Part shown: in pieces, positions 1-64,000 of the stretch
Layout: every line of letters starts with the position of its first letter
Numbering within the stretch: position 1 is the first letter of the stretch
NCBI GenBank assembly: GCA_024137785.1
Contig: JAHRHZ010000009.1
Coordinates: forward strand, 12,534,406-12,598,405
Direction of reading: 5' to 3'
Length of the DNA: 64,000 nt
DNA from: Ginglymostoma cirratum
Taxonomy: Eukaryota
Program-made: the position numbers and the translations under genes
Notes under the pieces: generated by a model
The model's database searches: none
What the model saw: only the letters and a program-made list of their open reading frames with translations
Told to the model about the DNA's origin: nothing

Positions 1-735
1 TGTACCCGTTGTGGCTTCCTCTACATCGGGGAAACCAAGCGGAGGCTTGGGGACCGCTTTGCAGAACACCTGCGCTCAGTTCGAAACAAACAACTGCACC
101 TCCCAGTCGTGAACCATTTCAACTCCCCCTCCCATTCCTCAGACGACATGTCCATCCTGGGCCTCCTGCAATGCCACAATGATGCCACCCGAAGGCTGCA
201 GGAACAGAAAATCCTATTCAGCCTGGGAACCCTGCAGCCCAATGGTATCAAAATGGATTTCACAAGCTTCAAAATCTCCCCTCTCGCAACCGCATCCCAA
301 AACCAGCCCAGCTTGTCCCCGCCTCCCTAACCTGTTCTTCCTCTCACCTATCCCCTCCTCCCACCTCAAGCCGCACCCCCATCTCCTATCTACTAACCTC
401 ATCCCGCCCCCTTGACCTGTCCATCCTCCCTGGACTGACCTATCTCCTCCCTACCTCCCCACCTACACTCACCTTTACTGGCTCCATTCCCGCCTCTTCG
501 ACTTATCTGCCTCCTCTCCACCTATCCTCTCCTCTACCCATCTTCTATCTGCCTCCCCCTCTCTCCCTATTTATTTCAGAACCCTCTTCCCGTCCCCCAT
601 TTCTGATGAAGGGTCTAGGCCCGAAACATCAAGCTTTCCTGCTCCTATGATGCTGCTTGGCCTGCTGTGTTCATCCAGCTCCACACCTTGTTATCTCGGA
701 TTCTCCAGCATCTGCAGTACCTATTACCTCTGATA
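1..735 (+). mobile_element. Penelope-like retroelement (family 1) 3' end: GIY-YIG endonuclease C-terminus, pLTR and tail
   Basis: Frame 1 is open from 1 to 330: CTRCGFLYIGETKRRLGDRFAEH...NHFN...EQKILFSLGTLQPNGI; pyrimidine-rich UTR; hammerhead motif at 603-630. Confidence 0.9.
603..630 (+). ncRNA. Minimal type I hammerhead ribozyme motif in PLE pLTR
   Basis: CTGATGA-A-GGGTC(ta)GGCCC-GAAA-C-ATC: conserved core, stem II, NUH cleavage triplet. Confidence 0.7.
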
Positions 736-737
736 CC

Positions 738-855
738 AGAAACGTTAAGTCTGTTTTTTTTCCTTCACAGATGTTGCCAGACCTGCTGAGCTTTTCCAGC
801 AACCTTGTTTTTGTTCCTGATTTACAGCATCCGCAGTTCTTTCGGGTTTTGTTTG
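738..855 (+). mobile_element. PLE family 3 pLTR/tail fragment
   Basis: gaaacgtt...ccagacctgctgagcttttccagc...; related copies on the minus strand at 6244-6340 and 9850-9960. Confidence 0.6.
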
Positions 856-1084
856 ATTTATATAATTTGGGCTGGAATGTGGAGGGCACATTTGGGACAT
901 TTTCAGACAACAAAGTAGTCATGCAATGGATATTGTAGAGGCTAGCTGTAAACTCTAAAATAGTATACATGGGTTGGTGTAGTGGACAGGAGATTGACGT
1001 GGAGTTCAACTCTGCGAAGTGTGAGGCAGTGCATTTAGGGAGATCAAGCAGTAAACGGGAATACACAATAAACAGGTCGACTAC

Positions 1085-1720
1085 CCTCCCCATTTTGCCA
1101 TCACACTTGTACTTTTAAGTAATTCTTTGTCCTCAACTTTCAAAGTAGCTGTCTGTGACTCTCGACTTTCACATTTTCGGAGAACTGACTGTGAAGTAGT
1201 CGTACTAGCAGGTTCCATTGCCTTTCTCAAAAGTGCAAAATCACAACTGGGAAAGCCAAAGTTCACAAAGGTACAGACAGGATCTGAACAATTTTCACAA
1301 GTTAGTTTCTCGGCGACATCGAGAAAACAGTGTTGACGGCGGAGGACTCAGTCAGTATCATCGTGTAGGAATGAGTCTAGATTGGGATCATTTCTCGTTT
1401 AATCCGATCGCGGAGAGCAGACCGTATCTGATGCCGATTTGCGGGATCTGGGTGGTTCTGGTTGTTCCGCTGCTCCTTGGAATCTGGGCTCAGCGGCTGC
1501 AGGTTTGTCGGGGAATGGGAGAGGCCGGAGCTTGGATCTGAGGACGGAGCTGGGACTGAAGTGGTTCTCGGTGCACCCGGGCCAGAATGATCAAGATTCA
1601 TTTTTTTAATATATGTCTGATGTGATCTTTTTCTTCATCGACAGTTAACGGTTCGCATTTCAAAATAATAGAACAAAAGGAGCAAAGGGGAGAGATTTGG
1701 CTTGTAAATAGTGGGCGGCA
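1085..1720 (-). promoter_or_regulatory. CpG-rich non-repetitive segment, possible promoter/first exon of the next gene
   Basis: About 23 CpG in 1311-1656 against a CpG-depleted background; GGGCGG near 1712; strong-context ATG (gcaATGg) opening MEPASTTTSQSVLRK... Confidence 0.3.
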
Positions 1721-1741
1721 GCCAAATACATCTCATTTTAT

Positions 1742-1840
1742 GAGATAACAAGGTGTGGAGCTGGATGAACACAGCAGGCCAAGCAGCATCATAGGAGCGG
1801 GAAAGCTTGACGTTTCGGGCCTAGACCCTTCATCAGAAAA
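1742..1840 (-). mobile_element. Solo PLE family 1 pLTR fragment with hammerhead (1809-1836)
   Basis: Reverse complement reads ctgatgaagggtctaggcccgaaacgtc...ccttgttatctc; tcattttat on both sides. Confidence 0.8.
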
Positions 1841-2261
1841 AATCACGTCATTTTATATCCATTTTAAAGCTGGAATACATCAGCCAATGACTGAGTTGTA
1901 GTTTAAGAAACTAAACAAAAAGGAAGGAAATTTCCCTTCTGAATCCTTTAAGCAAATAATAGAGCAGTAGCAGTCTAAGTTCAGCGGATAGTCTAGAAGG
2001 GAAGTGCAATGTTGGCTTCACTTTGAAGGGAAAGGAATATAAAAGGCTGCTAACTTAGCCAGAGTACAACTTTTGATAAGTTGGTCATGGCAGCCTGGTT
2101 ATGGGTTTCTTGTGGCATAGTGGTAGAATCTTGGACCTGGAGGCCCAGGTTGAAGTCCTACCTGCTCCAGAGATGTTTAATAGCATCTCTGAACAAGCTG
2201 ATCAGGGGAATTAGAGGTGTGGGAATAAACCGTTCACACCTTGAGCCTGCTGCACCATTTG

Positions 2262-2543
2262 ATACAGTGTGGAAACAGGCACTTCAGCCCAGCAAGTCCA
2301 CACTGACCCTTCGAGCATCCCTCCTAGACCCATCCCCCTAATCTACAGGCAATTTAGCATGGCAAATCCACCTCATCTTCACATCTTTGGACTGTGGGAA
2401 GAAACCAGAGCACCCAGAGGAAACCCATGCAGATATGGGGAGAATGTGCAAACTCTATACGGAAATCACCCCAGGGTGGAATCGAAGCCAGGTCACTGGC
2501 GCTGTGAGGCAGCAGTGCGAACCACTGTGCCACTGTGCTGCCC
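2262..2543 (-). mobile_element. HE1-type tRNA-derived SINE
   Basis: tRNA-like head ggggcagcacagtggcacagtggtt..., V-SINE-like body, CR1-like tail gcctgtttccacactgta. Confidence 0.85.
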
Positions 2544-2589
2544 CTACAGTTGTGGCTGATCTCATCTTGGCCTATTACTCCAATCAAAA

Positions 2590-4875
2590 TGCAAATCTCA
2601 CACTTATCCACATGAAACTTCATCTGCCAAATTTTGTCCCAGATGCCTAACCCTACCTGTATCCATTTATATACTTCTTCATCGCAACTTACTTTCCAAT
2701 CTACTTTAGTGTCTTATGCAAATTTGGCTATAGTACTTTCTATCCCACCATCCAAGTCATTAATAGGGACTGTAAATAGTTGAGGTCTGATGACCAAACC
2801 CTCTGGCACCTCACTAATTACAACTTGCCAACTAGTAAAAGACCCATTTATCCCAATTGTCTGCCTTCTGTTGACTAGCCAATCCTGTATCTAAGCTAAT
2901 AAATTACCTGTAACCTTATGTGATCTTACCTTGTGTATTATCCTTTTGTGCAGCACCTTATCAAATACCTTCTGGAAGTTCAGATACACTATGTCTAAGG
3001 GAATCTCATTTTTCACATTGCTTGTTACGCCTTCAAAGAACTCTAGCAAATTAGTCAAACACAATTTACTCTTGATAAAACCTCTGATGGGTTGTATCTT
3101 GACATTCAAAATGTTCTGTTATTCCTTCTTTAGCAATGGATTGTAACAATTTCCCAACAACACTTTAAACTGAATCAGTCTGTTGTTTCCTACTTTCTGC
3201 CTCCCTTCCCTTTTTGAATAAGGGTGTTATATTAGCATTTTTCTATTCCACTGGAACCTTTCCAGCATCCAGGGAATTTTTGGAATACTGTAACAAATGG
3301 ATCTACTGTCTCTGTAGCCAGTTCCTTTAAAACCCACGATAACAGTCATCAGGTCCTGGAAACCTGTCTACCTTCAATCCCAATAGTTCCCTCAGTAATT
3401 TTTCCCTGGTGGTGATGATTGTTCTAAGTTCCTCTCTTCCAATAACCTCTGCTTTGCTTGTTACTGTCAATGATACTAGTGACCACCACCGTCAATACTG
3501 AGCAAAATATTGCTTTAGTGACAGTCATTTCTGTGTTCCGAACTATTAACTCCCCAGTCCCATCCTCCATATGGGACCAACATTCATTTTAGCTAGTCTG
3601 TTCCCTTCTATATACTTATGGAATCTTTTGTTGTCCATTTTCATATTTTGCACTAGTTTTCTTTCAGAATTTACCATTTGGTATTTTTAGGACTTTTTTG
3701 GAACATTTGTAGGTCTTTCAAATTTTCCCAATCTTTCAGCTTGTTACAGATCTTTGCAATATAGTATACCTTAATTTTTGTCTTTATATTATCTTAAACC
3801 TCCTTGCTCAGCCATGGATGGCTTTCCCCTCTTACAATATTTCTTCTTTTCTGGAATATCATTTAGTTGGGAGCAATTAAATAACTGATTAAACATCAGC
3901 CACTGCTCATCAATGGGGTGGCAGTGGTCTCGTGTTATTAATGCTGAACAGTTAATCCAGAGACCCCAGGTAATGTTCTGGTGACCTGGGTTCGAATCCT
4001 GCCATGGCAGATGGTGGAATTTGAATTCAGTAAATACCTGGAATTAAAGAGTCTAACAATGACCGTGGATCCATTGCCAATTGTTGCGGGGGGGGAAACC
4101 CATCTGGATCAGTAAAGTCCTTTGGGGAAGGAAACAGCCATTCTTACCTGGTCTGGCTTTAATATGAGCTCAGAACCCACAGCAATGTGGTTGATTCTTA
4201 ACTGCCCTCTGAGCAATTTGGGATGGGTAATAAATGCTGGCCTAGCCAACGAACCCTTCATCCTGTGAATGAATTAATTATATTCTCCTACTTTTTATTC
4301 TTCCCACCCAATCTCCTAGGGCCAGTTCAGCCCTCATGCCTACACGATTATCTTTGTTTAACTCCAGAAAGCTATTGTGGGACTCCAGCTTCTCATCGTC
4401 CAACTGAATTTGAAATTCTAGCAGGCTATGATCACTCTTCCCTACAGGATCCTTTACTTTGAGGTAATTAATTAATCCAACTTCATTATACAATCCTGAA
4501 TCCAGATTACCCTGCTCCCTGGTTAGTTCCACAACATATTGCTCCAAGAAACAATCTCTAATAAATTCAATGAACTCTCCATTAAGGTTACCCTTAACAA
4601 TTTGATTAATCCAGACTTTATGCATATTAAAAACACCAATGATTACTGCTATACCTTTCTTACAAGTCCCCAGTATTTCCTGGTTTCTATTCTGCCTGAT
4701 TGCAGGAGTACTGTTTGGGAACCTATAGATTACTCCCACCAGGGACGTCTTTCTCTTGCTATTCCTTACTTCTACCCAGACGGATTTTATTTGATCTCCA
4801 GTACTGAGGTCATTTCTCATGATAGCACTAATACTTTACTTACTAACAAAGCTAAATCACCTCCTTTTCCACAGT
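2590..4875 (-). mobile_element. Decayed CR1 LINE ORF2 (endonuclease and RT), interrupted by a SINE
   Basis: ORF remnants CLTNLLEFFEGVT...VYLNFQKVFDKV and SVWVEVRN...VGVIYR...KSDH. Confidence 0.85.
3915..4275 (+). mobile_element. tRNA-derived SINE with a LINE-shared 3' tail
   Basis: B-box gggttcgaatcc; tail gggatgggtaataaatgctggcc resembles the LINE end near 37000 and the short tails near 38480 and 39520; second copy on minus strand at 15135-15400. Confidence 0.7.
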
Positions 4876-4879
4876 TCCT

Positions 4880-5530
4880 TGAAGGCAGCGGGACAAAAAG
4901 AAATGGAGGTTGTGAAAGTATTTGGAATACTCGCCTTTATTGACAAAAACATTGAATATAAGAACAAGGAAGTTATGATGGGACCGTGTATAATGTTAGG
5001 CCATAGCTGGAGTACTGTGCGCGGTTCTGGTAGCCACACTATAGGAAGAATGTGAATGCAGTAGACAGGGTGCAGAGGAGATTTCCCAGGACTTTGCCTG
5101 CTTTGAAGCATTTCTATTATGAAGAGAGACTGTATTAGCCAGGATTGCTTTCCTTAAAGCAGGGAAGACTGAGGGGTGATCTGATTGAGTTCTGAGGGGT
5201 ATAGACAGGGCAGATAGTGAAAATCCTTTCCCCTTAGTGGAAGATTCAATAACCAGGGAGCACAGTTTTAAGTCAAGGAGCAGGAGATTTAGAAGGGATT
5301 TGAGAAAAATAATTTCACCCAGAGTATTTTGGGTATCTAGTACTCACTACCTGAAAGCGTGGTAAAGGCAAGGACCCTTGAAACATTAAAGAACTATTTA
5401 GATGAGCTCTTGAAATGTCATAGCATACAAAGTTATGGGTGATGTGCTGGAAAATGGGATTAGAATAGATGGATGTTTGATGACTAGCTTGGACACAAAG
5501 GGCCAAAAGGTCTCTTTCTGTGCTCCAAAA
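4880..5530 (+). mobile_element. CR1 LINE 3' fragment
   Basis: GILAFIDKNIEYKNKEVM remnant and CR1 3' UTR. Confidence 0.8.
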
Positions 5531-5834
5531 TTAATGAATAAATAATTTAATCACTTTTGTAAATTTCCATGGTAGTGGTGGTTGGCAAGCCCTCAAGGAA
5601 TCCCAAGAGCCTAGAAATGTTACAAAACTTTTCAATATATTTGTAGTGAGATAAGATAACTACTTGGAGATGGGTCAGCATACTTCTAATATATTTTCTT
5701 CAATTCAATAGTGGGTTATTCACAGGTCGGTGATTAATGCCAAACATATATAATTCCGGCATTCACAGCTTGAATAGAGTTGATTTAATAGTTATTGGAA
5801 AGCTTATTTTTGTGCTGTACTATCAAATGAGTGC

Positions 5835-6340
5835 AGAGATAGCAAGAACTGCAGATGCTAGAGTCAGAGATAACAAAGTGTGGAGATGGAGGAACGCAGC
5901 AGGCCAGGCAGCATCAGAGGAACAGGAAAGTTGACGTTTCAGGTCGGGACCCTTCTTCAGAGATGGGGAGGGGGAGGGGAACTCAGAAATAAATAGAGAG
6001 AGGAGGGGTGGGGCTGGGGAAGGTAGGTGGGATGGTGATAGGTGAGTGCAGGTAGGCAATGGTGGGGATTGGTCAGTGAGGTGGGAGGAGCGGGTAGGTG
6101 GGAGAGAAGATGGACAGGTTGTGTCAGGTCAAGGAGGTGGGATGAGGGAGGGTTGGTCATGGGATGAGGTGGGGAGATTTTGAAACTGGTAAAGTCCACA
6201 TTTAGACCATTGGGCTGTAGGCTCCCAAGGCGGAATATGAGGTTAAAAACCGAAAGAACTGTGGATGCTGTAAATCAGGAACAAAAACGAATTTGCTGGA
6301 AAAGCTGAGCAGGTCTGGCAGCATCTGTGAAGGAAGATAT
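5835..6340 (-). mobile_element. PLE family 1 3' fragment (hammerhead 5933-5960) abutting a family 3 fragment
   Basis: Reverse complement reads LGSLQPNGLNVDFTSFKIS, then ctgaagaagggtcccgacctgaaacgtc. Confidence 0.85.
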
Positions 6341-9300
6341 GGTTGTGATATCAGAATGGGTGGGTATTCTGCTGCACCAGACTACTGACCATCCAAGTGA
6401 GATGCCAATCAAACCTGTCAACTTGGAACAGAATCTTCTGTCAGCTGCCATCTCAGCACGGCCTGTTCTGCTGAGTTGCTGTGGGATTAAGTGAAAAGGA
6501 AAAGATTTAATGTGAATATGTATGAACAGCACTCAGAATTATTTGCTTTGTCAAAATTTTCTTTTGTCCCAAATGGTTAGAGCTATCAATTTTTGATTCA
6601 AGGCTTTTCAGTAGAATTTACTGAAATACCTACCCCCACCTCACCTCAATCCCCAATGGTTCCATTATTTTATTATTTGGCAAGTTTAAAAACAGGTCGG
6701 ATTTTAATAAATGAATCCTTGGAATTATGAAACTGACTTGACATCAAAATCCAGCTCGAACCAAAAAGATTTTTTCGATCAATTATTAAAAAGAAAACTC
6801 AAAGTGACAGAGCTCTTCAGACTGCCTGGACAGAGAAGTTCGCAGGGGTGTGATATTTACATTTCAGAATTTGATCTGATATCTTCTATAAGGCTTTAAT
6901 GCAGTCATGTGATTTTTCTCAACAATTTCTAATGGTCCTGAAACTTCTCTGGGAGTTCATACCATCTCTGTGAAATTACAACAGCAAACTGTGGCATCTA
7001 GCATGATTTTCAGAGCCATTTTGGGAGTGTGTGGGGGGAGTGGGGGCTAGGGCCAGTTGGGGGGAGGGTAGGGACAGTGTGTGTGGGGGTTTGGGGGCAT
7101 AGAGACTGTGTGTGCAGGGGGTGGGATTGGGGACAGTATCTATGGTTTTAAAACTGGTATCAGTGGGAGAGGAGTGAGGAGGTGGCGGGGGGAAGTTAAG
7201 GACATATAAGGACCGAGGATGGGTCGGAGTGAGAATGCCTTGTCACCATTTTCTCCGGTTCTGGTCTACACCGCACCTCACCTACTCCCTCTTCCTCTTC
7301 CCACTCATTCCCCTTCACTGCCCTCGCTCATGCCTCACTTTTCCCCCACCACTCCCCTCCTCCCCCATCCCTTCCCTCTCCCTCTCCCTCCCCACCTCCT
7401 TCCCCTTCCCCTCAGTGGGCTGTTCAGCACTTTGAGCCTGTTACAGCACTGCACTACATCGTGGATGATCTATATTTCTGTTTGCCCTCAGGTTGAAGAA
7501 TGACAAGTGGAGGACATTGAACCAGATGTTCAATCAACATAATGACAGAATCGATCAGAGAAGGGCTGAGACTGGAGACAGAGCACGGGTCTGACTGAAA
7601 ACTGGAGCACACCAATGTCACAATCACCTTAACAGCTTTGTGGAGTTTTCTTGAAGTTATCTTTGATTTGGATGCGAATATGTGTGTGTTAACTGTGGAG
7701 TGTGAGTCTAAATAACAGAGTGCTAAGCCTCCTGTATGCAAAAGCATAGTTATATGTTTGAAGAGATTATAGTTTTTGTTTTTACATTCCTCAGTGTTTG
7801 CTGCAAAGAAACAAATGTCACAATTTCAAACAAAATTAGTCACCGATGAAGATAATAATCATGGGGTAAGGTGAATATTAACTTGAACTGTTGAGCATGA
7901 CTGCGGCAGCACTGGAAGTATCCAGGGTTAGCATCATGTTTACTCTGAATGACCCCAAACAGTTGAGAAAATTCAATCAGGAGGTGACAAATAGGAGAAA
8001 GGTTGTGTTCCCCCAATGTCAGTCAGATTCTCTCTCACATGCAGGCCAGCTTGAGCTCCGCCAATCAAGGCTACCTCTTTCCTGATTTTGTTGCTGTTCC
8101 CAATCTCTTGATTGGACCTGGGGAGGTGTAGGAAGATGTGTCTGTTTTGTTCCTAAACACACAGACTTGGATTGAGATGGACAGCAAACAGTTAATATTT
8201 ACTAACACTTGAGAGTGTACACAGGGAGCTATTATCAACAATTGTACAAATCAGTTATGCTATAATGCGTGTTTCTTCGATGCAAATTGACTTTAATGCG
8301 ATTGAAGAGTTTGTAGAACGTGAACTTTCCTTACCTGTATTGGCTATAACACGATTCTGGCCCCATTAGTTTAAACGGCATGGCTATTGTGTGATGTTCT
8401 TATAACCCGAGACCACACGAGAATGATGCAAATAGAGAATTTCTTATTGCAGCTGTATTAGGTGATAGTGAGACCACCTCTGGAGTACTGTGAGCGGTTG
8501 TGGTCACCTTATCATTTCATTGGAGTCAGTTCAGAGAAGGTTTGTGAGTATGGAGGAATTGTCATTTGAGCAAAGACTAATCAGGTTGGACTGTGTTCAC
8601 TGGAGTTTAGAAAAATGAGAGGTGATCTAATTGAAACATATAGGGTTCTTAACAGGCTGTCTGCAGCTCGCACTCCGGCTGCTCAACTCAAATCTGAAGT
8701 TCCTCGAGCTGCAAACACTAAGTAGAAATGTGTTGACTCTGGATCACATTGTTGTCCAGCTGCTTCCACATGTTACAGCAGCAACACATCACCTGTTCTG
8801 CTATCACTGTCATATTTGATTAATATAGATTTTTTTTTACTCAAAATTCCTGCTCTTTATACTTCACTGTAATGATATATTGTTTTTATAAACCAAAAAA
8901 ACCCACAGTGTCAATCTAATACTTAAGCAGCCATTTTTAAGAAAGGAAAAATATTTACTGGAAACCTAAACACAGAATGAAGACCTCATTTGTACATTGG
9001 TGAATATTTCTATTCTTTAGTCCTACTCACCAAGCTAGGACTGAGGTGTCCTTAAATCAGAAAGCTTAGCATGCAGGACCAGCAAATAATTAAGCAAGTA
9101 ATTAGAACAGAGGTCTTTATTTTAAGGGGAAAGGAGTTTTTTAAATTCTTTTATGAAATGTTTGTGTGACTGGCAATGCCACTGTCTAATACTTGTCCCT
9201 AAAATTCCTGAGAAGGTGTTGGTGAGCTGCTGCCTTATTACCTTACAGTCCGTTTGGTATTGATACAACCACAATGATACTAGGGATGGAGTTCTAGGAT

Positions 9301-10474
9301 TTTCACCCAACAACACTCAAGTAATGATGATGTAGGGCTGAATGGTGATTCAATTTAGAAAGTTATGGCAAGATTGGAAAAATGATATTCTCAGTGTTGA
9401 CAGAAGAAAGCTCAATTCTGCAACCAGGTTTTAAATGGCAAGATGAGAATCTTGCTTGTGAGTGACAAGTGACCTATTTGTATGCTGTTAGTACCTAACA
9501 TTACTTCAACTATATGCAGTTTCATATTCTTTTACATGCTGGAGAGAATATAGGTGGCACCAATTCCTGATATTAAAGGTAGAGCGTGTACGTGGCGACT
9601 CTAGCTCACAGCTCACTATGGATAAGTAATCTTATAACTGAGGCTGGAGGGGTGTAAGCTGCTCTAGGGCTACTATTACATAGGTTACATCATAAACAAC
9701 ATTTTTTTCCCCAGTTACCTAGATGATCAAATAAATATGTTATCTATATTATGTTTTTTTAAAAAATTAATCAGGTTTCAAATAAAAACAAAATCATCCA
9801 TTTATTATAATCCAAAGCTTATTCAATAAACAAGCAAAATTAGCTGAAATACAGAACAAAAACAAAGTTGCCGGAAAAGCTCAGCAGGTCTGGCAGCATC
9901 TGTGAAGGGAAAAACAGAGTTAACATTTCGGGTCCAGTGACCCTTCCTAAGAACTCAAACTATAGTCTGTAATATGAAAGCATGATTTTTTTATCCCTCT
10001 AAATAACCTAAAACATACATACACAAACACAAACACACACAGATAAAGAACAGATTTTTCTGCAGAAATTGGTTTTCTGAGAGAATAAAAATATTAGGCC
10101 ACTAGATTTCAAAGGCTTGAAGAAGATAAAGATCAGGTGTGGAATGTTCATACCATCTGCCAGTGAGTGGTCTGCTGCTTATAAATAGGTCACCAAACAC
10201 ATGCAGTAGTAAGTGAGGTCTTGGCAAACACAGCTTGCTCAGGAGACACAATATTAAGAATTTTTTTTTTTTAAGTTAACATTTCCAGAACAAACACGTT
10301 TCATCCTGTACTCTCGACAAGATGGTTTTTCAGAAACAGGAGGTCAGCTATGTAGCCTGGATTTTTCCTTAATTGAAGACCAGAAGAAACTCCAAACTTA
10401 ATACTGTTCAAAAAACCCCAGAGGATGTCTTCACCAAAAAATAGCAATTATTACAAATCATACCATTTCTAGGA

Positions 10475-10611
10475 TAACAAGCATGGGGCTGGATGAACAC
10501 AGCAGGTCAAGCAGCATCATAGGAGCAGGAAAACTTGACGTTTCGGGCCTAAACCCTTCATCAGAAAAATTTTTTCGGATTCTCCAGCATCTGCAGTACC
10601 TTTTATCTCTG
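10475..10611. mobile_element. Miniature inverted PLE insertion with 15-bp TSD
   Basis: Inverted pLTR with hammerhead (10537-10564) plus direct tail; ataccatttctagga at 10460-10474 and 10612-10626. Confidence 0.85.
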
Positions 10612-10895
10612 ATACCATTTCTAGGAGCCTTTTCCAAAAAGGACCAATGTCTACAGTAATATTTCAGTTTCCTTTAAAGAAACTAATCGAGGTATCTTCA
10701 CATTAATTCATAAATTAATTTTTTCACAAATGTCCAAAGCTCAGTTGTTCAAATGTTCAAATCTGAAACATCTTCACAACCTCATCCTTGAAAAGAATGA
10801 AACATTGTTTTTGAATGTATTTCTTTGCAAAGTATGGACAAAAGTAAGTTCTTTTAAAAAAACTAAAACATTTACGTAGTTGTTATTGTTTCTTA

Positions 10896-11212
10896 GAGTC
10901 CTTACTGTATGGAAACAGGCCATTTGGCCCAACAAATCCACACCGACCCTCTGAAGGACATCACACACAGGCCATCCCCCATCCAATACTTGTCATGGCT
11001 AACGCATCTACACATCCTTGGCCACTATAGGGCAATTCAGCATAGCCAATCCACCTAACTTGCACATCTTTGAACTGTGGGAGGAAACCCACGCAGACAA
11101 GGGGAGAGTGTGGCAACTCTACACAGGCACCCAAGGCTGGAATTGAACCCAGGTTCCTGGCACTGTGAGGCAGCAGTACCAAGCACTGAGCCACTGTGGT
11201 GCTGTGCTGCCC
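10896..11212 (-). mobile_element. HE1-type SINE
   Basis: Same head, body and tail as the 2262-2543 copy. Confidence 0.85.
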
Positions 11213-11425
11213 CACTCTTAATAGCTATAGTCATTGCTGATGCCTTCCTTTCATTCAGATAATCCAAATATTTATATTCTTGACAAAGTATCAGTGATTT
11301 CAATGTTTTCCCCACAAAAACGGAGGGAGTGCAACAGAAGTTTAACAGACTGATTCCTGAGGTGGCAGGACTGATGTATTTAGAGCGACTGGATCGGTTA
11401 GGTCTATATTCATTGGAGGAAGAAA

Positions 11426-13656
11426 CTACTGAAAACAACAAATTCTGGAGATCACAGTGAGTCAAATAGCATCCATGGAGAGAACAAACTAACATTTCAA
11501 GTCTAGATGACTCTTCATCGGAGCTGGTGAAGTGTGGAGGAAACAAGGTGTAGAGCTGGATGAACACAGCAGGCCAAGCAGCATCAGAGAAGCAGGAAAG
11601 CTGACATTTCGGCCTAGACCCTTCTTCAGAAATGGGGGAGGGGAAGGGGATTCTGAAATAAATAGGGAGAGAGTGGGAGGCTGATAGAAGATAGATAATG
11701 GAGAAGATAGGTGGAGAGGAGACAGACAAGTTAAAGAGGCAGGGGTGGAGCAAGTAAAGGTGAGTGTAGGTGTGGAGGTAGGGAGGGGATAGGTCAGTCC
11801 AGGGAGGATGGACAGGTCAAGGGGGAGGGATGAGGCCAGTAGGTAGGAGATGGGGGTGGGGCTTGAGGTAGGAGGAGGGGATAGGTGAGAGGAAGGTCAG
11901 GTTCGGGAGGCGGGGTCAAGCTGGACTGGTTCTGGGATGTGGTTGGGGGAGGGGAGATTTTGAAGCTTGTGAAGTCCACATTGATACCATTGGACTGTAG
12001 GGTTCCCAAGTGAAATATGAGGTGCTGTTCCTGCAACCTTCGGGTGGCATCGCTGTGGCACTGCAGGAGGCCCAGGATGGACACGTCATCTGAGGAATGG
12101 GAGGGGCAGTTGAAATGGTTCATGACTGGGAGGTGCAGTCGTTTAGTGCGAACCGAGCGTAGGTGTCCTGCAAAGCGGTCCCCAAGCCTCCGCTTTGCGG
12201 AACACCTACACTCGGTCCACACTAAACAACTGCACCTCCCAGTCGCGAACCATTTCAACTCCCCCTCCCATTCCTTCGACAACATGTCCATCCTGGGCCT
12301 CCTGCAGTGCCACAATGATGCCACCCAAAGGTTGCACGAACAGTACCTCATATTTTGCTTGGGAACCCTGTAGCCCAATGGTATCAATGTGGACTTCACA
12401 AGCTTCAAAATCTCCCCTCTCCCAACCGCATCCCAAAACCAGCCCAGCTTGTCCCTGCCTCCCCAACCTGTCCTTCCTCCCACTTAAAGCCCCATCCCCA
12501 TCTCCTACCTATTAGTCTCATCCCACCCCCTTGACCTGTCTGTCCTCTCTGGACTGACCTATCCCCTCCCTAACTTCCCACCTTCACTCACCTTTAGTGG
12601 CTCCACACCCACCTCTTTAACCTGTCTGTCTCCTCTCCACCTATCTTCTCCATTATCCATCTTCTGTCCGCCTGCCCCTCTCTATTTATTTCAGAATCCC
12701 CTTCCCCTCTCCCATTTCTGAAGAAGGGTCTAGGCCCGAAACGTCAGCCTTCCTGCTCCTCTGATGCTGCCTGGCCTGCTGTGTTCATCCAGCTCGACAC
12801 CTTGTTATCTCAGATTCTCCAGCATCTGCAGTTCCTACTATCTCTGGAAAGGACGGTAATTGAGATGGGGCCACGGTGAGGACCTGATAACAAGCTAAAC
12901 AAAAGGAAAAACAGTTCACAATTTAATTGAAATCAGTATTAAGTCCAGAGGTCTGTAAAGTACCTAGTCTGAAGATGAGGTGTTGTTATTCCAGTTTGTG
13001 CTGTCATTCACTGGAACACTGCAGCATGCTGAGGACAGACAGGTGGGCATGCGAGCAGTCCGCAGCATTAAAATGACCTGCCACGGGAAGGTGGGGGTCA
13101 TGGTTGTGCACAGACCGGAGGTATTCTGCAAAGCAGTCACCTGGTCTGCATTTGGTTTCTCCAATGTAGAGTAGACCATATTGGGTGCAGTGAATACATA
13201 CACAAGTTTGGAGGTGGTACAGGTGAAATGCTGCTTCACCTGGAAAGACTGTTTAGGCCCGTGGAGGGTAAGACGGAGGAGGTGAGGGGGCAAGTGTTTT
13301 AATTGTGAATTTTTAAATTGTGGACAATTTATTCCTTTTAGCTTGTTATCATGCTTCCCCTCCCCCCATCCCAGTTACTACCCTTTCAAATCTAGCAGGA
13401 GACACACCATCATTCTGTCATTCTCATATTCTGATCTCTTAATCTGAACTATTTTCTCTACCAGCATCCTGCACCCAGTACCCCCACACACCAACTCCCC
13501 ACCACCACCTCCCCAAACTATAGCATAAATGCTGTCCTCTCCACACTTCACTTCAGCTCTGATGAAAAGTCATCTAGACTTGGAAACATCAGCTTGTTCT
13601 CTCTCCATGGATGCTGGCTGACCCACTGTGATCTCCAGCATTTGTTGTTTTCAGTA
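11426..13656. mobile_element. PLE family 2 inverted-pLTR insertion inside a CR1 3' end, itself carrying a family 1 insertion
   Basis: Inverted termini of about 115 bp (actgaaaacaacaaat...gtctagatgac...cagagctg); minus-strand GIY-YIG remnant at about 12930-13290 (LLYIGETK); hammerhead at 13559-13590. Confidence 0.8.
11542..12846. mobile_element. PLE family 1 inverted dimer (arms of about 650 bp)
   Basis: 11542-12195 is the reverse complement of 12190-12810 (GIY-YIG C-terminus plus pLTR); hammerheads at 11603-11629 (-) and 12718-12745 (+). Confidence 0.9.
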
Positions 13657-14059
13657 CTATATTTAGTGAAGTTTAGAAGGATGAGCAGGTTTCTCATAAA
13701 AACCTATAAAATTCTAACATGACTAGACAGGGTAAATGCAGGCAGGATGTTCTGAGGACCAGGAATCCAGGAGCAGGAGTCACACGTTAAGGAAACAGAG
13801 TCCACCATTTAGGACTAAAATGTGGAGAAATTTCTTCAATAAGAGATTGATGAGCCTGTGGATTTCTCTGCCACAGAAAGTGATTGAGGTCAAAACACTG
13901 AGTGTTTTTAAAAAGGAGTTAGAATGTTCCAGGAGCTAAAGGGATCAAAGGAGAGAAAGCAGAATGAGGTACCAAGTCGGATGGTTGGTCATGATCATAC
14001 TCCTGCTCCTATTTTCGATGTTTCTAAACTGTATGATCTTTAATTGATAAGGCTACAAT

Positions 14060-17000
14060 GGCAAACTGCATTGAAATAATTGAGCATTTGGGTTTCAAAA
14101 TTTTCCACATAAACTAGGTGTTTATGGTATGTCTATACTAGTGTCTTTGTAGCTGTGGTGAACATATGATTCAAAATGTTTAAGAACGAGTAGCAATCAT
14201 AAGGTTCTTTTTTCCACATAACTGTGTCTCTTTTTCAGTTAATTTCACTTTTTGGAAAATTATCGATGGACTTTTCTATGCCCAAACACCCCAGATCACG
14301 AGCAACAACTGTTACATTGATGGACTTTGTGAATTTTGGTGCAACCTTCATTCATCAAGTTGGCTTTCAGCTTCTGAAAAGATGCCTGTCACTCACCTGA
14401 CGACACTATCCTGGCTTTCCTTTGGAGCAAATCCATCAGTGAGCAGCTATGGTGCTGAAACTTGGTACAAACTTGTAATGTTAGCAAAAAATCCCCCAAA
14501 TCTTATTTATTCTCATTTAGTTTTATGTGTGAGGAACCTCTCTAATACTTGGACTTCAGTTGTTCTTGCCAGCACTTGTTCTTGGCTTATTGTTAACCCT
14601 AAATGGGCTCTTGGTACCTTTGCAGATTTATTTTTGGCAAGCTTTATCACGAAGTCAGCCAATTATTTCCTCAACAAAGCTTCTAATTGTTCCATGTGGT
14701 CTTTTTATATGTCACTATATCAATGCATCATCTAGGTAACCTACACAGTTAGGGCCATTGGCTACTACTTGATTCATCAGCTTTTGGAAAGTAGCTGAAG
14801 CAATCTTTAATCTAAATGACATCACTCAGCATTGGCAAAAACTGACTGATGTAACAAAGGTCAATATTTCTTCAGCACTGGACATTAAAGGAGCTTGCCA
14901 GTATTCCTTTAACAAATCTACTTTGGTAATAAATCCAGCACTAACAACCCTATCAATCTACTTCATCCTCAGTATTCTCTTACAACTGTACTGGCTTATT
15001 CTTCTTCCAACAATATTACTTCAATGTATTGATGCAATACAGCCGATGTTTTTTCAGCCAATCTAGGGTGTTAATCAAATAATTTACCACTCCATTTAAC
15101 TCTCCTGTAAGGAACATTGAACTCTCCTTTTTATAGCCCATCCCTAATTGCCCAGAGGGCAGTTAAGAGTCAACCACATCGACCAGACGATGAGAGTTTC
15201 CTTCCCTAAAGGACATTAGTTAATCTAATGGTTTTTTACTCCCCAAACAATTGGCAGTGGATTCACAGTCATCGTTTGACTCTTAATTTCAGATTTTTCT
15301 TGAATTCAAGTTCATGGCAGATTTGAATCCAGGTCCCCAGAACATTACCTGGGTCTCTGGATTAATAGTCCAGTGATAATACCTTTAGGCCATCGCCTCA
15401 TGAAGATACTCATGACCATATGCCCTGATATCGTTTTGATAGTTTTGTGGTACTTTCCTAAAGTCCCTTGTGTTTATGGGAGGAATGCTTAACTCTTTCA
15501 CTATGTTATGCCAAGATTACACATAAGCTATTGAAAAAGTTCAGATATGAAATTTGGAACCTTGATCTATCAGCAATCGATATTGAATGATGAACTGGGT
15601 CAGCTTCTCTGTCACTGTCTTGGTAATGAATACTACATTGTTTTCAAGGACATGGGATTTTCGAATTGAGTAGCTGTATCCCTGAGAGTAAGAATATACT
15701 GGTGTCCTGTTGTTGTTTTTGTTACATGTCCCACACAATCCACCAATACCCTAATTTGGGGACAAAATGTGCCAGATTTATTGCATGCAATGGCTTTCCC
15801 ACAAACTGGCATGTACAGCATGCTTCATAAAATTGCATCACATCCCTGTGAAGACCTGGCCAGTAAAAATGTTGACTTAAGCATGCTGGTTCTTCCATTT
15901 CCTGCATATTCTGCTGCAAGAAGTTCATTGGCTATCCTTGATATCTCTTGATGATATTTAGGTTACACTACCAACTGGTGCACACTTCGTCCACAGGTCT
16001 CCACTGCCTTATCAGAGTTCCATATTTCACATAATAGCAATAAATGCTGACCCACATGAGTGAAAGAAATAAATTCTGGAACTCCCTTGACTTCAATTTC
16101 AGCTTGAGCAAATTGTGCTATTTTACTTAACTCTGGATCAGTTTGCTCAGTCTCAATTAGTGGAGACTTATTGAAAATTTTCTTTGAATTCTCTAAATGC
16201 AAAAGAAAGTGTGAGATAGACAAATATCTGTTTTTTCCCTTCTGATGATAGACATTATTTAGCCAATGCTTGGGTCACTACACAGGAAGGAAAAGTTCCT
16301 GGAAGTTTTTATTAGTAATTGGTCTATTTTCATTGTTTCACTTGACCTTCCCTACTGTAGTTACTACTGGAGAAGGTACTACCTTCTTTCCTGTCAAACT
16401 ATTCCTAGGAATACATCAACTGTATTTCAAGGTAAGCTATGGACAATCCCAATAGGTAACTTTCCAGGCATTAGGTCACATTCCAGGTGCACCCAACACA
16501 AAGGTATGTGTATATACTGGCCACTATCATCTTTTACTAACCTTAATGTTCATGTCACTCTTTAGTAGCTATGTCATGCCTTTACACAACAAAGTGGCTC
16601 CTATAACCTAAAAATAACTATAGGGTTACTCGCCTCATTTGAGAAATAAGTTCCATCCCATTTTGAAGAATTCACTGTAACTCTTCTGTGACATGTTTAC
16701 TTGCCCACGCTCAGTGTTTGTACTTAGCCTCACACCTCCAGTCAGAGCAACATCTTGGTCTGGTTTACTCTCAGTCAGATGTTCTCTCTTTACATTAACC
16801 TGCATTCTCCACGTTAATTAAGGGATTAATCAAGAACAGTCAGCATGGTTTTGTTAAGGGGACGCTCATGCCTGAACTTTTCAAACAAGTTACCTGTTGT
16901 GCAGGTGAGAGCAATGCTTTTGATGAAGTCAACTTAGGTTTTAGCAAGGTTTTTGGTTAAGTGCCACAAAGGTCCATGGCATCCAAAGAAATTTGATTAA

Positions 17001-18350
17001 ATGGATACAACAATTGGCTGAGTGGCAGGATGCAGAGGGTGATGGTCAAGGGGTGATTTTCCAACTGGAAGTCGCTGTCCAGTGGGGTCCTACAGGGATC
17101 AGCGTCAGAGCTCTTGCTATTTGGGGTTTGTATAAATGATTTAGATTTGAATGTAGGAGGGTTGATCAGAAAGGTTGCTGATGATACAAAAATTGGTGGA
17201 ATGGTAAGTGGTGAGGAGGATAGCACTAGGTTAAAAAGGATATAGATGGGACTGGTCAGGTGGACTGATCAGTGGCAAATGGAATTTAATCTGGACATAT
17301 GTGAGGTAATGCATTTGGGCAGAACAAGGCAAAGGAATACATGATGAATGGTTAGACCCTGGAAAGCACAAAGGATCAGAGGGACCTTGCTATGTGTAAG
17401 GTATCAGAACAGATGTAGAAAGTGGTTCAGAAGGCATATGGTATACTTGCTTTTAATAGCTGAGACAGAGTTTAAGAGCAGGGAAGGTTACGTTAGAACT
17501 GTCTAAAATGTTGGTTAGGCCACAGTTGGAGTATTATGTGCTGTTCACATTATAGGACAGATGTGATAGCACAGATGATGCAAATGAGATTTACCAGGAT
17601 GTAGTCTGGGCTGGAGAGTTTCAATAATGAAGACAGATTGACTGGGGTTGTTTTCCTTTGAGCAGGGGAGTTTGAGAGGGGATTAAGATGCATGAAATAG
17701 TGAGGAGTATAGATAGGGTATATTCCTTTAATGGAGGGGTCAATGACATATATTTGTGGTATAGGACAGGTTTAGAAGAAATGCAAGGAAAATCTTTTTC
17801 ACTCAGACAGTGATGGAAATCTGGAAGTCACTACCTGTAAAGGGTGGTAGACACAGAAGCCCCCATAATATTTAAAGAGTATTTAAATGTGCATTTACAA
17901 TGCCAAGGTGTACAAGGCTAGGGCTAAGAATTAAAGTGGTGGTGGTTTTTGACGAATTTGGACACGATGGGTCGAAGCACCTTTTTCTGTGCTGCAGATC
18001 TCTATGATTCTATAACCTTGTAACCCATGGCTTTATGTTGCAACTTTTAGTAATCTGCCTGAAGATGTCCCACCTTGCGACAATGGCCCTTCAGATATCA
18101 CTTACACCCTGACACCTCCCTTTTGGACCTTACAAAAAGATCCTGAGGCATTTCTAGCTGCACCTTCTCACCTCTAGCTGCTTGCCTTCATTTCATCCTG
18201 TCACCTTCTATTCTTAGCTTTGTGCAGGCAATGGAAAAATTTGTGGATCAGCTCATTAGCATTAGCCATCTCCACTCTCTATTGCTGCTACAAACCTCTG
18301 GTTTTCTGTGTACATTCTTATTAGTGTCTATGACTAAGTCACCCTGGAAA
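14060..18350 (-). mobile_element. Decayed Gypsy-type LTR retrotransposon internal region, Gmr1-like order; interrupted by SINE and CR1
   Basis: Integrase zinc-binding remnant QHFYWPGLHRDVMQFYEACCTCQFVGKP (about 15.8 kb) lies 5' of RT remnants VMSFRLKIASATFQKLMNQ and YLDD (about 14.7-14.8 kb). Confidence 0.7.
16820..18015 (+). mobile_element. CR1 LINE RT and 3' end inserted into the Gypsy remnant
   Basis: SGVLQGS and KVADDTKIGG remnants; tail ctatgattcta. Confidence 0.85.
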
Positions 18351-18754
18351 CAGTTCCTTAAAAAGCGTATTGACAATCCAAAGCTGTAGCTCGAAGATAA
18401 TAACCATGATAATTATCATTAATTTTGTAAAAACTTATATAGTTCAGTATTGTCCTTTAATAAGGGCAATCTGCATTAGTTTTCTCCCATTCTAATATTT
18501 CCCATCCTGATCTTTTAATTAAATTTTGTTGCTTCTTATATTTTGTCCTATCTTCTGACTTGTCATCCACCTTTGTACCATTAATGGATTTTTCTTTAAG
18601 TTTTATAATACCTATTTCTTCCCCACCCAAAAAAAGTTTCTGCTTACCACAGAGGCTCAACCTGATAGAAAGCCAACACAAATAGAATATTCAGGTCCAA
18701 GTTAGAAAGTGTCCAGTTTGCAAAAATTCATACACCTCCTGGCCAGCATGTTCG

Positions 18755-20460
18755 TCAATTGTCTTCACAGTGGAAGACATGAGTAATATCCCAACAATTA
18801 AGGAGAGTCAGGGGGCAGAGTTGAGTATGGTAGGTATTACAAAAGAGAAAGTGCTAGAAAAGCTAAAAGGTCTGAAAATTGATAAATCTCCTGGCCCCGA
18901 TGGGCTGCATCCTAGAGTTCTGAGGGAGGTGGCTGAGGAAATAGCAGAGGCGTTGGTTGTGATCTTTCAAAAGTCACTGGAGTCAGGGCAAGTCCCAGAA
19001 GATTGGAAAATCGCTATTGTAACCCCCTTGTTTAAGAAAGGATGAAGACAAAAGATGGAAAATTATAGGCCGATTAGCCTAACCTCAGTTGTTGGTAAAA
19101 TTCTAGAATCTATCATTAAGGATGAGATTTCTAAATTCTTGGAAGTGCAGGGTCGGATTAGAACAGGTCAGCATGGATTTAGTAAGGGGAGGTCGTGTCT
19201 GACAAACCTGTTAGAATTCTTTGAAGAGGTAACAAGTAGGTTAGACCAGGGAAACCCAGTGGATGTTATCTATCTAGACTTCCAAAAGGCCTTTGATAAG
19301 GTGCCTCACGGGAGGCTGCTGAGTAAGGTGAGGGCCCATGGTGTTCAAGGTGAGTTACTGGCATGGATTGAGGATTGGCTGTCTGACAGAAGGCAGAGAG
19401 TTGGGATAAAAGGCTCTTTTTTGGAATGGCAACCAGTGACAAGTGGTGTCCCGCAGGGTTCAGTGTTGGGGCCGCAGCCATTCACCTTATATATTAATGA
19501 TCTGGATGAAGGGACTGGGGGCATTCTGGCAAAGTTTGCTGATGATACAAAGTTGGGCGGACAGGCAGGTAGTACGGAGGAGGTGGGGAGGCTGCAGAAT
19601 GATTTAGACAGTTTCGGAGAGTGGTCCAGGAAATGGCTGCTGAAATTCAACGTGAGCAAATGCAAGGTCTCGCACCTTGGAAAAAAGAATACAGGCATGG
19701 ACTATTTTCTGAACAGTGAGAAAATTCATAAAGCCGAAGTACAAAGGGATCTGGGAGTGCTAGTACAGGATTCTCTAAAGGTTAACTTGCAGGTTGAGTC
19801 CGTGATTAAGAAAGCGAATGGAATGTTGTCATTTATCTCAAGAGGGTTGGAATATAAAAGCATTTATGTGCTTCTGAGACTTTATAAAGCTCTAGTTAGG
19901 GCCCATTTAGAATACTGTGTCCAATTTTGGGCCCCACACCTTAGGAAGGACATACTGGCACTGGAGCGTGTCCAGCGGAGATTCACACGGATGATCCCTG
20001 GAATGGTAGGCCTAACATACGATGAACGAGGATCCTGCGATTGTATTCATTGGAGTTTAGAAGGTTGAGGGGAGATCTAATAGAAACTTACAAGATAATG
20101 CATGGCTTAGGAAGGGTGGACACTGGGAAGTTGTTTCCGTTAGGTGGGGATACTAGGACCCGTGGGCACAGCCTTAGAATTAGAGGGGGTCACAATTTAG
20201 AACAGAAATGAAGAGACATTTCTTCAGCCAGAGAGTGGTGGGCCTGTGGAATTCATTGCCACGGAGCGCAGTGGAGGCTGGGACGTTGAATGTCTTCAAG
20301 GCAGGAGATTGATAAATTCTTGATCTCGCAAGGAATCAAGGGCTACGGGGAGAGTGCGGGTAAGTGGAGTTGAAATGCCCATCAGCCATGATTAAATGGC
20401 GGAGTGGACCCGATGGGCCGAATGGCCTTACTTCCACTCCTATGTCTTATGGTCTTATGT
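18755..20460 (+). mobile_element. Relatively young 5'-truncated CR1 LINE (RT domain)
   Basis: SPGPDG, NYRPISLTS, YLDFQKAFDKV, GVPQGSVLGP, FADDTK; one in-frame stop (19043-19045) and a late frameshift; terminal tatggtct-like repeats. Confidence 0.95.
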
Positions 20461-20694
20461 TAGCTACCAAGTGCAGTGCCGGCCTATTCAATTCTAGTAG
20501 AAATGGGCAATAAGCCACAATGCTGTTAATCTCTTCCAACAGACAGGTTAAAATTTGCACAAGGCTCCAGTTAATTTATAAATTTTACCTGGTATTGATG
20601 TGAACCAGTTACACTAGGTAAGCAAAGTGAAGTATATCTTTTGAAGTGTTGTTTACGAACTGGATGTTTTACATAAATGTTAAATGTAGGAAGC

Positions 20695-20700
20695 TTTATT
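20695..20700 (-). terminator. Candidate polyadenylation signal AATAAA for ATP11A
   Basis: tttatt on + strand, about 390 nt downstream of the exon B stop, in non-repetitive sequence before a CR1 insertion. Confidence 0.35.
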
Positions 20701-21092
20701 AAAGGAACAGAATATAAAGTAACATCAACATACACATTGATTGCTGGCAGATTTTCCTTTTGTCGATGCTGCCTTGCTAATAATTTGATGATCAGTTTAC
20801 TGGATGTCACACAGTTTTAGTATTACCAGATGACAAAGCAGCATCATAAGGAATACAGTAAGGTTATGTAATAGTCCCAGCCACACAGTACCAGACTGTG
20901 CCTTAAAACTTTCAGTTCAGCACATGGGACTCGCTGCCCAGGAAGAATGCAGAAAGTCTTATTCAAGGTCTCAATGGATACTTGCAATGTTGGAGTCCAG
21001 AAAGATTTCTTAAGTTTTTAAGTACAGCAATCTTTCAAAAACTGGAGTCATTAAACTCAAAACCACAGGATTCAAATGTAAAGTTCTGTAGG

Positions 21093-21344
21093 CTAGACTG
21101 TAGTTTCCAAACCTGATGGAACAAAAATGTAACGAGCATCCGATGGACAATGGTTACCAGAATAGTCAAATAGTGATGGGTTATTACAATAATCATCCTC
21201 TGCCCAATACGTATGTGTCACCTTCCTGGAATCTGCAGTAGAGATAGACTTTGTTTGTTGATGGCGCCGGTAGATGTTATTTGTGTAGGTGGAACTCTGA
21301 GGAGGAGCCAGTGGGCTGAATTCTGATACACGATCCTTCTTGAT
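21093..21344 (-). CDS. ATP11A: ATP11A alternative terminal exon B, long tail (IKKDRVSEFSPLAPPQSSTY...SGLETTV*)
   Basis: Acceptor ttttgtttggtggcag, phase 0; DRVSEFSPLA resembles the mammalian long-isoform DRDSEFTPLA (recalled); 83 aa ending ETTV. Confidence 0.8.
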   Translation of the reverse strand: MKKDRVSEFSPLAPPQSSTYTNNIYRRHQQTKSISTADSRKVTHTYWAEDDYCNNPSLFDYSGNHCPSDARYIFVPSGLETTV

Positions 21345-21559
21345 CTGCCACCAAACAAAAGCGGTTATTAACTTTATCACAAACAAAATTACAGTTGGAA
21401 ATTGCCCAATTCACAATTATAGATTATTGGATTTTGAGTGCTATGGAGAATGCAAGACTGAGTGTGTTGTGGAAAGGCAGACAGTGGGGAGATTGGGGAA
21501 GGAAAGATTGTGGGAAGAGATAGAGAAGGAGAAGAATTGGTTGATACAGTGCCATAAAA

Positions 21560-22650
21560 TAGACTGTTGAGTAAAGTTATAGCTCATGGAATAAAACACG
21601 CAGTTGCAACACGGATATGGAATTACTGAGTAACAGGCAACAAAGAGGATGAACGAATGCTTAGTGTTGAAGCATGATCAGAAGTGGTATTCCCCAGGGG
21701 ACAGTTTTGGGTCCTTGCTTTTACTATACAAAATTTATATAGACCTTGGTGGACATGGCAATGTTTTAGAATTTGCAAATGATGCAAAACTTAGAAGCAC
21801 TGTGCACTCAGAGGACCGTGTCAAACTTCAAAGTGACGTAAACAAGTTTTTGGAAGGGTCAGAGGACAGAAATAGATATGTGAAGGGATTAATTACAATT
21901 GGAAGAACATAGACCACCATATAAAGAAAGGGTATGATATAGGATAGTTCTAAAGAACAGAGGGACCTTAGTGTGTGCATGCTTAAGCTATTTAAGGTTA
22001 CCAGATGGATCGAAAGGATGGTTAATAAAGCATTTAGTATCCTGGGTTCCATTAATAGGGGTATTGAATATAAAATCACGCAGGTGATGTTAAACATGTA
22101 TATTACACACTATTCTGGCCTCAATTGGAGCACTGTGTCCAGTTCTGGGCACCATGCTTTCTGAACGATGTGAAAGCATTAGAGAAAATTTAAAAAAGAT
22201 TCACGAGAATGCTTTTTGTGATGAGGCGATGCAGTTGTCAAGATAGATTTCTGCAACATAAACAGTCGTAACTTCTGCAAAGAAGAATGACAGGAGATCT
22301 GCTAAAGGTATTCAGAATTATGAAGGGTATGGACAAACTAAATAGAGAGAAACTGTTCGTAATTAGAAAAGAATTAGAATGAGAGGGTACAATTTAAAGC
22401 GATTGGCAGAAGAAGCAAAAGTGACATGAGGAAAACTTCTTCACATAGTGAGTGGTTAAGGTCTGAAGTGTGCAGGTAGAGTCAATTGATGCCTTCAAAG
22501 AGAATTAAACTGTTAGCTGACAAGGAAGAATGTGCAGGGTTACAGGCAGCTAGCAGGAAAATGATAAAAGTGCTTAATCAGAATGTTTGTGCAGATAACA
22601 TGGGCTGAATAGCCTTCTAACACACTTGAACAAATCTGTGATTCTGGGAT
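21560..22650 (+). mobile_element. Old CR1 LINE fragment
   Basis: FANDAKL and ILGSINRGIEYK remnants. Confidence 0.75.
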
Positions 22651-22711
22651 TGTGGGGCTACTGAGGAAGGGAGATCGTTGGCATTTTAGGGAAGGCAGAC
22701 TGTGGGAGTAT

Positions 22712-22781
22712 AACGTCAAGTTTTCCTGCTCCTATGATGCTGCTTGACCTGCTGTGTTCATCCAGCCCCATGCTTGTTATG
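22712..22781 (+). mobile_element. PLE pLTR fragment starting at the hammerhead cleavage site
   Basis: aacgtcaagttttcctgctcc...ttgttat; tgtgggagtata on both sides. Confidence 0.7.
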
Positions 22782-24183
22782 TGGGAGTATAGGAAATAGG
22801 TAGATTATAGGTAGTTTGGAGAAGTGAACATTATGGAAGTGTGAGGGAAGGAGAGACCGGAGAATGCTAAATTCTGGGACAATGGGTGTGGTAGGGAACA
22901 GCCGGGTAATTTAATTGAAATGCTCCTTGATGAACTGGTCTCTGGAAGCTCTAGCAGGTAGAGACACTGGTGGCTACTGCTTCTCCTCCCTCTCGTCCTC
23001 TGTATTTTTTGATATTCAAATGGCAGTAAGGGCTGGTCCATTATAGTGGCAAAACTGTAGATCAAGTAGCAAGTGACAACAAATCTGGCAACCCATTCAA
23101 GGGTGTGTTGCAAAGCTCCCCCAAATGGTACAGGCAGAGGAATCATTGCTGAGCACACTGATTGCTTACTCGATGATGTTCCTGGCAGCTTGGCTCTCAG
23201 TGTGGGCCTGATCTGTTCCCGTGTCCAGGTTTCTGACAGGAGTCAGGAGCCACATCCATAGACTATATATTTTGTCTCCCAATAGTCAGGTCTTAATCTG
23301 GAGGTCTGATTTGAATAAAGGTGACACAGAGCACTAACACAGGATGGAATTTGAGATTATATCTAGGATTGGAGCAATGCACTTAGTGAAGGAGAAATCC
23401 TCTCTGAAGATATGTTACTGGTCAAGACAGCTGTTCAATGCATTTGCCCCTGCCCCTGCCATACCCACATCCCCACCCCATTTGCTTTTTACTGCGCGTC
23501 TTGCTGAATCCCTCCCTGCAACCATAAGATTATGCATGACTGTAGCCAAACTATTTCTGAGGGAGCCAACAACAACAATGCAAAACCAGGAACATCCTTT
23601 CCTGTGCAAAGCAGACTTTCATGAATCAAAACGAAACACAAAAATGAACCCACAAGTTAAACAGTAGCCTAAGATGAGAAACAAGCAAATAAACTGAAAG
23701 TTACTATTGCTGGTGAAAGGGCACTTTTGCTGATTAATGACATTTCATGTTATGTGAAGTTAGTACATAGCGAGTATAGTAAACGGGGAGCAGGAAGCAG
23801 AAAGAAGCACAACACCTTAATTTGAAGATGGAGTTGAGATAGAAATTAGCTGTGATCTTACTCAACTGCAGACTGGTCTACTCCTGCTGCTACTTGGTCC
23901 CCAAAATGCAAAGAATGTACGCTCCATTACCTTATTTATGAGGTGTCAGAACAATTAAACTTTGGAACTCCTGGATTCCAGGTCCTGAGCCTGAACCCTC
24001 AGATAATATCTACATGCATTCTCTAGCGGTCTGATCCTAACATGTATCACCAAATGCAGAGTACTACAAATGTGGAAAATGGTTGGCCACAATCCCCGGT
24101 CCAACTCTCCTGTACCAATTGCTCATTCAGGAGCACATGCACTTGCTGCTATTTACAAGGGCCCACGGAAACCTAATGTCAGG

Positions 24184-24318
24184 CTAGGTGGCTTTTCTGG
24201 ATTCAAGATTAAATTCTGACGCTTCTGATGCAGTTTTGCCAGAGACGTGGTGCAATTTTACAAGAGTTGAGTTTTTGAGGTGTTGGCCTTTCAATTTGCT
24301 CAGAATGCGGTTAAGCTC
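24184..24318 (-). CDS. Candidate alternative terminal exon (ELNRILSKLKGQHLKNSTLVKLHHVSGKTASEASEFNLESRKAT*)
   Basis: Strong pyrimidine tract ending ttggtgtaaaag|; closes an 89-nt GT-AG intron (24319-24407); 44-codon phase-0 frame. Confidence 0.35.
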   Translation of the reverse strand, partial: ELNRILSKLKGQHLKNSTLVKLHHVSGKTASEASEFNLESRKAT

Positions 24319-24420
24319 CTTTTACACCAAAGAATAAAAAGGAAAATATGCAAAGAAAAGCAGGCAGAGTGCAAATCAAATATGACCAAAAAATGTGTGG
24401 CTATTACCTAACGTTTTATA

Positions 24421-24516
24421 TTACGCCTCAGCTGTTGATTGCATTCTCCAAAGGAGTGGTTGTACGTTGTTTTCAGAGCCTGTTATTACATTGCCAGCTT
24501 TACCTTTGAGCATCTC
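24421..24516 (-). CDS. Candidate alternative C-terminal exon (EMLKGKAGNVITGSENNVQPLLWRMQSTAEA*), ATP11C-a tail-like
   Basis: Acceptor tttctcctcatcattgcag, phase 0; donor tag|gtaata at 24408/24407; VQPLLWR is in the same register as ATP11C-a VRPLLLR (recalled). Confidence 0.5.
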   Translation of the reverse strand, partial: EMLKGKAGNVITGSENNVQPLLWRMQSTAEA

Positions 24517-25009
24517 CTGCAATGATGAGGAGAAACTCCTTTTAAAGCAAGAAGATGTTTATGTTACAGAGGAGAAAACATTCTCCACAATGGGTTTCTC
24601 TTGTTAACATCACAGTTAAATGCTCATTTTTCTTAAACTAAATCTTCAGTGTGAATAAGCATTTGATTTATTAACCCAGATTAGAGCACTTGAACTTGGA
24701 TCTGTATTCCAGTTAAAAGAAGTATAAGCACTGGAATTGCAACGGACTGCTGGAAATTTGGTGTAGACAGACTTTCTTTCACTGCAGTGCTTCAACGATG
24801 ACTCCAACTCAATCTCCAACCATTCCTTTTCCAGGAAACTCCAATAATAATGCATAATTTGCAAAACAATTACACACAAGTTACAAGACTGAGCAGCCCA
24901 CACCATACCCATCCGTATCCAATTCCACATTATACACACAGTGCATCTCTTTTTACCCAAGCTGCACATTATATACAAATTCATCTTTCTTTAGCCGTGA
25001 AAATGTAGT

Positions 25010-25340
25010 CATTGATGTAAATAGGGAAGCACAGCAGCTAATCAACATAAAGCAAGTGGCAATTACTATTTACAGTGTGTACAGTGATGTTGGTGGATAA
25101 ACAAAAATTGCCTGAGACACTCAGCGGAACTCCTCTGGTCTCTCTCAAATAGTGGTTCAAGGATATTTTATCCCGACCTGAGAGGTCAGTTGAGGCCATG
25201 ATTCAATGCTTTACACAAAATATGGCACACCAATGGTGCATCACTCCCTTAGCACCACACTGAAGCCTACCTTACATGCTTAAATCTCTGGAAAGGGACA
25301 TGAACCAATAACCATCTGACACAGAATCAAGAATGACATG
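25010..25340 (-). mobile_element. DeuSINE-like (SacSINE1/AmnSINE Deu-domain) ancient SINE
   Basis: Reverse complement agggagtgatgcacc...ctctcaggtcggga...gaggagttcc...caacatcac resembles the Deu domain as recalled. Confidence 0.55.
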
Positions 25341-25819
25341 CTTCCTTACCTTTGGCAGATATTACGTGCACTTCATCTTTACTGCAAGACCCAGGTTTGT
25401 ACATTAGTTCAGTTGAGAATGTAGAATACACTACACAGTAACAGGTATCTCTTCTTTCTGTGTCATTCTACTGCAGTGTGGTCACCTATGTTCCATCTCC
25501 TTGTCAAAAATCTCAATTCCTGTTCATCACTTCACATAAAAAAACTTCAAAAACCTTTCCACAAACAATGACAATGCACACAAATTTACTGCTACCACAA
25601 TGTGTATGAAAATGCATCACATGTTTGTGTTTTTTTTTTAAAATCTGGGTCCTTCTTGTTGTCAGGGTACGAAATATGATGTTCTTATCCCTAGATGTGT
25701 GCTTCTCCTTGGTATTCCCTCAATTACTGAAGAGTGAAGTAGCTGATTTCTGAGTTGCTGGTGGAGATTCCCGGAATTGAGACATCCTTCCTTCTTTATG
25801 GCTCGAGCTTGAGACAGAC

Positions 25820-27650
25820 AAATTGCAAGCAATGTGGATGAAGGGGAGCCTGTAGATGTGCTGTACTTGGATTTCCAGCAGGCATTCCACAAGATACAAT
25901 AAAGGTTACTATACAAAATAAGGTCTCATGGTATAGTGTAACATATATGGATGGATAAAGAATCAGTTAGCCAAAAGGAACACAGGGTAGCCATAAATGA
26001 GTTGACAGGATGTGGTGAGTTGTGTGCCACAGGGATCAGCAATAAGCTTCAATTATTTACAATTTGTCTCAATGAATTTGATGAATGGACTGAATGTATG
26101 GTTGCTAATTTGGCTGGTGACATAAAAACAACTAGGAAAGTAAATTCTGAGGAGGACAGAAGAACTTTGCAAAGGTATACACATAGGTTAAGTAAGCAGG
26201 CAAACATCTGGCAGTGTATACTGTGGGAAAATGTGAATTTGTCGAATTTGGCGAGAAGAATAGAAAAGCAGCATATTATTTGAATAGAGAGAGATTGAAG
26301 GATTTTGCAGTTCAGAGGGATATGGATATTATGGTAAATGAATCACAAAAACATAGCACATAGGGAGATATGGGTACTATGGTAAATTAATCATAAAAAG
26401 ATAGTAGGAGCAAATTACTGCAGATACTGGAACCCGAACTGAAAACTAAAAAATACTGGAAATCACAGGAGGTCAGGCAGCATCCATGGAGAGAAAGCAA
26501 GCTAATGTTTGAGTCTAGATGATTCTTCATCAGAGTTGATGTGAAGCATTGAAGGGGGCAGCTTTAATGCAATAGTTGGATGGGGGTGTTTAGGGAGGGA
26601 GGAGTGCTGGGGGAGAAACGGTGTTGATAGTTCAGATTAAGTGATCAGACTGTGAGAATGGCAGAACAACGGTGTGTCTAACTGCCAGACTGGAAAGAAC
26701 AGACAGTCCCACGGGGGTGGGAAGGGGAGAGAGGACATGGTGACAGACAATGTCACAATGTCACAAGTGAAGCTAAAAGAAAGGGAAGGAATGGGAATGG
26801 GTTCACAATTTGAAGGTGTTGAACTCAATATTAAGTCCAGAAGGTTGTAAAGTGTCTAGTCTGAAGATGAGAGGTTATTCCTCCAGTTTGCACTGTGATT
26901 TACTGGAGCATTGCAGTATGCCATGGACAGACAAGTGGGCACGCAAGCAGGACGCTGTGTTTATGGGAATGTTGGGGTCATGCTTGCGCTTGGTGTTGGT
27001 GTTCGAGGAATGGACTAGAGTGTCCCAGAGGGAACGATCCCTGTGAAAAAGATAGTATGCAGGTACAGCAAGTGATTAAAAAGCAAACCTAATTAATTTA
27101 TTTATTGCAAAGAGAATTAACTATAAAAGCAGGGATGTCATGCTACAGTTGTACATGGCACTGGTGAGACCACATCAGAAGTACTGTTTGATCTCCTTAG
27201 GAAGACATGTGAGAAGCAGTTCAGAAAGAGGTTCATTCACTTGATTCCTGGTATGGGTGTGAATTTTCATCTAAAGAAAGTTTGGGTATATTTTATCTGT
27301 ATCCTTTGGAGTTCAGAAGTATGAGATACAACCTTACCTGAGATACCAGGAACATATAAAAATCGAGTAGGACTTGGCCAGAAAATAAGGAATTGCCCAT
27401 TCAAGGTGCAGTTGAGGAGAATTTTTTCCACAGTGTTGTAAGCCTTCGGAAGTTTCTCTCCACACAGTTGTGAAAGCAGAATTGCTGAATATTTTTAAGG
27501 TAGAGTTGGACAGATTCTTGACTAACAAGAGTATCAGAAGTTTTCAGGGTGGTTCGCAAGATGGAGTTGCGGCCAGAATCATATCACGCATAATCTTATT
27601 GAGTGATGAATTTAGGCCTAACGGAATGAACGACCTATCCTCCTTTGAAT
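25820..27650 (+). mobile_element. CR1 LINE RT/3' fragment with a nested PLE
   Basis: VDVLYLDFQQAF and LAGDIK remnants; CR1 3' end. Confidence 0.8.
26407..27045 (-). mobile_element. PLE family 2 insertion with 12-bp TSD
   Basis: GIY-YIG C-terminal remnant and degenerate hammerhead (about 26505-26533); aaaaagatagta at 26395-26406 and 27046-27057. Confidence 0.8.
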
Positions 27651-27739
27651 CTCATGTAAGAAAAATCCCCTGCAATTGAACTCAACCCTCAATGGCAGCA
27701 GCCCAAGAAACTGTAAAAGGCAGACAATGCAGGGTTTCA

Positions 27740-28820
27740 AGAAGGGGGAAAGTTAGACACTGTGTCCTGGGAGATGACTACATCCCTCAGATTAGGTTGA
27801 ATTTGGATAGTTGTCAGACAGGGGAGAGTGATTGAGAGTCAAGCAGCTGTGGAGATCCAGGAAGTAGTAATGAAGGAGTTTCAGCTCTATGTACAAGGTA
27901 CTTGCTACTTGTACAGGTGACAACAAGGACTACAGTATGGATGGGAAAACATGCATGACAGCGCAGTATAGGAAAGTATTGAGTGGGGAAAAGTGAAAAG
28001 GAACGTGACAGTGACAGGAGTCAGTGCTGTGATGGAAATAGGTAATATTCTCGGCAGCTGCAGCCGTGAGCTCCAACACCATGCCTGCTTGATGCTAGGA
28101 TTTTAGCTATCTTCTGTACGGCTAGAGAAGAATCCAGTTGCTGTGGTCCATGTAGGAAGCCAACAATATGTAGAACTAGGAATGATGTACTGCTGAAACA
28201 ATTTGAGGTGTTAGGGTCCAAATGAAAAAAAAAAACTCTAAACATCACTCAGTGTTACCTGAACAATGCAGCAGTGTATTATTTGGTTACAAATGGGGAA
28301 AAATTTGCAAAGTTGGAATTTAGAAGAATGAGAGGTGATCTCAACCTATAGGATTCTTAAGAGGATTGAGAGGGTAAATGCTGAGAGGATGTTACCCCTC
28401 ATGAGACAGTCTAGGACCAGACAGCACAGACGTAGAACAAAGAGGCATTAATTTAAGACTGAGATGAAGATAGATTTCCTCTCTCAGAGGGTTGAGAGCC
28501 ATTGGAACTCCCTACCACAGAGAGCTGTGGGGACAGAGTCGTTATGTATATTTAAGGCTAAGATAGATAGATTCTTGCTTAGTAGGGGAATAAAGGGTTA
28601 CCAGGAAAGGGAAGAAGTGGACAGGAGGAATGCTGGATTGTCATGATCCTATTGAACGGCCAACCTACCTTGAGGGGCAAAACAGCCTATTCCTGTTCCT
28701 ATTTGTTATGGTCTTAGCTGCAGTGAAAAGGTGGGAGAAAGGTAGCAGTGAATTGCTTCTATAGAGAGCAAGCATGGGCACTAAGGGCCAAATGGCCTCC
28801 AACTCTCTTGTAACTGTTCT
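27740..28820 (+). mobile_element. CR1 ORF1 (esterase-like) remnant and CR1 3' fragments
   Basis: VHVG-like remnant similar to the 61.3-61.9 kb copy; FLSQRVESHWNSLP 3' remnant. Confidence 0.6.
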
Positions 28821-29989
28821 ATTACAATCAGGTGGTCAGAAGGGTGCAGGGTTTGACAGTAATACTGCACAAATAAAGTCTACGCAAAAAATAGTGGTAA
28901 AAAGTAAAATTAAAGTTTCTTAATAGCATGCATGAAGCATTCATATTGCACTAGAAGAACTGGTTATATTGTCACAGACAAAATTGTGAGGTGAATTGAA
29001 TTATTTTTGGTGCTCATCTTCTATCCATAACAGAAGTGATTTCTAATTTGTTTATAATGAATACTTCTTCTTTTCAAAAGATAACATGATGTGTTCCTGT
29101 CACACCTGCTGTTTGTTAAGTCCAATTTTTAAAAGACCCACAACAAACTCTATTTAAGGTTGAAACAAAAGGATAGTTTATACCAGTTTTTAACCTGGTG
29201 ATAATTTGCAATAGACATGCAGAAGCATACAAAGAAGAAAGAAGAGAGAAAACAGAAAGCTGGTTATAATCACAACTAATTTAGAATGATGATACGGGGA
29301 GCGATTCACGTGAATTGGAGTCCAGTAACTCAATGTGCAGTGAGGTTTCTTGAAGTTGGCTGCTCTGCCAGAATTCCTTTTCATAGGACCTCAGATAGCA
29401 TAGCATTATGATTCTTGTAGAATGGGTTCGGATGAAATACAGTGATCTTCATGGATCTCATGGTTTCGAGAGATGTTAAAATTAGAGCGAGACTTTAGGT
29501 GAACCTGGAGGTGCTTGCTGTCAGTTGGAATGTTAAAAAGCAGTATGACAAAAATGTTCAGAGCTATATACTCAAAATAATTCAGAAACCATAAGTTTCC
29601 CTCATGTAAGAGTTAGTGAATGAGTCAATTCAGTTAAAGAGATGGCTTCAATGCATCTGGTCAAAACTATTATGTACTGTGAAAGGTAATTGTGGAGCTA
29701 TTCATGCCATTGCAGTCATAATGAGTTTCAATAGCCTTCCCCATTTTCGTAACTGGGTGACGTCTAGGAAGACATTTCATCTGCTGTTCCTTAATGTTGG
29801 TTTTACTGGAATGTCTAGAAAATGCAAGAGCGTGAAATTTCCAAGAGAATGATGAGTTAGTTTTTGACCAATGAATGTATCTTAGAAACACAATCTGTGG
29901 TCAGTAGCTGCCAGCTTATCTCTGGCAAATGCCCACTTTTAAGAGGTAAATTAAATAAGAGAATATAGTTTAAATAAAAATTAGTACCT

Positions 29990-32950
29990 TTCTGGGAGTG
30001 GGGAGTACAAATAAAGATGCATAGGCTGATATAATCTTCATTGGAAAGCTATAGTCACAACGTGACCAAGGCTGGGAAATAAATATTCCAGAGTGTACAA
30101 CATTTCAAAAAGCTGTTACAATTGAATATGAGGTACAATAGCCCTGATTAGGACAGTAATAAGAAAGGACTTTGGCTCAGAGTATAAGGAAATAAACTGA
30201 ACATGGATGTAGATGAGAAACAATATGGCTTAGAAAAGACTGCTTGGAGTAGTTTTTGCTTCCTTACTTTGTTATACCAGTGTACAAAGCATAGGCAAGA
30301 AATAATCAGAGGTTGCAACAAAGGCCATGTAATAATCTTGAGGGACTGGATAATTCAAATAAATGCACTTAATCTGACAGATGATCCTACAGACTGCTTC
30401 TATTACAGCTTCTTAAAACTCTAAACTATATCAAACTAAAAAAGAACAAAGCTATTTTAGATATAGTACAGTATAACTGGTCGGAGTCAATAAGTAATTT
30501 CATAGCAAGCGATCCTCTGGGAAAGGTGATAATAAATCGCGTAATTCCATAAAATGTTTCAGAGCAAAATAACATACTTGAAAAGAATAATCTTTAATCT
30601 AAACAAAGTTTAACCTAAACAACAAAGGGGAAAATGGGAGTGATTAATAGTGTAAAAAATCAAAAAGGAACAGTTAGAAACTTTTAAAGAAACAATTCAC
30701 AGCATTCAAAAAATATATTCAAGTAAAAATGCTTATACAGAAAGATTGATCCCTGCCTTACCTGGGAATTTAAAGATGGGATAGTTTTAAAATAAGATAC
30801 TTATAACATCAGGAGGAATAGAGTAAGTCTGAAGATTTGGAAAGTTTTAGAAATTAACAAGGGGTGACCAAAAAGTTGATAAAAAGAAAAACAAAGTGAA
30901 AGAAACTAATTATGAATATAAAATGCATTTTAAGAGTTTTTATACGTCTTAAAAATTACAATAGGTGGTAAAATAAATTTTTGTCCCTTTGAGGCATAGA
31001 CAATAAATTATCACAGGGAATAGGAAATGAAAGACAAATTATTTAACGGGTAACAGGAAATGACAGACATAAACTATTTAGCAGAAAATGAAGGGCAACC
31101 AAGAAGTCAATAAAAGTGAAGTACTTAAAGTAATCAATATTAGCAGAAAGAAGTTGTTGGAGAAAACTATGGGACTAAATGCTGACAATTGATGAAGATC
31201 TGGGATTTTAAATCCCAAAGTTTGAAAGAAGAAAGCTATAGAGAAAGTGGATGCATTGGTTATGATATTCCAAAATTGCTTAGATTGGCTCAGTATTTGG
31301 AAGCTAGCAAATGTAGCACCACCAGTTAGGAACAGAAGGAAAGATTAACCATGGAACGAGAGGCAAATTAAAATCACATTGGTCTGTTATCGTGAAAATG
31401 CTTGAATCTATTATCAAGGATGTTTTAACAATTGATTTAGAAAATCAAAGTATGGCCAATCAAAATCAACATGGATTTAGGAAAGATAAATCATGTTTGA
31501 CAAAGGTGTTGAAGATTACCGAGTTTGTAACTACCAGGTCAGATAAAAGGGAGCCAATAAAAAGAGTATGCTTGAATTTTCAAAGTTTTTATAAATTAAC
31601 AAGGTGTGACCAAAAAGTCGATAAAAAGGTATTCAAAGGTATTTTCAGAGGTATTCTATAGAGTCACACAAAAGGTTAAGTTTGCATAGATTTGGGGCTG
31701 GGTATATTAACATGGATGGAGCATTTGTTAATAATAGGAAGCAGCATGTAGGCACAAATGCAACATTTTCACGTTGTAAGCCATCACTAGTGGCATGCCA
31801 ACAGGATCAAATCTGAGGCCTCAATTATTTGCAATCTCTATTTATGACTTAGATGAAGAGACTGAGAGTAATACTCCCAAATTGGTTGAAAGCTCGTCAA
31901 CACAGTGTGGAGCTGGAGGAACGCAGCATGTCAAGCAGCATCAGAGGAGTAGGAAAGTCGACATTTCGGGTTGGGACCCTTCTTCAGAACTGTTCCTCCA
32001 GCTTCACACTGTGTTGTCTGTGACTCCAGCATGTGCAGTTCTTGGTACCTTCTTAGTTGAAAGCTAGCTGGGGTGTAGTCTGTAAATATAAGGAAGATAC
32101 AAAGAGATTTAAAAGGCTAAATAAGCAAGTAAAATTTAGCAGATGAATAAAATGTGGTGAAATGCGAGGTTAGTCACTTCTTTAATAATAGAAGAAGAAA
32201 ATTTTTAAAGGAGTTTGCAGAGACTTGGATGTACGCATACAAAAAACACAAAGTTAGCATGCAGGTACTGAAGACAATTCAGAAAAGAAGTGATATATTG
32301 GCTTTTATTGTGGCTGGACAGGAGCACAAGAGCAACAAAGTCTTTCTACAGCTGTATAAGGCTTTGGGGAGACGACACTTGGGATACTCTCCATAATTAT
32401 GGGTTCAAGATTTAAGGAGGAGTATATCTGCCTTGCAGGCAGGTTCACGAGTTTTGCTCCTAGGATGAGAGAATTATCCAGGGTGACAGGTTGAGTAAAC
32501 CAGGCCTAAACTTTCTCGACTTTTGAAGAATGCGAGATGGTCTTAATGAAACACATAAAATTCTGAATCAGCTCGACAGAGTAGGTGCTGATATGTTGAT
32601 TCCTGTGGTTGGTCTCTGTAGGATAGTGGCTCATATCTTGCTAAAAAATGTGCTGATTGGTCAATTAGAATCTAGATGAAGAGAAATTTCTTTATTCAGA
32701 GAGGCTGTGAATCTTTGGTATTCTTACCTAGAAAGCAATGGTTGTGCATTCAATAAGCATATTCAAAGTTGATGTTGCTAGATTTTTGGTTGATGGGGAT
32801 ATCATGGAATATAGGATTTGGGATTCAGAAAGGAAAGTAGAACTGAATTTAGAAGGTGGTGGGTGGGGTGGGGGTGTGGTGGGGAGGTCAGCTATGATCT
32901 TGTTCACTGACATAACTGGCTGTGCTGGCCATGTGTCTTACTGTAGTTTC
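29990..32950 (+). mobile_element. Heavily decayed CR1 ORF2
   Basis: KMLESIIKD...QHGFRKDKSCLT, QLFAISIYDLDE and FLQLYKAL remnants. Confidence 0.8.
31895..32055. mobile_element. Miniature inverted PLE insertion in CR1 with TSD
   Basis: Inverted pLTR with hammerhead 31960-31987 (-) plus direct tail; gttgaaagct at 31885-31894 and 32056-32065. Confidence 0.8.
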
Positions 32951-33815
32951 TACTTGTCTGTTCCTGTGCAAATTTCAAGTGTGAAAATAGAGAGTAGAAG
33001 AACATGAAAATTGGGAGTGGGAAAGGTAGGATAATCAGATTCTGCACTTACTAGCAGTTACAGATTTCTTTTAGAGAAAGCAAAGATTTTAACAAATTCT
33101 CTGGAAGATTCTGGGAAACAATGAAGTTCAAGGAACCCGTTATAGGTCCTAACACTCCTGATCTACAAATGGACTATCAGATAACTTATTTCTTCTGTTA
33201 TCTTCTGTATATAGTATCTCCAGGATTGCTTGATTTAACAGCTACTATTACAAAGAAACAAAAAAGCAAAAAGCTCATACTAATCCATCCACAAAACAGA
33301 ATATTGAAAAGTCATGTGCAACACTGTGCCACCACAGTAATACAGACAATAATCTGTAACAACCTTTCCACTGCTGAAGCCCATTTGAACAAGGACTACA
33401 GCAATGCAAGGAAAAAGCCTGCCACCACTACCTTAGAACAGAACCTTGAACCTATTCTTTTAGAAACCATTTATGTTCCTCTAAGTGCACCATTTGGAAT
33501 CAATTCCTAGGAATTTTTCTTCAACCAAGTGAGAACGTTAAGTTCAGCAGCTTCTACCTCTTTTCTAGAAACTGCATAACCTCACATGACCCGTAGATTC
33601 TCAAACCAAAGTCAAAGGTTACCCATTTGATTTACTTATGGACAGAATGAAATGTAATTGGAAACCTTGGCTCTCGTCAATTTATTTTCCAGATTGCCTC
33701 CTTTAAAGGGATTGTCTTTTATACTTCTAAATATCCACTGATAGTAATAATGATATGGAAAATCCAACTCTCACGCACCTTAACAATAGAGGGAAGAAGT
33801 ATCACCTTTTTTCCA

Positions 33816-33893
33816 TTAGAAACTTAGACTACTGGATGTCTGGGAAAGCATAAAGATGGTGGACTGTTCAGCTGAAATGTACTTTCGCTTGGT
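33816..33893 (-). CDS. ATP11A: ATP11A alternative C-terminal exon A (TKRKYISAEQSTIFMLSQTSSSLSF*)
   Basis: Nearly identical to the mammalian ATP11A short tail as recalled (EQSTIFMLSQTSSSLSF); phase-0 acceptor acacag; donor aag|gtgata 10 nt after the stop (exon ends 33806). Confidence 0.9.
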   Translation of the reverse strand, partial: TKRKYISAEQSTIFMLSQTSSSLSF

Positions 33894-34059
33894 CTGTGTT
33901 TTTTCCAGTTGAAAGTAGGACATGGGAGCCCAATATTCATTTACAAACAGCGAAGGATGAATATTCAGGAACAGCAGAGGTAGGGCAAAAGGAGAGAGAA
34001 ACACAAGGATTAATCTGGTTAAAGGCAACATATAGAGAAAGCGGTGTACAATATATACA

Positions 34060-34865
34060 GAAACCTGTGCGCACTGCATGCTAGAAACTGTGCATACAAC
34101 ACATCTGAAAACCAGGCACAACTTGTGCCGAAAGCCGTGCAAAGCGCGTGCCGATAGCCGTGCACAGCCCGTGCTGATAGTCATGCACAGCGCATGTTAA
34201 TAGTCGTGAACAGCGCATCTTGAAAACCGTGCACAGTGCAAGCCAATAGTCATGAACAATGCTTGCTGGTAGTAACGACAGCACATGCTGATAGTCGTGC
34301 ACAATGCATGTTAATAGTTGTGTATGGCGCATGTTGATAATCGTGCACAGCGCATGCCAAAATCTGTGCACAGCACACACCGATAGTCGTGAACAGCGCT
34401 CGCTGATTGTAATAAACAGCACATGCTGGTAGTCGTGCAAAGCACATGCCAAAATCCACGCACAGCGCATCCTGAAAACCGTGCACAGTGCACGCCCATA
34501 GTCATCAACAGCGCTCGCTGATAGTAATGAACAGCACATGCTGATAGTTGTGCACAGCATATGTTGATGATCGTGCACAGCACATGCCAAAAGCCATGCA
34601 CAGCGCATCCTGAAAACCGCACACAGTGCATGCTGATAGTTGTGCACAGCGCATGCCAAAAGCCGTGCACAGTGCATGTTGAAAGCTGTGCACAGCTCAC
34701 TTTGAAAGTTGTGTATACAAAGCACATGCTGAAAGCCATGTACAGTGCATTCCAATAGTCATGCACAGTGTATACTGAAAATGTGTACAAACAGCACATG
34801 CTGAAAGTTGTGCACAGTGTATATTGAAAGCCGTGCACAGTGCATGTTCAAAGATGTGAGCAACA
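34060..34865. repeat. Degenerate 23-bp minisatellite (about 35 units), consensus close to TGCACAGCGCATGCTGATAGTCG
   Basis: Visible 23-nt periodicity; variant cagcgcatc(c/t)tgaaaaccg recurs at 34211, 34463 and 34601. Confidence 0.9.
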
Positions 34866-35049
34866 TACATAGAAACCTTTAACACATGCAGAAATCCATT
34901 TACAATTGCTTGACAAACTTAACTATTACCCAAGATGAATACATGAAACTTATATATGTGTTTTAGAGATAACTTTAGGTAAAAAGCACTTTCAAAGAAA
35001 CAGGTCTTTAAAAACAAAGCATTTCACTTCCTGTGAGAAATAGGTCAGG

Positions 35050-35450
35050 TAACGAAATGTGCCCCGGTTCACTTGAAACCATTGGGTAAAACAGAAACTC
35101 AAAAATTTGAACACATCAGGGTCAAAAGAAAAAAATGTGCCTGTGCACAATAAAATGCACAGGATGAAATGAGCTGTCATCACTGAAACTTGGCATTCCC
35201 TGGCTGAAAAGAGTCTGAATACTGTGAAACATGCCTGTACATGGCTGGAAAGTACCTAAATGCAGCTGGGATCTGTGTATGCATGGCTAAAACGCACCTG
35301 TGTATGACTGAAACATGGCTGCTACACTGCGCAAAATGTAGACTGTGAAATGTGCCTGCATATGACAAAAACATTCTGAATATATAAAATCTGTTTACGC
35401 ATGGATGAAACGTACCCAGTGCATGGCCAAAATGTGCCCCTGCAAAATCT
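35050..35450. repeat. Degenerate 21-bp tandem array (about AAACATGCCTGTGCATGGCTG)
   Basis: Consecutive 21-mers aaacatgcctgtacatggctg / gaaagtacctaaatgcagctg / ggatctgtgtatgcatggcta / aaacgcacctgtgtatgactg. Confidence 0.55.
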
Positions 35451-35962
35451 TTCTATGCCTGCATGCTGCAAAATCAGGATATTATCCAGCACAGGCTGTT
35501 AAATAGCAAGTAACATTTGTATCCCATAAGTGCCAAGTAATAATCATCCATTCTGCTTTGACAGGTTCCGAGATGGATGATAAGTATGATGTACACGCTT
35601 CGTTACAAGCATGGCATGTGGTTCTCAAAAGGTGTGTAATGCATTGATAGGACGGTTATGTGCTCCCTGTAAGTGCCCTGATTTCCTCTCTGCATGTTCC
35701 TGTCGAAGTCTCTCAATGCTACTGGTGCCTTCCAAACCAGCCTTCTTGATTTTGGTGGATCACATCACCATCTCCTGTGAGCCAGTGGGGAGATGACTGT
35801 TTAGGGATGTTTTGAAAGTATCCCCAGGTGTGTCCATAACCTTCCTGCGAGCCTCTTGCCACAACCTAGTTCCAAGTAAAGCGGTTGCTTTCGGATCCCG
35901 ATGTCAGGCAAATGAACATGTGAAGATCTGGTTTTGAGGGAAGCTGGGCAAATTAGCTGTAA

Positions 35963-36532
35963 TAACAAGGTGTGGAGCTGGATGAACACAGCAGGCCAAG
36001 CAGCATCAGAGGAGCAGGAAGGCCCGNNNNNNNNNNNNNNNNNNNNNNNNNNNNNNNNNNNNNNNNNNNNNNNNNNNNNNNNNNNNNNNNNNNNNNNNNN
36101 NNNNNNNNNNNNNNNNNNNNNNNNNNNNNNNNNNNNNNNNNNNNNNNNNNNNNNNNNNNNNNNNNNNNNNNNNNNNNNNNNNNNNNNNNNNNNNNNNNNN
36201 NNNNNNNNNNNNNNNNNNNNNNNNNNNNNNNNNNNNNNNNNNNNNNNNNNNNNNNNNNNNNNNNNNNNNNNNNNNNNNNNNNNNNNNNNNNNNNNNNNNN
36301 NNNNNNNNNNNNNNNNNNNNNNNNNNNNNNNNNNNNNNNNNNNNNNNNNNNNNNNNNNNNNNNNNNNNNNNNNNNNNNNNNNNNNNNNNNNNNNNNNNNN
36401 NNNNNNNNNNNNNNNNNNNNNNNNNNCGGGCCTTCCTGCTCCTCTGATGCTGCTTGGCCTGCTGTGTTCATCCAGCTCCACACCTTGTTATCTCAGATTC
36501 TCCAGCATCTGCACTTCCTACTATCTCTGAAA
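35963..36532. mobile_element. Inverted PLE family 1 insertion spanning the assembly gap, 14-bp TSD
   Basis: Mirror-image pLTR ends flank the Ns; caaattagctgtaa at 35949-35962 and 36533-36546. Confidence 0.8.
36027..36426. other. Assembly gap (400 N)
   Basis: Run of n. Confidence 1.
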
Positions 36533-36559
36533 CAAATTAGCTGTAAGTTGGCTTCATAC

Positions 36560-37045
36560 CATCCTCCAAATCCGATGGCAAGGCAATCCAGTAGCAGCGT
36601 CATCTCCAACCAGAGAGAATCTAACAATATCCTTTTGACATTGAATGGTCTTAACTTTGTTAAATTCCCAACCATCAACATGCTGGGGGTTTATTATTGA
36701 TCAAAAATTTTACTGGTCCAGCTACATCAACACAGTGGATACAAAAGCAGGACAGAAGCTGGGTATTTTGTAGTGAGTAACTTCTCTCTAGTCCCATGGC
36801 TTTTTCATCATCTGCAAAGGCACAAGTCAAGTTTGTGATGGAACATTTCCCACTTGCCTAAAATGAGTCAAAATGCAGCAATTCCCCTATCTAACAACAC
36901 TGTTACCTCTACCACATCAGTGTAATGGTTCAAGGCTTCATTGTCAGCTTTATTGTTCACTGTCAGCTTCTCAAGTACAATTCGGATAGAAAACAAGTGC
37001 TGGCCATGTCAATGAAGATCAGATTCCCATGAATGGATAAAGATA
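36560..37045 (+). mobile_element. CR1/L2-group LINE 3' end
   Basis: PTINMLGV...DQK...WSSYINTV remnant; tail shared with the SINE at 3915-4275. Confidence 0.6.
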
Positions 37046-37099
37046 CAAGAAAGGGTGGTAGGGGGTGGTGGCATGGCAAAGAGAGGTTGATGGGAAACT

Positions 37100-38230
37100 C
37101 CTGAGTTGATGCTGTGGGATGAGAAGGGAATATAATGCTGAAGACGCTCTGATGAGCAATAAGAAAGACCTGTAACTATGAGGGTGCTCCCACGGAACTG
37201 AATAACGAAGGAGAGGGACTGAAGAACTCGGCTGATCATGCCCAACACTGTGGAGTCATCCAATAAAGAGCGTATCAGTGCCATCATGGACAGGAAGCAC
37301 ATTGTATATGATTGAATGATCATTCTTGACAGAAAGCAAGACTTTGTAGATCTGGTAGCAGAGTTTTTGGGAATCCTTGGGTAATGGGTTGAGTAACTGG
37401 CACAAAAAGGTTTTTGAAGAGATTAGCGATCATGTTGAATGAGATGGCTATAGAGAGAAGCGGACATGACATTTGGACTTTCTGGCTCATTAAGGGAATG
37501 TTAGCTTTCACAATGAAAAGATTCCAAGATAGACTGGAGGAAGGAAAATAAAAATAGGTAGTTCACTGGCAAAGTGAGATGCAAAAGGGAACCTTTTTCC
37601 AAATAACAGAGATTTACATAAGACAAATTCTTAAGCTGAAGGGAGCAATAATAGGGAACAAAAGAATCCCCAGTAAAAATGGGAGATCAGGAGTTGTGAA
37701 AATGATTTGTAGGTTGTTGCTTCAAGCTGCTGAATGATCAGCCATGAGAAGTGAGGTCCAGTTTGGAGAGAGTAAAGTAGCAAAGACATTTTGAAACGAG
37801 TCGTATTCAGACAGCAAATAAAAGGAACAACAAGATAAGTGACAACTGATCTAGTGCAGGTAAGTCTAGGTTCATCAAAGCTACAAGTGGCAATATCTGT
37901 TTAAAATGGAGATAAGCAGAGGTGCAGGCATGAAAATCAGGAGCCTGGAACACCAAAGACTAAGGAGCTGAATAATTCAGGAAGCCTGGAGAGGCAACTA
38001 AGTTGTTGGGCAACGTGAAATACCAGTCCAGAATGGTGAGGAAGATCAGAAAGCGAAATGCAGAGTAGGACAAAGTTAATGGTCACAAGAGTTGAACAGA
38101 GACTGGCATAGCAAACACCATGAACAACATCAGCAGTCCAGTAGATGTAAAACCTGCAGCTACAGCACTGGATAAAAGGCAGTAGTATAATGGAAACAAT
38201 ATGTGAGGCAAGAAGTCTATCCTGTAAATT
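37100..38230 (-). mobile_element. Very old L2-like LINE RT remnant
   Basis: Degenerate GSILGPLLF-like and AAFD-like codons on the minus strand. Confidence 0.4.
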
Positions 38231-39189
38231 AAGATTGAAGGAAATGTTATTTCTAATAAATATATTAGAAAATATATGCAGCAAATATATTGGGTTTCTT
38301 TAAATGCTGAAGTTAGGGATCAAAATACACAAAATTAAAAGGGAGAGTTTAACTATAGATGTTTAAATTCCACTCTGCATTTGAACCTACTTTTAAAGAC
38401 TATTTTAAGAAATCGAGATGATCCCACACCCCAAAAACAGGAGGGGTTCAAGAAGGCAGTTTAGCACCACCTTCTCCGGGGAAACAAATGCTGGCCCAGC
38501 CAGCGATGCCCACATCCCACAAATGAATAACAAATTTTTAAAAAAGAATCAGGTCCTCAATATAGCTATGTAACTTTAAGGGCTTAACCTCAGGTTGGAA
38601 CACTACCTTTTGCTTCACACAAATGACGACCAGTGTATTGCTGGCACACAATTCATTTGGGACAGAAACAGAAGCAGCAGATGTTACTTTCTGGCCCTTT
38701 GTCTTTTTAGGCACCAGAATTCTAATGGCAAGTGAAGCTACTGTCCCACTCCACACTTCCCTCATAAGAAGCACTCAGGATCTGAGTTTCACTGCTTAGA
38801 CCTGGTATCACTGCATGCCATTCCATTTCCTACCCATACCTGCCCAAATTACACCTGCAGAAATTTGCAGCCAAACTGCCTGACCTGCAGAAATCTGCCA
38901 ATCACAGAATGCATGGATATTTTTTCTGCGATTGTGTCATTCTAAAAGTAACATCTCATTCCATATGTGTACACTTTTTAAATTTTTCAGTTAATCAATC
39001 TATTGTGTACCAAACAACTGTGAATTTAGTCAGACGCAAAGCAAGATTTCCTCCACAACCTATTTTTTGCTTATTATCTGAATAAAAAAAAATACAATCA
39101 TGGCCAATTGCAATGTACTACACATTCAGATAGCAATTGATATTTTTTACTGATAATTTTTGACACAATACACTGTTCATTACTGGTAC

Positions 39190-39355
39190 CTGAAGTTTTT
39201 CCGTTGCTGTTGGCCAAAGTTGCCTGCAAAGCACTTTTTTAACTACATCTGGAAGGAGGCTGATTGTTATTAGCAGGATAATCCCTAACCAGGCTGGCCC
39301 TGTTGAAAGCATCTGCATGAAGACATAGTACATTCTCTGGTAATTCAGAAAAGGC
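39190..39355 (-). CDS. ATP11A: ATP11A last constitutive exon ([55 protein letters not shown])
   Basis: TM10; acceptor ctcag, donor gtacca; 166 nt, phase 2-0. Confidence 0.95.
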
Positions 39356-40214
39356 CTGAGAAGAAAATAAACATCATGAAGGAAAAGCAAAAGCAAAATA
39401 ATATGATTCAAAGACAAGAGGATGAAATTAATCTAAATTGAACGTATCCCTCAAGAACTGCAGCGATTCAAAAATGCAGCTCATCATCACAACCATCTCA
39501 AGGTTAATTCAGAATGGAGGGGCAATAAATGTTGGCCCAGCCCAACAACATCCACATCCCATAAACACATAAAAGAGAAGCCTAACGTGAGATGGGAAAA
39601 AGTCAGCCAATCTGATTGATAAACCCATGTGGGCAAGCTCTCAGTTTGCATGGGGTTGGGGTCTGCAGCAATTTGTACAAGACTAAGGGACTGGTCGCAC
39701 AGCAGGGGGATGGCTGCTGATTGCTTACCTTCTGCCCTGACTTCAGATCCCGTCACACCTCTCTGAACCCAAACTCCAGAGATCTCCCACCCTGTTCACC
39801 CCTAAAAAACAATTTTCCTAGTGGAGCTCCATTCTGGGAGTACACGGAGGGGGCTGAGGTTATGGAGCTGCCAGCCTGCGACTGGCCAACAGAACTTTCT
39901 GACCCCCAACAGAAAGTTCACCAGCAACCAATCAGCTGCCTGGTTGCCGCAAGATCCAGCTCCCTTCCTCACTTTGGTAGCTAACGGTTTCCGTCCTGGA
40001 AATTCTCCCTCTCTCAGACTTAGTTCAAAAATGGAAATCCTGTCATGTTGTTATCTCACATCTCAGGATGAAATGAAGTTATATGAAACAAATATCTTTT
40101 GTTATTTTTTAAAGTGAGCCTATTCTCTATTCTTCTGAAAACATTCATTATATTAAGGGGAACATTTGTTCAAAGGTTTTGTTTCACTTTCAGCCTGTAT
40201 TTACACACACTTAC

Positions 40215-40318
40215 CAGATAATACCTCCCCACAGGAAAGAAAAGATGATGTAAAATAGCAGCGAGCCCCATATTACAAAGTGGTTTACCCACGTCCAATG
40301 ATGAGTGTCTAGTGCAAG
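40215..40318 (-). CDS. ATP11A: ATP11A exon ([35 protein letters not shown])
   Basis: TM9; acceptor cacag, donor gtaagt; 104 nt, phase 0-2. Confidence 0.95.
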
Positions 40319-42196
40319 CTGTGAAAACAGAAACATCACACACTTATAACCAGCCAACCATCAGGATAGAACTTGAGACACAAAACACTAGGGTAGTTAA
40401 GGAGAAACAGAGACAGATTTCTGTATTCAGCCTATATTCCTTTATCAAGAAAGCATTTAGCTAATTAAGTTCAGGAAATATTGAATTTTAATGAGGTTTT
40501 CATTTCACATCTTCACTCAGTTAAGTAGTTGACTGAAGTAGAAATCTGTCGGAATACAAAACATGACGGGAAATTTGTGACAATTAACTGAGTAGAAGCC
40601 AAACAAACCCACTTGGGACAGGCTTGTGGAAAGTTTAGAAATTTCTTTTTAGAAACAGACCTCCCATTACACAACAAGATATGTTGCAATAACAGGAATG
40701 TATAAAGGAAATTAACGTAGGCGCAATTTAAAAGTTAGCAGATGGCACAAAGTCAGCAATGTGATAAACAATTTGGTAAATAAAAGGCTTCAAAGCCACA
40801 TAGGCCGGCTGATAAAATCTCAGACGCATATGGCATGCAAATTCTAATGCAGAGAACTGTGACCTGAATACATTTTTGTGGCAAGGAAGAGGAGAGGCAA
40901 TATAAAATACATGATCCCATTTGAAAGGCTGAGACCTTTAAGCGTTTATGCACAAATCTTTGAAGGAAGTGGGGTACTCAGACAGGATTGTTAAGAAAGC
41001 CATGTAGGATCCTTTGCTTTCTACAAATAGAAGGAATTATGCTAAACTTTGGCAATTGGCTGATTATAGCTCAGCTGGAACACTGTGCAGTCAATTTTTG
41101 GCACGACACTACACTAGAAAATTTGGCAAAGCCTTGGAAAGGAAGAGGGCACATGAGTTCAGTTCCCTTGAAGCAAAACTTCAACCAGACACAGCAGCTT
41201 TTCTGGTGACCAGTGCCACATTCTCCACTTAACCCTTACCAATTGTCCAAGTCTCTGCCAACACTCACCCACTACCCCAGTTTCTCCCATCATCTACCCA
41301 GGACCCCATTCTCCCCCTGCCTCTCATCCAATGCTTTTTCCCAGAGCCTCCATTCACCATCCCAACCTCCAAAAACTGGTCAGAAATCCTTGGATCTCTT
41401 GAAAGCAAGGAATGCGGAGGTGTTTATCTCTTGTCCTGCAATCATTACAGCAGTGGATTGGAATTGTGGAGTTTCTTTTGGATAATGCCTCTCTCAGTGA
41501 GTTTCTTGCTGTATTTGCTGATCTCTCTGCCGATAAATAGAACTCTTGTTGTGTCTCTGGTTCCATTTCTCCCTGCATATCTTTGTGGTTTTCTACTTTG
41601 ACCTGTTTGTGCCAGTGATCATGTCAGTGCCCTTCCTCAGTGGGGTCCGATCCTCGGGCTTTACTGGAATTGTTACACTGTTTGGACAGTCTTTTTTTAA
41701 TATGACGTGACTACTTGCAAGCTCCAAGTAGAAGAGGAGGAGATCTGGGGTTTGACAACATAAAGGAGCAGATTTGCTGCGTGCAATTTTTGCTCAAGAC
41801 AGTGCTGAGGGCACATTTGCTCGTTGATGGAAAGGTACTGAACTGGTGAGGCAAAGTATCCCAGCTCTACAAATGGAGGAAAATAGAACAGCAAGGGAAC
41901 AAATTGAGAGGTTCAGTTTGGTGTCTACTCAGTATATTTATACTTTTCCCAAGCTCTTTGTGCACAGCACAATTCCTGCAGACAGAAAAGATAAAAAATG
42001 GAATGACTAGGAGCTGTACAAAGTAGCTAAGACTATGGAAGTAGGCATGGGGCATAGTCCACAATCCATAAGCCACAGTTGGATCAGGCATTATTTTACT
42101 GAATGGGGAAGCAGCTAAACAGCCTATTCCTGCTCCTATTTCTTATGAATTTTTTTTAGTTCACAGGCTGATAGCAAGTGTTTAAAAAACACATAC

Positions 42197-42262
42197 CTTA
42201 AGAGTTACTGTAAATACCAGAACAGTGAAAACTAAAGTCCCAAATGTCCAATTTCCAAACAT
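42197..42262 (-). CDS. ATP11A: ATP11A exon (MFGNWTFGTLVFTVLVFTVTLK)
   Basis: TM8; acceptor ttcag, donor gtatgt; 66 nt, phase 0-0. Confidence 0.95.
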
Positions 42263-44064
42263 CTGAAAAAATAAATTTTACAAATTTAGAACAAATCAGT
42301 CAGCAGTCAGCAAAGTTACACATTGGACTGCAGCATGCCCACTCCTGATACACACCAAAAACTAATGGACTGTTTCAAAATAGTCCATGCACTTCCATTA
42401 CGAAGCCAACAATTCTACATTATCACGTCAATATGCATTTGAAAAGTTGTGGGTGGTGATTGTAAACTTGGGAAGTATTTTTGATTGGGCAGGGAATGAG
42501 GTTACCATAAAACTAGTCTGACATCATCAATTTAAGGTCTGGTGAATATTAACTTTTTTGTGTTATTCACAGCTTGTGGGTAAATAATACAGATGTTTAG
42601 AGGTGGCTAAATTGTTGCCCACCAGAGACAGGCAACGGAAGGGCAGTTAATAAAGTCATGGATTGATTACAGCACAGGATGCTATTCAGCCCATTGTGAT
42701 GTTGTGACCCTCTGTGGGAGTAATTCACTTTAAGCCATTGCTTCTTTTGCCAATTAGCTTAAACATGTGGCCTCTTGTTCACAATCCTTCCACCAATGAT
42801 TCTCTCCCTCTCTACTCTGTCTAGAATCCTCATGATTTTGAAAACCTCTATTAAATCTACCATCCAAAGAAAACAGTCCCAATTTCTCAAATTATCTATG
42901 TAACTGAAAATCCTGATCTCTGGAACCATTTTTGTGAATCTTTTCAGCATTCTGCCCAAAGTCTTTGCATCCTTCCTAAAGTTTGGCTCCCAGAACTGGA
43001 TAGATTTAGTGGATTAATGATTTATACAAAGTTATCATAACTTCCTCACTCTTGTACTCCGTCTCATTGAGACGGGTGACAGAGCTGGCTAGCAGGCTGT
43101 CTGCCCATGATAGATATTCGGCTGTAGGTACTCAAGCTGCAGCTAGGCGAAAGCCAGATTGTTTTGGAGGCCATACGTTTTGGCTGGATTTGGAAACGGT
43201 GGGAAAAAGTTCAACGATGCCTCACGGGTGGGAGGCTAAACCCGCAAGGTTATTTGGACGGTATTCATGTAGCCAACATCCCACCCCCATGCTGTGTATT
43301 TTGAGTCAGCTATTGCCAAAAAAGGGTCCTAGTATGACCATTGGTGCATATTACTGCCTTACTAAGGAGGATTGTAACTGGGTACTGTGGTGCCTTGGCT
43401 ACCTAAAATCACGGGATTTGCTAAACAGTCAGGCAGAAATGGAGCAGGAATAAAGCTTTACATTTTCCCGTTGGCGGTGGGTGGAAATCGGGGGAAAATG
43501 GGTGAATACCGACCATCTCTCACTATAGAGAGATAATTTGGTTTGAAACATAGCCCATGTTATTTACCATGAACAGCATCTGGAGCTCAGTTCACTGCAT
43601 AACTTGAGTGAAGTGTTTAGACCAAAGTCATTACAGAGGAATGTCCTGAATTACAGTCTATAGGGTGTGTGGAGTAAGACGGTCAATGTTTAATGTAGTT
43701 TTTCTATTGGTTCGGACTCTGGATTGTAATCACATACTAAGGGCTTTAATCTCACCCCACCAAGAGATTAACTCAAACCTTTTATCGTCCATTTCTACTA
43801 TCCAAAGCTTCTCTTGCTATGTCTCTGACAAGTAGCCGAAGAATACTTTTGCATCAGATTGGATAATCCAATTAACAAATGCGCAGTATTATTAGGGGAG
43901 AAAATTAAATATTTATGTGAAAAAAATTAAGATTACAACCACTACCCAACCCACTAACACCTTTGAGAAACAGAGTTTACTAAGAAGTAATCACATCAGT
44001 GAGAAAGTGTCCAATGTATTTTGTCCAAAAAGGAGATAAAGACAAGGTGAAAGAAAGATCTTAC

Positions 44065-44088
44065 CATATTCAAGTTGGCCCTCATTAG
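44065..44088 (-). CDS. ATP11A: ATP11A alternative 24-nt microexon (LMRANLNM) in the TM7-TM8 exoplasmic loop
   Basis: Long pyrimidine tract ending ctaacaccag|CTAATGAGGGCCAACTTGAATATG|gtaaga; frame-preserving (phase 0-0), no stop. Confidence 0.75.
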
Positions 44089-44468
44089 CTGGTGTTAGAA
44101 AGAGAAGCAAAAAGCAAAAGCAAAAAAATACAAGACAGAAAGTAAACAAACAAGGCAAAAAAAAAGCACAGAATTGTTTAAGTAAATTAACAGGGCATTA
44201 AAGCCAAAACAGAAATATTACTGAGTGACTAACAGAGCAAAAAAGAGAGCAGGTAATGGTCAGAGTAAATTATACACTCCTTGGGCAAGTATAAAACCAT
44301 CTTAATGTTGACACAAACGTGTAAATTGTAAAATTGAATGTGTCATTAAATAACCTATTATAATATTAGCAATAGATTGCTATAATAATAAAATTGGCAA
44401 ATAAAGGGAATGGTAGAATCTTAGAGCTAGATCAACTTGTACCTACATATTTGAGGAGGTGTACTAAC

Positions 44469-44604
44469 CTGCCCATTGCTGGTCATGGTCGAATTATCAA
44501 ATATAAAGTAAGCACCAAAGAAAAATACCACAGCATCAAATACTCCCAGGAAAGTCCAGTAAATGAATGATTTCCAACACAATAAGGAATTTTTGGCAAC
44601 ATCC
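44469..44604 (-). CDS. ATP11A: ATP11A exon (DVAKNSLLCWKSFIYWTFLGVFDAVVFFFGAYFIFDNSTMTSNGQ)
   Basis: TM7; acceptor accag, donor gttagt; 136 nt, phase 2-0. Confidence 0.95.
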
Positions 44605-46703
44605 CTGGTAGTTGAGAAGAAAAGTATTAAAATTGCATTTGTTTGCTCAGGAAGTTCAATTGAACTGCACATTTATGTGACAACTTTGTACTTTTGATTT
44701 CAACAGCACCTTTCATTCTGCAGTATTTTAATTTGTTCTTGGTTCACAAGTAAAACTGCCAAGGCCTCTATTATTGTTTTGAACAACTGCGTAATTTTCT
44801 AAGGATATTAAAAATCATTGACATGTGGGTCTTGTCTCAAGGAAAGCCCAGACCAGTGTAAGTTAAGGGAAAGCCCCATCTCCTACAGGCATTAATTAAC
44901 CAGGTGGCTATTAGTAAAAACTGCTCTGCTTTCATGATCATTGTTCTTCAAGTACTAGCCCCAGAATGAGCTATTCTAATGAATTCAGTTCTACAACTTG
45001 TCTTGGCAAGATTTTAACTTAAAACCTAGCTCAGGACTTCCCAAAGGGGAGGCCACAACCCAGCTGAAATTTCGGGGTCGTGAACTCTGAGGCAGAGTCA
45101 ATATTAGAAACGGAGCTCGATTTGCGATGCAGTTTCAAATCGTCACAATTTTTAAAACTGGCGCCATGACCTAAATGACTCAACATTGAGGCCTTAACTC
45201 CTGCAGCAGTAAAGACAATAGGCCTTGTGTTTTTATATAAAAAATCTCCCCAAAATGATCAATTCCACCCCTCTCTTACAATTACATTGCTGCATTTCAT
45301 CTCACAGCTCTGTGCCTCACTTGTACACAAATTGCTCCCAGTCCTCAGCTCTCTTCAGTTCTCTTGACTGCCACAACTCCTAGACAATTAAAGCGGATAC
45401 TAGAACACGAACATTAATTAAGTGACGTAAGTGTCTCATTAAAGTGGGCTTCTTTTTGAAAACATCAAATCCACATAATTAGGTCACGCCTAACTTGCCA
45501 CAGTATTTCCGGCCCTGAAAACAAAACACAATGCAAAGTATACTTCATTGCACCATTGTTTCACAATTCCTTGACTCAATTACACTTCACCTGGTGTGTG
45601 CAGCAGAGGAGAAGTTGGAAGAATTCCCACCTTGGCCTGGGTCATTTTTAAAAGAGATTTGAGTTACATATTTATTTTCAGGGTGTCTATTCTTGCCAAT
45701 ACAAATGCATCACAGCCAAGTTAGAAGAAACTTTAAGCGTTTTCTGCAGCACTGTCTACAGTCTATCCATTCATACTGGTTAGATCTAACTTATGCCATA
45801 AGTCGTGGGTATACACTAAAAATTTAAATTTCATTCAGCCTTCCACCCTATATCTGTTGCTAACTTTTCATTTGGAGCTGTCTATCTAATTCCATTTCTC
45901 ACTGGATTCTTATAAAATTCTTATCCAATCCCTCTATAAGTGAGGTCTCCATTGCTTGTCTCTTGTGATAAATGGTTTCCTTTTTGAAGAATATTTCTTC
46001 TAATTCCCCCTTCATTTGTCCAATAATAATTCTCAAGACTGTGCTCACTTATCACCCTCTCACCAGCTAATGAAAACAGTCTTTTACTGTTTATGTGCTC
46101 AAAGCTCAAGCTATAAAAGTATTATTTTGCAACTGATGAAACACGAAATAAAATATTTTAATTGTCATGATAGTTGCAAAATATGGTCTAACTTTCAACA
46201 TCCATCATCTTATTTGAATGCGTGGGACTTTCATAGTTTGAAATAATTTTAAAAAAGAAAGACACTGACTTAAAAATGCAACAGTGTTCACCTGACTGCA
46301 GATTGAGCTAAACTTCATAAACCAATGTGAAATAAATAAAATCATCAGAATGCAAATTAACAATTGCATCAAAAGAGATTTTGCATCTCCTATCCTTTAA
46401 TTTACACCTCTATGACAGGTTTCATACATTGGAGATGAATGATTTGGCTGCTATTATCCACTGCGGAAACAATGACCCGGAAATGGGATTACATGAATGA
46501 AACCTATTCCAAGCAATGGCTTTGGCAGGTGAGACAGATTTGTACAATGAATGGGAAAAGGATCTCTTTCCTTGTTTTGTCTCACTCTCTCGAAGAACAA
46601 AGCACCTGGTGGTCAAGCAAACTGGTCAGAAACATCCAATCAATGAGGACTCAAAGATATCTGCAATATTCATGGCTACCATTGTTCTAGGTCATCCAAA
46701 CTA

Positions 46704-46817
46704 ACCCGAAACGTCAAGCTTTCCTGCTCCTGTGACGCTGCTTGGCCTGCTGTGTTCATCCAGCTCCACACCTTGTTATCTCAGATTCTCCAGCATCTGC
46801 AGTACCTATTATCTCTA
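46704..46817 (+). mobile_element. PLE family 1 3' fragment starting inside the hammerhead
   Basis: cccgaaacgtcaagctttcc...cctattatctc. Confidence 0.8.
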
Positions 46818-47579
46818 ACCAAGAAAATCTGTCATCCTCACCTGGTCCAGCCTACCTGTGACTCCTGACCCATAGCAATGAGGTTAGTTCTTAAGAGCTT
46901 TCTAAATTTGCAATTAACTACAATGTTTGATAAAATAACTAAGATTATGGCAGCAGATATATAGGAACAACGACAGTGTTGACTCTGTAAAGTCCTTTTT
47001 ACTATCAACTGGGGACTTGTGCTGGAATTGGCAAACTGTACCACAGACAAGTCAAGCAACAACCTGACATAGTCATACTCATGGAATCATACTTCACAAA
47101 CAGTGTCCCAGCCAACACCATCACCTCTTTCCAAAGAGTTATGCAAAATTATGTCCAGTGCCTTCAATTCCTCCTCTCTAACCTCTTTTGGGATTCTGGG
47201 ACTACACAATAGTGGAGTCTGCTGATTTTGCTGTCTTAGCTTCCTAAAATAAAGTTTTGTTTTGAATGTTCACTTCTGCCTCTCTTGCTGATATTGTCAC
47301 CTTTTCTGGTGTTGCTTTGCTAAAGCAAGCAGAGAAAGTCTATAGCATGTTTGTGCTGGGAAATATGAGAAGGCAGAGATTGGGCATTTGCACCTGGAGA
47401 GCTGAACATAATTCTTTAGATTTATGAACACTTGAATAGTCATAACTTTCAAAGCAATGGGCCAAGTGCTCGAGTATGGGACTAGTGCAGCTTTGGTGGT
47501 ATAGACTCAATGGGCTAAAGGTCATCTTCTGTACTGTAATGATTCTATAATTTATGAGGAGACTTGCAGATGACCTGCA

Positions 47580-47910
47580 GGGATAGCATGGTGACTCAGT
47601 GGTTGGCACTGCTGTCTCACAGTGCCAGGGACCAGGGATCAATTGCAGCCTTTGGTGACTGTCAGTGTGGAGTTTGTAAGTTCTCCCATTTCCTCCTACA
47701 GTCCAAAGATGTACAGATTAGGTGGGAAGGCCATGTTAAATTGCCCCATAGTGTCCAGGAACATGCAGGCTGGTGGATTAGCCATGGTAATGCAGGGTTA
47801 CGGGGATAGGCTGTGGGGTGATGGGTCTTGGTGGGATGGTCTTCAGTGGGTCAGTGCAGACTCAACAGACTGAAAGGCTTCTTTCTGCACTGTAGGGATT
47901 CTATGATTCT
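47580..47910 (+). mobile_element. HE1-type SINE
   Basis: tRNA-like head gcatggtgactcagtggtt...; tail ctgtagggattctatgattct. Confidence 0.85.
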
Positions 47911-48272
47911 CGAGTTGAGAACTCTCCACCAAAAGAAACCTACACTGTAACATATCAGTCTGTTATCTAATCTACAATTCATTCAATATTTGAAGTTCAC
48001 CATTGAGCCATCTTTCAATTTTTGATTGATTACCTCACTTGAAAATCAGCTCATCTGCTCTGCAAGCTCACTATGCCTCCTTTGGGAATTCAATACATCA
48101 CACTAAAGATAAATTAGTAAATTGTGCACTCTGGTGGTAGAGCTGCACTTGCAGGATTACTCTCAACATGCTTCCCCTTAGCAGTATGGCTTGCTGAATT
48201 TAATATACAGTGATCCATTAAAAGAATACTGTAATTGTAACATGAACCATATGCTCAAAGCCCCACACCTAC

Positions 48273-48400
48273 CGATACAATGATGGGTTTCTTCTCAGCG
48301 CATCAATGCTGATGTGTTGTTCCATGAGGCTATACAACAGGATGGGAAGAGAAGTGAAGCTGATGTTGTACAATGTAAGGTATGCAGTGTCATACAATGG
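48273..48400 (-). CDS. ATP11A: ATP11A exon ([43 protein letters not shown])
   Basis: TM6 YNISFTSLP; acceptor ttacag, donor gtaggt; 128 nt, phase 0-2. Confidence 0.95.
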
Positions 48401-48855
48401 CTGTAAAGAAAAAAATTTCTTTATTATTTTGCATGCTTCTAAAGGATCAACGTTAACCCAGAATTTCAAACCCTAACAGACCAATCTGAGTTTACACCAA
48501 CAATAGAATTACACGAAGCAAACCATACACATCTACTGGAATGGAGCCCAGTTTTAACTCAGCGATTACCCCAACATATCCACCCATAATACCATTTTTG
48601 AGAGACACAACTGGTCCTTAACACCTTGATGTAAATTATTACTAATTTGATACAAATCTTACAACAGGAACTGCAATTCACACAATTTAAACAAAGTCAA
48701 CTAAACAATTATGCTCATTCCTAAATTCCTTTCCCCTCAGCAACGAAGGCTGGAACCGTGTTCCTCCCAGTATGATCCATTAAATTCACAGCATTATACT
48801 TTGCAAGAAACCAAATGACCTGCAATAAAAAGTTGTTACGAGGTAGAGTACTAAC

Positions 48856-48915
48856 CTGTTGAGAAAATCCACAAAAGAACTGGTACAAAAACTGAGGGAA
48901 TATGAAGCAAACATT
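48856..48915 (-). CDS. ATP11A: ATP11A exon (NVCFIFPQFLYQFFCGFSQQ)
   Basis: 60 nt, phase 0-0; acceptor tccag, donor gttagt; TM5-loop sequence typical of ATP11A/C. Confidence 0.95.
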
Positions 48916-49515
48916 CTGGAAAACAGAATTATTAATGTTATTAATGATTAAAACATCACAATTATATAATCACAGAATGTTTACAAAACAAAAAGGTAGT
49001 CATTCATCGAGTGCCATCCCTCCATCTTCTCCCTCTCAGCATTGTGTATTCTTCTTTTTTCAGATAACCTGATACCCTCTTGAATGCTTGGATTGAACTT
49101 ACCTTCACCATATTCTTGGGCACTGCATTGCAGACCCTAAACTTTCACTGTATGGAAACACTTTTTGTCATGTTACCATTGCAATTTTTACCTGCTACCT
49201 TGAACTTTTCTCCCTCTTGATCTTGATCCTTCTGAAAATGGGAACAGTTTCTCCCGTACATGCTCTGTCTTGACTCCTCATGATATTCAATATTTCTATC
49301 AAATTTCCTCTTCTCTAAAAGCAGTCCCAACTTCTCCAATCTGGTGTTTCTTAGCTCTGGAAATATTCTTGCGGATCTTTTCTGCATTTGTCTTTTCTAA
49401 TGCCTTCCCATCCTTCCCAAAGCTTGACGTCCATACCTGAATTCACTGTTCCTCTTGAGGCTCAAACATACATTCAATACAGCTTCAACCAAACTTGCTT
49501 ACTTTTGTACTCCAT

Positions 49516-51422
49516 GGGTGGAATCTTGTAGGGGCTTGAGCAACGTGGGCTAAGGTGAGCTCAGTGCCGGAATTAGGCAACAAGTGCTGTGAGGCTCAAC
49601 TTGATATCACTAGCAACTTGCACCATCTTTTACGCTTTTTGCTATCAGCGTAGTAAGATTCTTGCTAAGCATTTGTGAGATGCCAACTGATGGGAATTAA
49701 TGCTTTTAAACGCCTTATGAAAGGTGCTACATCATCTCATTAATATTCAGCCTCCCACCTTACCAAACAAGCGGGACTTCAGGAAAACTTGACAAGGAAA
49801 CCAGGATGAGAACCTGGTGGATTCAGATGACTGCCTGCTCTGAACAACCTCTGTGTTGGAAACCGGGCACCACCATCGCAGGTAAAGCATCATAATTACA
49901 TTAGTCTATTATTAGCTATGTTATGTATCTTTCCATCATATTTTAATGATCGATACACACCACACATATACCCCTCTTTTGGACCTCAACTGTGCCAATT
50001 TTTGTCTCATTTTAAAATACTCTAAAAGTATTCAACTTCTTCAGATTTATGGTTTGTAATTAATTTATTAACAATTGCTGTTTGGCCACCAACCACACGT
50101 ACTCCATGTCCATAGATATCAGCATTCGACACAGGGCTCTAATACCGGTCATGGCACATCTCCAATCCACTTACAGAATGCTTTTGCATGTCAATTCTGC
50201 TCTGGCGACTATCATTTTAACACTGCAGCAAGGAGACCGTGTGCTTGGAGACATGCAACCAGCTTAAGGATAGGACCCTGCTGCATTCTGGGTTCTTTAC
50301 TGACTGTCACTGCGCTCACTCGCTTTGACCTGATGTGGATACTCACAGCTTCCCTCCATAGCATTGCTTTATCTTGTCTTTTTGCACGTTACCCCTCAGC
50401 CAGCGATATCAAGCTCATATAACTGCTATCTTGCTTTTCAACTTACTACTAAGCCAAGGACAGGAAGCTGGTCATCGCTGTAAACCGTACTCAGTCAAGT
50501 CGAGGGGTTAGCGTTTATTCAGGGGTTCCTGGCACAGTAAATCAATGGCATCTTCCAATACCAGTCCAGGCCTGACTTAAGGCAGTTAAAATCAGGTTCC
50601 TCTCCTTTTACGTGATGAGGAGCCAAATAACAGACAACACACCACCTGGCCTATTGTGGGCTCCTCAAATGAGAGATAGAGGCCAGAGTGGATAGCACAG
50701 ATATTACTGTCTGTGAAGGTGGGGGAGTGTCTCAAGTATGTGAGTAAACAGTGCAGAGGCCATGCATGGTCAATGGTGTCAGTGCAAGGAGTGGGTGATG
50801 GCAAGTACAGAAGATGTTAAAGGCAATAGTCAGGGTGGTGTAGCAGGAGTCTTGATTGGAGGTGGGTACAGTAGCAGATACAGAGTAAGCGTCAGATAGC
50901 AGAGAGGAGATAGTGGCACTTACATTGATGTAGTGGAGAAGGACGTTTCCTTTCATCTTACTGTGCTAGGAGTTCTGTGGTCTGATGTCATGGTTCCCAC
51001 CGCTGGTCCTGGGGAAGAGGAAGTCCCACTTGTACACCGCCCATCCATCAGGACATCTAGGACCCTACGCTGGGGGACCAAGTTCCCAATGTCTGCAACA
51101 TCTAAGGCAAATGTCACACCATGCAGAGCAGCTCCAGACTGACAGCACTTGTCTGGGTGCACAATGGATGTTTAAAGATGGTGCGGGTGCAAAGGATACA
51201 CTGGAATTCACCAGCATTCATTTATTGGTGAGTGTTCCAGGAATAGCTTGCGGTAAAATGGTGCAGAAATCAGACATGAAAGTTGCCATACGGGCTGGTG
51301 TTAGGTAATGAATGAGGCAAATTTGTATATTAGGAATACAGCAGCAGGGGTTGGTCATACCCTGGAGTGTATTCAATTTAATAATGTAATGGCTGACTTG
51401 TGACTGAAATCTAAATTCCCAC
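49516..51422. mobile_element. Probable PIF/Harbinger-type DNA transposon remnant inside a minus-strand CR1
   Basis: Ends gggtggaatctt and aaattcccac; frameshifted Myb/SANT-like remnant (LDVLMDG...WDFLFP) near 51.0 kb; CR1 continues on both sides (49000-49515, 51520-51820). Confidence 0.4.
49891..50084 (+). repeat. Local duplication: copy of 51708-51845 followed by copy of 51458-51502
   Basis: Near-identical 138-bp and 45-bp matches. Confidence 0.9.
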
Positions 51423-52255
51423 ATCACTCAATATTTTCTGATAACTAAAATCTGTCATTCAGATTTATGGTTTGTAATTAATTTATTAACAATTGCTGTT
51501 TGTGGAAGAGAGTTCCAAATCTCTTCTACCCTTTGAGTTAGTAGAAGCGCACATATCATTTTTATGCTGCACTCCATCTAAGGTCAATGTATCCGTCCTA
51601 AGCTGTGGTGTTCAGTATTGATGATCATACTCAAAGTATGGTCTCCCTTGGATTTTTAAAGCCTGATTTCTACTGCCCTTGTATTCCAGTTCTCTAAATA
51701 CAAAGACCATAATTACATTAGTCTATTATTGGCTATGTTATGTATTTTTCCATCATATTTTAATGATCAATACACACCACACATATACCCCTCTTTTGGA
51801 CCTCAACTGTGCCAATTTTTATCTCATTTTAAAATACTCTAAAAGCAACTGAGGCAGAATAATTGTCAGTACATATAATACCAACTGTAACAATCATTTT
51901 GTATGTAAATACCTTTCCTCCACTTTCTGAAGGCATGAATGATCTTTCTTGCATTGTCTGAGGCACAAATCCATATTTCTGATAGCAGTCCATCATCCCT
52001 AGCTATCTGAGAAAAGTCTAATATGATTGGAGGCCGCAGGTACTTTTCTAGTTACTCAGTAACAACACACCTAACTTGGAGTTATCCTGCTGAGCTCCAT
52101 GATTGAAGCTGTGATACCACGCAAAGCCTTTACTTGTGTTTAGTACAGGACAGATCTGATGGTACCAGATCAGCAATTATAAATTATAAATACCTTAATC
52201 AGAGACTAAAAAGCTAAATTGCTATCCTTAACAAGAAAATAAAATTTGAACCCAC

Positions 52256-52401
52256 CTTATAGAAGAAATATTGGACAAGTTGGGCGATCCTTATGTAATA
52301 ATAGTGACCATGGACAAGCAGCAACTTCTTCAGATGTTTAAACTTGGGAATACAATAATCACTGTTTCGAGCAGCTTGACGGCCTTCCTTCCCCAAAATA
52401 C
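52256..52401 (-). CDS. ATP11A: ATP11A exon ([48 protein letters not shown])
   Basis: [13 protein letters not shown] and YFFYK (TM5); acceptor ctcaag, donor gtgggt; 146 nt, phase 1-0. Confidence 0.95.
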
Positions 52402-53951
52402 CTTGAGAAACAAAACCTCAGGTCGTCGAACACTCAAAGAATGAAAATAGCCACAACAGAAGTGGATTTTGAAATATGCACATTGTATCTTCATCTGTTT
52501 CCCTCAAAATATCCTTCTCACTGTCCCTTAGGTCTATTTGTGAGTACAGAATTTAGGTAGGTATAACTGGTCAGGATTAGGATCAGAACACCTGCCTGTC
52601 CATGAATTATTGACACTGGCCTTGCTTGCATTCACAGGGCTCAGCTCAGTTACACACAGTTAGGCAGCATAGCAATGTAAAATGTGAAGAATATTCTGGC
52701 AAGAAGTTGAGGAAACATGTTGCTTCAGGATTCAAATGTAAAAGCTCCTTAGGAGAAGCCAGCAGGTAAGTAATTTGTCTTACAATATTGCTCAGCATGT
52801 TATATATCATTTGCATACACCTCAGTTATGTTCAAGAGAATATTGAAATTTTTCCATGCACTGTTAATTCCATGGAAGCCCTTTTTAAAATGTGTCAGAC
52901 GGCTCAACTCATGTTCCAACACAAAATCACAGATTGCTGGGGCTAAATACAGTAGATGCAGAGAGATTTTTTATCCTTGTGGGGAAATCTATGACCCAAT
53001 GGGTACAATCTCAGAATATATGGGTATGCATTTAAGGCAGAGGTGACAATGAATCTCTTCAGAGGGTAGTAAATCTGTGGAATTCGTTACCACAGAGGGC
53101 TATCAATGCTAGGTTGTTAAGTAGATTCAGTGCTGAGATACACATTTTTAATCAGTAAGGGAATCAAAGGTTGAAGGGAAAGGGCAAGAAATTGGATTTG
53201 AGCATAAGATCAATAATGATCTCATTGAATGACTTGACAGGTTAAACAGCCTACTTCTGCCCCTAAATCATATGGTCCTTGTGGTTTTAAAAGATTTTCT
53301 CAACAGGGAGGTCTGTTTTGACAGCTGAAGAAAATTGTTGACTTTCCTTGACTGATAAAATTAAATGGTTACAATGAATTGTTAGACCACTATCTCTTTT
53401 ATCAAGGAAAGGATTTGCAAATGGATGAATTTTCTGAGCAGTTCCACATGTGCCATTGTTACTATATCATTCACTGGTGCTATACATAAAATAAATTTGG
53501 TGAATAGAATGGATCGGTATGGAATGCATTGATATGTATGTGGCATGGGGAGTAGATGAATTGATATGAGTGAGTTGAGGTCTAGACGGCCTTACAACCT
53601 GTAATGCAATTGGGAAAAAGTCCCATAAGACTAAGGCAACCTTTCTAATAGCCAGCCTTAGCAGTCACCCATCCTTGAGACTGCAAATACTCTGGGTCTG
53701 GGGTTAGTAAGCTAAACTCCATTGCATACCTACATCCTGCAGTGAAGATTGGGACATTTTGGGTGACTTTCTGCCAAAACATGTAGTGAGTTAGGAAGTT
53801 TCCCAACTGAAGGTCCCCTCCCTGGAAATAAATTCTGGGCCAAAGTGATTGAACATGGAATAAGCATGAAGTGGCAAAAGAGCCAGTCCATGTCTAAGTT
53901 ATGTTGTTGAAGGTTTTTTGATAAGATCTAAAACATGATGACTACAAGGAC

Positions 53952-54351
53952 ACAGCAGGCCAAGAAGCATCATAGGAGCAGGAAAGCTTGACGTTTCAGG
54001 CCTAGACCCGTCATCAGAAATGGGGGAGGGGAAGAGGGTCCTGAAATAAATAGGGAGAGAGGGGGAGGCGGATAGAAGGTGGATACAGGAGAGGAGAGAT
54101 GGGATGGTCCCCGCCTCTTTGACTTGTCTGTCTCCTCTCCACTTATCCTCTCCTGTATCCATCTTCTATCCGCCTCCCCCTCTCTCCCTATTTATTTCAG
54201 GACCCTCTTCCCCTCCCCCATTTCTGATGAAGGGTCTAGGCCCGAAACGTCAAGCTTTCCTGCTCCTATGATGCTGTTTGGCCTGCTGTGTTCATCCAGC
54301 TCCACACCTTGTTATCTCGGATTCTCCAGCATCTGCAGTACCTATTATCTC
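53952..54351. mobile_element. Inverted PLE family 1 pLTR insertion with 13-bp TSD
   Basis: Arms of about 150 bp; hammerheads at 53990-54017 (-) and 54224-54251 (+); tgactacaaggac at 53939-53951 and 54352-54364. Confidence 0.9.
54224..54251 (+). ncRNA. Minimal type I hammerhead ribozyme motif (consensus-like copy)
   Basis: CTGATGA-A-GGGTC(ta)GGCCC-GAAA-CG-TC; GUC triplet; palindromic ACGT in place of helix III. Confidence 0.75.
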
Positions 54352-54811
54352 TGACTACAAGGACTTCCAGGAGGCATTTGGGAGGTACAATATCAGGAAC
54401 ATTTTCTGATTGTTGAATGAGAGTGGTGTTCCTTCTGGTTTAAGTTCTGGAACTTCAGATTTTCACTATGGATATAGGAGTGTGCAGAATTATCAAGTGA
54501 AGGCTAATGGCCTCCTTCTGTTTCTGCACCACTTCTGATGTAATCAACGTGGTTACAATTTCTATTTGCATTTGGAAGTTGAATGGCTGAAGTAGATTGT
54601 GAGCAATAGTGGGTAATGAGACAAGATATTAACTAAATCACAGACTTACAGATGAGGATCATATTTCAGCCTAAGATCAAAGTCCTATAGATTAAATGGT
54701 TCCTAATTTCTACCTCCACTGAATACTGTGACACAGAGATCCTACCAGGTATTAACCACAAACCAAAATATAAAGATCAAAACATGTTTTAAAATGAATA
54801 GTTAATTTTAC

Positions 54812-54914
54812 CGATTCCAACATGGGCTTCCAAAATCATACTGACATCATTCGCCCCATCACCAATTGCCAATGTTATGGGATGTTCTTTTGAAGATTTG
54901 ATTAATTTAACAAT
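54812..54914 (-). CDS. ATP11A: ATP11A exon ([35 protein letters not shown])
   Basis: P4-ATPase GDGAND hinge motif; acceptor ttgcag, donor gtaaaa; 103 nt, phase 0-1. Confidence 0.96.
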
Positions 54915-55493
54915 CTGCAAATCAAGGTTAAAGGAACAAACATGGATTAAAGTTTATGCAAGTTTAATATCCTTCGATCGCATTGCATCACAAAATAATG
55001 TTGAGGACAGGGACTTCGAAATTCCCTTACTTCATGACTCATTCTCCAACACACACCAACCTATGGATCCACAGCCTGTACTGATACTGAAAATATCAGA
55101 AAACATAATAATGGAGTGCTAACTTGGTGGCAAGTGTGGAAAAAGACTCACAGTTAACATTTCAGGTCGACTTTTCATCAGAAATGACTTCTGAACTGAA
55201 ATATTAACACTGTCTCTCTCTCTCTACGTACATGCTGCCAGATCTGCTGAGTATATATAGCACTTCACTTTATTTCCGGATTTCCAGCAAAGACAGCGTT
55301 GTGTTTGCCATAATAATTCTACTTGATATAACAACTTAGCTCCCCTAAAATTTCGGACTTACTGCGAGCAACACCGTGAGCAATTTCATACACATTCAAA
55401 ATGTAAGCTTAAAGTATGTTTTCAAAGAAACAGTCAATGTAATTCAGCAATGACTTAAAATTTATAATAGACAGACAAGTATTCAAGCCTAAC

Positions 55494-55671
55494 CTGTGCT
55501 TTCTGTAAAGGTGCCATTCTGCAGCACAAAACTCCACTACAGTTGCGACATATTTCCAGAAACAGATCTTTGTAATTACTTGAAGAACCATTTTCAGCAG
55601 GTTTCATGATGAGTGAGAGTGTGGTCCCATCAATGATCAAACCATAATCATGAAAATCATGCTGGGAAAAT
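55494..55671 (-). CDS. ATP11A: ATP11A exon (FSQHDFHDYGLIIDGTTLSLIMKPAENGSSSNYKDLFLEICRNCSGVLCCRMAPLQKAQ)
   Basis: LIIDG and CCRMAPLQKA motifs; acceptor tttag, donor gttagg; 178 nt, phase 2-0. Confidence 0.95.
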
Positions 55672-55789
55672 CTAAACAAAGAAATGAAACAATCCTAGTT
55701 TAATTATCCCAAACACTTACAATTTTGTTATGGTTAATAAAACCACAGAATGGCTACAAATCTAAGAGGCCATTTGACCTCTTGTCACA

Positions 55790-56070
55790 GAATCATAGAA
55801 TCCCTACATTCAGCCCAATGGGTCTGTGCCAACCCTCCGAACAGCATGCTATCCAGACCACCCTCCCCCAATCCTATCTCCAAAACCTCACATTTACCAT
55901 GGCCAATCCATCTAACTTCACATCTTTTAGACTGTGGGAGGAACCTGTAATAAGAATAGAATTCCACGTAGACACAGGGAGCACATGCAAACTCCACACA
56001 GTTACCAAAGGCTGGAATCGAACGCAGGTCCCTGGCACAGTGAGGCAGCAGTGCTAACCACCGTTGCACC
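55790..56070 (-). mobile_element. HE1-type SINE
   Basis: Same architecture as the other copies. Confidence 0.85.
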
Positions 56071-56519
56071 CATATATCTGTAATGACCTTCTACAAGAGA
56101 AATTCATCTAGTGTCACTCCCTCACTCTTTCACTGTAGCTCTGCAAAATTTTCCCTTTCAGATACCAATTTCATTTGAAAGGTTATTGAATTTGTCTCCA
56201 TCATACTCTCAGGCTATTTATTCCAGTCCCTAACCACTGTACAAAAGGTTTTTCCACATGTCACCTGGTTATGTTACTGGACAAACAATCCCACCTTGGA
56301 AGTTTGAGAATTTCAAACAGTTTTGAAAAAAAAAAAAAAAAAAAAATCAGTAAATAAAAAGCTGAGATCAATAAAAGTGGTTGTGAAATTATTGGAAATG
56401 CTGTAAAACTGCAACTGATTTACTGAAAGGGAAACTATTATCCTTACACATTGCAGCCTAAACATGACTCCACGCAACACCAATATGGTTCCAAAGTGGC
56501 CTCATAAGCTTCTCAGTTG

Positions 56520-57360
56520 TATAAAGTAACAATAGGAGGAAGAGTAAGCTATTTGGCCCATCAAGACTTCTCTGCTAATCAATAAGATTCTAGCTATTCT
56601 GATTGTACCTTAACATTATTTGCCAGCTTGGGCCCATAACCCTTGATTTCATTTCTGATCAAAAATCGTTCTAACTTAACATTCAACATATCACATAACA
56701 TACTACTGCTCCCAGTAGAAGAGAATTTCAAACATCCTTGGACAGAAGAAACTATTCATCTTGTCTAAAATGGAAGACTCTTATTTTGAAACTGTGCACC
56801 CTTGTTCTAGATTCTCCGCAACGTGAAATATCTGATCCTCATCTACCCTGTCAAAGCCCCTCGGAATCTTATTCATTTCAATAAGATCACCTCTTGCCTT
56901 AACTCCAGTAAGTGTAGGTCCAATGAGTTCAACTTTTCCTCATAAGACAACCTGTTCATCCAGGGCATCAGCCTAGTGAACATTCTCTTAAATACATCCA
57001 ATGCAAGTTTACCCCTCTTTATGCCAAAATAGCAAAACTGTACACAATATGTTAGACTTGATGTTACCAAATATCTGTACTTTTGTAGCAAGATTTCCAT
57101 ATGTTTATACTTAATCTCCATTGCAATAAGGGTCAACGTTCCATAGGTCTTTTTAATTACTGCTGCACCTGCATATTAACTTATGCATGTACAACAATGC
57201 CCATATCCCTCTGCAGTCTCTCTTCATGTAAAGAATATTCTGCTATTCTGCTTTTCTAATCTTTCTGCTAAAGTGGACAACTAGTTTTACTTAAAATAAG
57301 CATAACCCTTTGTAGACACATGTGTCCTCCCCATTTGCTTTCTTTCCTACCTTTGCATCC
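56520..57360 (-). mobile_element. CR1 LINE 3' fragment
   Basis: YCVQF...RMFTRLMPWMNRLSYEEKL remnant. Confidence 0.8.
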
Positions 57361-59989
57361 TGTTAAAACCATTTTCAGTGTTTTATAAGACCTACTGCCA
57401 CCTTCTTAGGAAAACAATGGTCAAAAATAGATGTCAGCCTTGCCATTCATACCATTTTTCTGAGATTCAATCTTAAAAATGCTTCAATTCGAAACAATTT
57501 GCAAAGGAACAAAATATGTTGAACTGGACTATGATTGAGAGATTGGACCAACACAGCGATCATCATAAATATATAATTTGGAGACGGGGTAAGACTTAGG
57601 ATATAAAAAACATTCTTGAATTGGTGAGTAGGAACAGGAATTAAAGTAAGCTCAGAAATAGTCACTGTAAAGAGAGAAAATTTCTAACAAATGTGTGGAA
57701 TAATATGTAGAATCATTTACTTTTAACAAGTTACACAGATCAATAAATGGAGACTACAGCATGAAAGGAATAGAAAAGCAACTCAATGTCCAAAGCATGT
57801 CATGTTTCATCGTAATACATTGTACTTTTTGTCTTGCATATAGTTGAAGTGTTGAGCAGGCCTCATTTGGAGTGGTGAGAAAAATTTGGACACATCACTT
57901 CAGGGAGAATATATTACCTTGAGAATGATGGTACACATGGTAAAGGATAGGTTTGGAATATAGTTGCCGGAAATAATTTTTGATCAGCTGATTAATGCAA
58001 TGAAATCCAGAGTACAATGTACATATTTAAAATGAATCGAAAAGTTGGGCCTTGCAGCCCTTCTTCTTTAATTCTTGGAACAACCTCAAAAAAAAGTCAA
58101 GTTATGGTCTTTTTTTTCTTTTTGGGAAACATTTCAAGAAACCTGGTGACTTTTCTACTTTCAAAGTTGTCAGCCCAGAAAACAAAAACAGTAAAACTGT
58201 GGAATGAGACATACTTGCCTGACCCACCTTGTATACTTCAAAAGCCCAATATTACTTGGAAAATAATATACAAGTCATTTTTTTACTTGTTTTACATTTG
58301 GGAAATCTCTTAATATTCCCTTCTTCACTGTCATTCCAATCTTGTACATTCCTCGGCTGCAATACCTGCATTGACTTGCTCTTTTATGAAGACAGTCATC
58401 ATTAAAAATCATCCCCACATCTTCTGCCTCACAGATTACCTTTTCAGTCTCTGAGGAGAAGTTATTAAATAAAAGACAAGCATCACTTTGTGCAATGCAT
58501 TCAAGTCATTCTCTTCTTGAGAACACTGTACTCATCTAATACCAAACAGAGTAGATATAAATTACTAAGGACCAGAATTGATGCACCCTCTAACCAGATA
58601 ATGATGTAGTTTAATCAGCTAAGATTCACTCAAAAGACTCCCGTTAGGAAATGCTTCTTTAAACCTTCAGCTCTCCATCTTTAATACTGTCTTGAAATCC
58701 ACTTCTCAGCCAAGCTTTTAATATATCCTTTTATATTTTTTAAAAGCTTTTAATAGCTGACTTGAGGGAATCATGTAAAAATGTCTCCATAAAAATAGAT
58801 GAGAAATTAGGGGACAGAACATATCAGAAGGTTACAATGCAGAATCAAAAATTTAAAAGGCTGAGATATGCTGGGAAGGAACTGTATAAAGGTATATGGT
58901 TAAAAGACTAAGAAACTGGGGTTGGTACAAAATGAGCTGTCACTGTTACAGCCAAGTAAGCTCTACATAGCAAATCCAACCGGGTATCTGAAGCGGTTTG
59001 TGGAGATAATCAGTAAATAGTTGCATAGAAGTGATCCGTGAAATGAGAACGTCGATGCACTTTAATAAATGTTCCATATTCTCTACAAGACAATTCATGA
59101 AAAAAGAATTAATTTAACTATAAGAAAAATAAGCACAACCTAAGATGCTTTCCAGGTTACAAGAATCAAAGAAAATTTCAGCAAATCCAGGGCCACAATT
59201 GTTCCATTCATATTAAATATGCAATTGTACTCTGAGATTGGGCATTAGCCAATGTTATAGTCTGGGTGACGGAGTTAGTAAGATACACTTGGTAACAAAA
59301 GACTAGTTAGTCTAAAGTCAATTGTCAGTAAACTTTTAGCAATGTATAGTCAAGGTAAAAATTAATGAACATGGAGATATACACGTATCAATCATAGACA
59401 TCCAGCGAGAGTTATAAAATGTGTTTTACACTTAATATATAGTTTGGAACTGATGGATTGCAAAGGCAAGCAGAGAGCAGAAGAATGTGAACAGATTTTC
59501 ACAAGGCTTTTGATGTCACAAGCAACTCGCCATACAGATTCAGGGTCGTGATTCAAGAGGGAAATCAATAACCTGTTTTACAATGACTCTCCAATCAGAA
59601 GAAATGATCTTCCCTTGACAACTTTATCAATACTGTTCAATCTTCTCTTACACTTCTCTGTTTCTGTGCAAGTAGTCCCAGAGTCTCAAGTTGCTCCTCA
59701 TAAAAAGAGCTTCAGATTTCTAGTGAGTATGACACTCTCAAATGTTTTTTGATTCTGAGAATCAGAATTGTACAACTAAAAAGTCTTTAATTTTAGCCTA
59801 ACTAAAATTTAGTACAAATTTCTTACCTCTTCGCTCTGGTATTCCATACCTTAACGTATAATGACTGAAATAAGCCTCATTTAATACAGAACTGAGAAGC
59901 ACAAACTTGCAAGTTGTTTCTTCTGCAATTGCAACATTTAACATTTAGTCACAAATGTAAAGAACTGAAGGATTAACCGAGATGCCCAC

Positions 59990-60241
59990 CCTGAATAAGC
60001 GTCTCTTGGCAAACTACCACTTTGTCTGATAATTGTCCTGTTCAAATCAAAAAGCACATCATGTAAACTCTGCTCTTCTATTCGTTTAGTCGTCAGCTCA
60101 AACAACTGTGTACTTCTTCTGAAAAGTTTGCAGGCATAGCACGTTGCTGCAGCTGTTTCCATCTTGTCTCCTGTAAGAACCCAGACCTTTATTCCAGCTT
60201 TCTGTAAAGCTTCCACAGTCTCAGCAGCTTTGTCTTGCAAT
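59990..60241 (-). CDS. ATP11A: ATP11A exon, P domain (RLQDKAAETVEALQKAGIKVWVLTGDKMETAAATCYACKLFRRSTQLFELTTKRIEEQSLHDVLFDLNRTIIRQSGSLPRDAYSG)
   Basis: P4-ATPase WVLTGDK motif; AAATCYACKLFRR and KRIEEQSLHDVLF match ATP11A rather than ATP11B/C; acceptor ttcag, donor gtgggc; 252 nt, phase 2-2; upstream exons lie outside the window. Confidence 0.95.
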
Positions 60242-60429
60242 CTGAAGAGCAAAAACATTCCACAATATATTACAGTTTGAAAATTCAAAAGTATAGTTTC
60301 AACATTAGCCTACAGTTCGGTTTGTTGGAATTGAAGCAAATAATAACCAAAAATTGAAACAAGCCCCTTCTTGCAGAACATTGAGTGCCTTAATGGATTA
60401 TACACGGTCTCGAACTAATTATGATTGCT

Positions 60430-61085
60430 GGAGGGAGTGAAGGAGAATTTTACAAAGTATATTTTATTTTCCACTAATTACCCTGAACGTTTTTCAATTT
60501 TAATTGCTTCTTTCAGGAGTTGACATTGTTGCTGGGATGGGTGTCACGTCAGGGCACGTTGAAACAGAGTAAGGGATGTATAGATAGAAAACTATATCCA
60601 AGTACAGGAGTCCTGCCCAAGCATATTCCAGAGGCAGCAGCAGGAGATTGGGAGGTGGCAGCTTCAGCAGCAGCAGCAGCAATGATGGCATCACAACCCA
60701 ATGCAGATAGAATGGCCGGTGAAGGGGTCCCCCAGTATCTGCAGCATCAGCGTCGAGAACAGGCAGCTGAGGTCGCCTGAAGAGAAAGCTAAGCAAAGGA
60801 CTCATCAAAGACAGTTGAACTTTTAACTTTATTCCTTGATTTTTCGAGTTTATATCAAAAAGGGCTCTAATGTTAATTATTACCTTATTTCCCTATTTTT
60901 CTACTTATTCTATGGAGGCAATGCTTAACTTTTTAAACTTTGTTTCTTTTATTTCTTTGTACCCAAGTATTTTGTACCAAGATACCTTCGTACCTAAGAT
61001 GGCACTGTGTGTGACATTATACACTTTCATTGTACTTCTGTACTTGAGTATGAGTGACAATTAAATCTAAATCTAAATCTAAAAA
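60430..61085 (+). mobile_element. Retroposon-like insertion ending in (TAAATC)n, Rex1/Babar-like tail
   Basis: 3' end actttcattgtactt...gtgacaattaaatctaaatctaaatct. Confidence 0.4.
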
Positions 61086-61299
61086 AGTGCAATGTAAATA
61101 GAGCACAAAATCAGGAATATGGTACTTCTGGGACTTCAGCAGACAGAGATCTTTCTCTATGCTTTTTTAGCCTCCAATAGTGGTGATTCTTCTTCCATGG
61201 TCTTCAAACTAGGAGGGTGGACTTTTGTATTACTTTAGCTGTGTAAATTAATAACTCATAGATTAATTAAATAAATATGGTTAGCCTAATGTGTTAAGA

Positions 61300-64000
61300 T
61301 GGTAATGACTATGACTGCAACATGTGGGAATCTGTGGAAGGTACAGCAAACCCATAAACAGGAAGTGTCTGCAGTTTGCACAATGTTGATTCAGAGTTGC
61401 TGAGCTGCAGACTGAGTTGCAGACACTGCGAAGTATCAGAGAAAGGTTACCTGGATGCTTTGTTCCAGGAGGCTGTCACATGCCTTAGGTCAGATAGAAA
61501 TTTAGAGCTGATGAACAATCTGGGACACAGGAGAGTGAGTCAGGCAGATATGGAGATCCAGATTGCAGTGACAGAAGAGCCTCAGCCCCTGAATTAGTCC
61601 AATAGGTTCAAAGAGTTTGTTACCTTTATGGGCAAGACCTGAGGGTGGATGAACAGACTAACTATGGCACCATGGTGCATGATGACATTCAAGGGTTGGG
61701 GAGTTGCAGGATTATGGTAATGATAGGTGAAAATAAAATCAGCTGTGAATGGGAGGTCCAGTGGTTGTTTTGCTGGCCCAGTGTCAAGATTAAAGACATA
61801 TCCTTGCATTTGGAAAATGAATTGGAGTGGAAATTGGCAGGGGATCCAATTAGTCTCTGGAGGGTACCAACAGCATAGATAAAAACAAGAATGATGTTCT
61901 GACAAGACAGTGTGACAAGTTAAGCTCCAAATAATAACACAAGGCATCAACACTAATCAATCAGGAAACACACACCAATTGGCATAAAATCAACAGATTA
62001 GTGAATTAGGGCAGCATGGTGACTCAGTGGTTAGGACTGCTGCCTCACAGTGCCAGGGACCAGGTTTCAATTCCACCCTCAGGTGATTGTGCCAACTCCA
62101 CACAAACATTCTCCCCGTTTCTGCACGGGTTTCTTCCAGGTGCTCCGGTTTCCTCTCACTGTCCAAAGATGTGCAGGCTTGGTGGATTGGCCATGTTAAA
62201 TTGCCTGTAGTGTTCAGGAATGTGTGGGTTTCAGGGGGATGGGTCTGGATGGGGATGCTCTGAGGGTGGGTGTGGACTTGTTGGGCCGAAGGGCCTGTTT
62301 CCACACTGTAGGGATTCTATGAAGTCTATGAATTAAATGTGTGCCTCAAAGAGTGGTGTTGGAACAAGATGCTTCAATTTTTACAGCACTGGCACTGGTA
62401 CAAGGAATGTGGAAACAGTTCTTTTCAGCAGAGTTGCATTTATTTAAACCAGGCAGAAATCAATATTCTGGCAAATTGTTTAACTAGGGCTGTGGAAAGG
62501 ACTTTAAAATAAAAGAGAAGGGGAGAATTTGATTGAAGGTAAGTTCAGAAATCGAAAAGGAAAGGTCAAGGCAATAGAACATTAAAATAATGTGGGTAAA
62601 TGCCAGCAGAGTGGGACAGAGGGCGTAACATAAATTGTACAGGGAATAAAGCCATTGCAAGCAATAGAAGAAAAAGAAATAAAGTTAAGGTTTTTTTATC
62701 TAATGCGTGAAGAATCATCAATGGGCTGAATCAAAGGTAAGAACAGGGATAAATGATTTATATCGAATTACCATCAACTTGAGAAATTAATATTCCATGG
62801 TACATAATATGCTGGAAAAAGAGATTGACAAAGGAGGACAGGGAGCTCCGTTAGTAAAGGTTGTGATAAGTATACTAGTGAGAAAGAAACTGGCATCAGA
62901 AGATCCTTTAAGTACAATCAGTCCTAATCAGGAGATTAGGAATGGAGTAATTAGGGAGGATTAAATACTAATGTCACTGTGAAAGATCCACTGGGAAATA
63001 GTGATCATAAAACATTGCATCCAGACCTGAGTATGTGTGATTTGCAGTGAGCATTGATCTGATTAGGCTAATCATTATCTCGTAGGACTGTTTTATGTAC
63101 CCTACTTTAGGGTCAAGCCACAGTGGGCAAATGGCTTGAACACTATTTATGAGACTGCAGATAAGGCCAAGCCTTTAGCCTTTGGAAACCCAACACATAC
63201 ATTGGCCAGTGAATATAACCTTGCAGTCAATGGTGACATATTGATATATGGCTGCCATTTTTGAACGAGAAAATTGAGGGACTAAAATCCCTGGGACCTG
63301 ATAGAGTACATGCTCAGGTCTGAAACAGAGATTTCTACAGAGATAGTACACGCCTGAGCTTTGATTTTCCAAACTTTCTTATGTTTGGCAATGTTCATCA
63401 TCAGTTTGCAAACTGGCAAATGTAACACCACTTTTCAATGAGGGAGGGGGTGACAGAAACAGTGAACCAGAGGTCAGTTACCCTAATATTATTCATTTAG
63501 AAAATGCTGGAATTGATTTTTACTTAGAAAAGTACAGTATGATTTTATAAAAGGAAATTCCTATTTGACACTTTTATTAGATTTTGAGAATGTAACCACT
63601 AAGGTGAATAATTGTATCTGGATTTTCAGAAGGAATTTGATAAGGTGTCACACAAAAGATAAATAAGCTACAAAAGAACTCATGGAATTGAAAGCAATAT
63701 ATTAACAGGGATAAATAATTTGAGCAGTGAACATTGAAAACAATCCCCTACTGTCTTATTATGGGCAGTACAAAACATTTTAAAGTAATCGGGTTGTGAC
63801 TAGTGCAGGGCTGCAAGAATCATTTGTAAGGCCTCAGCCATTTACAATCTGTATTAATGACTTAAATGAAAAGCCAGAGAGTAATTCATCGAAGTTTACT
63901 GAAGATACAAAGATACTGAAGATAAAAAAGGTAGGTGGGAAGGCAATCTGTGGAGATAACACAAAAAGGCAACAAAGAGCTAAAGACAATTTAAGTGTGA
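61300..64000 (+). mobile_element. Decayed CR1 LINE (ORF1 remnant to RT)
   Basis: YLDALFQEAVT ORF1-like remnant; YLDFQKEFDKVSH and KFTEDTK RT remnants. Confidence 0.75.
62008..62330 (+). mobile_element. HE1-type SINE nested in CR1
   Basis: gggcagcatggtgactcagtggttag...gcctgtttccacactgtagggattctatg. Confidence 0.85.

Follow-up and report, generated by a model that had tools for sequence, protein, structure and literature searches.

Hammerhead motifs in the window

Do the hammerhead-like motifs scattered over a stretch of the Ginglymostoma cirratum genome act on the host gene among them, or do they belong to the life of the retrotransposons that carried them there? The window analyzed here comprises 64,000 nt of contig JAHRHZ010000009.1, for which an initial annotation had named 11 cores of the form CTGA-N-GA-A…GAAA. 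All 11 are present, each with CUGANGA, GAAA, and UH; the starts given for the minus strand are low ends, with C3 at 1836, 5960, 10564, 11629, 31987, 54017, and 55181. Seven copies, not 11, are intact (C3 at 603, 1836, 10564, 12718, 31987, 54017, and 54224) under a strict descriptor consisting of the core, a stem II of at least 4 bp, and a stem I of at least 2 bp, for which 50 shuffles of the window gave no match. The other four have a broken stem I (5960), one lost stem II base (11629), an additional G ahead of GAAA (13559), or no remaining loop II and stem II pairing (55181). Three more copies, first described as damaged, are so: one near 9945 lacks the core start, one near 11519 carries U4 → C, and the one at 26533 has no G12. 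A palindromic ACGT helix III, originally ascribed to the set, is found in five of the seven descriptor-passing copies; 603 (ACAT) and 31987 (ATGT) depart from it because of CpG decay.

The descriptor density of ~76 matches per Mb equals the genome background, and a single 35-mer recurs without mismatch 14,314 times across the 4.36-Gb shark genome. A scan of the window with Rfam covariance models returned no hammerhead family at E ≤ 5. Matches to Rfam miRNA families at 54.0–54.2 kb reflect an inverted repeat, and all lie below gathering scores.

Core and stem conservation

A motif search with no stem requirement yielded 132 matches in 1.0 Mb, compared with ~6 per shuffle. Stem II pairs are formed in 111–121 of these matches and the stem I pairs in 114, 111, and 83, roughly 85% against ~40% in shuffles, while pair 10.1–11.1 is G-C in 80 and G-T in 33 of the 132. 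Core columns are unchanging in 16 representatives except for misaligned GAAA positions, and N7 is, as proposed, the varying core base (T 32, A 25, G 12; n = 69). An extra base follows A9 in 68 of 69 copies, and the palindromic 15.2–16.2 reads CG or GC in 45/69, with TG/CA decay in 23 of the other 24. Six sequence families differ in their stem sequences and keep the pairing. The reported covariation of stem II is two-sided only between families; inside one family it amounts mostly to G-U wobble changes, and the fifth stem II pair that had been claimed is unable to close a 2-nt loop. G12, which lies within a CpG, is conserved in only 86% of genomic copies; core conservation across genomic copies, suggested earlier as a test, is poorly aimed, since inserted copies decay neutrally and selection shows between subfamilies or families. 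Folding of the monomer predicts pairing between core and cut site (−9.3 kcal/mol versus −2.6 kcal/mol for the frame of stem I and stem II), and the predicted dimer pairs via stem II, not helix III. Folding models leave out tertiary contacts, and we count these non-hammerhead minimum-energy folds as evidence neither way.

Three Penelope-like families carry the hammerhead motifs

The core, the stems, the extra base after A9, and the pLTR location bear out the assignment to minimal type I hammerheads of Penelope-like elements (PLEs), and the three families recognized in the window stand as well. Judged by sequence, the class is the minimal hammerhead (min-HHR) described by Cervera and De la Pena in 2014 (PMC4209133), here in a shark; the copies represent a described ribozyme class inside a described retrotransposon class. 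Family A, the main family, has a reverse transcriptase (RT), a GIY-YIG endonuclease, and between them a Neptune-type linker of the CX2-5CxxC type (CNRRKCDTC). A 724-aa frame matches RVT_1 (E 1.6e-6) and GIY-YIG (E 4.5e-4), both just short of Pfam cut-offs, and no full-length family A ORF was seen without interruption. The pLTR-to-ORF junction was found at six loci, and the unit runs from the ORF end through a 270-nt CT-rich UTR, the hammerhead, and a leader of ~135 nt to the ORF start. Hammerheads of families B and C lie 220–275 nt behind endonuclease ends, and the structural marks of PLEs are present, namely the pLTR tandem, an inverted truncated arm, and a 30–40-nt tail. Among 12.9 million unstranded poly(A) reads, 8,541 fall on the RT-coding region, which shows transcription of copies, not promoter activity. 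Our search of the literature on Penelope-like and Neptune elements in sharks gave no account of these families; one may exist in subscription journals, Repbase/Dfam, or bioRxiv supplements, which lie beyond the sources covered.

The first element on the plus strand exposes this order. It comprises the last part of a family A ORF, which codes for the C-terminal GIY-YIG endonuclease end and closes with the stop codon (1–330; Pfam GIY-YIG E 0.011, below cut-off; a whale shark protein is 88% identical), a CT-rich 3′ UTR/pLTR (331–598), the min-HHR (599–634; C3 603, predicted cut after 630), and post-ribozyme sequence with a 35-nt tail (635–733), followed by a family C tail at 735–850. Only N stands in the 100 kb ahead of the window, so that just the end of this element is visible.

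The remaining copies are solo or head-to-head, and hammerhead tandem arrays are absent from the window. A solo short copy on the minus strand (1742–1839) spans −3 to +94, counted from C3, with an intact min-HHR, an extra T run, and a 9-nt target-site duplication (TSD). Also on the minus strand are an older family A subfamily copy with an endonuclease end (5834–6268; C3 5960), the family C copy without a core start (9854–9947), the family B copy with the mutated U4 (11427–11539), a family B endonuclease end, UTR, and min-HHR (26438–27054; C3 26533), and the min-HHR without loop II (55150–55190; C3 55181). Two family A copies on the plus strand begin within the ribozyme, at +22 (22712–22786; 11-nt TSD), or at +17 (46705–46816). 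Family B at 12929–13656 combines an endonuclease end on the minus strand (12929–13189) with a plus-strand pLTR bearing the damaged min-HHR at C3 13559.

Five insertions are two-armed, with sequence on both strands. That at 10473–10617 (15-nt TSD) has an intact min-HHR in the minus arm (C3 10564) and only a tail in the plus arm. The insertion at 11542–12846, joined near 12190, has endonuclease ends on both arms, a minus-strand hammerhead with damaged stem II (C3 11629), and a plus-strand one that passes the descriptor (C3 12718). A third (31899–32050; 10-nt TSD) carries a minus-strand min-HHR (C3 31987), and the visible arms of a fourth (35962–36538; 14-nt TSD) both begin at +30 beside a gap of 400 N. 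The head-to-head insertion at 53950–54354 (13-nt TSD) holds two descriptor-passing hammerheads (C3 54017, minus; C3 54224, plus).

Copy ends and the probable start of the element RNA

We mapped copy ends in a 1.0-Mb random genome sample, counting positions from C3. The 3′ ends cluster at two sites 35 nt apart, near +94 (75/167) and near +128 (72/167). Two-armed insertions have one 3′ end of each class in 21 of 29 cases and two of the same class in none. At the other side, 45 of 146 5′ ends lie at −8 to −1, the first bases of stem I, where 5 were expected, and those of family A copies pile up at −3 to −5. Family C repeats the pile-up with a different sequence there (TCAGTT); family D (12 copies) has none at the ribozyme. 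Genome-wide, 5,781 exact-core copies begin within −7 to −3. Near the cut site (+27 to +31), the same sample has only 6 of 146 5′ ends versus 3.2 expected (p 0.11), and a pile-up there seen in a first small sample was not upheld. In all likelihood, then, the short copies are cDNAs that reach an uncut 5′ end of the element RNA, and those that start just ahead of the motif, about a third of the sample, likely mark the start of the element RNA. We discarded the idea that the ribozyme starts at a splice acceptor, as −4 has no AG and the sequences ahead of the short copies are unrelated.

In 100 rows of exact-core copies, tallied by hand, the base ahead of the A is a non-templated G in 22 of the 36 cases other than C (p 5e-6). 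Solo loci, a set that partly overlaps with the former, have this G in 8 of 16 (p 0.03). Two-armed insertions (G 2, A 10) and loci chosen independently of the exact-core start pattern (G 4, A 15, T 1) lack the excess. A literature search on Penelope hammerheads with transcription start, cap, or untemplated bases returned only plant retrozymes and nothing on these families.

These ends suggest a life cycle, built from DNA only, in which transcription would start at the A of CCATTTC (−4). With such a start, the RNA would open with the 36-nt ribozyme, and stem I could have at most 3–4 bp. Reverse transcription would begin internally at +94 or +128, one start site being used per arm in two-armed insertions, and would run off an uncut, probably capped 5′ end to leave copies of 100–135 nt; longer copies would derive from read-through tandem transcripts. 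Most integrated cDNA would thus come from uncut RNA. In active elements, slow cleavage after GUC, assisted by a protein or by dimerization, would remove the first 31–32 nt with the cap or split tandem transcripts into units. A bolder reading, somewhat less likely than not, is that the hammerhead opens at the transcription start with the first base of stem I, that thousands of short genomic copies preserve as cDNA the capped 5′ end of uncut RNA, and that the ribozyme is a 5′-leader switch, where uncut RNA would serve as template and cut RNA, without a cap, would be destroyed or translated cap-independently. If true, this would account for helix I being so short in metazoan min-HHRs, whose function would then be other than unit-length processing.

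It is rather unlikely, if still a serious competitor, that the pile-up at −3 to −5 marks a favored stop or joining point instead of a transcription start, either because RT stalls past the ribozyme structure or because ATTT microhomology joins the cDNA to T-rich targets or other cDNA ends. Lengthened T runs, which count for the start-site model as well, occur in 38 of 110 truncated copies versus 0 of 65 extended ones, many two-armed insertions have A/T-rich junctions, the anole enzyme favors ATT targets (PMC11167929, in its available text), and the G excess is missing in the subsets given above. Yet the peak at −7 to −1 is sharp in solo copies also (24/88), it recurs in family C despite TCAGTT, a similar ATTTATTTC 40 nt upstream gathers few 5′ ends, and a structural stall would be expected 3′ of the stems, where RT first meets them.

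A mild surplus of 5′ ends at +28/+29 hints that some templates were cut, a reading that is unlikely on balance. Genome-wide, among ends in +23 to +32 (tallied by hand, 94 of 100 rows scored), these two positions hold 15 and 14, together 29/94, versus 3–10 elsewhere (p about 0.01), and the visible arms at 35962–36538 both begin at +30. However, the random sample has no significant excess at the cut site, the bases at these two positions are the As of an AAGCTT palindrome, which draws apparent starts through microhomology, and the excess amounts to ~1–2% of copies. It is improbable that the 100–135-nt copies form a separate, self-amplifying, non-autonomous SINE-like or retrozyme family: they share a start, TSDs, and a very high copy number, but short and long copies carry the same subfamily variants, their ends form a continuum, the sample contains no tandem arrays, and the short-copy boundaries coincide with the RT starts of the autonomous element.

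The host gene

The minus strand at 33801–60242 contains exons of an ATP11-type P4-ATPase, with the stop codon near 33801 and ATP11C as best PDB match (E 2.5e-7); from sequence motifs the gene is tentatively taken to be the paralogue ATP11A. Four copies had been called sense to its pre-mRNA. This holds for 54017 and 55181, which are intronic, whereas 31987 and 26533 lie 1.8 and 7.3 kb past the stop codon. A special role for these copies finds no support, as 54017 alone is both intact and within an intron, and half of the four (55181 and 26533) are broken. That sense copies cut or regulate the ATP11A pre-mRNA is most improbable: 54017 is intact within an intron and 31987 might fall in a long 3′ UTR, but descriptor density at the gene is that of the genome, pieces of families A and C lie inside it three to each strand, 54017 belongs to a 400-nt inverted repeat and would pair with the partner half, and single min-HHRs gave no cutting in vitro in the available text of PMC4209133. 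The insertions in the window likely play no role for the host gene. Jointly, the observations are very probably explained by min-HHRs in the pLTRs of three PLE families, present as truncated, decaying copies likely without a host role, with RNA that would start at −4 and templates that would be uncut.

Comparison with known systems

As such the find is ordinary, and its value is that of a very large natural data set on PLE hammerheads, from a host group without detailed treatment in the available text of the literature we found. The copy ends predict that capped RNA begins four bases ahead of the core and that integrated cDNA stems mostly from uncut RNA. The role of PLE hammerheads is called unclear in the accessible part of PMC8557442, and the text available for the anole PLE describes cleavage as dispensable in vitro, with internal RT starts, a protein-assisted hammerhead, and insertion from uncut RNA (PMC11167929).

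The metazoan PLE min-HHRs of PMC4209133, in its available portion, share the core CUGANGA/GAAA/UH, the one base between A9 and 10.1, G10.1–C11.1, the palindromic 15.2–16.2, the short helix I, and the mostly dispersed single copies with opposite-strand pairs 100–700 bp apart. Unlike that set, ours has a shark host and a stem II of 4–5 bp; the searched supplement has no match for shark, Callorhinchus, or Leucoraja. Copy number here is far above the 4,000–9,000 reported there for coelacanth and Xenopus, by descriptors that differ. The non-LTR retrozymes, in the available text of bioRxiv 10.64898/2026.07.22.740005, likewise have type I hammerheads from PLE pLTRs but form tandem arrays, while the shark copies are dispersed or head-to-head; one chondrichthyan was sampled in that survey.

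Neptune-clade EN+ PLEs, as described in the accessible text of PMC8557442, also have the RT, the CX2-5CxxC linker, the C-terminal GIY-YIG, pLTRs, an inverted 5′-truncated arm, and a one-sided tail; by linker and domains the shark element is a candidate member, and Nematis has the same linker. Penelope of Drosophila virilis (PMC2377424) and bdelloid Penelopes (PMC3846280), again from the available text, resemble the shark element in having within the pLTR a promoter and an Inr-like element, putative for the shark, and in the inverted pLTR plus tail and the 8–10-nt TSD. Those portions do not state a start site at hammerhead stem I, and no intron was identified in the shark element. In the accessible text of PMC11167929, Poseidon of Anolis carolinensis (PAc) has the hammerhead at the pLTR–ORF junction, two RT start sites that set the tail, extension of both strands, and uncut RNA as template, as here. 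Unlike PAc, the shark element has a Neptune-type linker, both RT starts upstream of the ORF, and a likely ATG ~135 nt after the cut site; the ATG of PAc lies within the hammerhead.

Hammerhead motifs in the window and the genome

A regular-expression scan of the window recovered all eleven cores of minimal type I hammerhead ribozymes (min-HHRs) named in the initial annotation. Seven of these (603, 1836, 10564, 12718, 31987, 54017, and 54224, numbered by core base C3) pass a descriptor that combines the core with ≥4 bp in stem II and ≥2 bp in stem I. The other four, also listed as intact, are damaged, as are the three copies already called so. The palindromic ACGT ascribed to helix III is present in five of the seven descriptor-passing copies and absent from the remaining two. 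Fifty shuffles of the window sequence gave no descriptor match.

A genome-wide descriptor search had been put forward as a check. Across 130 regions at fixed positions (1.3 Mb, with 939,629 bases other than N), the descriptor returned 69 matches; five shuffles and the reversed sequence returned none. Two features outside the descriptor recur, namely an extra base after A9 (68/69) and a CG or GC helix III (45/69, plus 23 TG/CA decay products). To avoid circularity, a second scan of 1,003,229 bases dropped any stem requirement, yielding 132 matches versus 120 pooled over 20 shuffles. Pairing is present in 111–121 of these 132 at stem II positions and in 114, 111, and 83 at stem I positions one to three, versus ~40% in shuffles. 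Between families, both sides covary in stem I (ATTT/AAGC, AGTT/AACT, AGCT/AGCT, TGCA/TGCG, ACAC/GTGC) and stem II (GGGTC/GACCC, GAGTC/GACTC, GTTAC/GTAAC, GGAG/CTCT).

Genomic matches number 14,314 for an exact 35-mer and 27,810 for a 28-mer of the tail, with none for either reversed control; extrapolation from the sample gives ~700,000 end pieces of family A, one of three families in the window, a figure that is rough because it excludes masked regions. Core and stem II are kept in 57 of 98 copies spanning the motif, 40 of which also keep the palindrome. Conservation is 96.7% at core positions and 91.4% in the tail, as differences between subfamilies spare the core, whereas G12 and the CpG of helix III are free to decay. 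The core is under selection in active source elements and decays neutrally once inserted. Further min-HHR families with wholly different stems occur in this genome at sampled loci of family D (L111, L122, L190, L238), family E (L197, L224, L250; helix III AGCT instead of ACGT), and at L245.

Organization of the element

Window bases 1–327 encode a GIY-YIG end resembling proteins of the whale shark (88% identity) and the zebra shark (84%), which makes a carpet shark the likely host. Long copies contain a frame of 724 aa that matches RVT_1 and GIY-YIG, in both cases just below Pfam cut-offs, and a CX4CX2C linker, described in PMC8557442 as a Neptune/Nematis mark. The unit runs from the ORF end through a 270-nt CT-rich UTR, the hammerhead, and a leader to a likely ATG ~135 nt past the predicted cut site; an N-terminal probe picked out 30 loci, and at 6 of them the ribozyme region continues straight into the ORF. 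The leader carries an upstream frame of 28 codons (MMLLG...) that shares the reading frame of the main ORF and terminates in TGA. This TGA lies 12 codons ahead of the likely start codon in 6/6 junction copies (L152, L153, L154, L169, L174, L178), and the frame also occurs at window 645–731. The ORF N-terminus contains an Ala/Thr/Asp/Pro-rich repeat whose length varies. Families B and C follow more distant endonuclease ends at 220–275 nt (1/19 and 3/19 rows, plus window 26806–27054). The shark copies are members of an already known kind of ribozyme.

Copy 5′ ends

Positions within copies are counted from C3 as 0. Among 146 family A copies from the window and random regions with a clean 5′ flank (22 N-adjacent copies were dropped), 45 begin at −8..−1, versus 5 expected from the +10..+59 rate. 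For families C, D, and E, all available loci were counted, random ones and others: family C peaks at −7..−1 (43/92, or 41/92 by adding up the individual bins), family E weakly at −3..−1 (6/22), and the 12 family D copies show no pile-up at the ribozyme. Exact-core copies with foreign sequence at −9 and −8 number 5,781 across the genome. Stem I starts at the −4 base, an A that lies within CCATTTC in family A and within TCAGTTC in family C; each of these fits the initiator consensus YYANWYY. The T run is lengthened in 38/110 truncated copies versus 0/65 others, as slippage at an RNA end would predict. When a cap is copied, it usually leaves a non-templated G in front of the first base; such a G precedes the A in 22/36 non-C cases (hand tally of 100 listed among the 5,781) and at 8/16 solo loci. 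The G excess is absent from loci chosen without the foreign-flank pattern (G 4, A 15, T 1), which are largely two-armed junctions. From sequence, −4 is the likely RNA start site. Penelope-like element (PLE) promoters are internal and Inr-like (PMC2377424, PMC3846280).

Cleavage is predicted after +27. Of the 146 family A 5′ ends, 6 fall at +27..+31 versus 3.2 expected (p 0.11). A hand tally of 94 among 100 copies listed genome-wide (6 were left out as deletions or ambiguous) gave 10, 7, 10, 3, 8, 15, 14, 9, 10, and 8 ends from +23 to +32; its bump at +28/+29 (p ~0.01) is confounded by A-rich, palindromic microhomology. Copies of cut RNA make up a percent or two at most. Of the 100 listed copies, 7 begin with an inverted junction centered on the helix III ACGT (e.g., C3:7936132-7936191, C9:38596451-38596922), which may be plain microhomology joining.

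Copy 3′ ends and two-armed insertions

The 168 family A copies from the window and random regions include 167 whose 3′ flank is clean; their ends fall near +94 in 75 cases, near +128 in 72, and elsewhere in 20. Two-armed insertions, two copies head to head, have one arm per class in 21/29 cases, the same class twice in 0/29, and one arm outside both in 8/29. Those at 10473, 31899, 35962, and 53950 are flanked by 10–15-nt target-site duplications. Assembly gaps of 400 N often occupy the center (window 36027–36426 and many loci), and such junctions are therefore under-sampled. Pieces of one family also directly adjoin the 3′ end of another's (C after A, 733–850; B after A, 11427–11542), which suggests insertion into existing PLE ends.

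Host gene and other repeats

Exons of an ATP11-type gene occupy the minus strand between 60.2 kb and a stop codon near 33801. Their closest solved relative is ATP11C; from sequence motifs we take the gene to be ATP11A. Four copies had been placed sense to it, of which only 54017, half of an inverted repeat, proved intact, intronic, and sense. Nothing distinguishes gene-associated copies from the genome-wide background. The last ATP11 intron holds a degenerate 23-nt tandem repeat of ~30 units (34096–34870), immediately before the last coding exon. Plus-strand frames of 119 and 340 aa (18686–20065) have a LINE-like appearance, presumably CR1-type reverse transcriptase, with shorter relics near 2743–3062, 4281–4835, and 31317–31658. 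A dispersed 300-nt family of ~70% identity (2263–2549, 10890–11202, 47575–47761, 55892–56064, 62009–62323) is probably a shark SINE.

Proposed mechanism and comparison with known systems

Starting from the observed element structure, family membership, and end distributions, we propose that RNA would start at −4, and that reverse transcriptase would initiate at +94 or +128, on either nicked strand, and run off the uncut 5′ end. Head-to-head joining of two cDNAs would give two-armed insertions with 10–15-nt duplications; longer copies would require read-through tandem RNA. Single min-HHRs do not cut and dimers do so weakly (PMC4209133), and cleavage is switched on by protein (PMC11167929). In fungal viruses, cleavage close to the 5′ end can support translation without a cap (PMC13725137). 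By analogy, such translation is one possible use of the predicted cut; decay is the other.

The extra base after A9 and the CG/GC helix III are common to the shark copies and the min-HHRs of PMC4209133. The shark 3′-end pattern matches the one-sided tail in PMC3846280, and the two 3′-end classes match the two internal reverse-transcription starts and two-strand extension shown for the anole element in PMC11167929.

Follow-up and report, generated by a model that had tools for sequence, protein, structure and literature searches.

The window, a 64,000-nt stretch of the Ginglymostoma cirratum genome, carries the 3' end of ATP11A on its minus strand. For the exon at 39355-39190, identity to ATP11A proteins reaches 96% (among the best 120 of 576 matches), and the ATP11A protein of a related shark maps exon by exon onto the window by tblastn, with its final piece at 24516-24408. 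The exon at 39190..39355 (minus strand, as are all exons given below) is the last one common to all ATP11A isoforms. It encodes TM10 and the start of the cytosolic tail (residues 1055-1109 of P0124 align by tblastn at 39354-39190); its final codon, CAG, specifies Gln and is followed by a phase-0 donor. An 88-nt exon at 33806..33893 holds 25 codons ending in SSLSF, a stop, 10 nt, and a GT; it is the counterpart of the human isoform-a tail, and the same tail a is found in P0123, P0128, P0139, P0161, and P0189. A likely 32-nt exon lies at 25350..25381, with a CAG acceptor and a GTAAGG donor, and opens with TAA in phase 0. The exon under study, a candidate alternative exon of 109 nt for a third tail (tail c), occupies 24408..24516, with its coding part at 24516-24424, a TAA stop at 24423-24421, 13 untranslated nt, and a GT donor. 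Residues 18-22 of its peptide form a VQPLL core with a conserved Leu-Leu (24451..24465), followed by R-x-x-S at residues 24-27. The coding part of the last exon (21093..21344) encodes the long tail b, which ends in ETTV if joined in frame to 39190; this exon serves as 3' UTR whenever 24408-24516 is included.

The last exon of G. cirratum starts at 21344, a junction seen in contig X6, without DILRQ, the five residues that open tail b in other sharks. Judging by the sequence, the Gln codon CAG at the start of tail b appears to have been turned into an acceptor with the frame kept. A conserved S-E-F-T/S-P-L stands at the start of long tail b, and its end reads E-T-x-(V/L/I) from chimaera to manatee and aardvark (21093-21107 in the window), which we take to be a class I PDZ-binding pattern. 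Primate tails b end differently, in xMLV or QLLV among the tails compared. Two shark models, P0129 and P0140, lack the TM10 exon and have the last exon translated in a different frame; they are probably unproductive predictions. Region 34084-34918 is a degenerate tandem array with a 23-bp unit, about 25 copies, and open frames rich in Cys and His; on the gene strand, it precedes the tail-a exon by about 230 bp. The intron separating the shared exon from the tail-a exon holds a 400-N assembly gap (36027-36426) between inverted repeat copies. The 69 bp at 22712-22780 belong to a very abundant repeat, with more copies across the window, and reach about 4800x depth in a polyA library. Reverse-transcriptase frames, presumably of LINE type, lie on the plus strand downstream of the ATP11A last exon (18686-20065), with other fragments scattered in the window.

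A first-pass annotation, made from the letters alone, had proposed a hidden ATP11A exon consisting of an acceptor, a phase-0 frame of 31 codons, a stop, 13 nt, and a GT donor. All of these elements are present exactly at 24516-24408, the acceptor is pyrimidine-rich, and the attribution to ATP11A holds: the exon sits at the ATP11A position, and the same tail ends ATP11A models. Of 21 sequencing runs listed, none of the matching ones recorded as RNA, 8 were compared with the window; their RNA nature is guessed, and the joints seen in them are canonical splice joints. A contig from the same species (X6; 1650 nt, depth 14.3) has 0 differences over 24408-24518 and runs from 24408 directly into 21344, a splice to the last exon. 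In organism B, a 113-nt contig (X7) covers exactly 24407-24519 at a depth of 126, versus 20-21 in the flanks, and shows 4 differences, versus 32 in 228 nt of flank. The corresponding contig of organism D (X10) covers 24407-24519 at a depth of 83, versus 7 in the flank, and runs on into that organism's last exon. The exon is delimited in three of the four runs of the assembled-contig comparison (X6, X7, and X10); X9 covers 24478-24951 only, unspliced.

Raw reads from a polyA run (X20) cover the exon at about 0.7x, like the intron background, with no joints seen; in the same run, the last exon (21188-21334) stands at about 6x and the sequence just upstream of it at 0.14x. This low depth is uninformative for a minor exon. 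The X21 raw reads gave no cover beyond a repeat, and the X4 raw reads left the exon uncovered, though X4 is indexed as containing its sequence. For the downstream joint, the first-pass annotation had offered 24318 or 21344. X6 bears out 21344, while 24318 was rejected as the next exon, since contigs X5 and X7 cross it unspliced. An internal donor 13 nt into the exon had also been pointed out, and a GT is present there (24502..24503), arising from the Gly codon at residue 5. Among the sharks compared, this GT occurs in the G. cirratum genome only; eight of nine other sharks have Asp at this residue, and one has Asn. Its use was rejected, as none was seen and all three exon-spanning contigs, one of them (X6) from G. 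cirratum, read through it.

The other loose end of X6 matches 25350 upward, i.e., the 32-nt exon joined upstream of 24408-24516; 30 letters of this end were seen, from which we infer the 5' boundary of the 25350..25381 exon. This is the only upstream join seen in G. cirratum, 39190 having lain outside both stretches compared with reads. Because the 32-nt exon opens with TAA in phase 0, exon 24408-24516 would be untranslated in such a transcript, and the 25381-25350 exon may be a poison exon. A branch-point-like CTAAT lies upstream of it, and the extra tail piece in catshark model P0157 may derive from the same region. The direct join of 39190 to 24516 is present in database models of 10 other cartilaginous-fish species. 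Position 24519, at which the X7 and X10 contigs both start, is the point of divergence between the intron and a CAG-ending upstream exon; this would fit a direct join from 39190.

The exon could instead be mainly untranslated in this shark, lying behind an earlier stop (that of the 32-nt or the tail-a exon) and tuning the mRNA by decay, with the coding isoform being minor. The sole same-species upstream join, to an exon opening with a phase-0 TAA, and the low raw-read depth would agree with such a role, as would the description of the human exon as rare and present in a minority of transcripts (accessible part of PMC12148042). Yet the evidence from a single contig of a single run is thin, and a direct junction into the human exon has been measured in lung according to the available text of PMC10550956. 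Moreover, peptide identity of 27-30 of 31 residues in sharks, together with a recognizable bony-vertebrate tail, would be hard to explain without translation. We therefore regard a mainly untranslated exon as quite unlikely and consider it very probable that 24408-24516 encodes a translated third tail of ATP11A.

Look-ups in RefSeq and UniRef clusters place the tail at the end of full-length or C-terminal ATP11A models in 10 of 13 cartilaginous-fish species (Hemiscyllium, two Chiloscyllium, Heterodontus, Carcharodon, Heptranchias, Pristiophorus, two Scyliorhinus, and Callorhinchus), in a set of automatic predictions that included no skate or ray. No listed member for Rhincodon, Stegostoma, or Cetorhinus has it, with 15 of 22 members listed in one cluster. 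Identity of the G. cirratum peptide to the annotated tails is 27-30 of 31 residues in the nine other sharks. In chimaera, it is 14 of 22 residues, and the model there (P0159) stops directly after PLL. Bichirs, bowfin, gar, frogs, skink, turtle, alligator, birds, marmot, and apes including human likewise carry a third tail at this joint. The 19 distinct bony-vertebrate tails alone rank the 24408-24516 frame first of 590 AG-started decoys from 21345-39189 (z=4.0). Leu-Leu followed by 7-10 residues is found in 20 of 21 bony-vertebrate rows (20 named species and one fish contig), an invariance that is inflated because the tails were chosen partly by the LL pattern; LL is missing from some salmonid and flatfish tails that begin as the gar tail does (P0065, P0420, and P0215). 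A search of longer proteins with the 45-residue candidate frame gave seven candidates, none at E<=10, a false blank given the cluster look-up results. A search started from the marmot tail region gave nothing but the query, and among PDB sequences there was no alignment across the tail.

Because it is spliced in X6, ranks first of 590 decoy frames, and has its peptide shared by sharks and chimaera, exon 24408-24516 is real and spliced, with an in-frame tail beyond chance. The tail has been kept since before the split of cartilaginous and bony fishes, from chimaera to human. The check for conservation in chondrichthyans and gar that the first-pass annotation had proposed turned out positive, with the frame conserved at the orthologous position in sharks and chimaera and a homologous LL tail in gar. 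The exon is neither hidden nor shark-specific, however; the isoform is already predicted by RefSeq or UniRef in the 10 cartilaginous fishes. Nor is the tail foreign to mammalian ATP11A, where the first-pass annotation knew of none: it is present in marmot, orangutan, chimpanzee, and human, and its loss in mammals was rejected.

The G. cirratum genome contains two paralogues of ATP11A. The one on C16 is ATP11C, by its likeness to human ATP11C chains, and the one on C17 we take to be ATP11B from its sequence features. About 12.4 kb behind the shared exon of ATP11C lies a 109-nt exon (L005:2761-2869, corresponding to G000:C16:63238760-63238868) with a phase-0 frame of 31 codons, TGA, 13 nt, and a GT, whose peptide contains VEPLLARSFS. 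The two exons are alike in length, phase, codon count, stop-to-donor distance, and position in the gene, and their acceptor tracts are similar. Ranked against 4248 decoys, defined as AG-stop-GT exons on both strands of 90 kb, the ATP11C exon comes first by DNA with flanks (66 versus a mean of 15, SD 11) and by peptide (29 versus a mean of -6, SD 7), and 6th by exon-only DNA. The 109/13 geometry occurs in 10 of the 4248 decoys. The proposed alignment to the ATP11C exon is thus confirmed in size, phase, stop position, and similar acceptor, with rank 1 in two of three scores.

In ATP11C-a, endocytosis is triggered once PKC phosphorylates S1116 of SVRPLL; L1120 and L1121 are required, and S1126 is auxiliary (PMC5680300 and the review PMC11775268, each in its accessible part). 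The register suggested by the first-pass annotation (V18, P20, L21, L22, R24, and S27) proved sound: V-x-P-L-L-x-R-x-x-S matches the frog ATP11C tail P0232 and fits the spacing of those four residues in PMC5680300. In the shark ATP11C tail, the S1116 position is taken by Pro, and a Ser directly precedes it (SPVEPLL), with CD4-like spacing and a Ser-Pro site, and frog ATP11C (P0232) has Thr at the S1116 position; the PKC switch of ATP11C may be a later tuning. The 50 kb behind the ATP11C exon yielded neither an ATP11C-b-like LLxY exon nor a counterpart of tail b.

Since the ATP11C exon has the same build and ranks first of 4248, exon 24408-24516 and the ATP11C-a tail exon in all likelihood share ancestry, which bears out this part of the earlier proposal of an ancestral ATP11A/C tail exon. 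Convergence, with two unrelated short terminal exons each gaining PLL, could also produce the likeness. The protein similarity is weak (tblastn of the ATP11A tail against the ATP11C region gives E=0.48 within 90 kb, and a profile HMM of 18 ATP11A tails does not place the ATP11C exon within the 12 best of 3588 pieces), and the 40 kb behind the ATP11B exon yielded no homologous exon. The joint agreement in length, phase, codon count, stop-to-donor distance, gene position, and acceptor, with rank 1 of 4248, nevertheless makes convergence very improbable. The shark ATP11A tail scores 29 against shark ATP11C, 21 against emu ATP11A, and 16 against frog ATP11C. Because human ATP11A versus frog ATP11C scores 0 while shark to shark scores 29, the shark ATP11A tail, as far as these alignments indicate, is a bridge from the bony-vertebrate ATP11A tail to the ATP11C-a tail.

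The C-terminal tails of ATP11 proteins set localization (PMC7530900, accessible part), and the Leu-Leu pair of the third tail lies in the predicted cytosolic tail, after the TM10 exon. Motif tests were made on 32 rows, 11 from cartilaginous fishes and 21 from bony vertebrates. The Asn that the first-pass annotation had read at the phospho-Ser position is found at -4 in all 11 cartilaginous rows, G. cirratum included; Ser stands there in 14 of the 21 bony-vertebrate rows, human included. Across species, N, S, I, K, and R occur at -4, and D/E in 0 of 32 rows. Asp or Glu occupies position -3 in 19 of the 21 bony-vertebrate rows, with Asp in 11 of 12 amniote rows; in sharks, this position is V, I, or G, with Val in G. 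cirratum. R-x-x-S at the S1126 position occurs in 10 of 11 cartilaginous rows (the chimaera tail ends earlier) and in none of the 21 bony rows. Because its -4 residue is Asn, never acidic, the shark tail falls outside both the canonical [DE]xxxL[LI] and the phospho-dileucine classes. In ATP10B, the leucines of ETTPLL are reported to be needed and the Glu seems dispensable, in the part of the source available. DxxLL is the pattern read by GGA adaptors, and the RET site listed in the accessible part of the review PMC13581114 contains DGPLL.

A real coding tail, paralogous to that of ATP11C, might also use its Leu-Leu for autoregulatory folding, ER export, or an ezrin-like scaffold contact. P4-ATPase tails are often autoregulatory, and the Leu-Leu motif (LLxY) of ATP11C-b binds ezrin (PMC11775268, accessible part); the -4 residue that is never acidic across species (N, S, I, K, R) fits such a role as well. 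This alternative is weakened by the Leu-Leu of the paralogous exon, a proven endocytic signal (PMC5680300, accessible part), by the absence of [GA][FY]AFS and LLxY motifs from the tail, and by the acidic residue (D/E) that most bony-vertebrate rows, 19 of 21, have at -3; we consider it unlikely. By analogy, we lean, if narrowly, toward the Leu-Leu of the tail working as a dileucine-type sorting signal. The shark tail, which is short and likely disordered, most likely would act in a dileucine-like way, its Leu-Leu being conserved while the residues around it change.

The explanation we favor as probable is that 24408-24516 is a spliced alternative ATP11A exon, likely a third tail from the ATP11A/ATP11C ancestor, with a predicted dileucine-type sorting signal that would relocate the flippase. 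Joining 39190 to 24516 would yield a flippase of about 1140 residues. Nonsense-mediated decay follows a 50-55-nt rule. The mRNA, with its stop 13 nt before the last junction, would escape decay, since stop-to-donor distances are short: 13 nt in the shark ATP11A and ATP11C exons, 10 nt in tail a, and about 11 nt in human (104 minus 93, computed rather than read from DNA). The Leu-Leu would then dock on a clathrin adaptor, lowering surface phosphatidylserine flipping, as with ATP11C-a. Lineages would vary in the trigger. With the ATP11C-like VxPLLxRxxS kept and Asn at -4, sharks would have only the auxiliary Ser (the S1126 equivalent) available, and most amniotes have S-D-x-P-L-L, which would combine a Ser at the S1116 position with a GGA-type DxxLL.

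The human form of the tail is seen in P0268 (KAI2569934.1), a 74-residue partial ATP11A whose first 44 residues are isoform b up to residue 1109 and whose remainder is a 30-residue tail with SDGPLL. A 104-bp exon is described in the accessible part of PMC9035003 as exon 2 of ATP11A-203 (ENST00000415301) and exon 29 of mouse Atp11a. The RT-PCR primer for it given there translates to QRGVK, with which the P0268 tail begins, and this ties the 104-bp exon to the P0268 peptide. In the same source, a variant at the last base of this exon moves the donor 153 bp downstream and segregates with dominant deafness; it is described as lengthening a 3' UTR by an unclear mechanism, and the available portion of the text contains none of the words "nonsense," "NMD," "decay," and "leucine." A deafness deletion takes out the 104-bp exon plus the isoform-b exon (PMC13314912), and an exon-12 donor variant in one family indicates that the hearing loss is not limited to tail exons (PMC12467345), each according to the accessible part of the report. 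In lung, the direct junction into the 104-bp exon is subject to a splicing QTL that colocalizes with COVID-19 severity and pulmonary fibrosis (PMC10550956); the available part of PMC11872446 calls the ATP11A-203-type isoform "highly truncated" and favors expression effects.

We tentatively raise the possibility, which we consider less likely than not, that jawed vertebrates including humans make full-length ATP11A with an ATP11C-type sorting tail, removable from the surface on signal, and that both human variants act via this isoform. The Newfoundland deafness variant would shift the last junction to about 164 nt past the stop and turn the isoform into a decay target; decay is predicted from the 153-bp donor shift because the normal stop sits close to the donor. 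The COVID-19/IPF lung splicing QTL would shift the share of the third-tail isoform. Against decay stand the longer products readily seen in the blood of variant carriers (PMC9035003, accessible part), so that any decay would be partial at most.

ATP11A has been treated as a plasma-membrane phosphatidylserine flippase that, unlike ATP11C, is not endocytosed, with the isoform not given in the accessible part of PMC5680300. The exon is already annotated in sharks and known as sequence in human. We found no description of the tail peptide, of the dileucine in it, or of a relationship to ATP11C-a in the open-access literature, from which subscription papers may differ, and no reading of the human variants via an ATP11C-type tail in that same literature. 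Two human genetics results, the deafness donor variant and the lung splicing QTL, converge on one poorly annotated exon. The shark exon shows that the human 104-bp exon encodes an ancient tail and links it to the ATP11C-a endocytosis tail, which human and frog sequences alone do not. The finding gives both open human results a testable mechanism.

Among known systems, the SVRPLL tail of ATP11C-a likely comes from a paralogous exon, and shark ATP11A shares with it V-x-P-L-L-x-R-x-x-S, its last Ser at the S1126 position, and, in G. cirratum, the exon geometry. The shark tail differs in that the S1116 position is Asn in shark ATP11A (Pro in shark ATP11C), in a surrounding sequence without the basic kinase context, and in that endocytosis is a prediction for the shark protein. 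The [DE]xxxL[LI] signals for AP adaptors, such as ATP8A1 ERAQLL and ATP10B ETTPLL, likewise place a PLL or SLL core in a flippase cytosolic tail, but an acidic -4 occurs in 0 of 32 ATP11A tail rows. The DxxLL signals of GGA adaptors resemble the candidate sites of amniote ATP11A tails, which have D at -3 in 11 of 12 cases, mostly as DGPLL; shark tails, in contrast, lack D at -3, and the ATP11A Leu-Leu stands 9-10 residues from the end. ATP11A-203 exon 2, the human orthologue of the shark exon, lies after the tail-a exon and before the last exon, in phase after Gln 1109, and encodes a 30-residue PLL tail. Its human form is annotated as a short partial transcript only, in contrast to the full-length models of fish, frogs, reptiles, and birds, and human has SDGPLL with a basic end where the shark has NVQPLL with RxxS.
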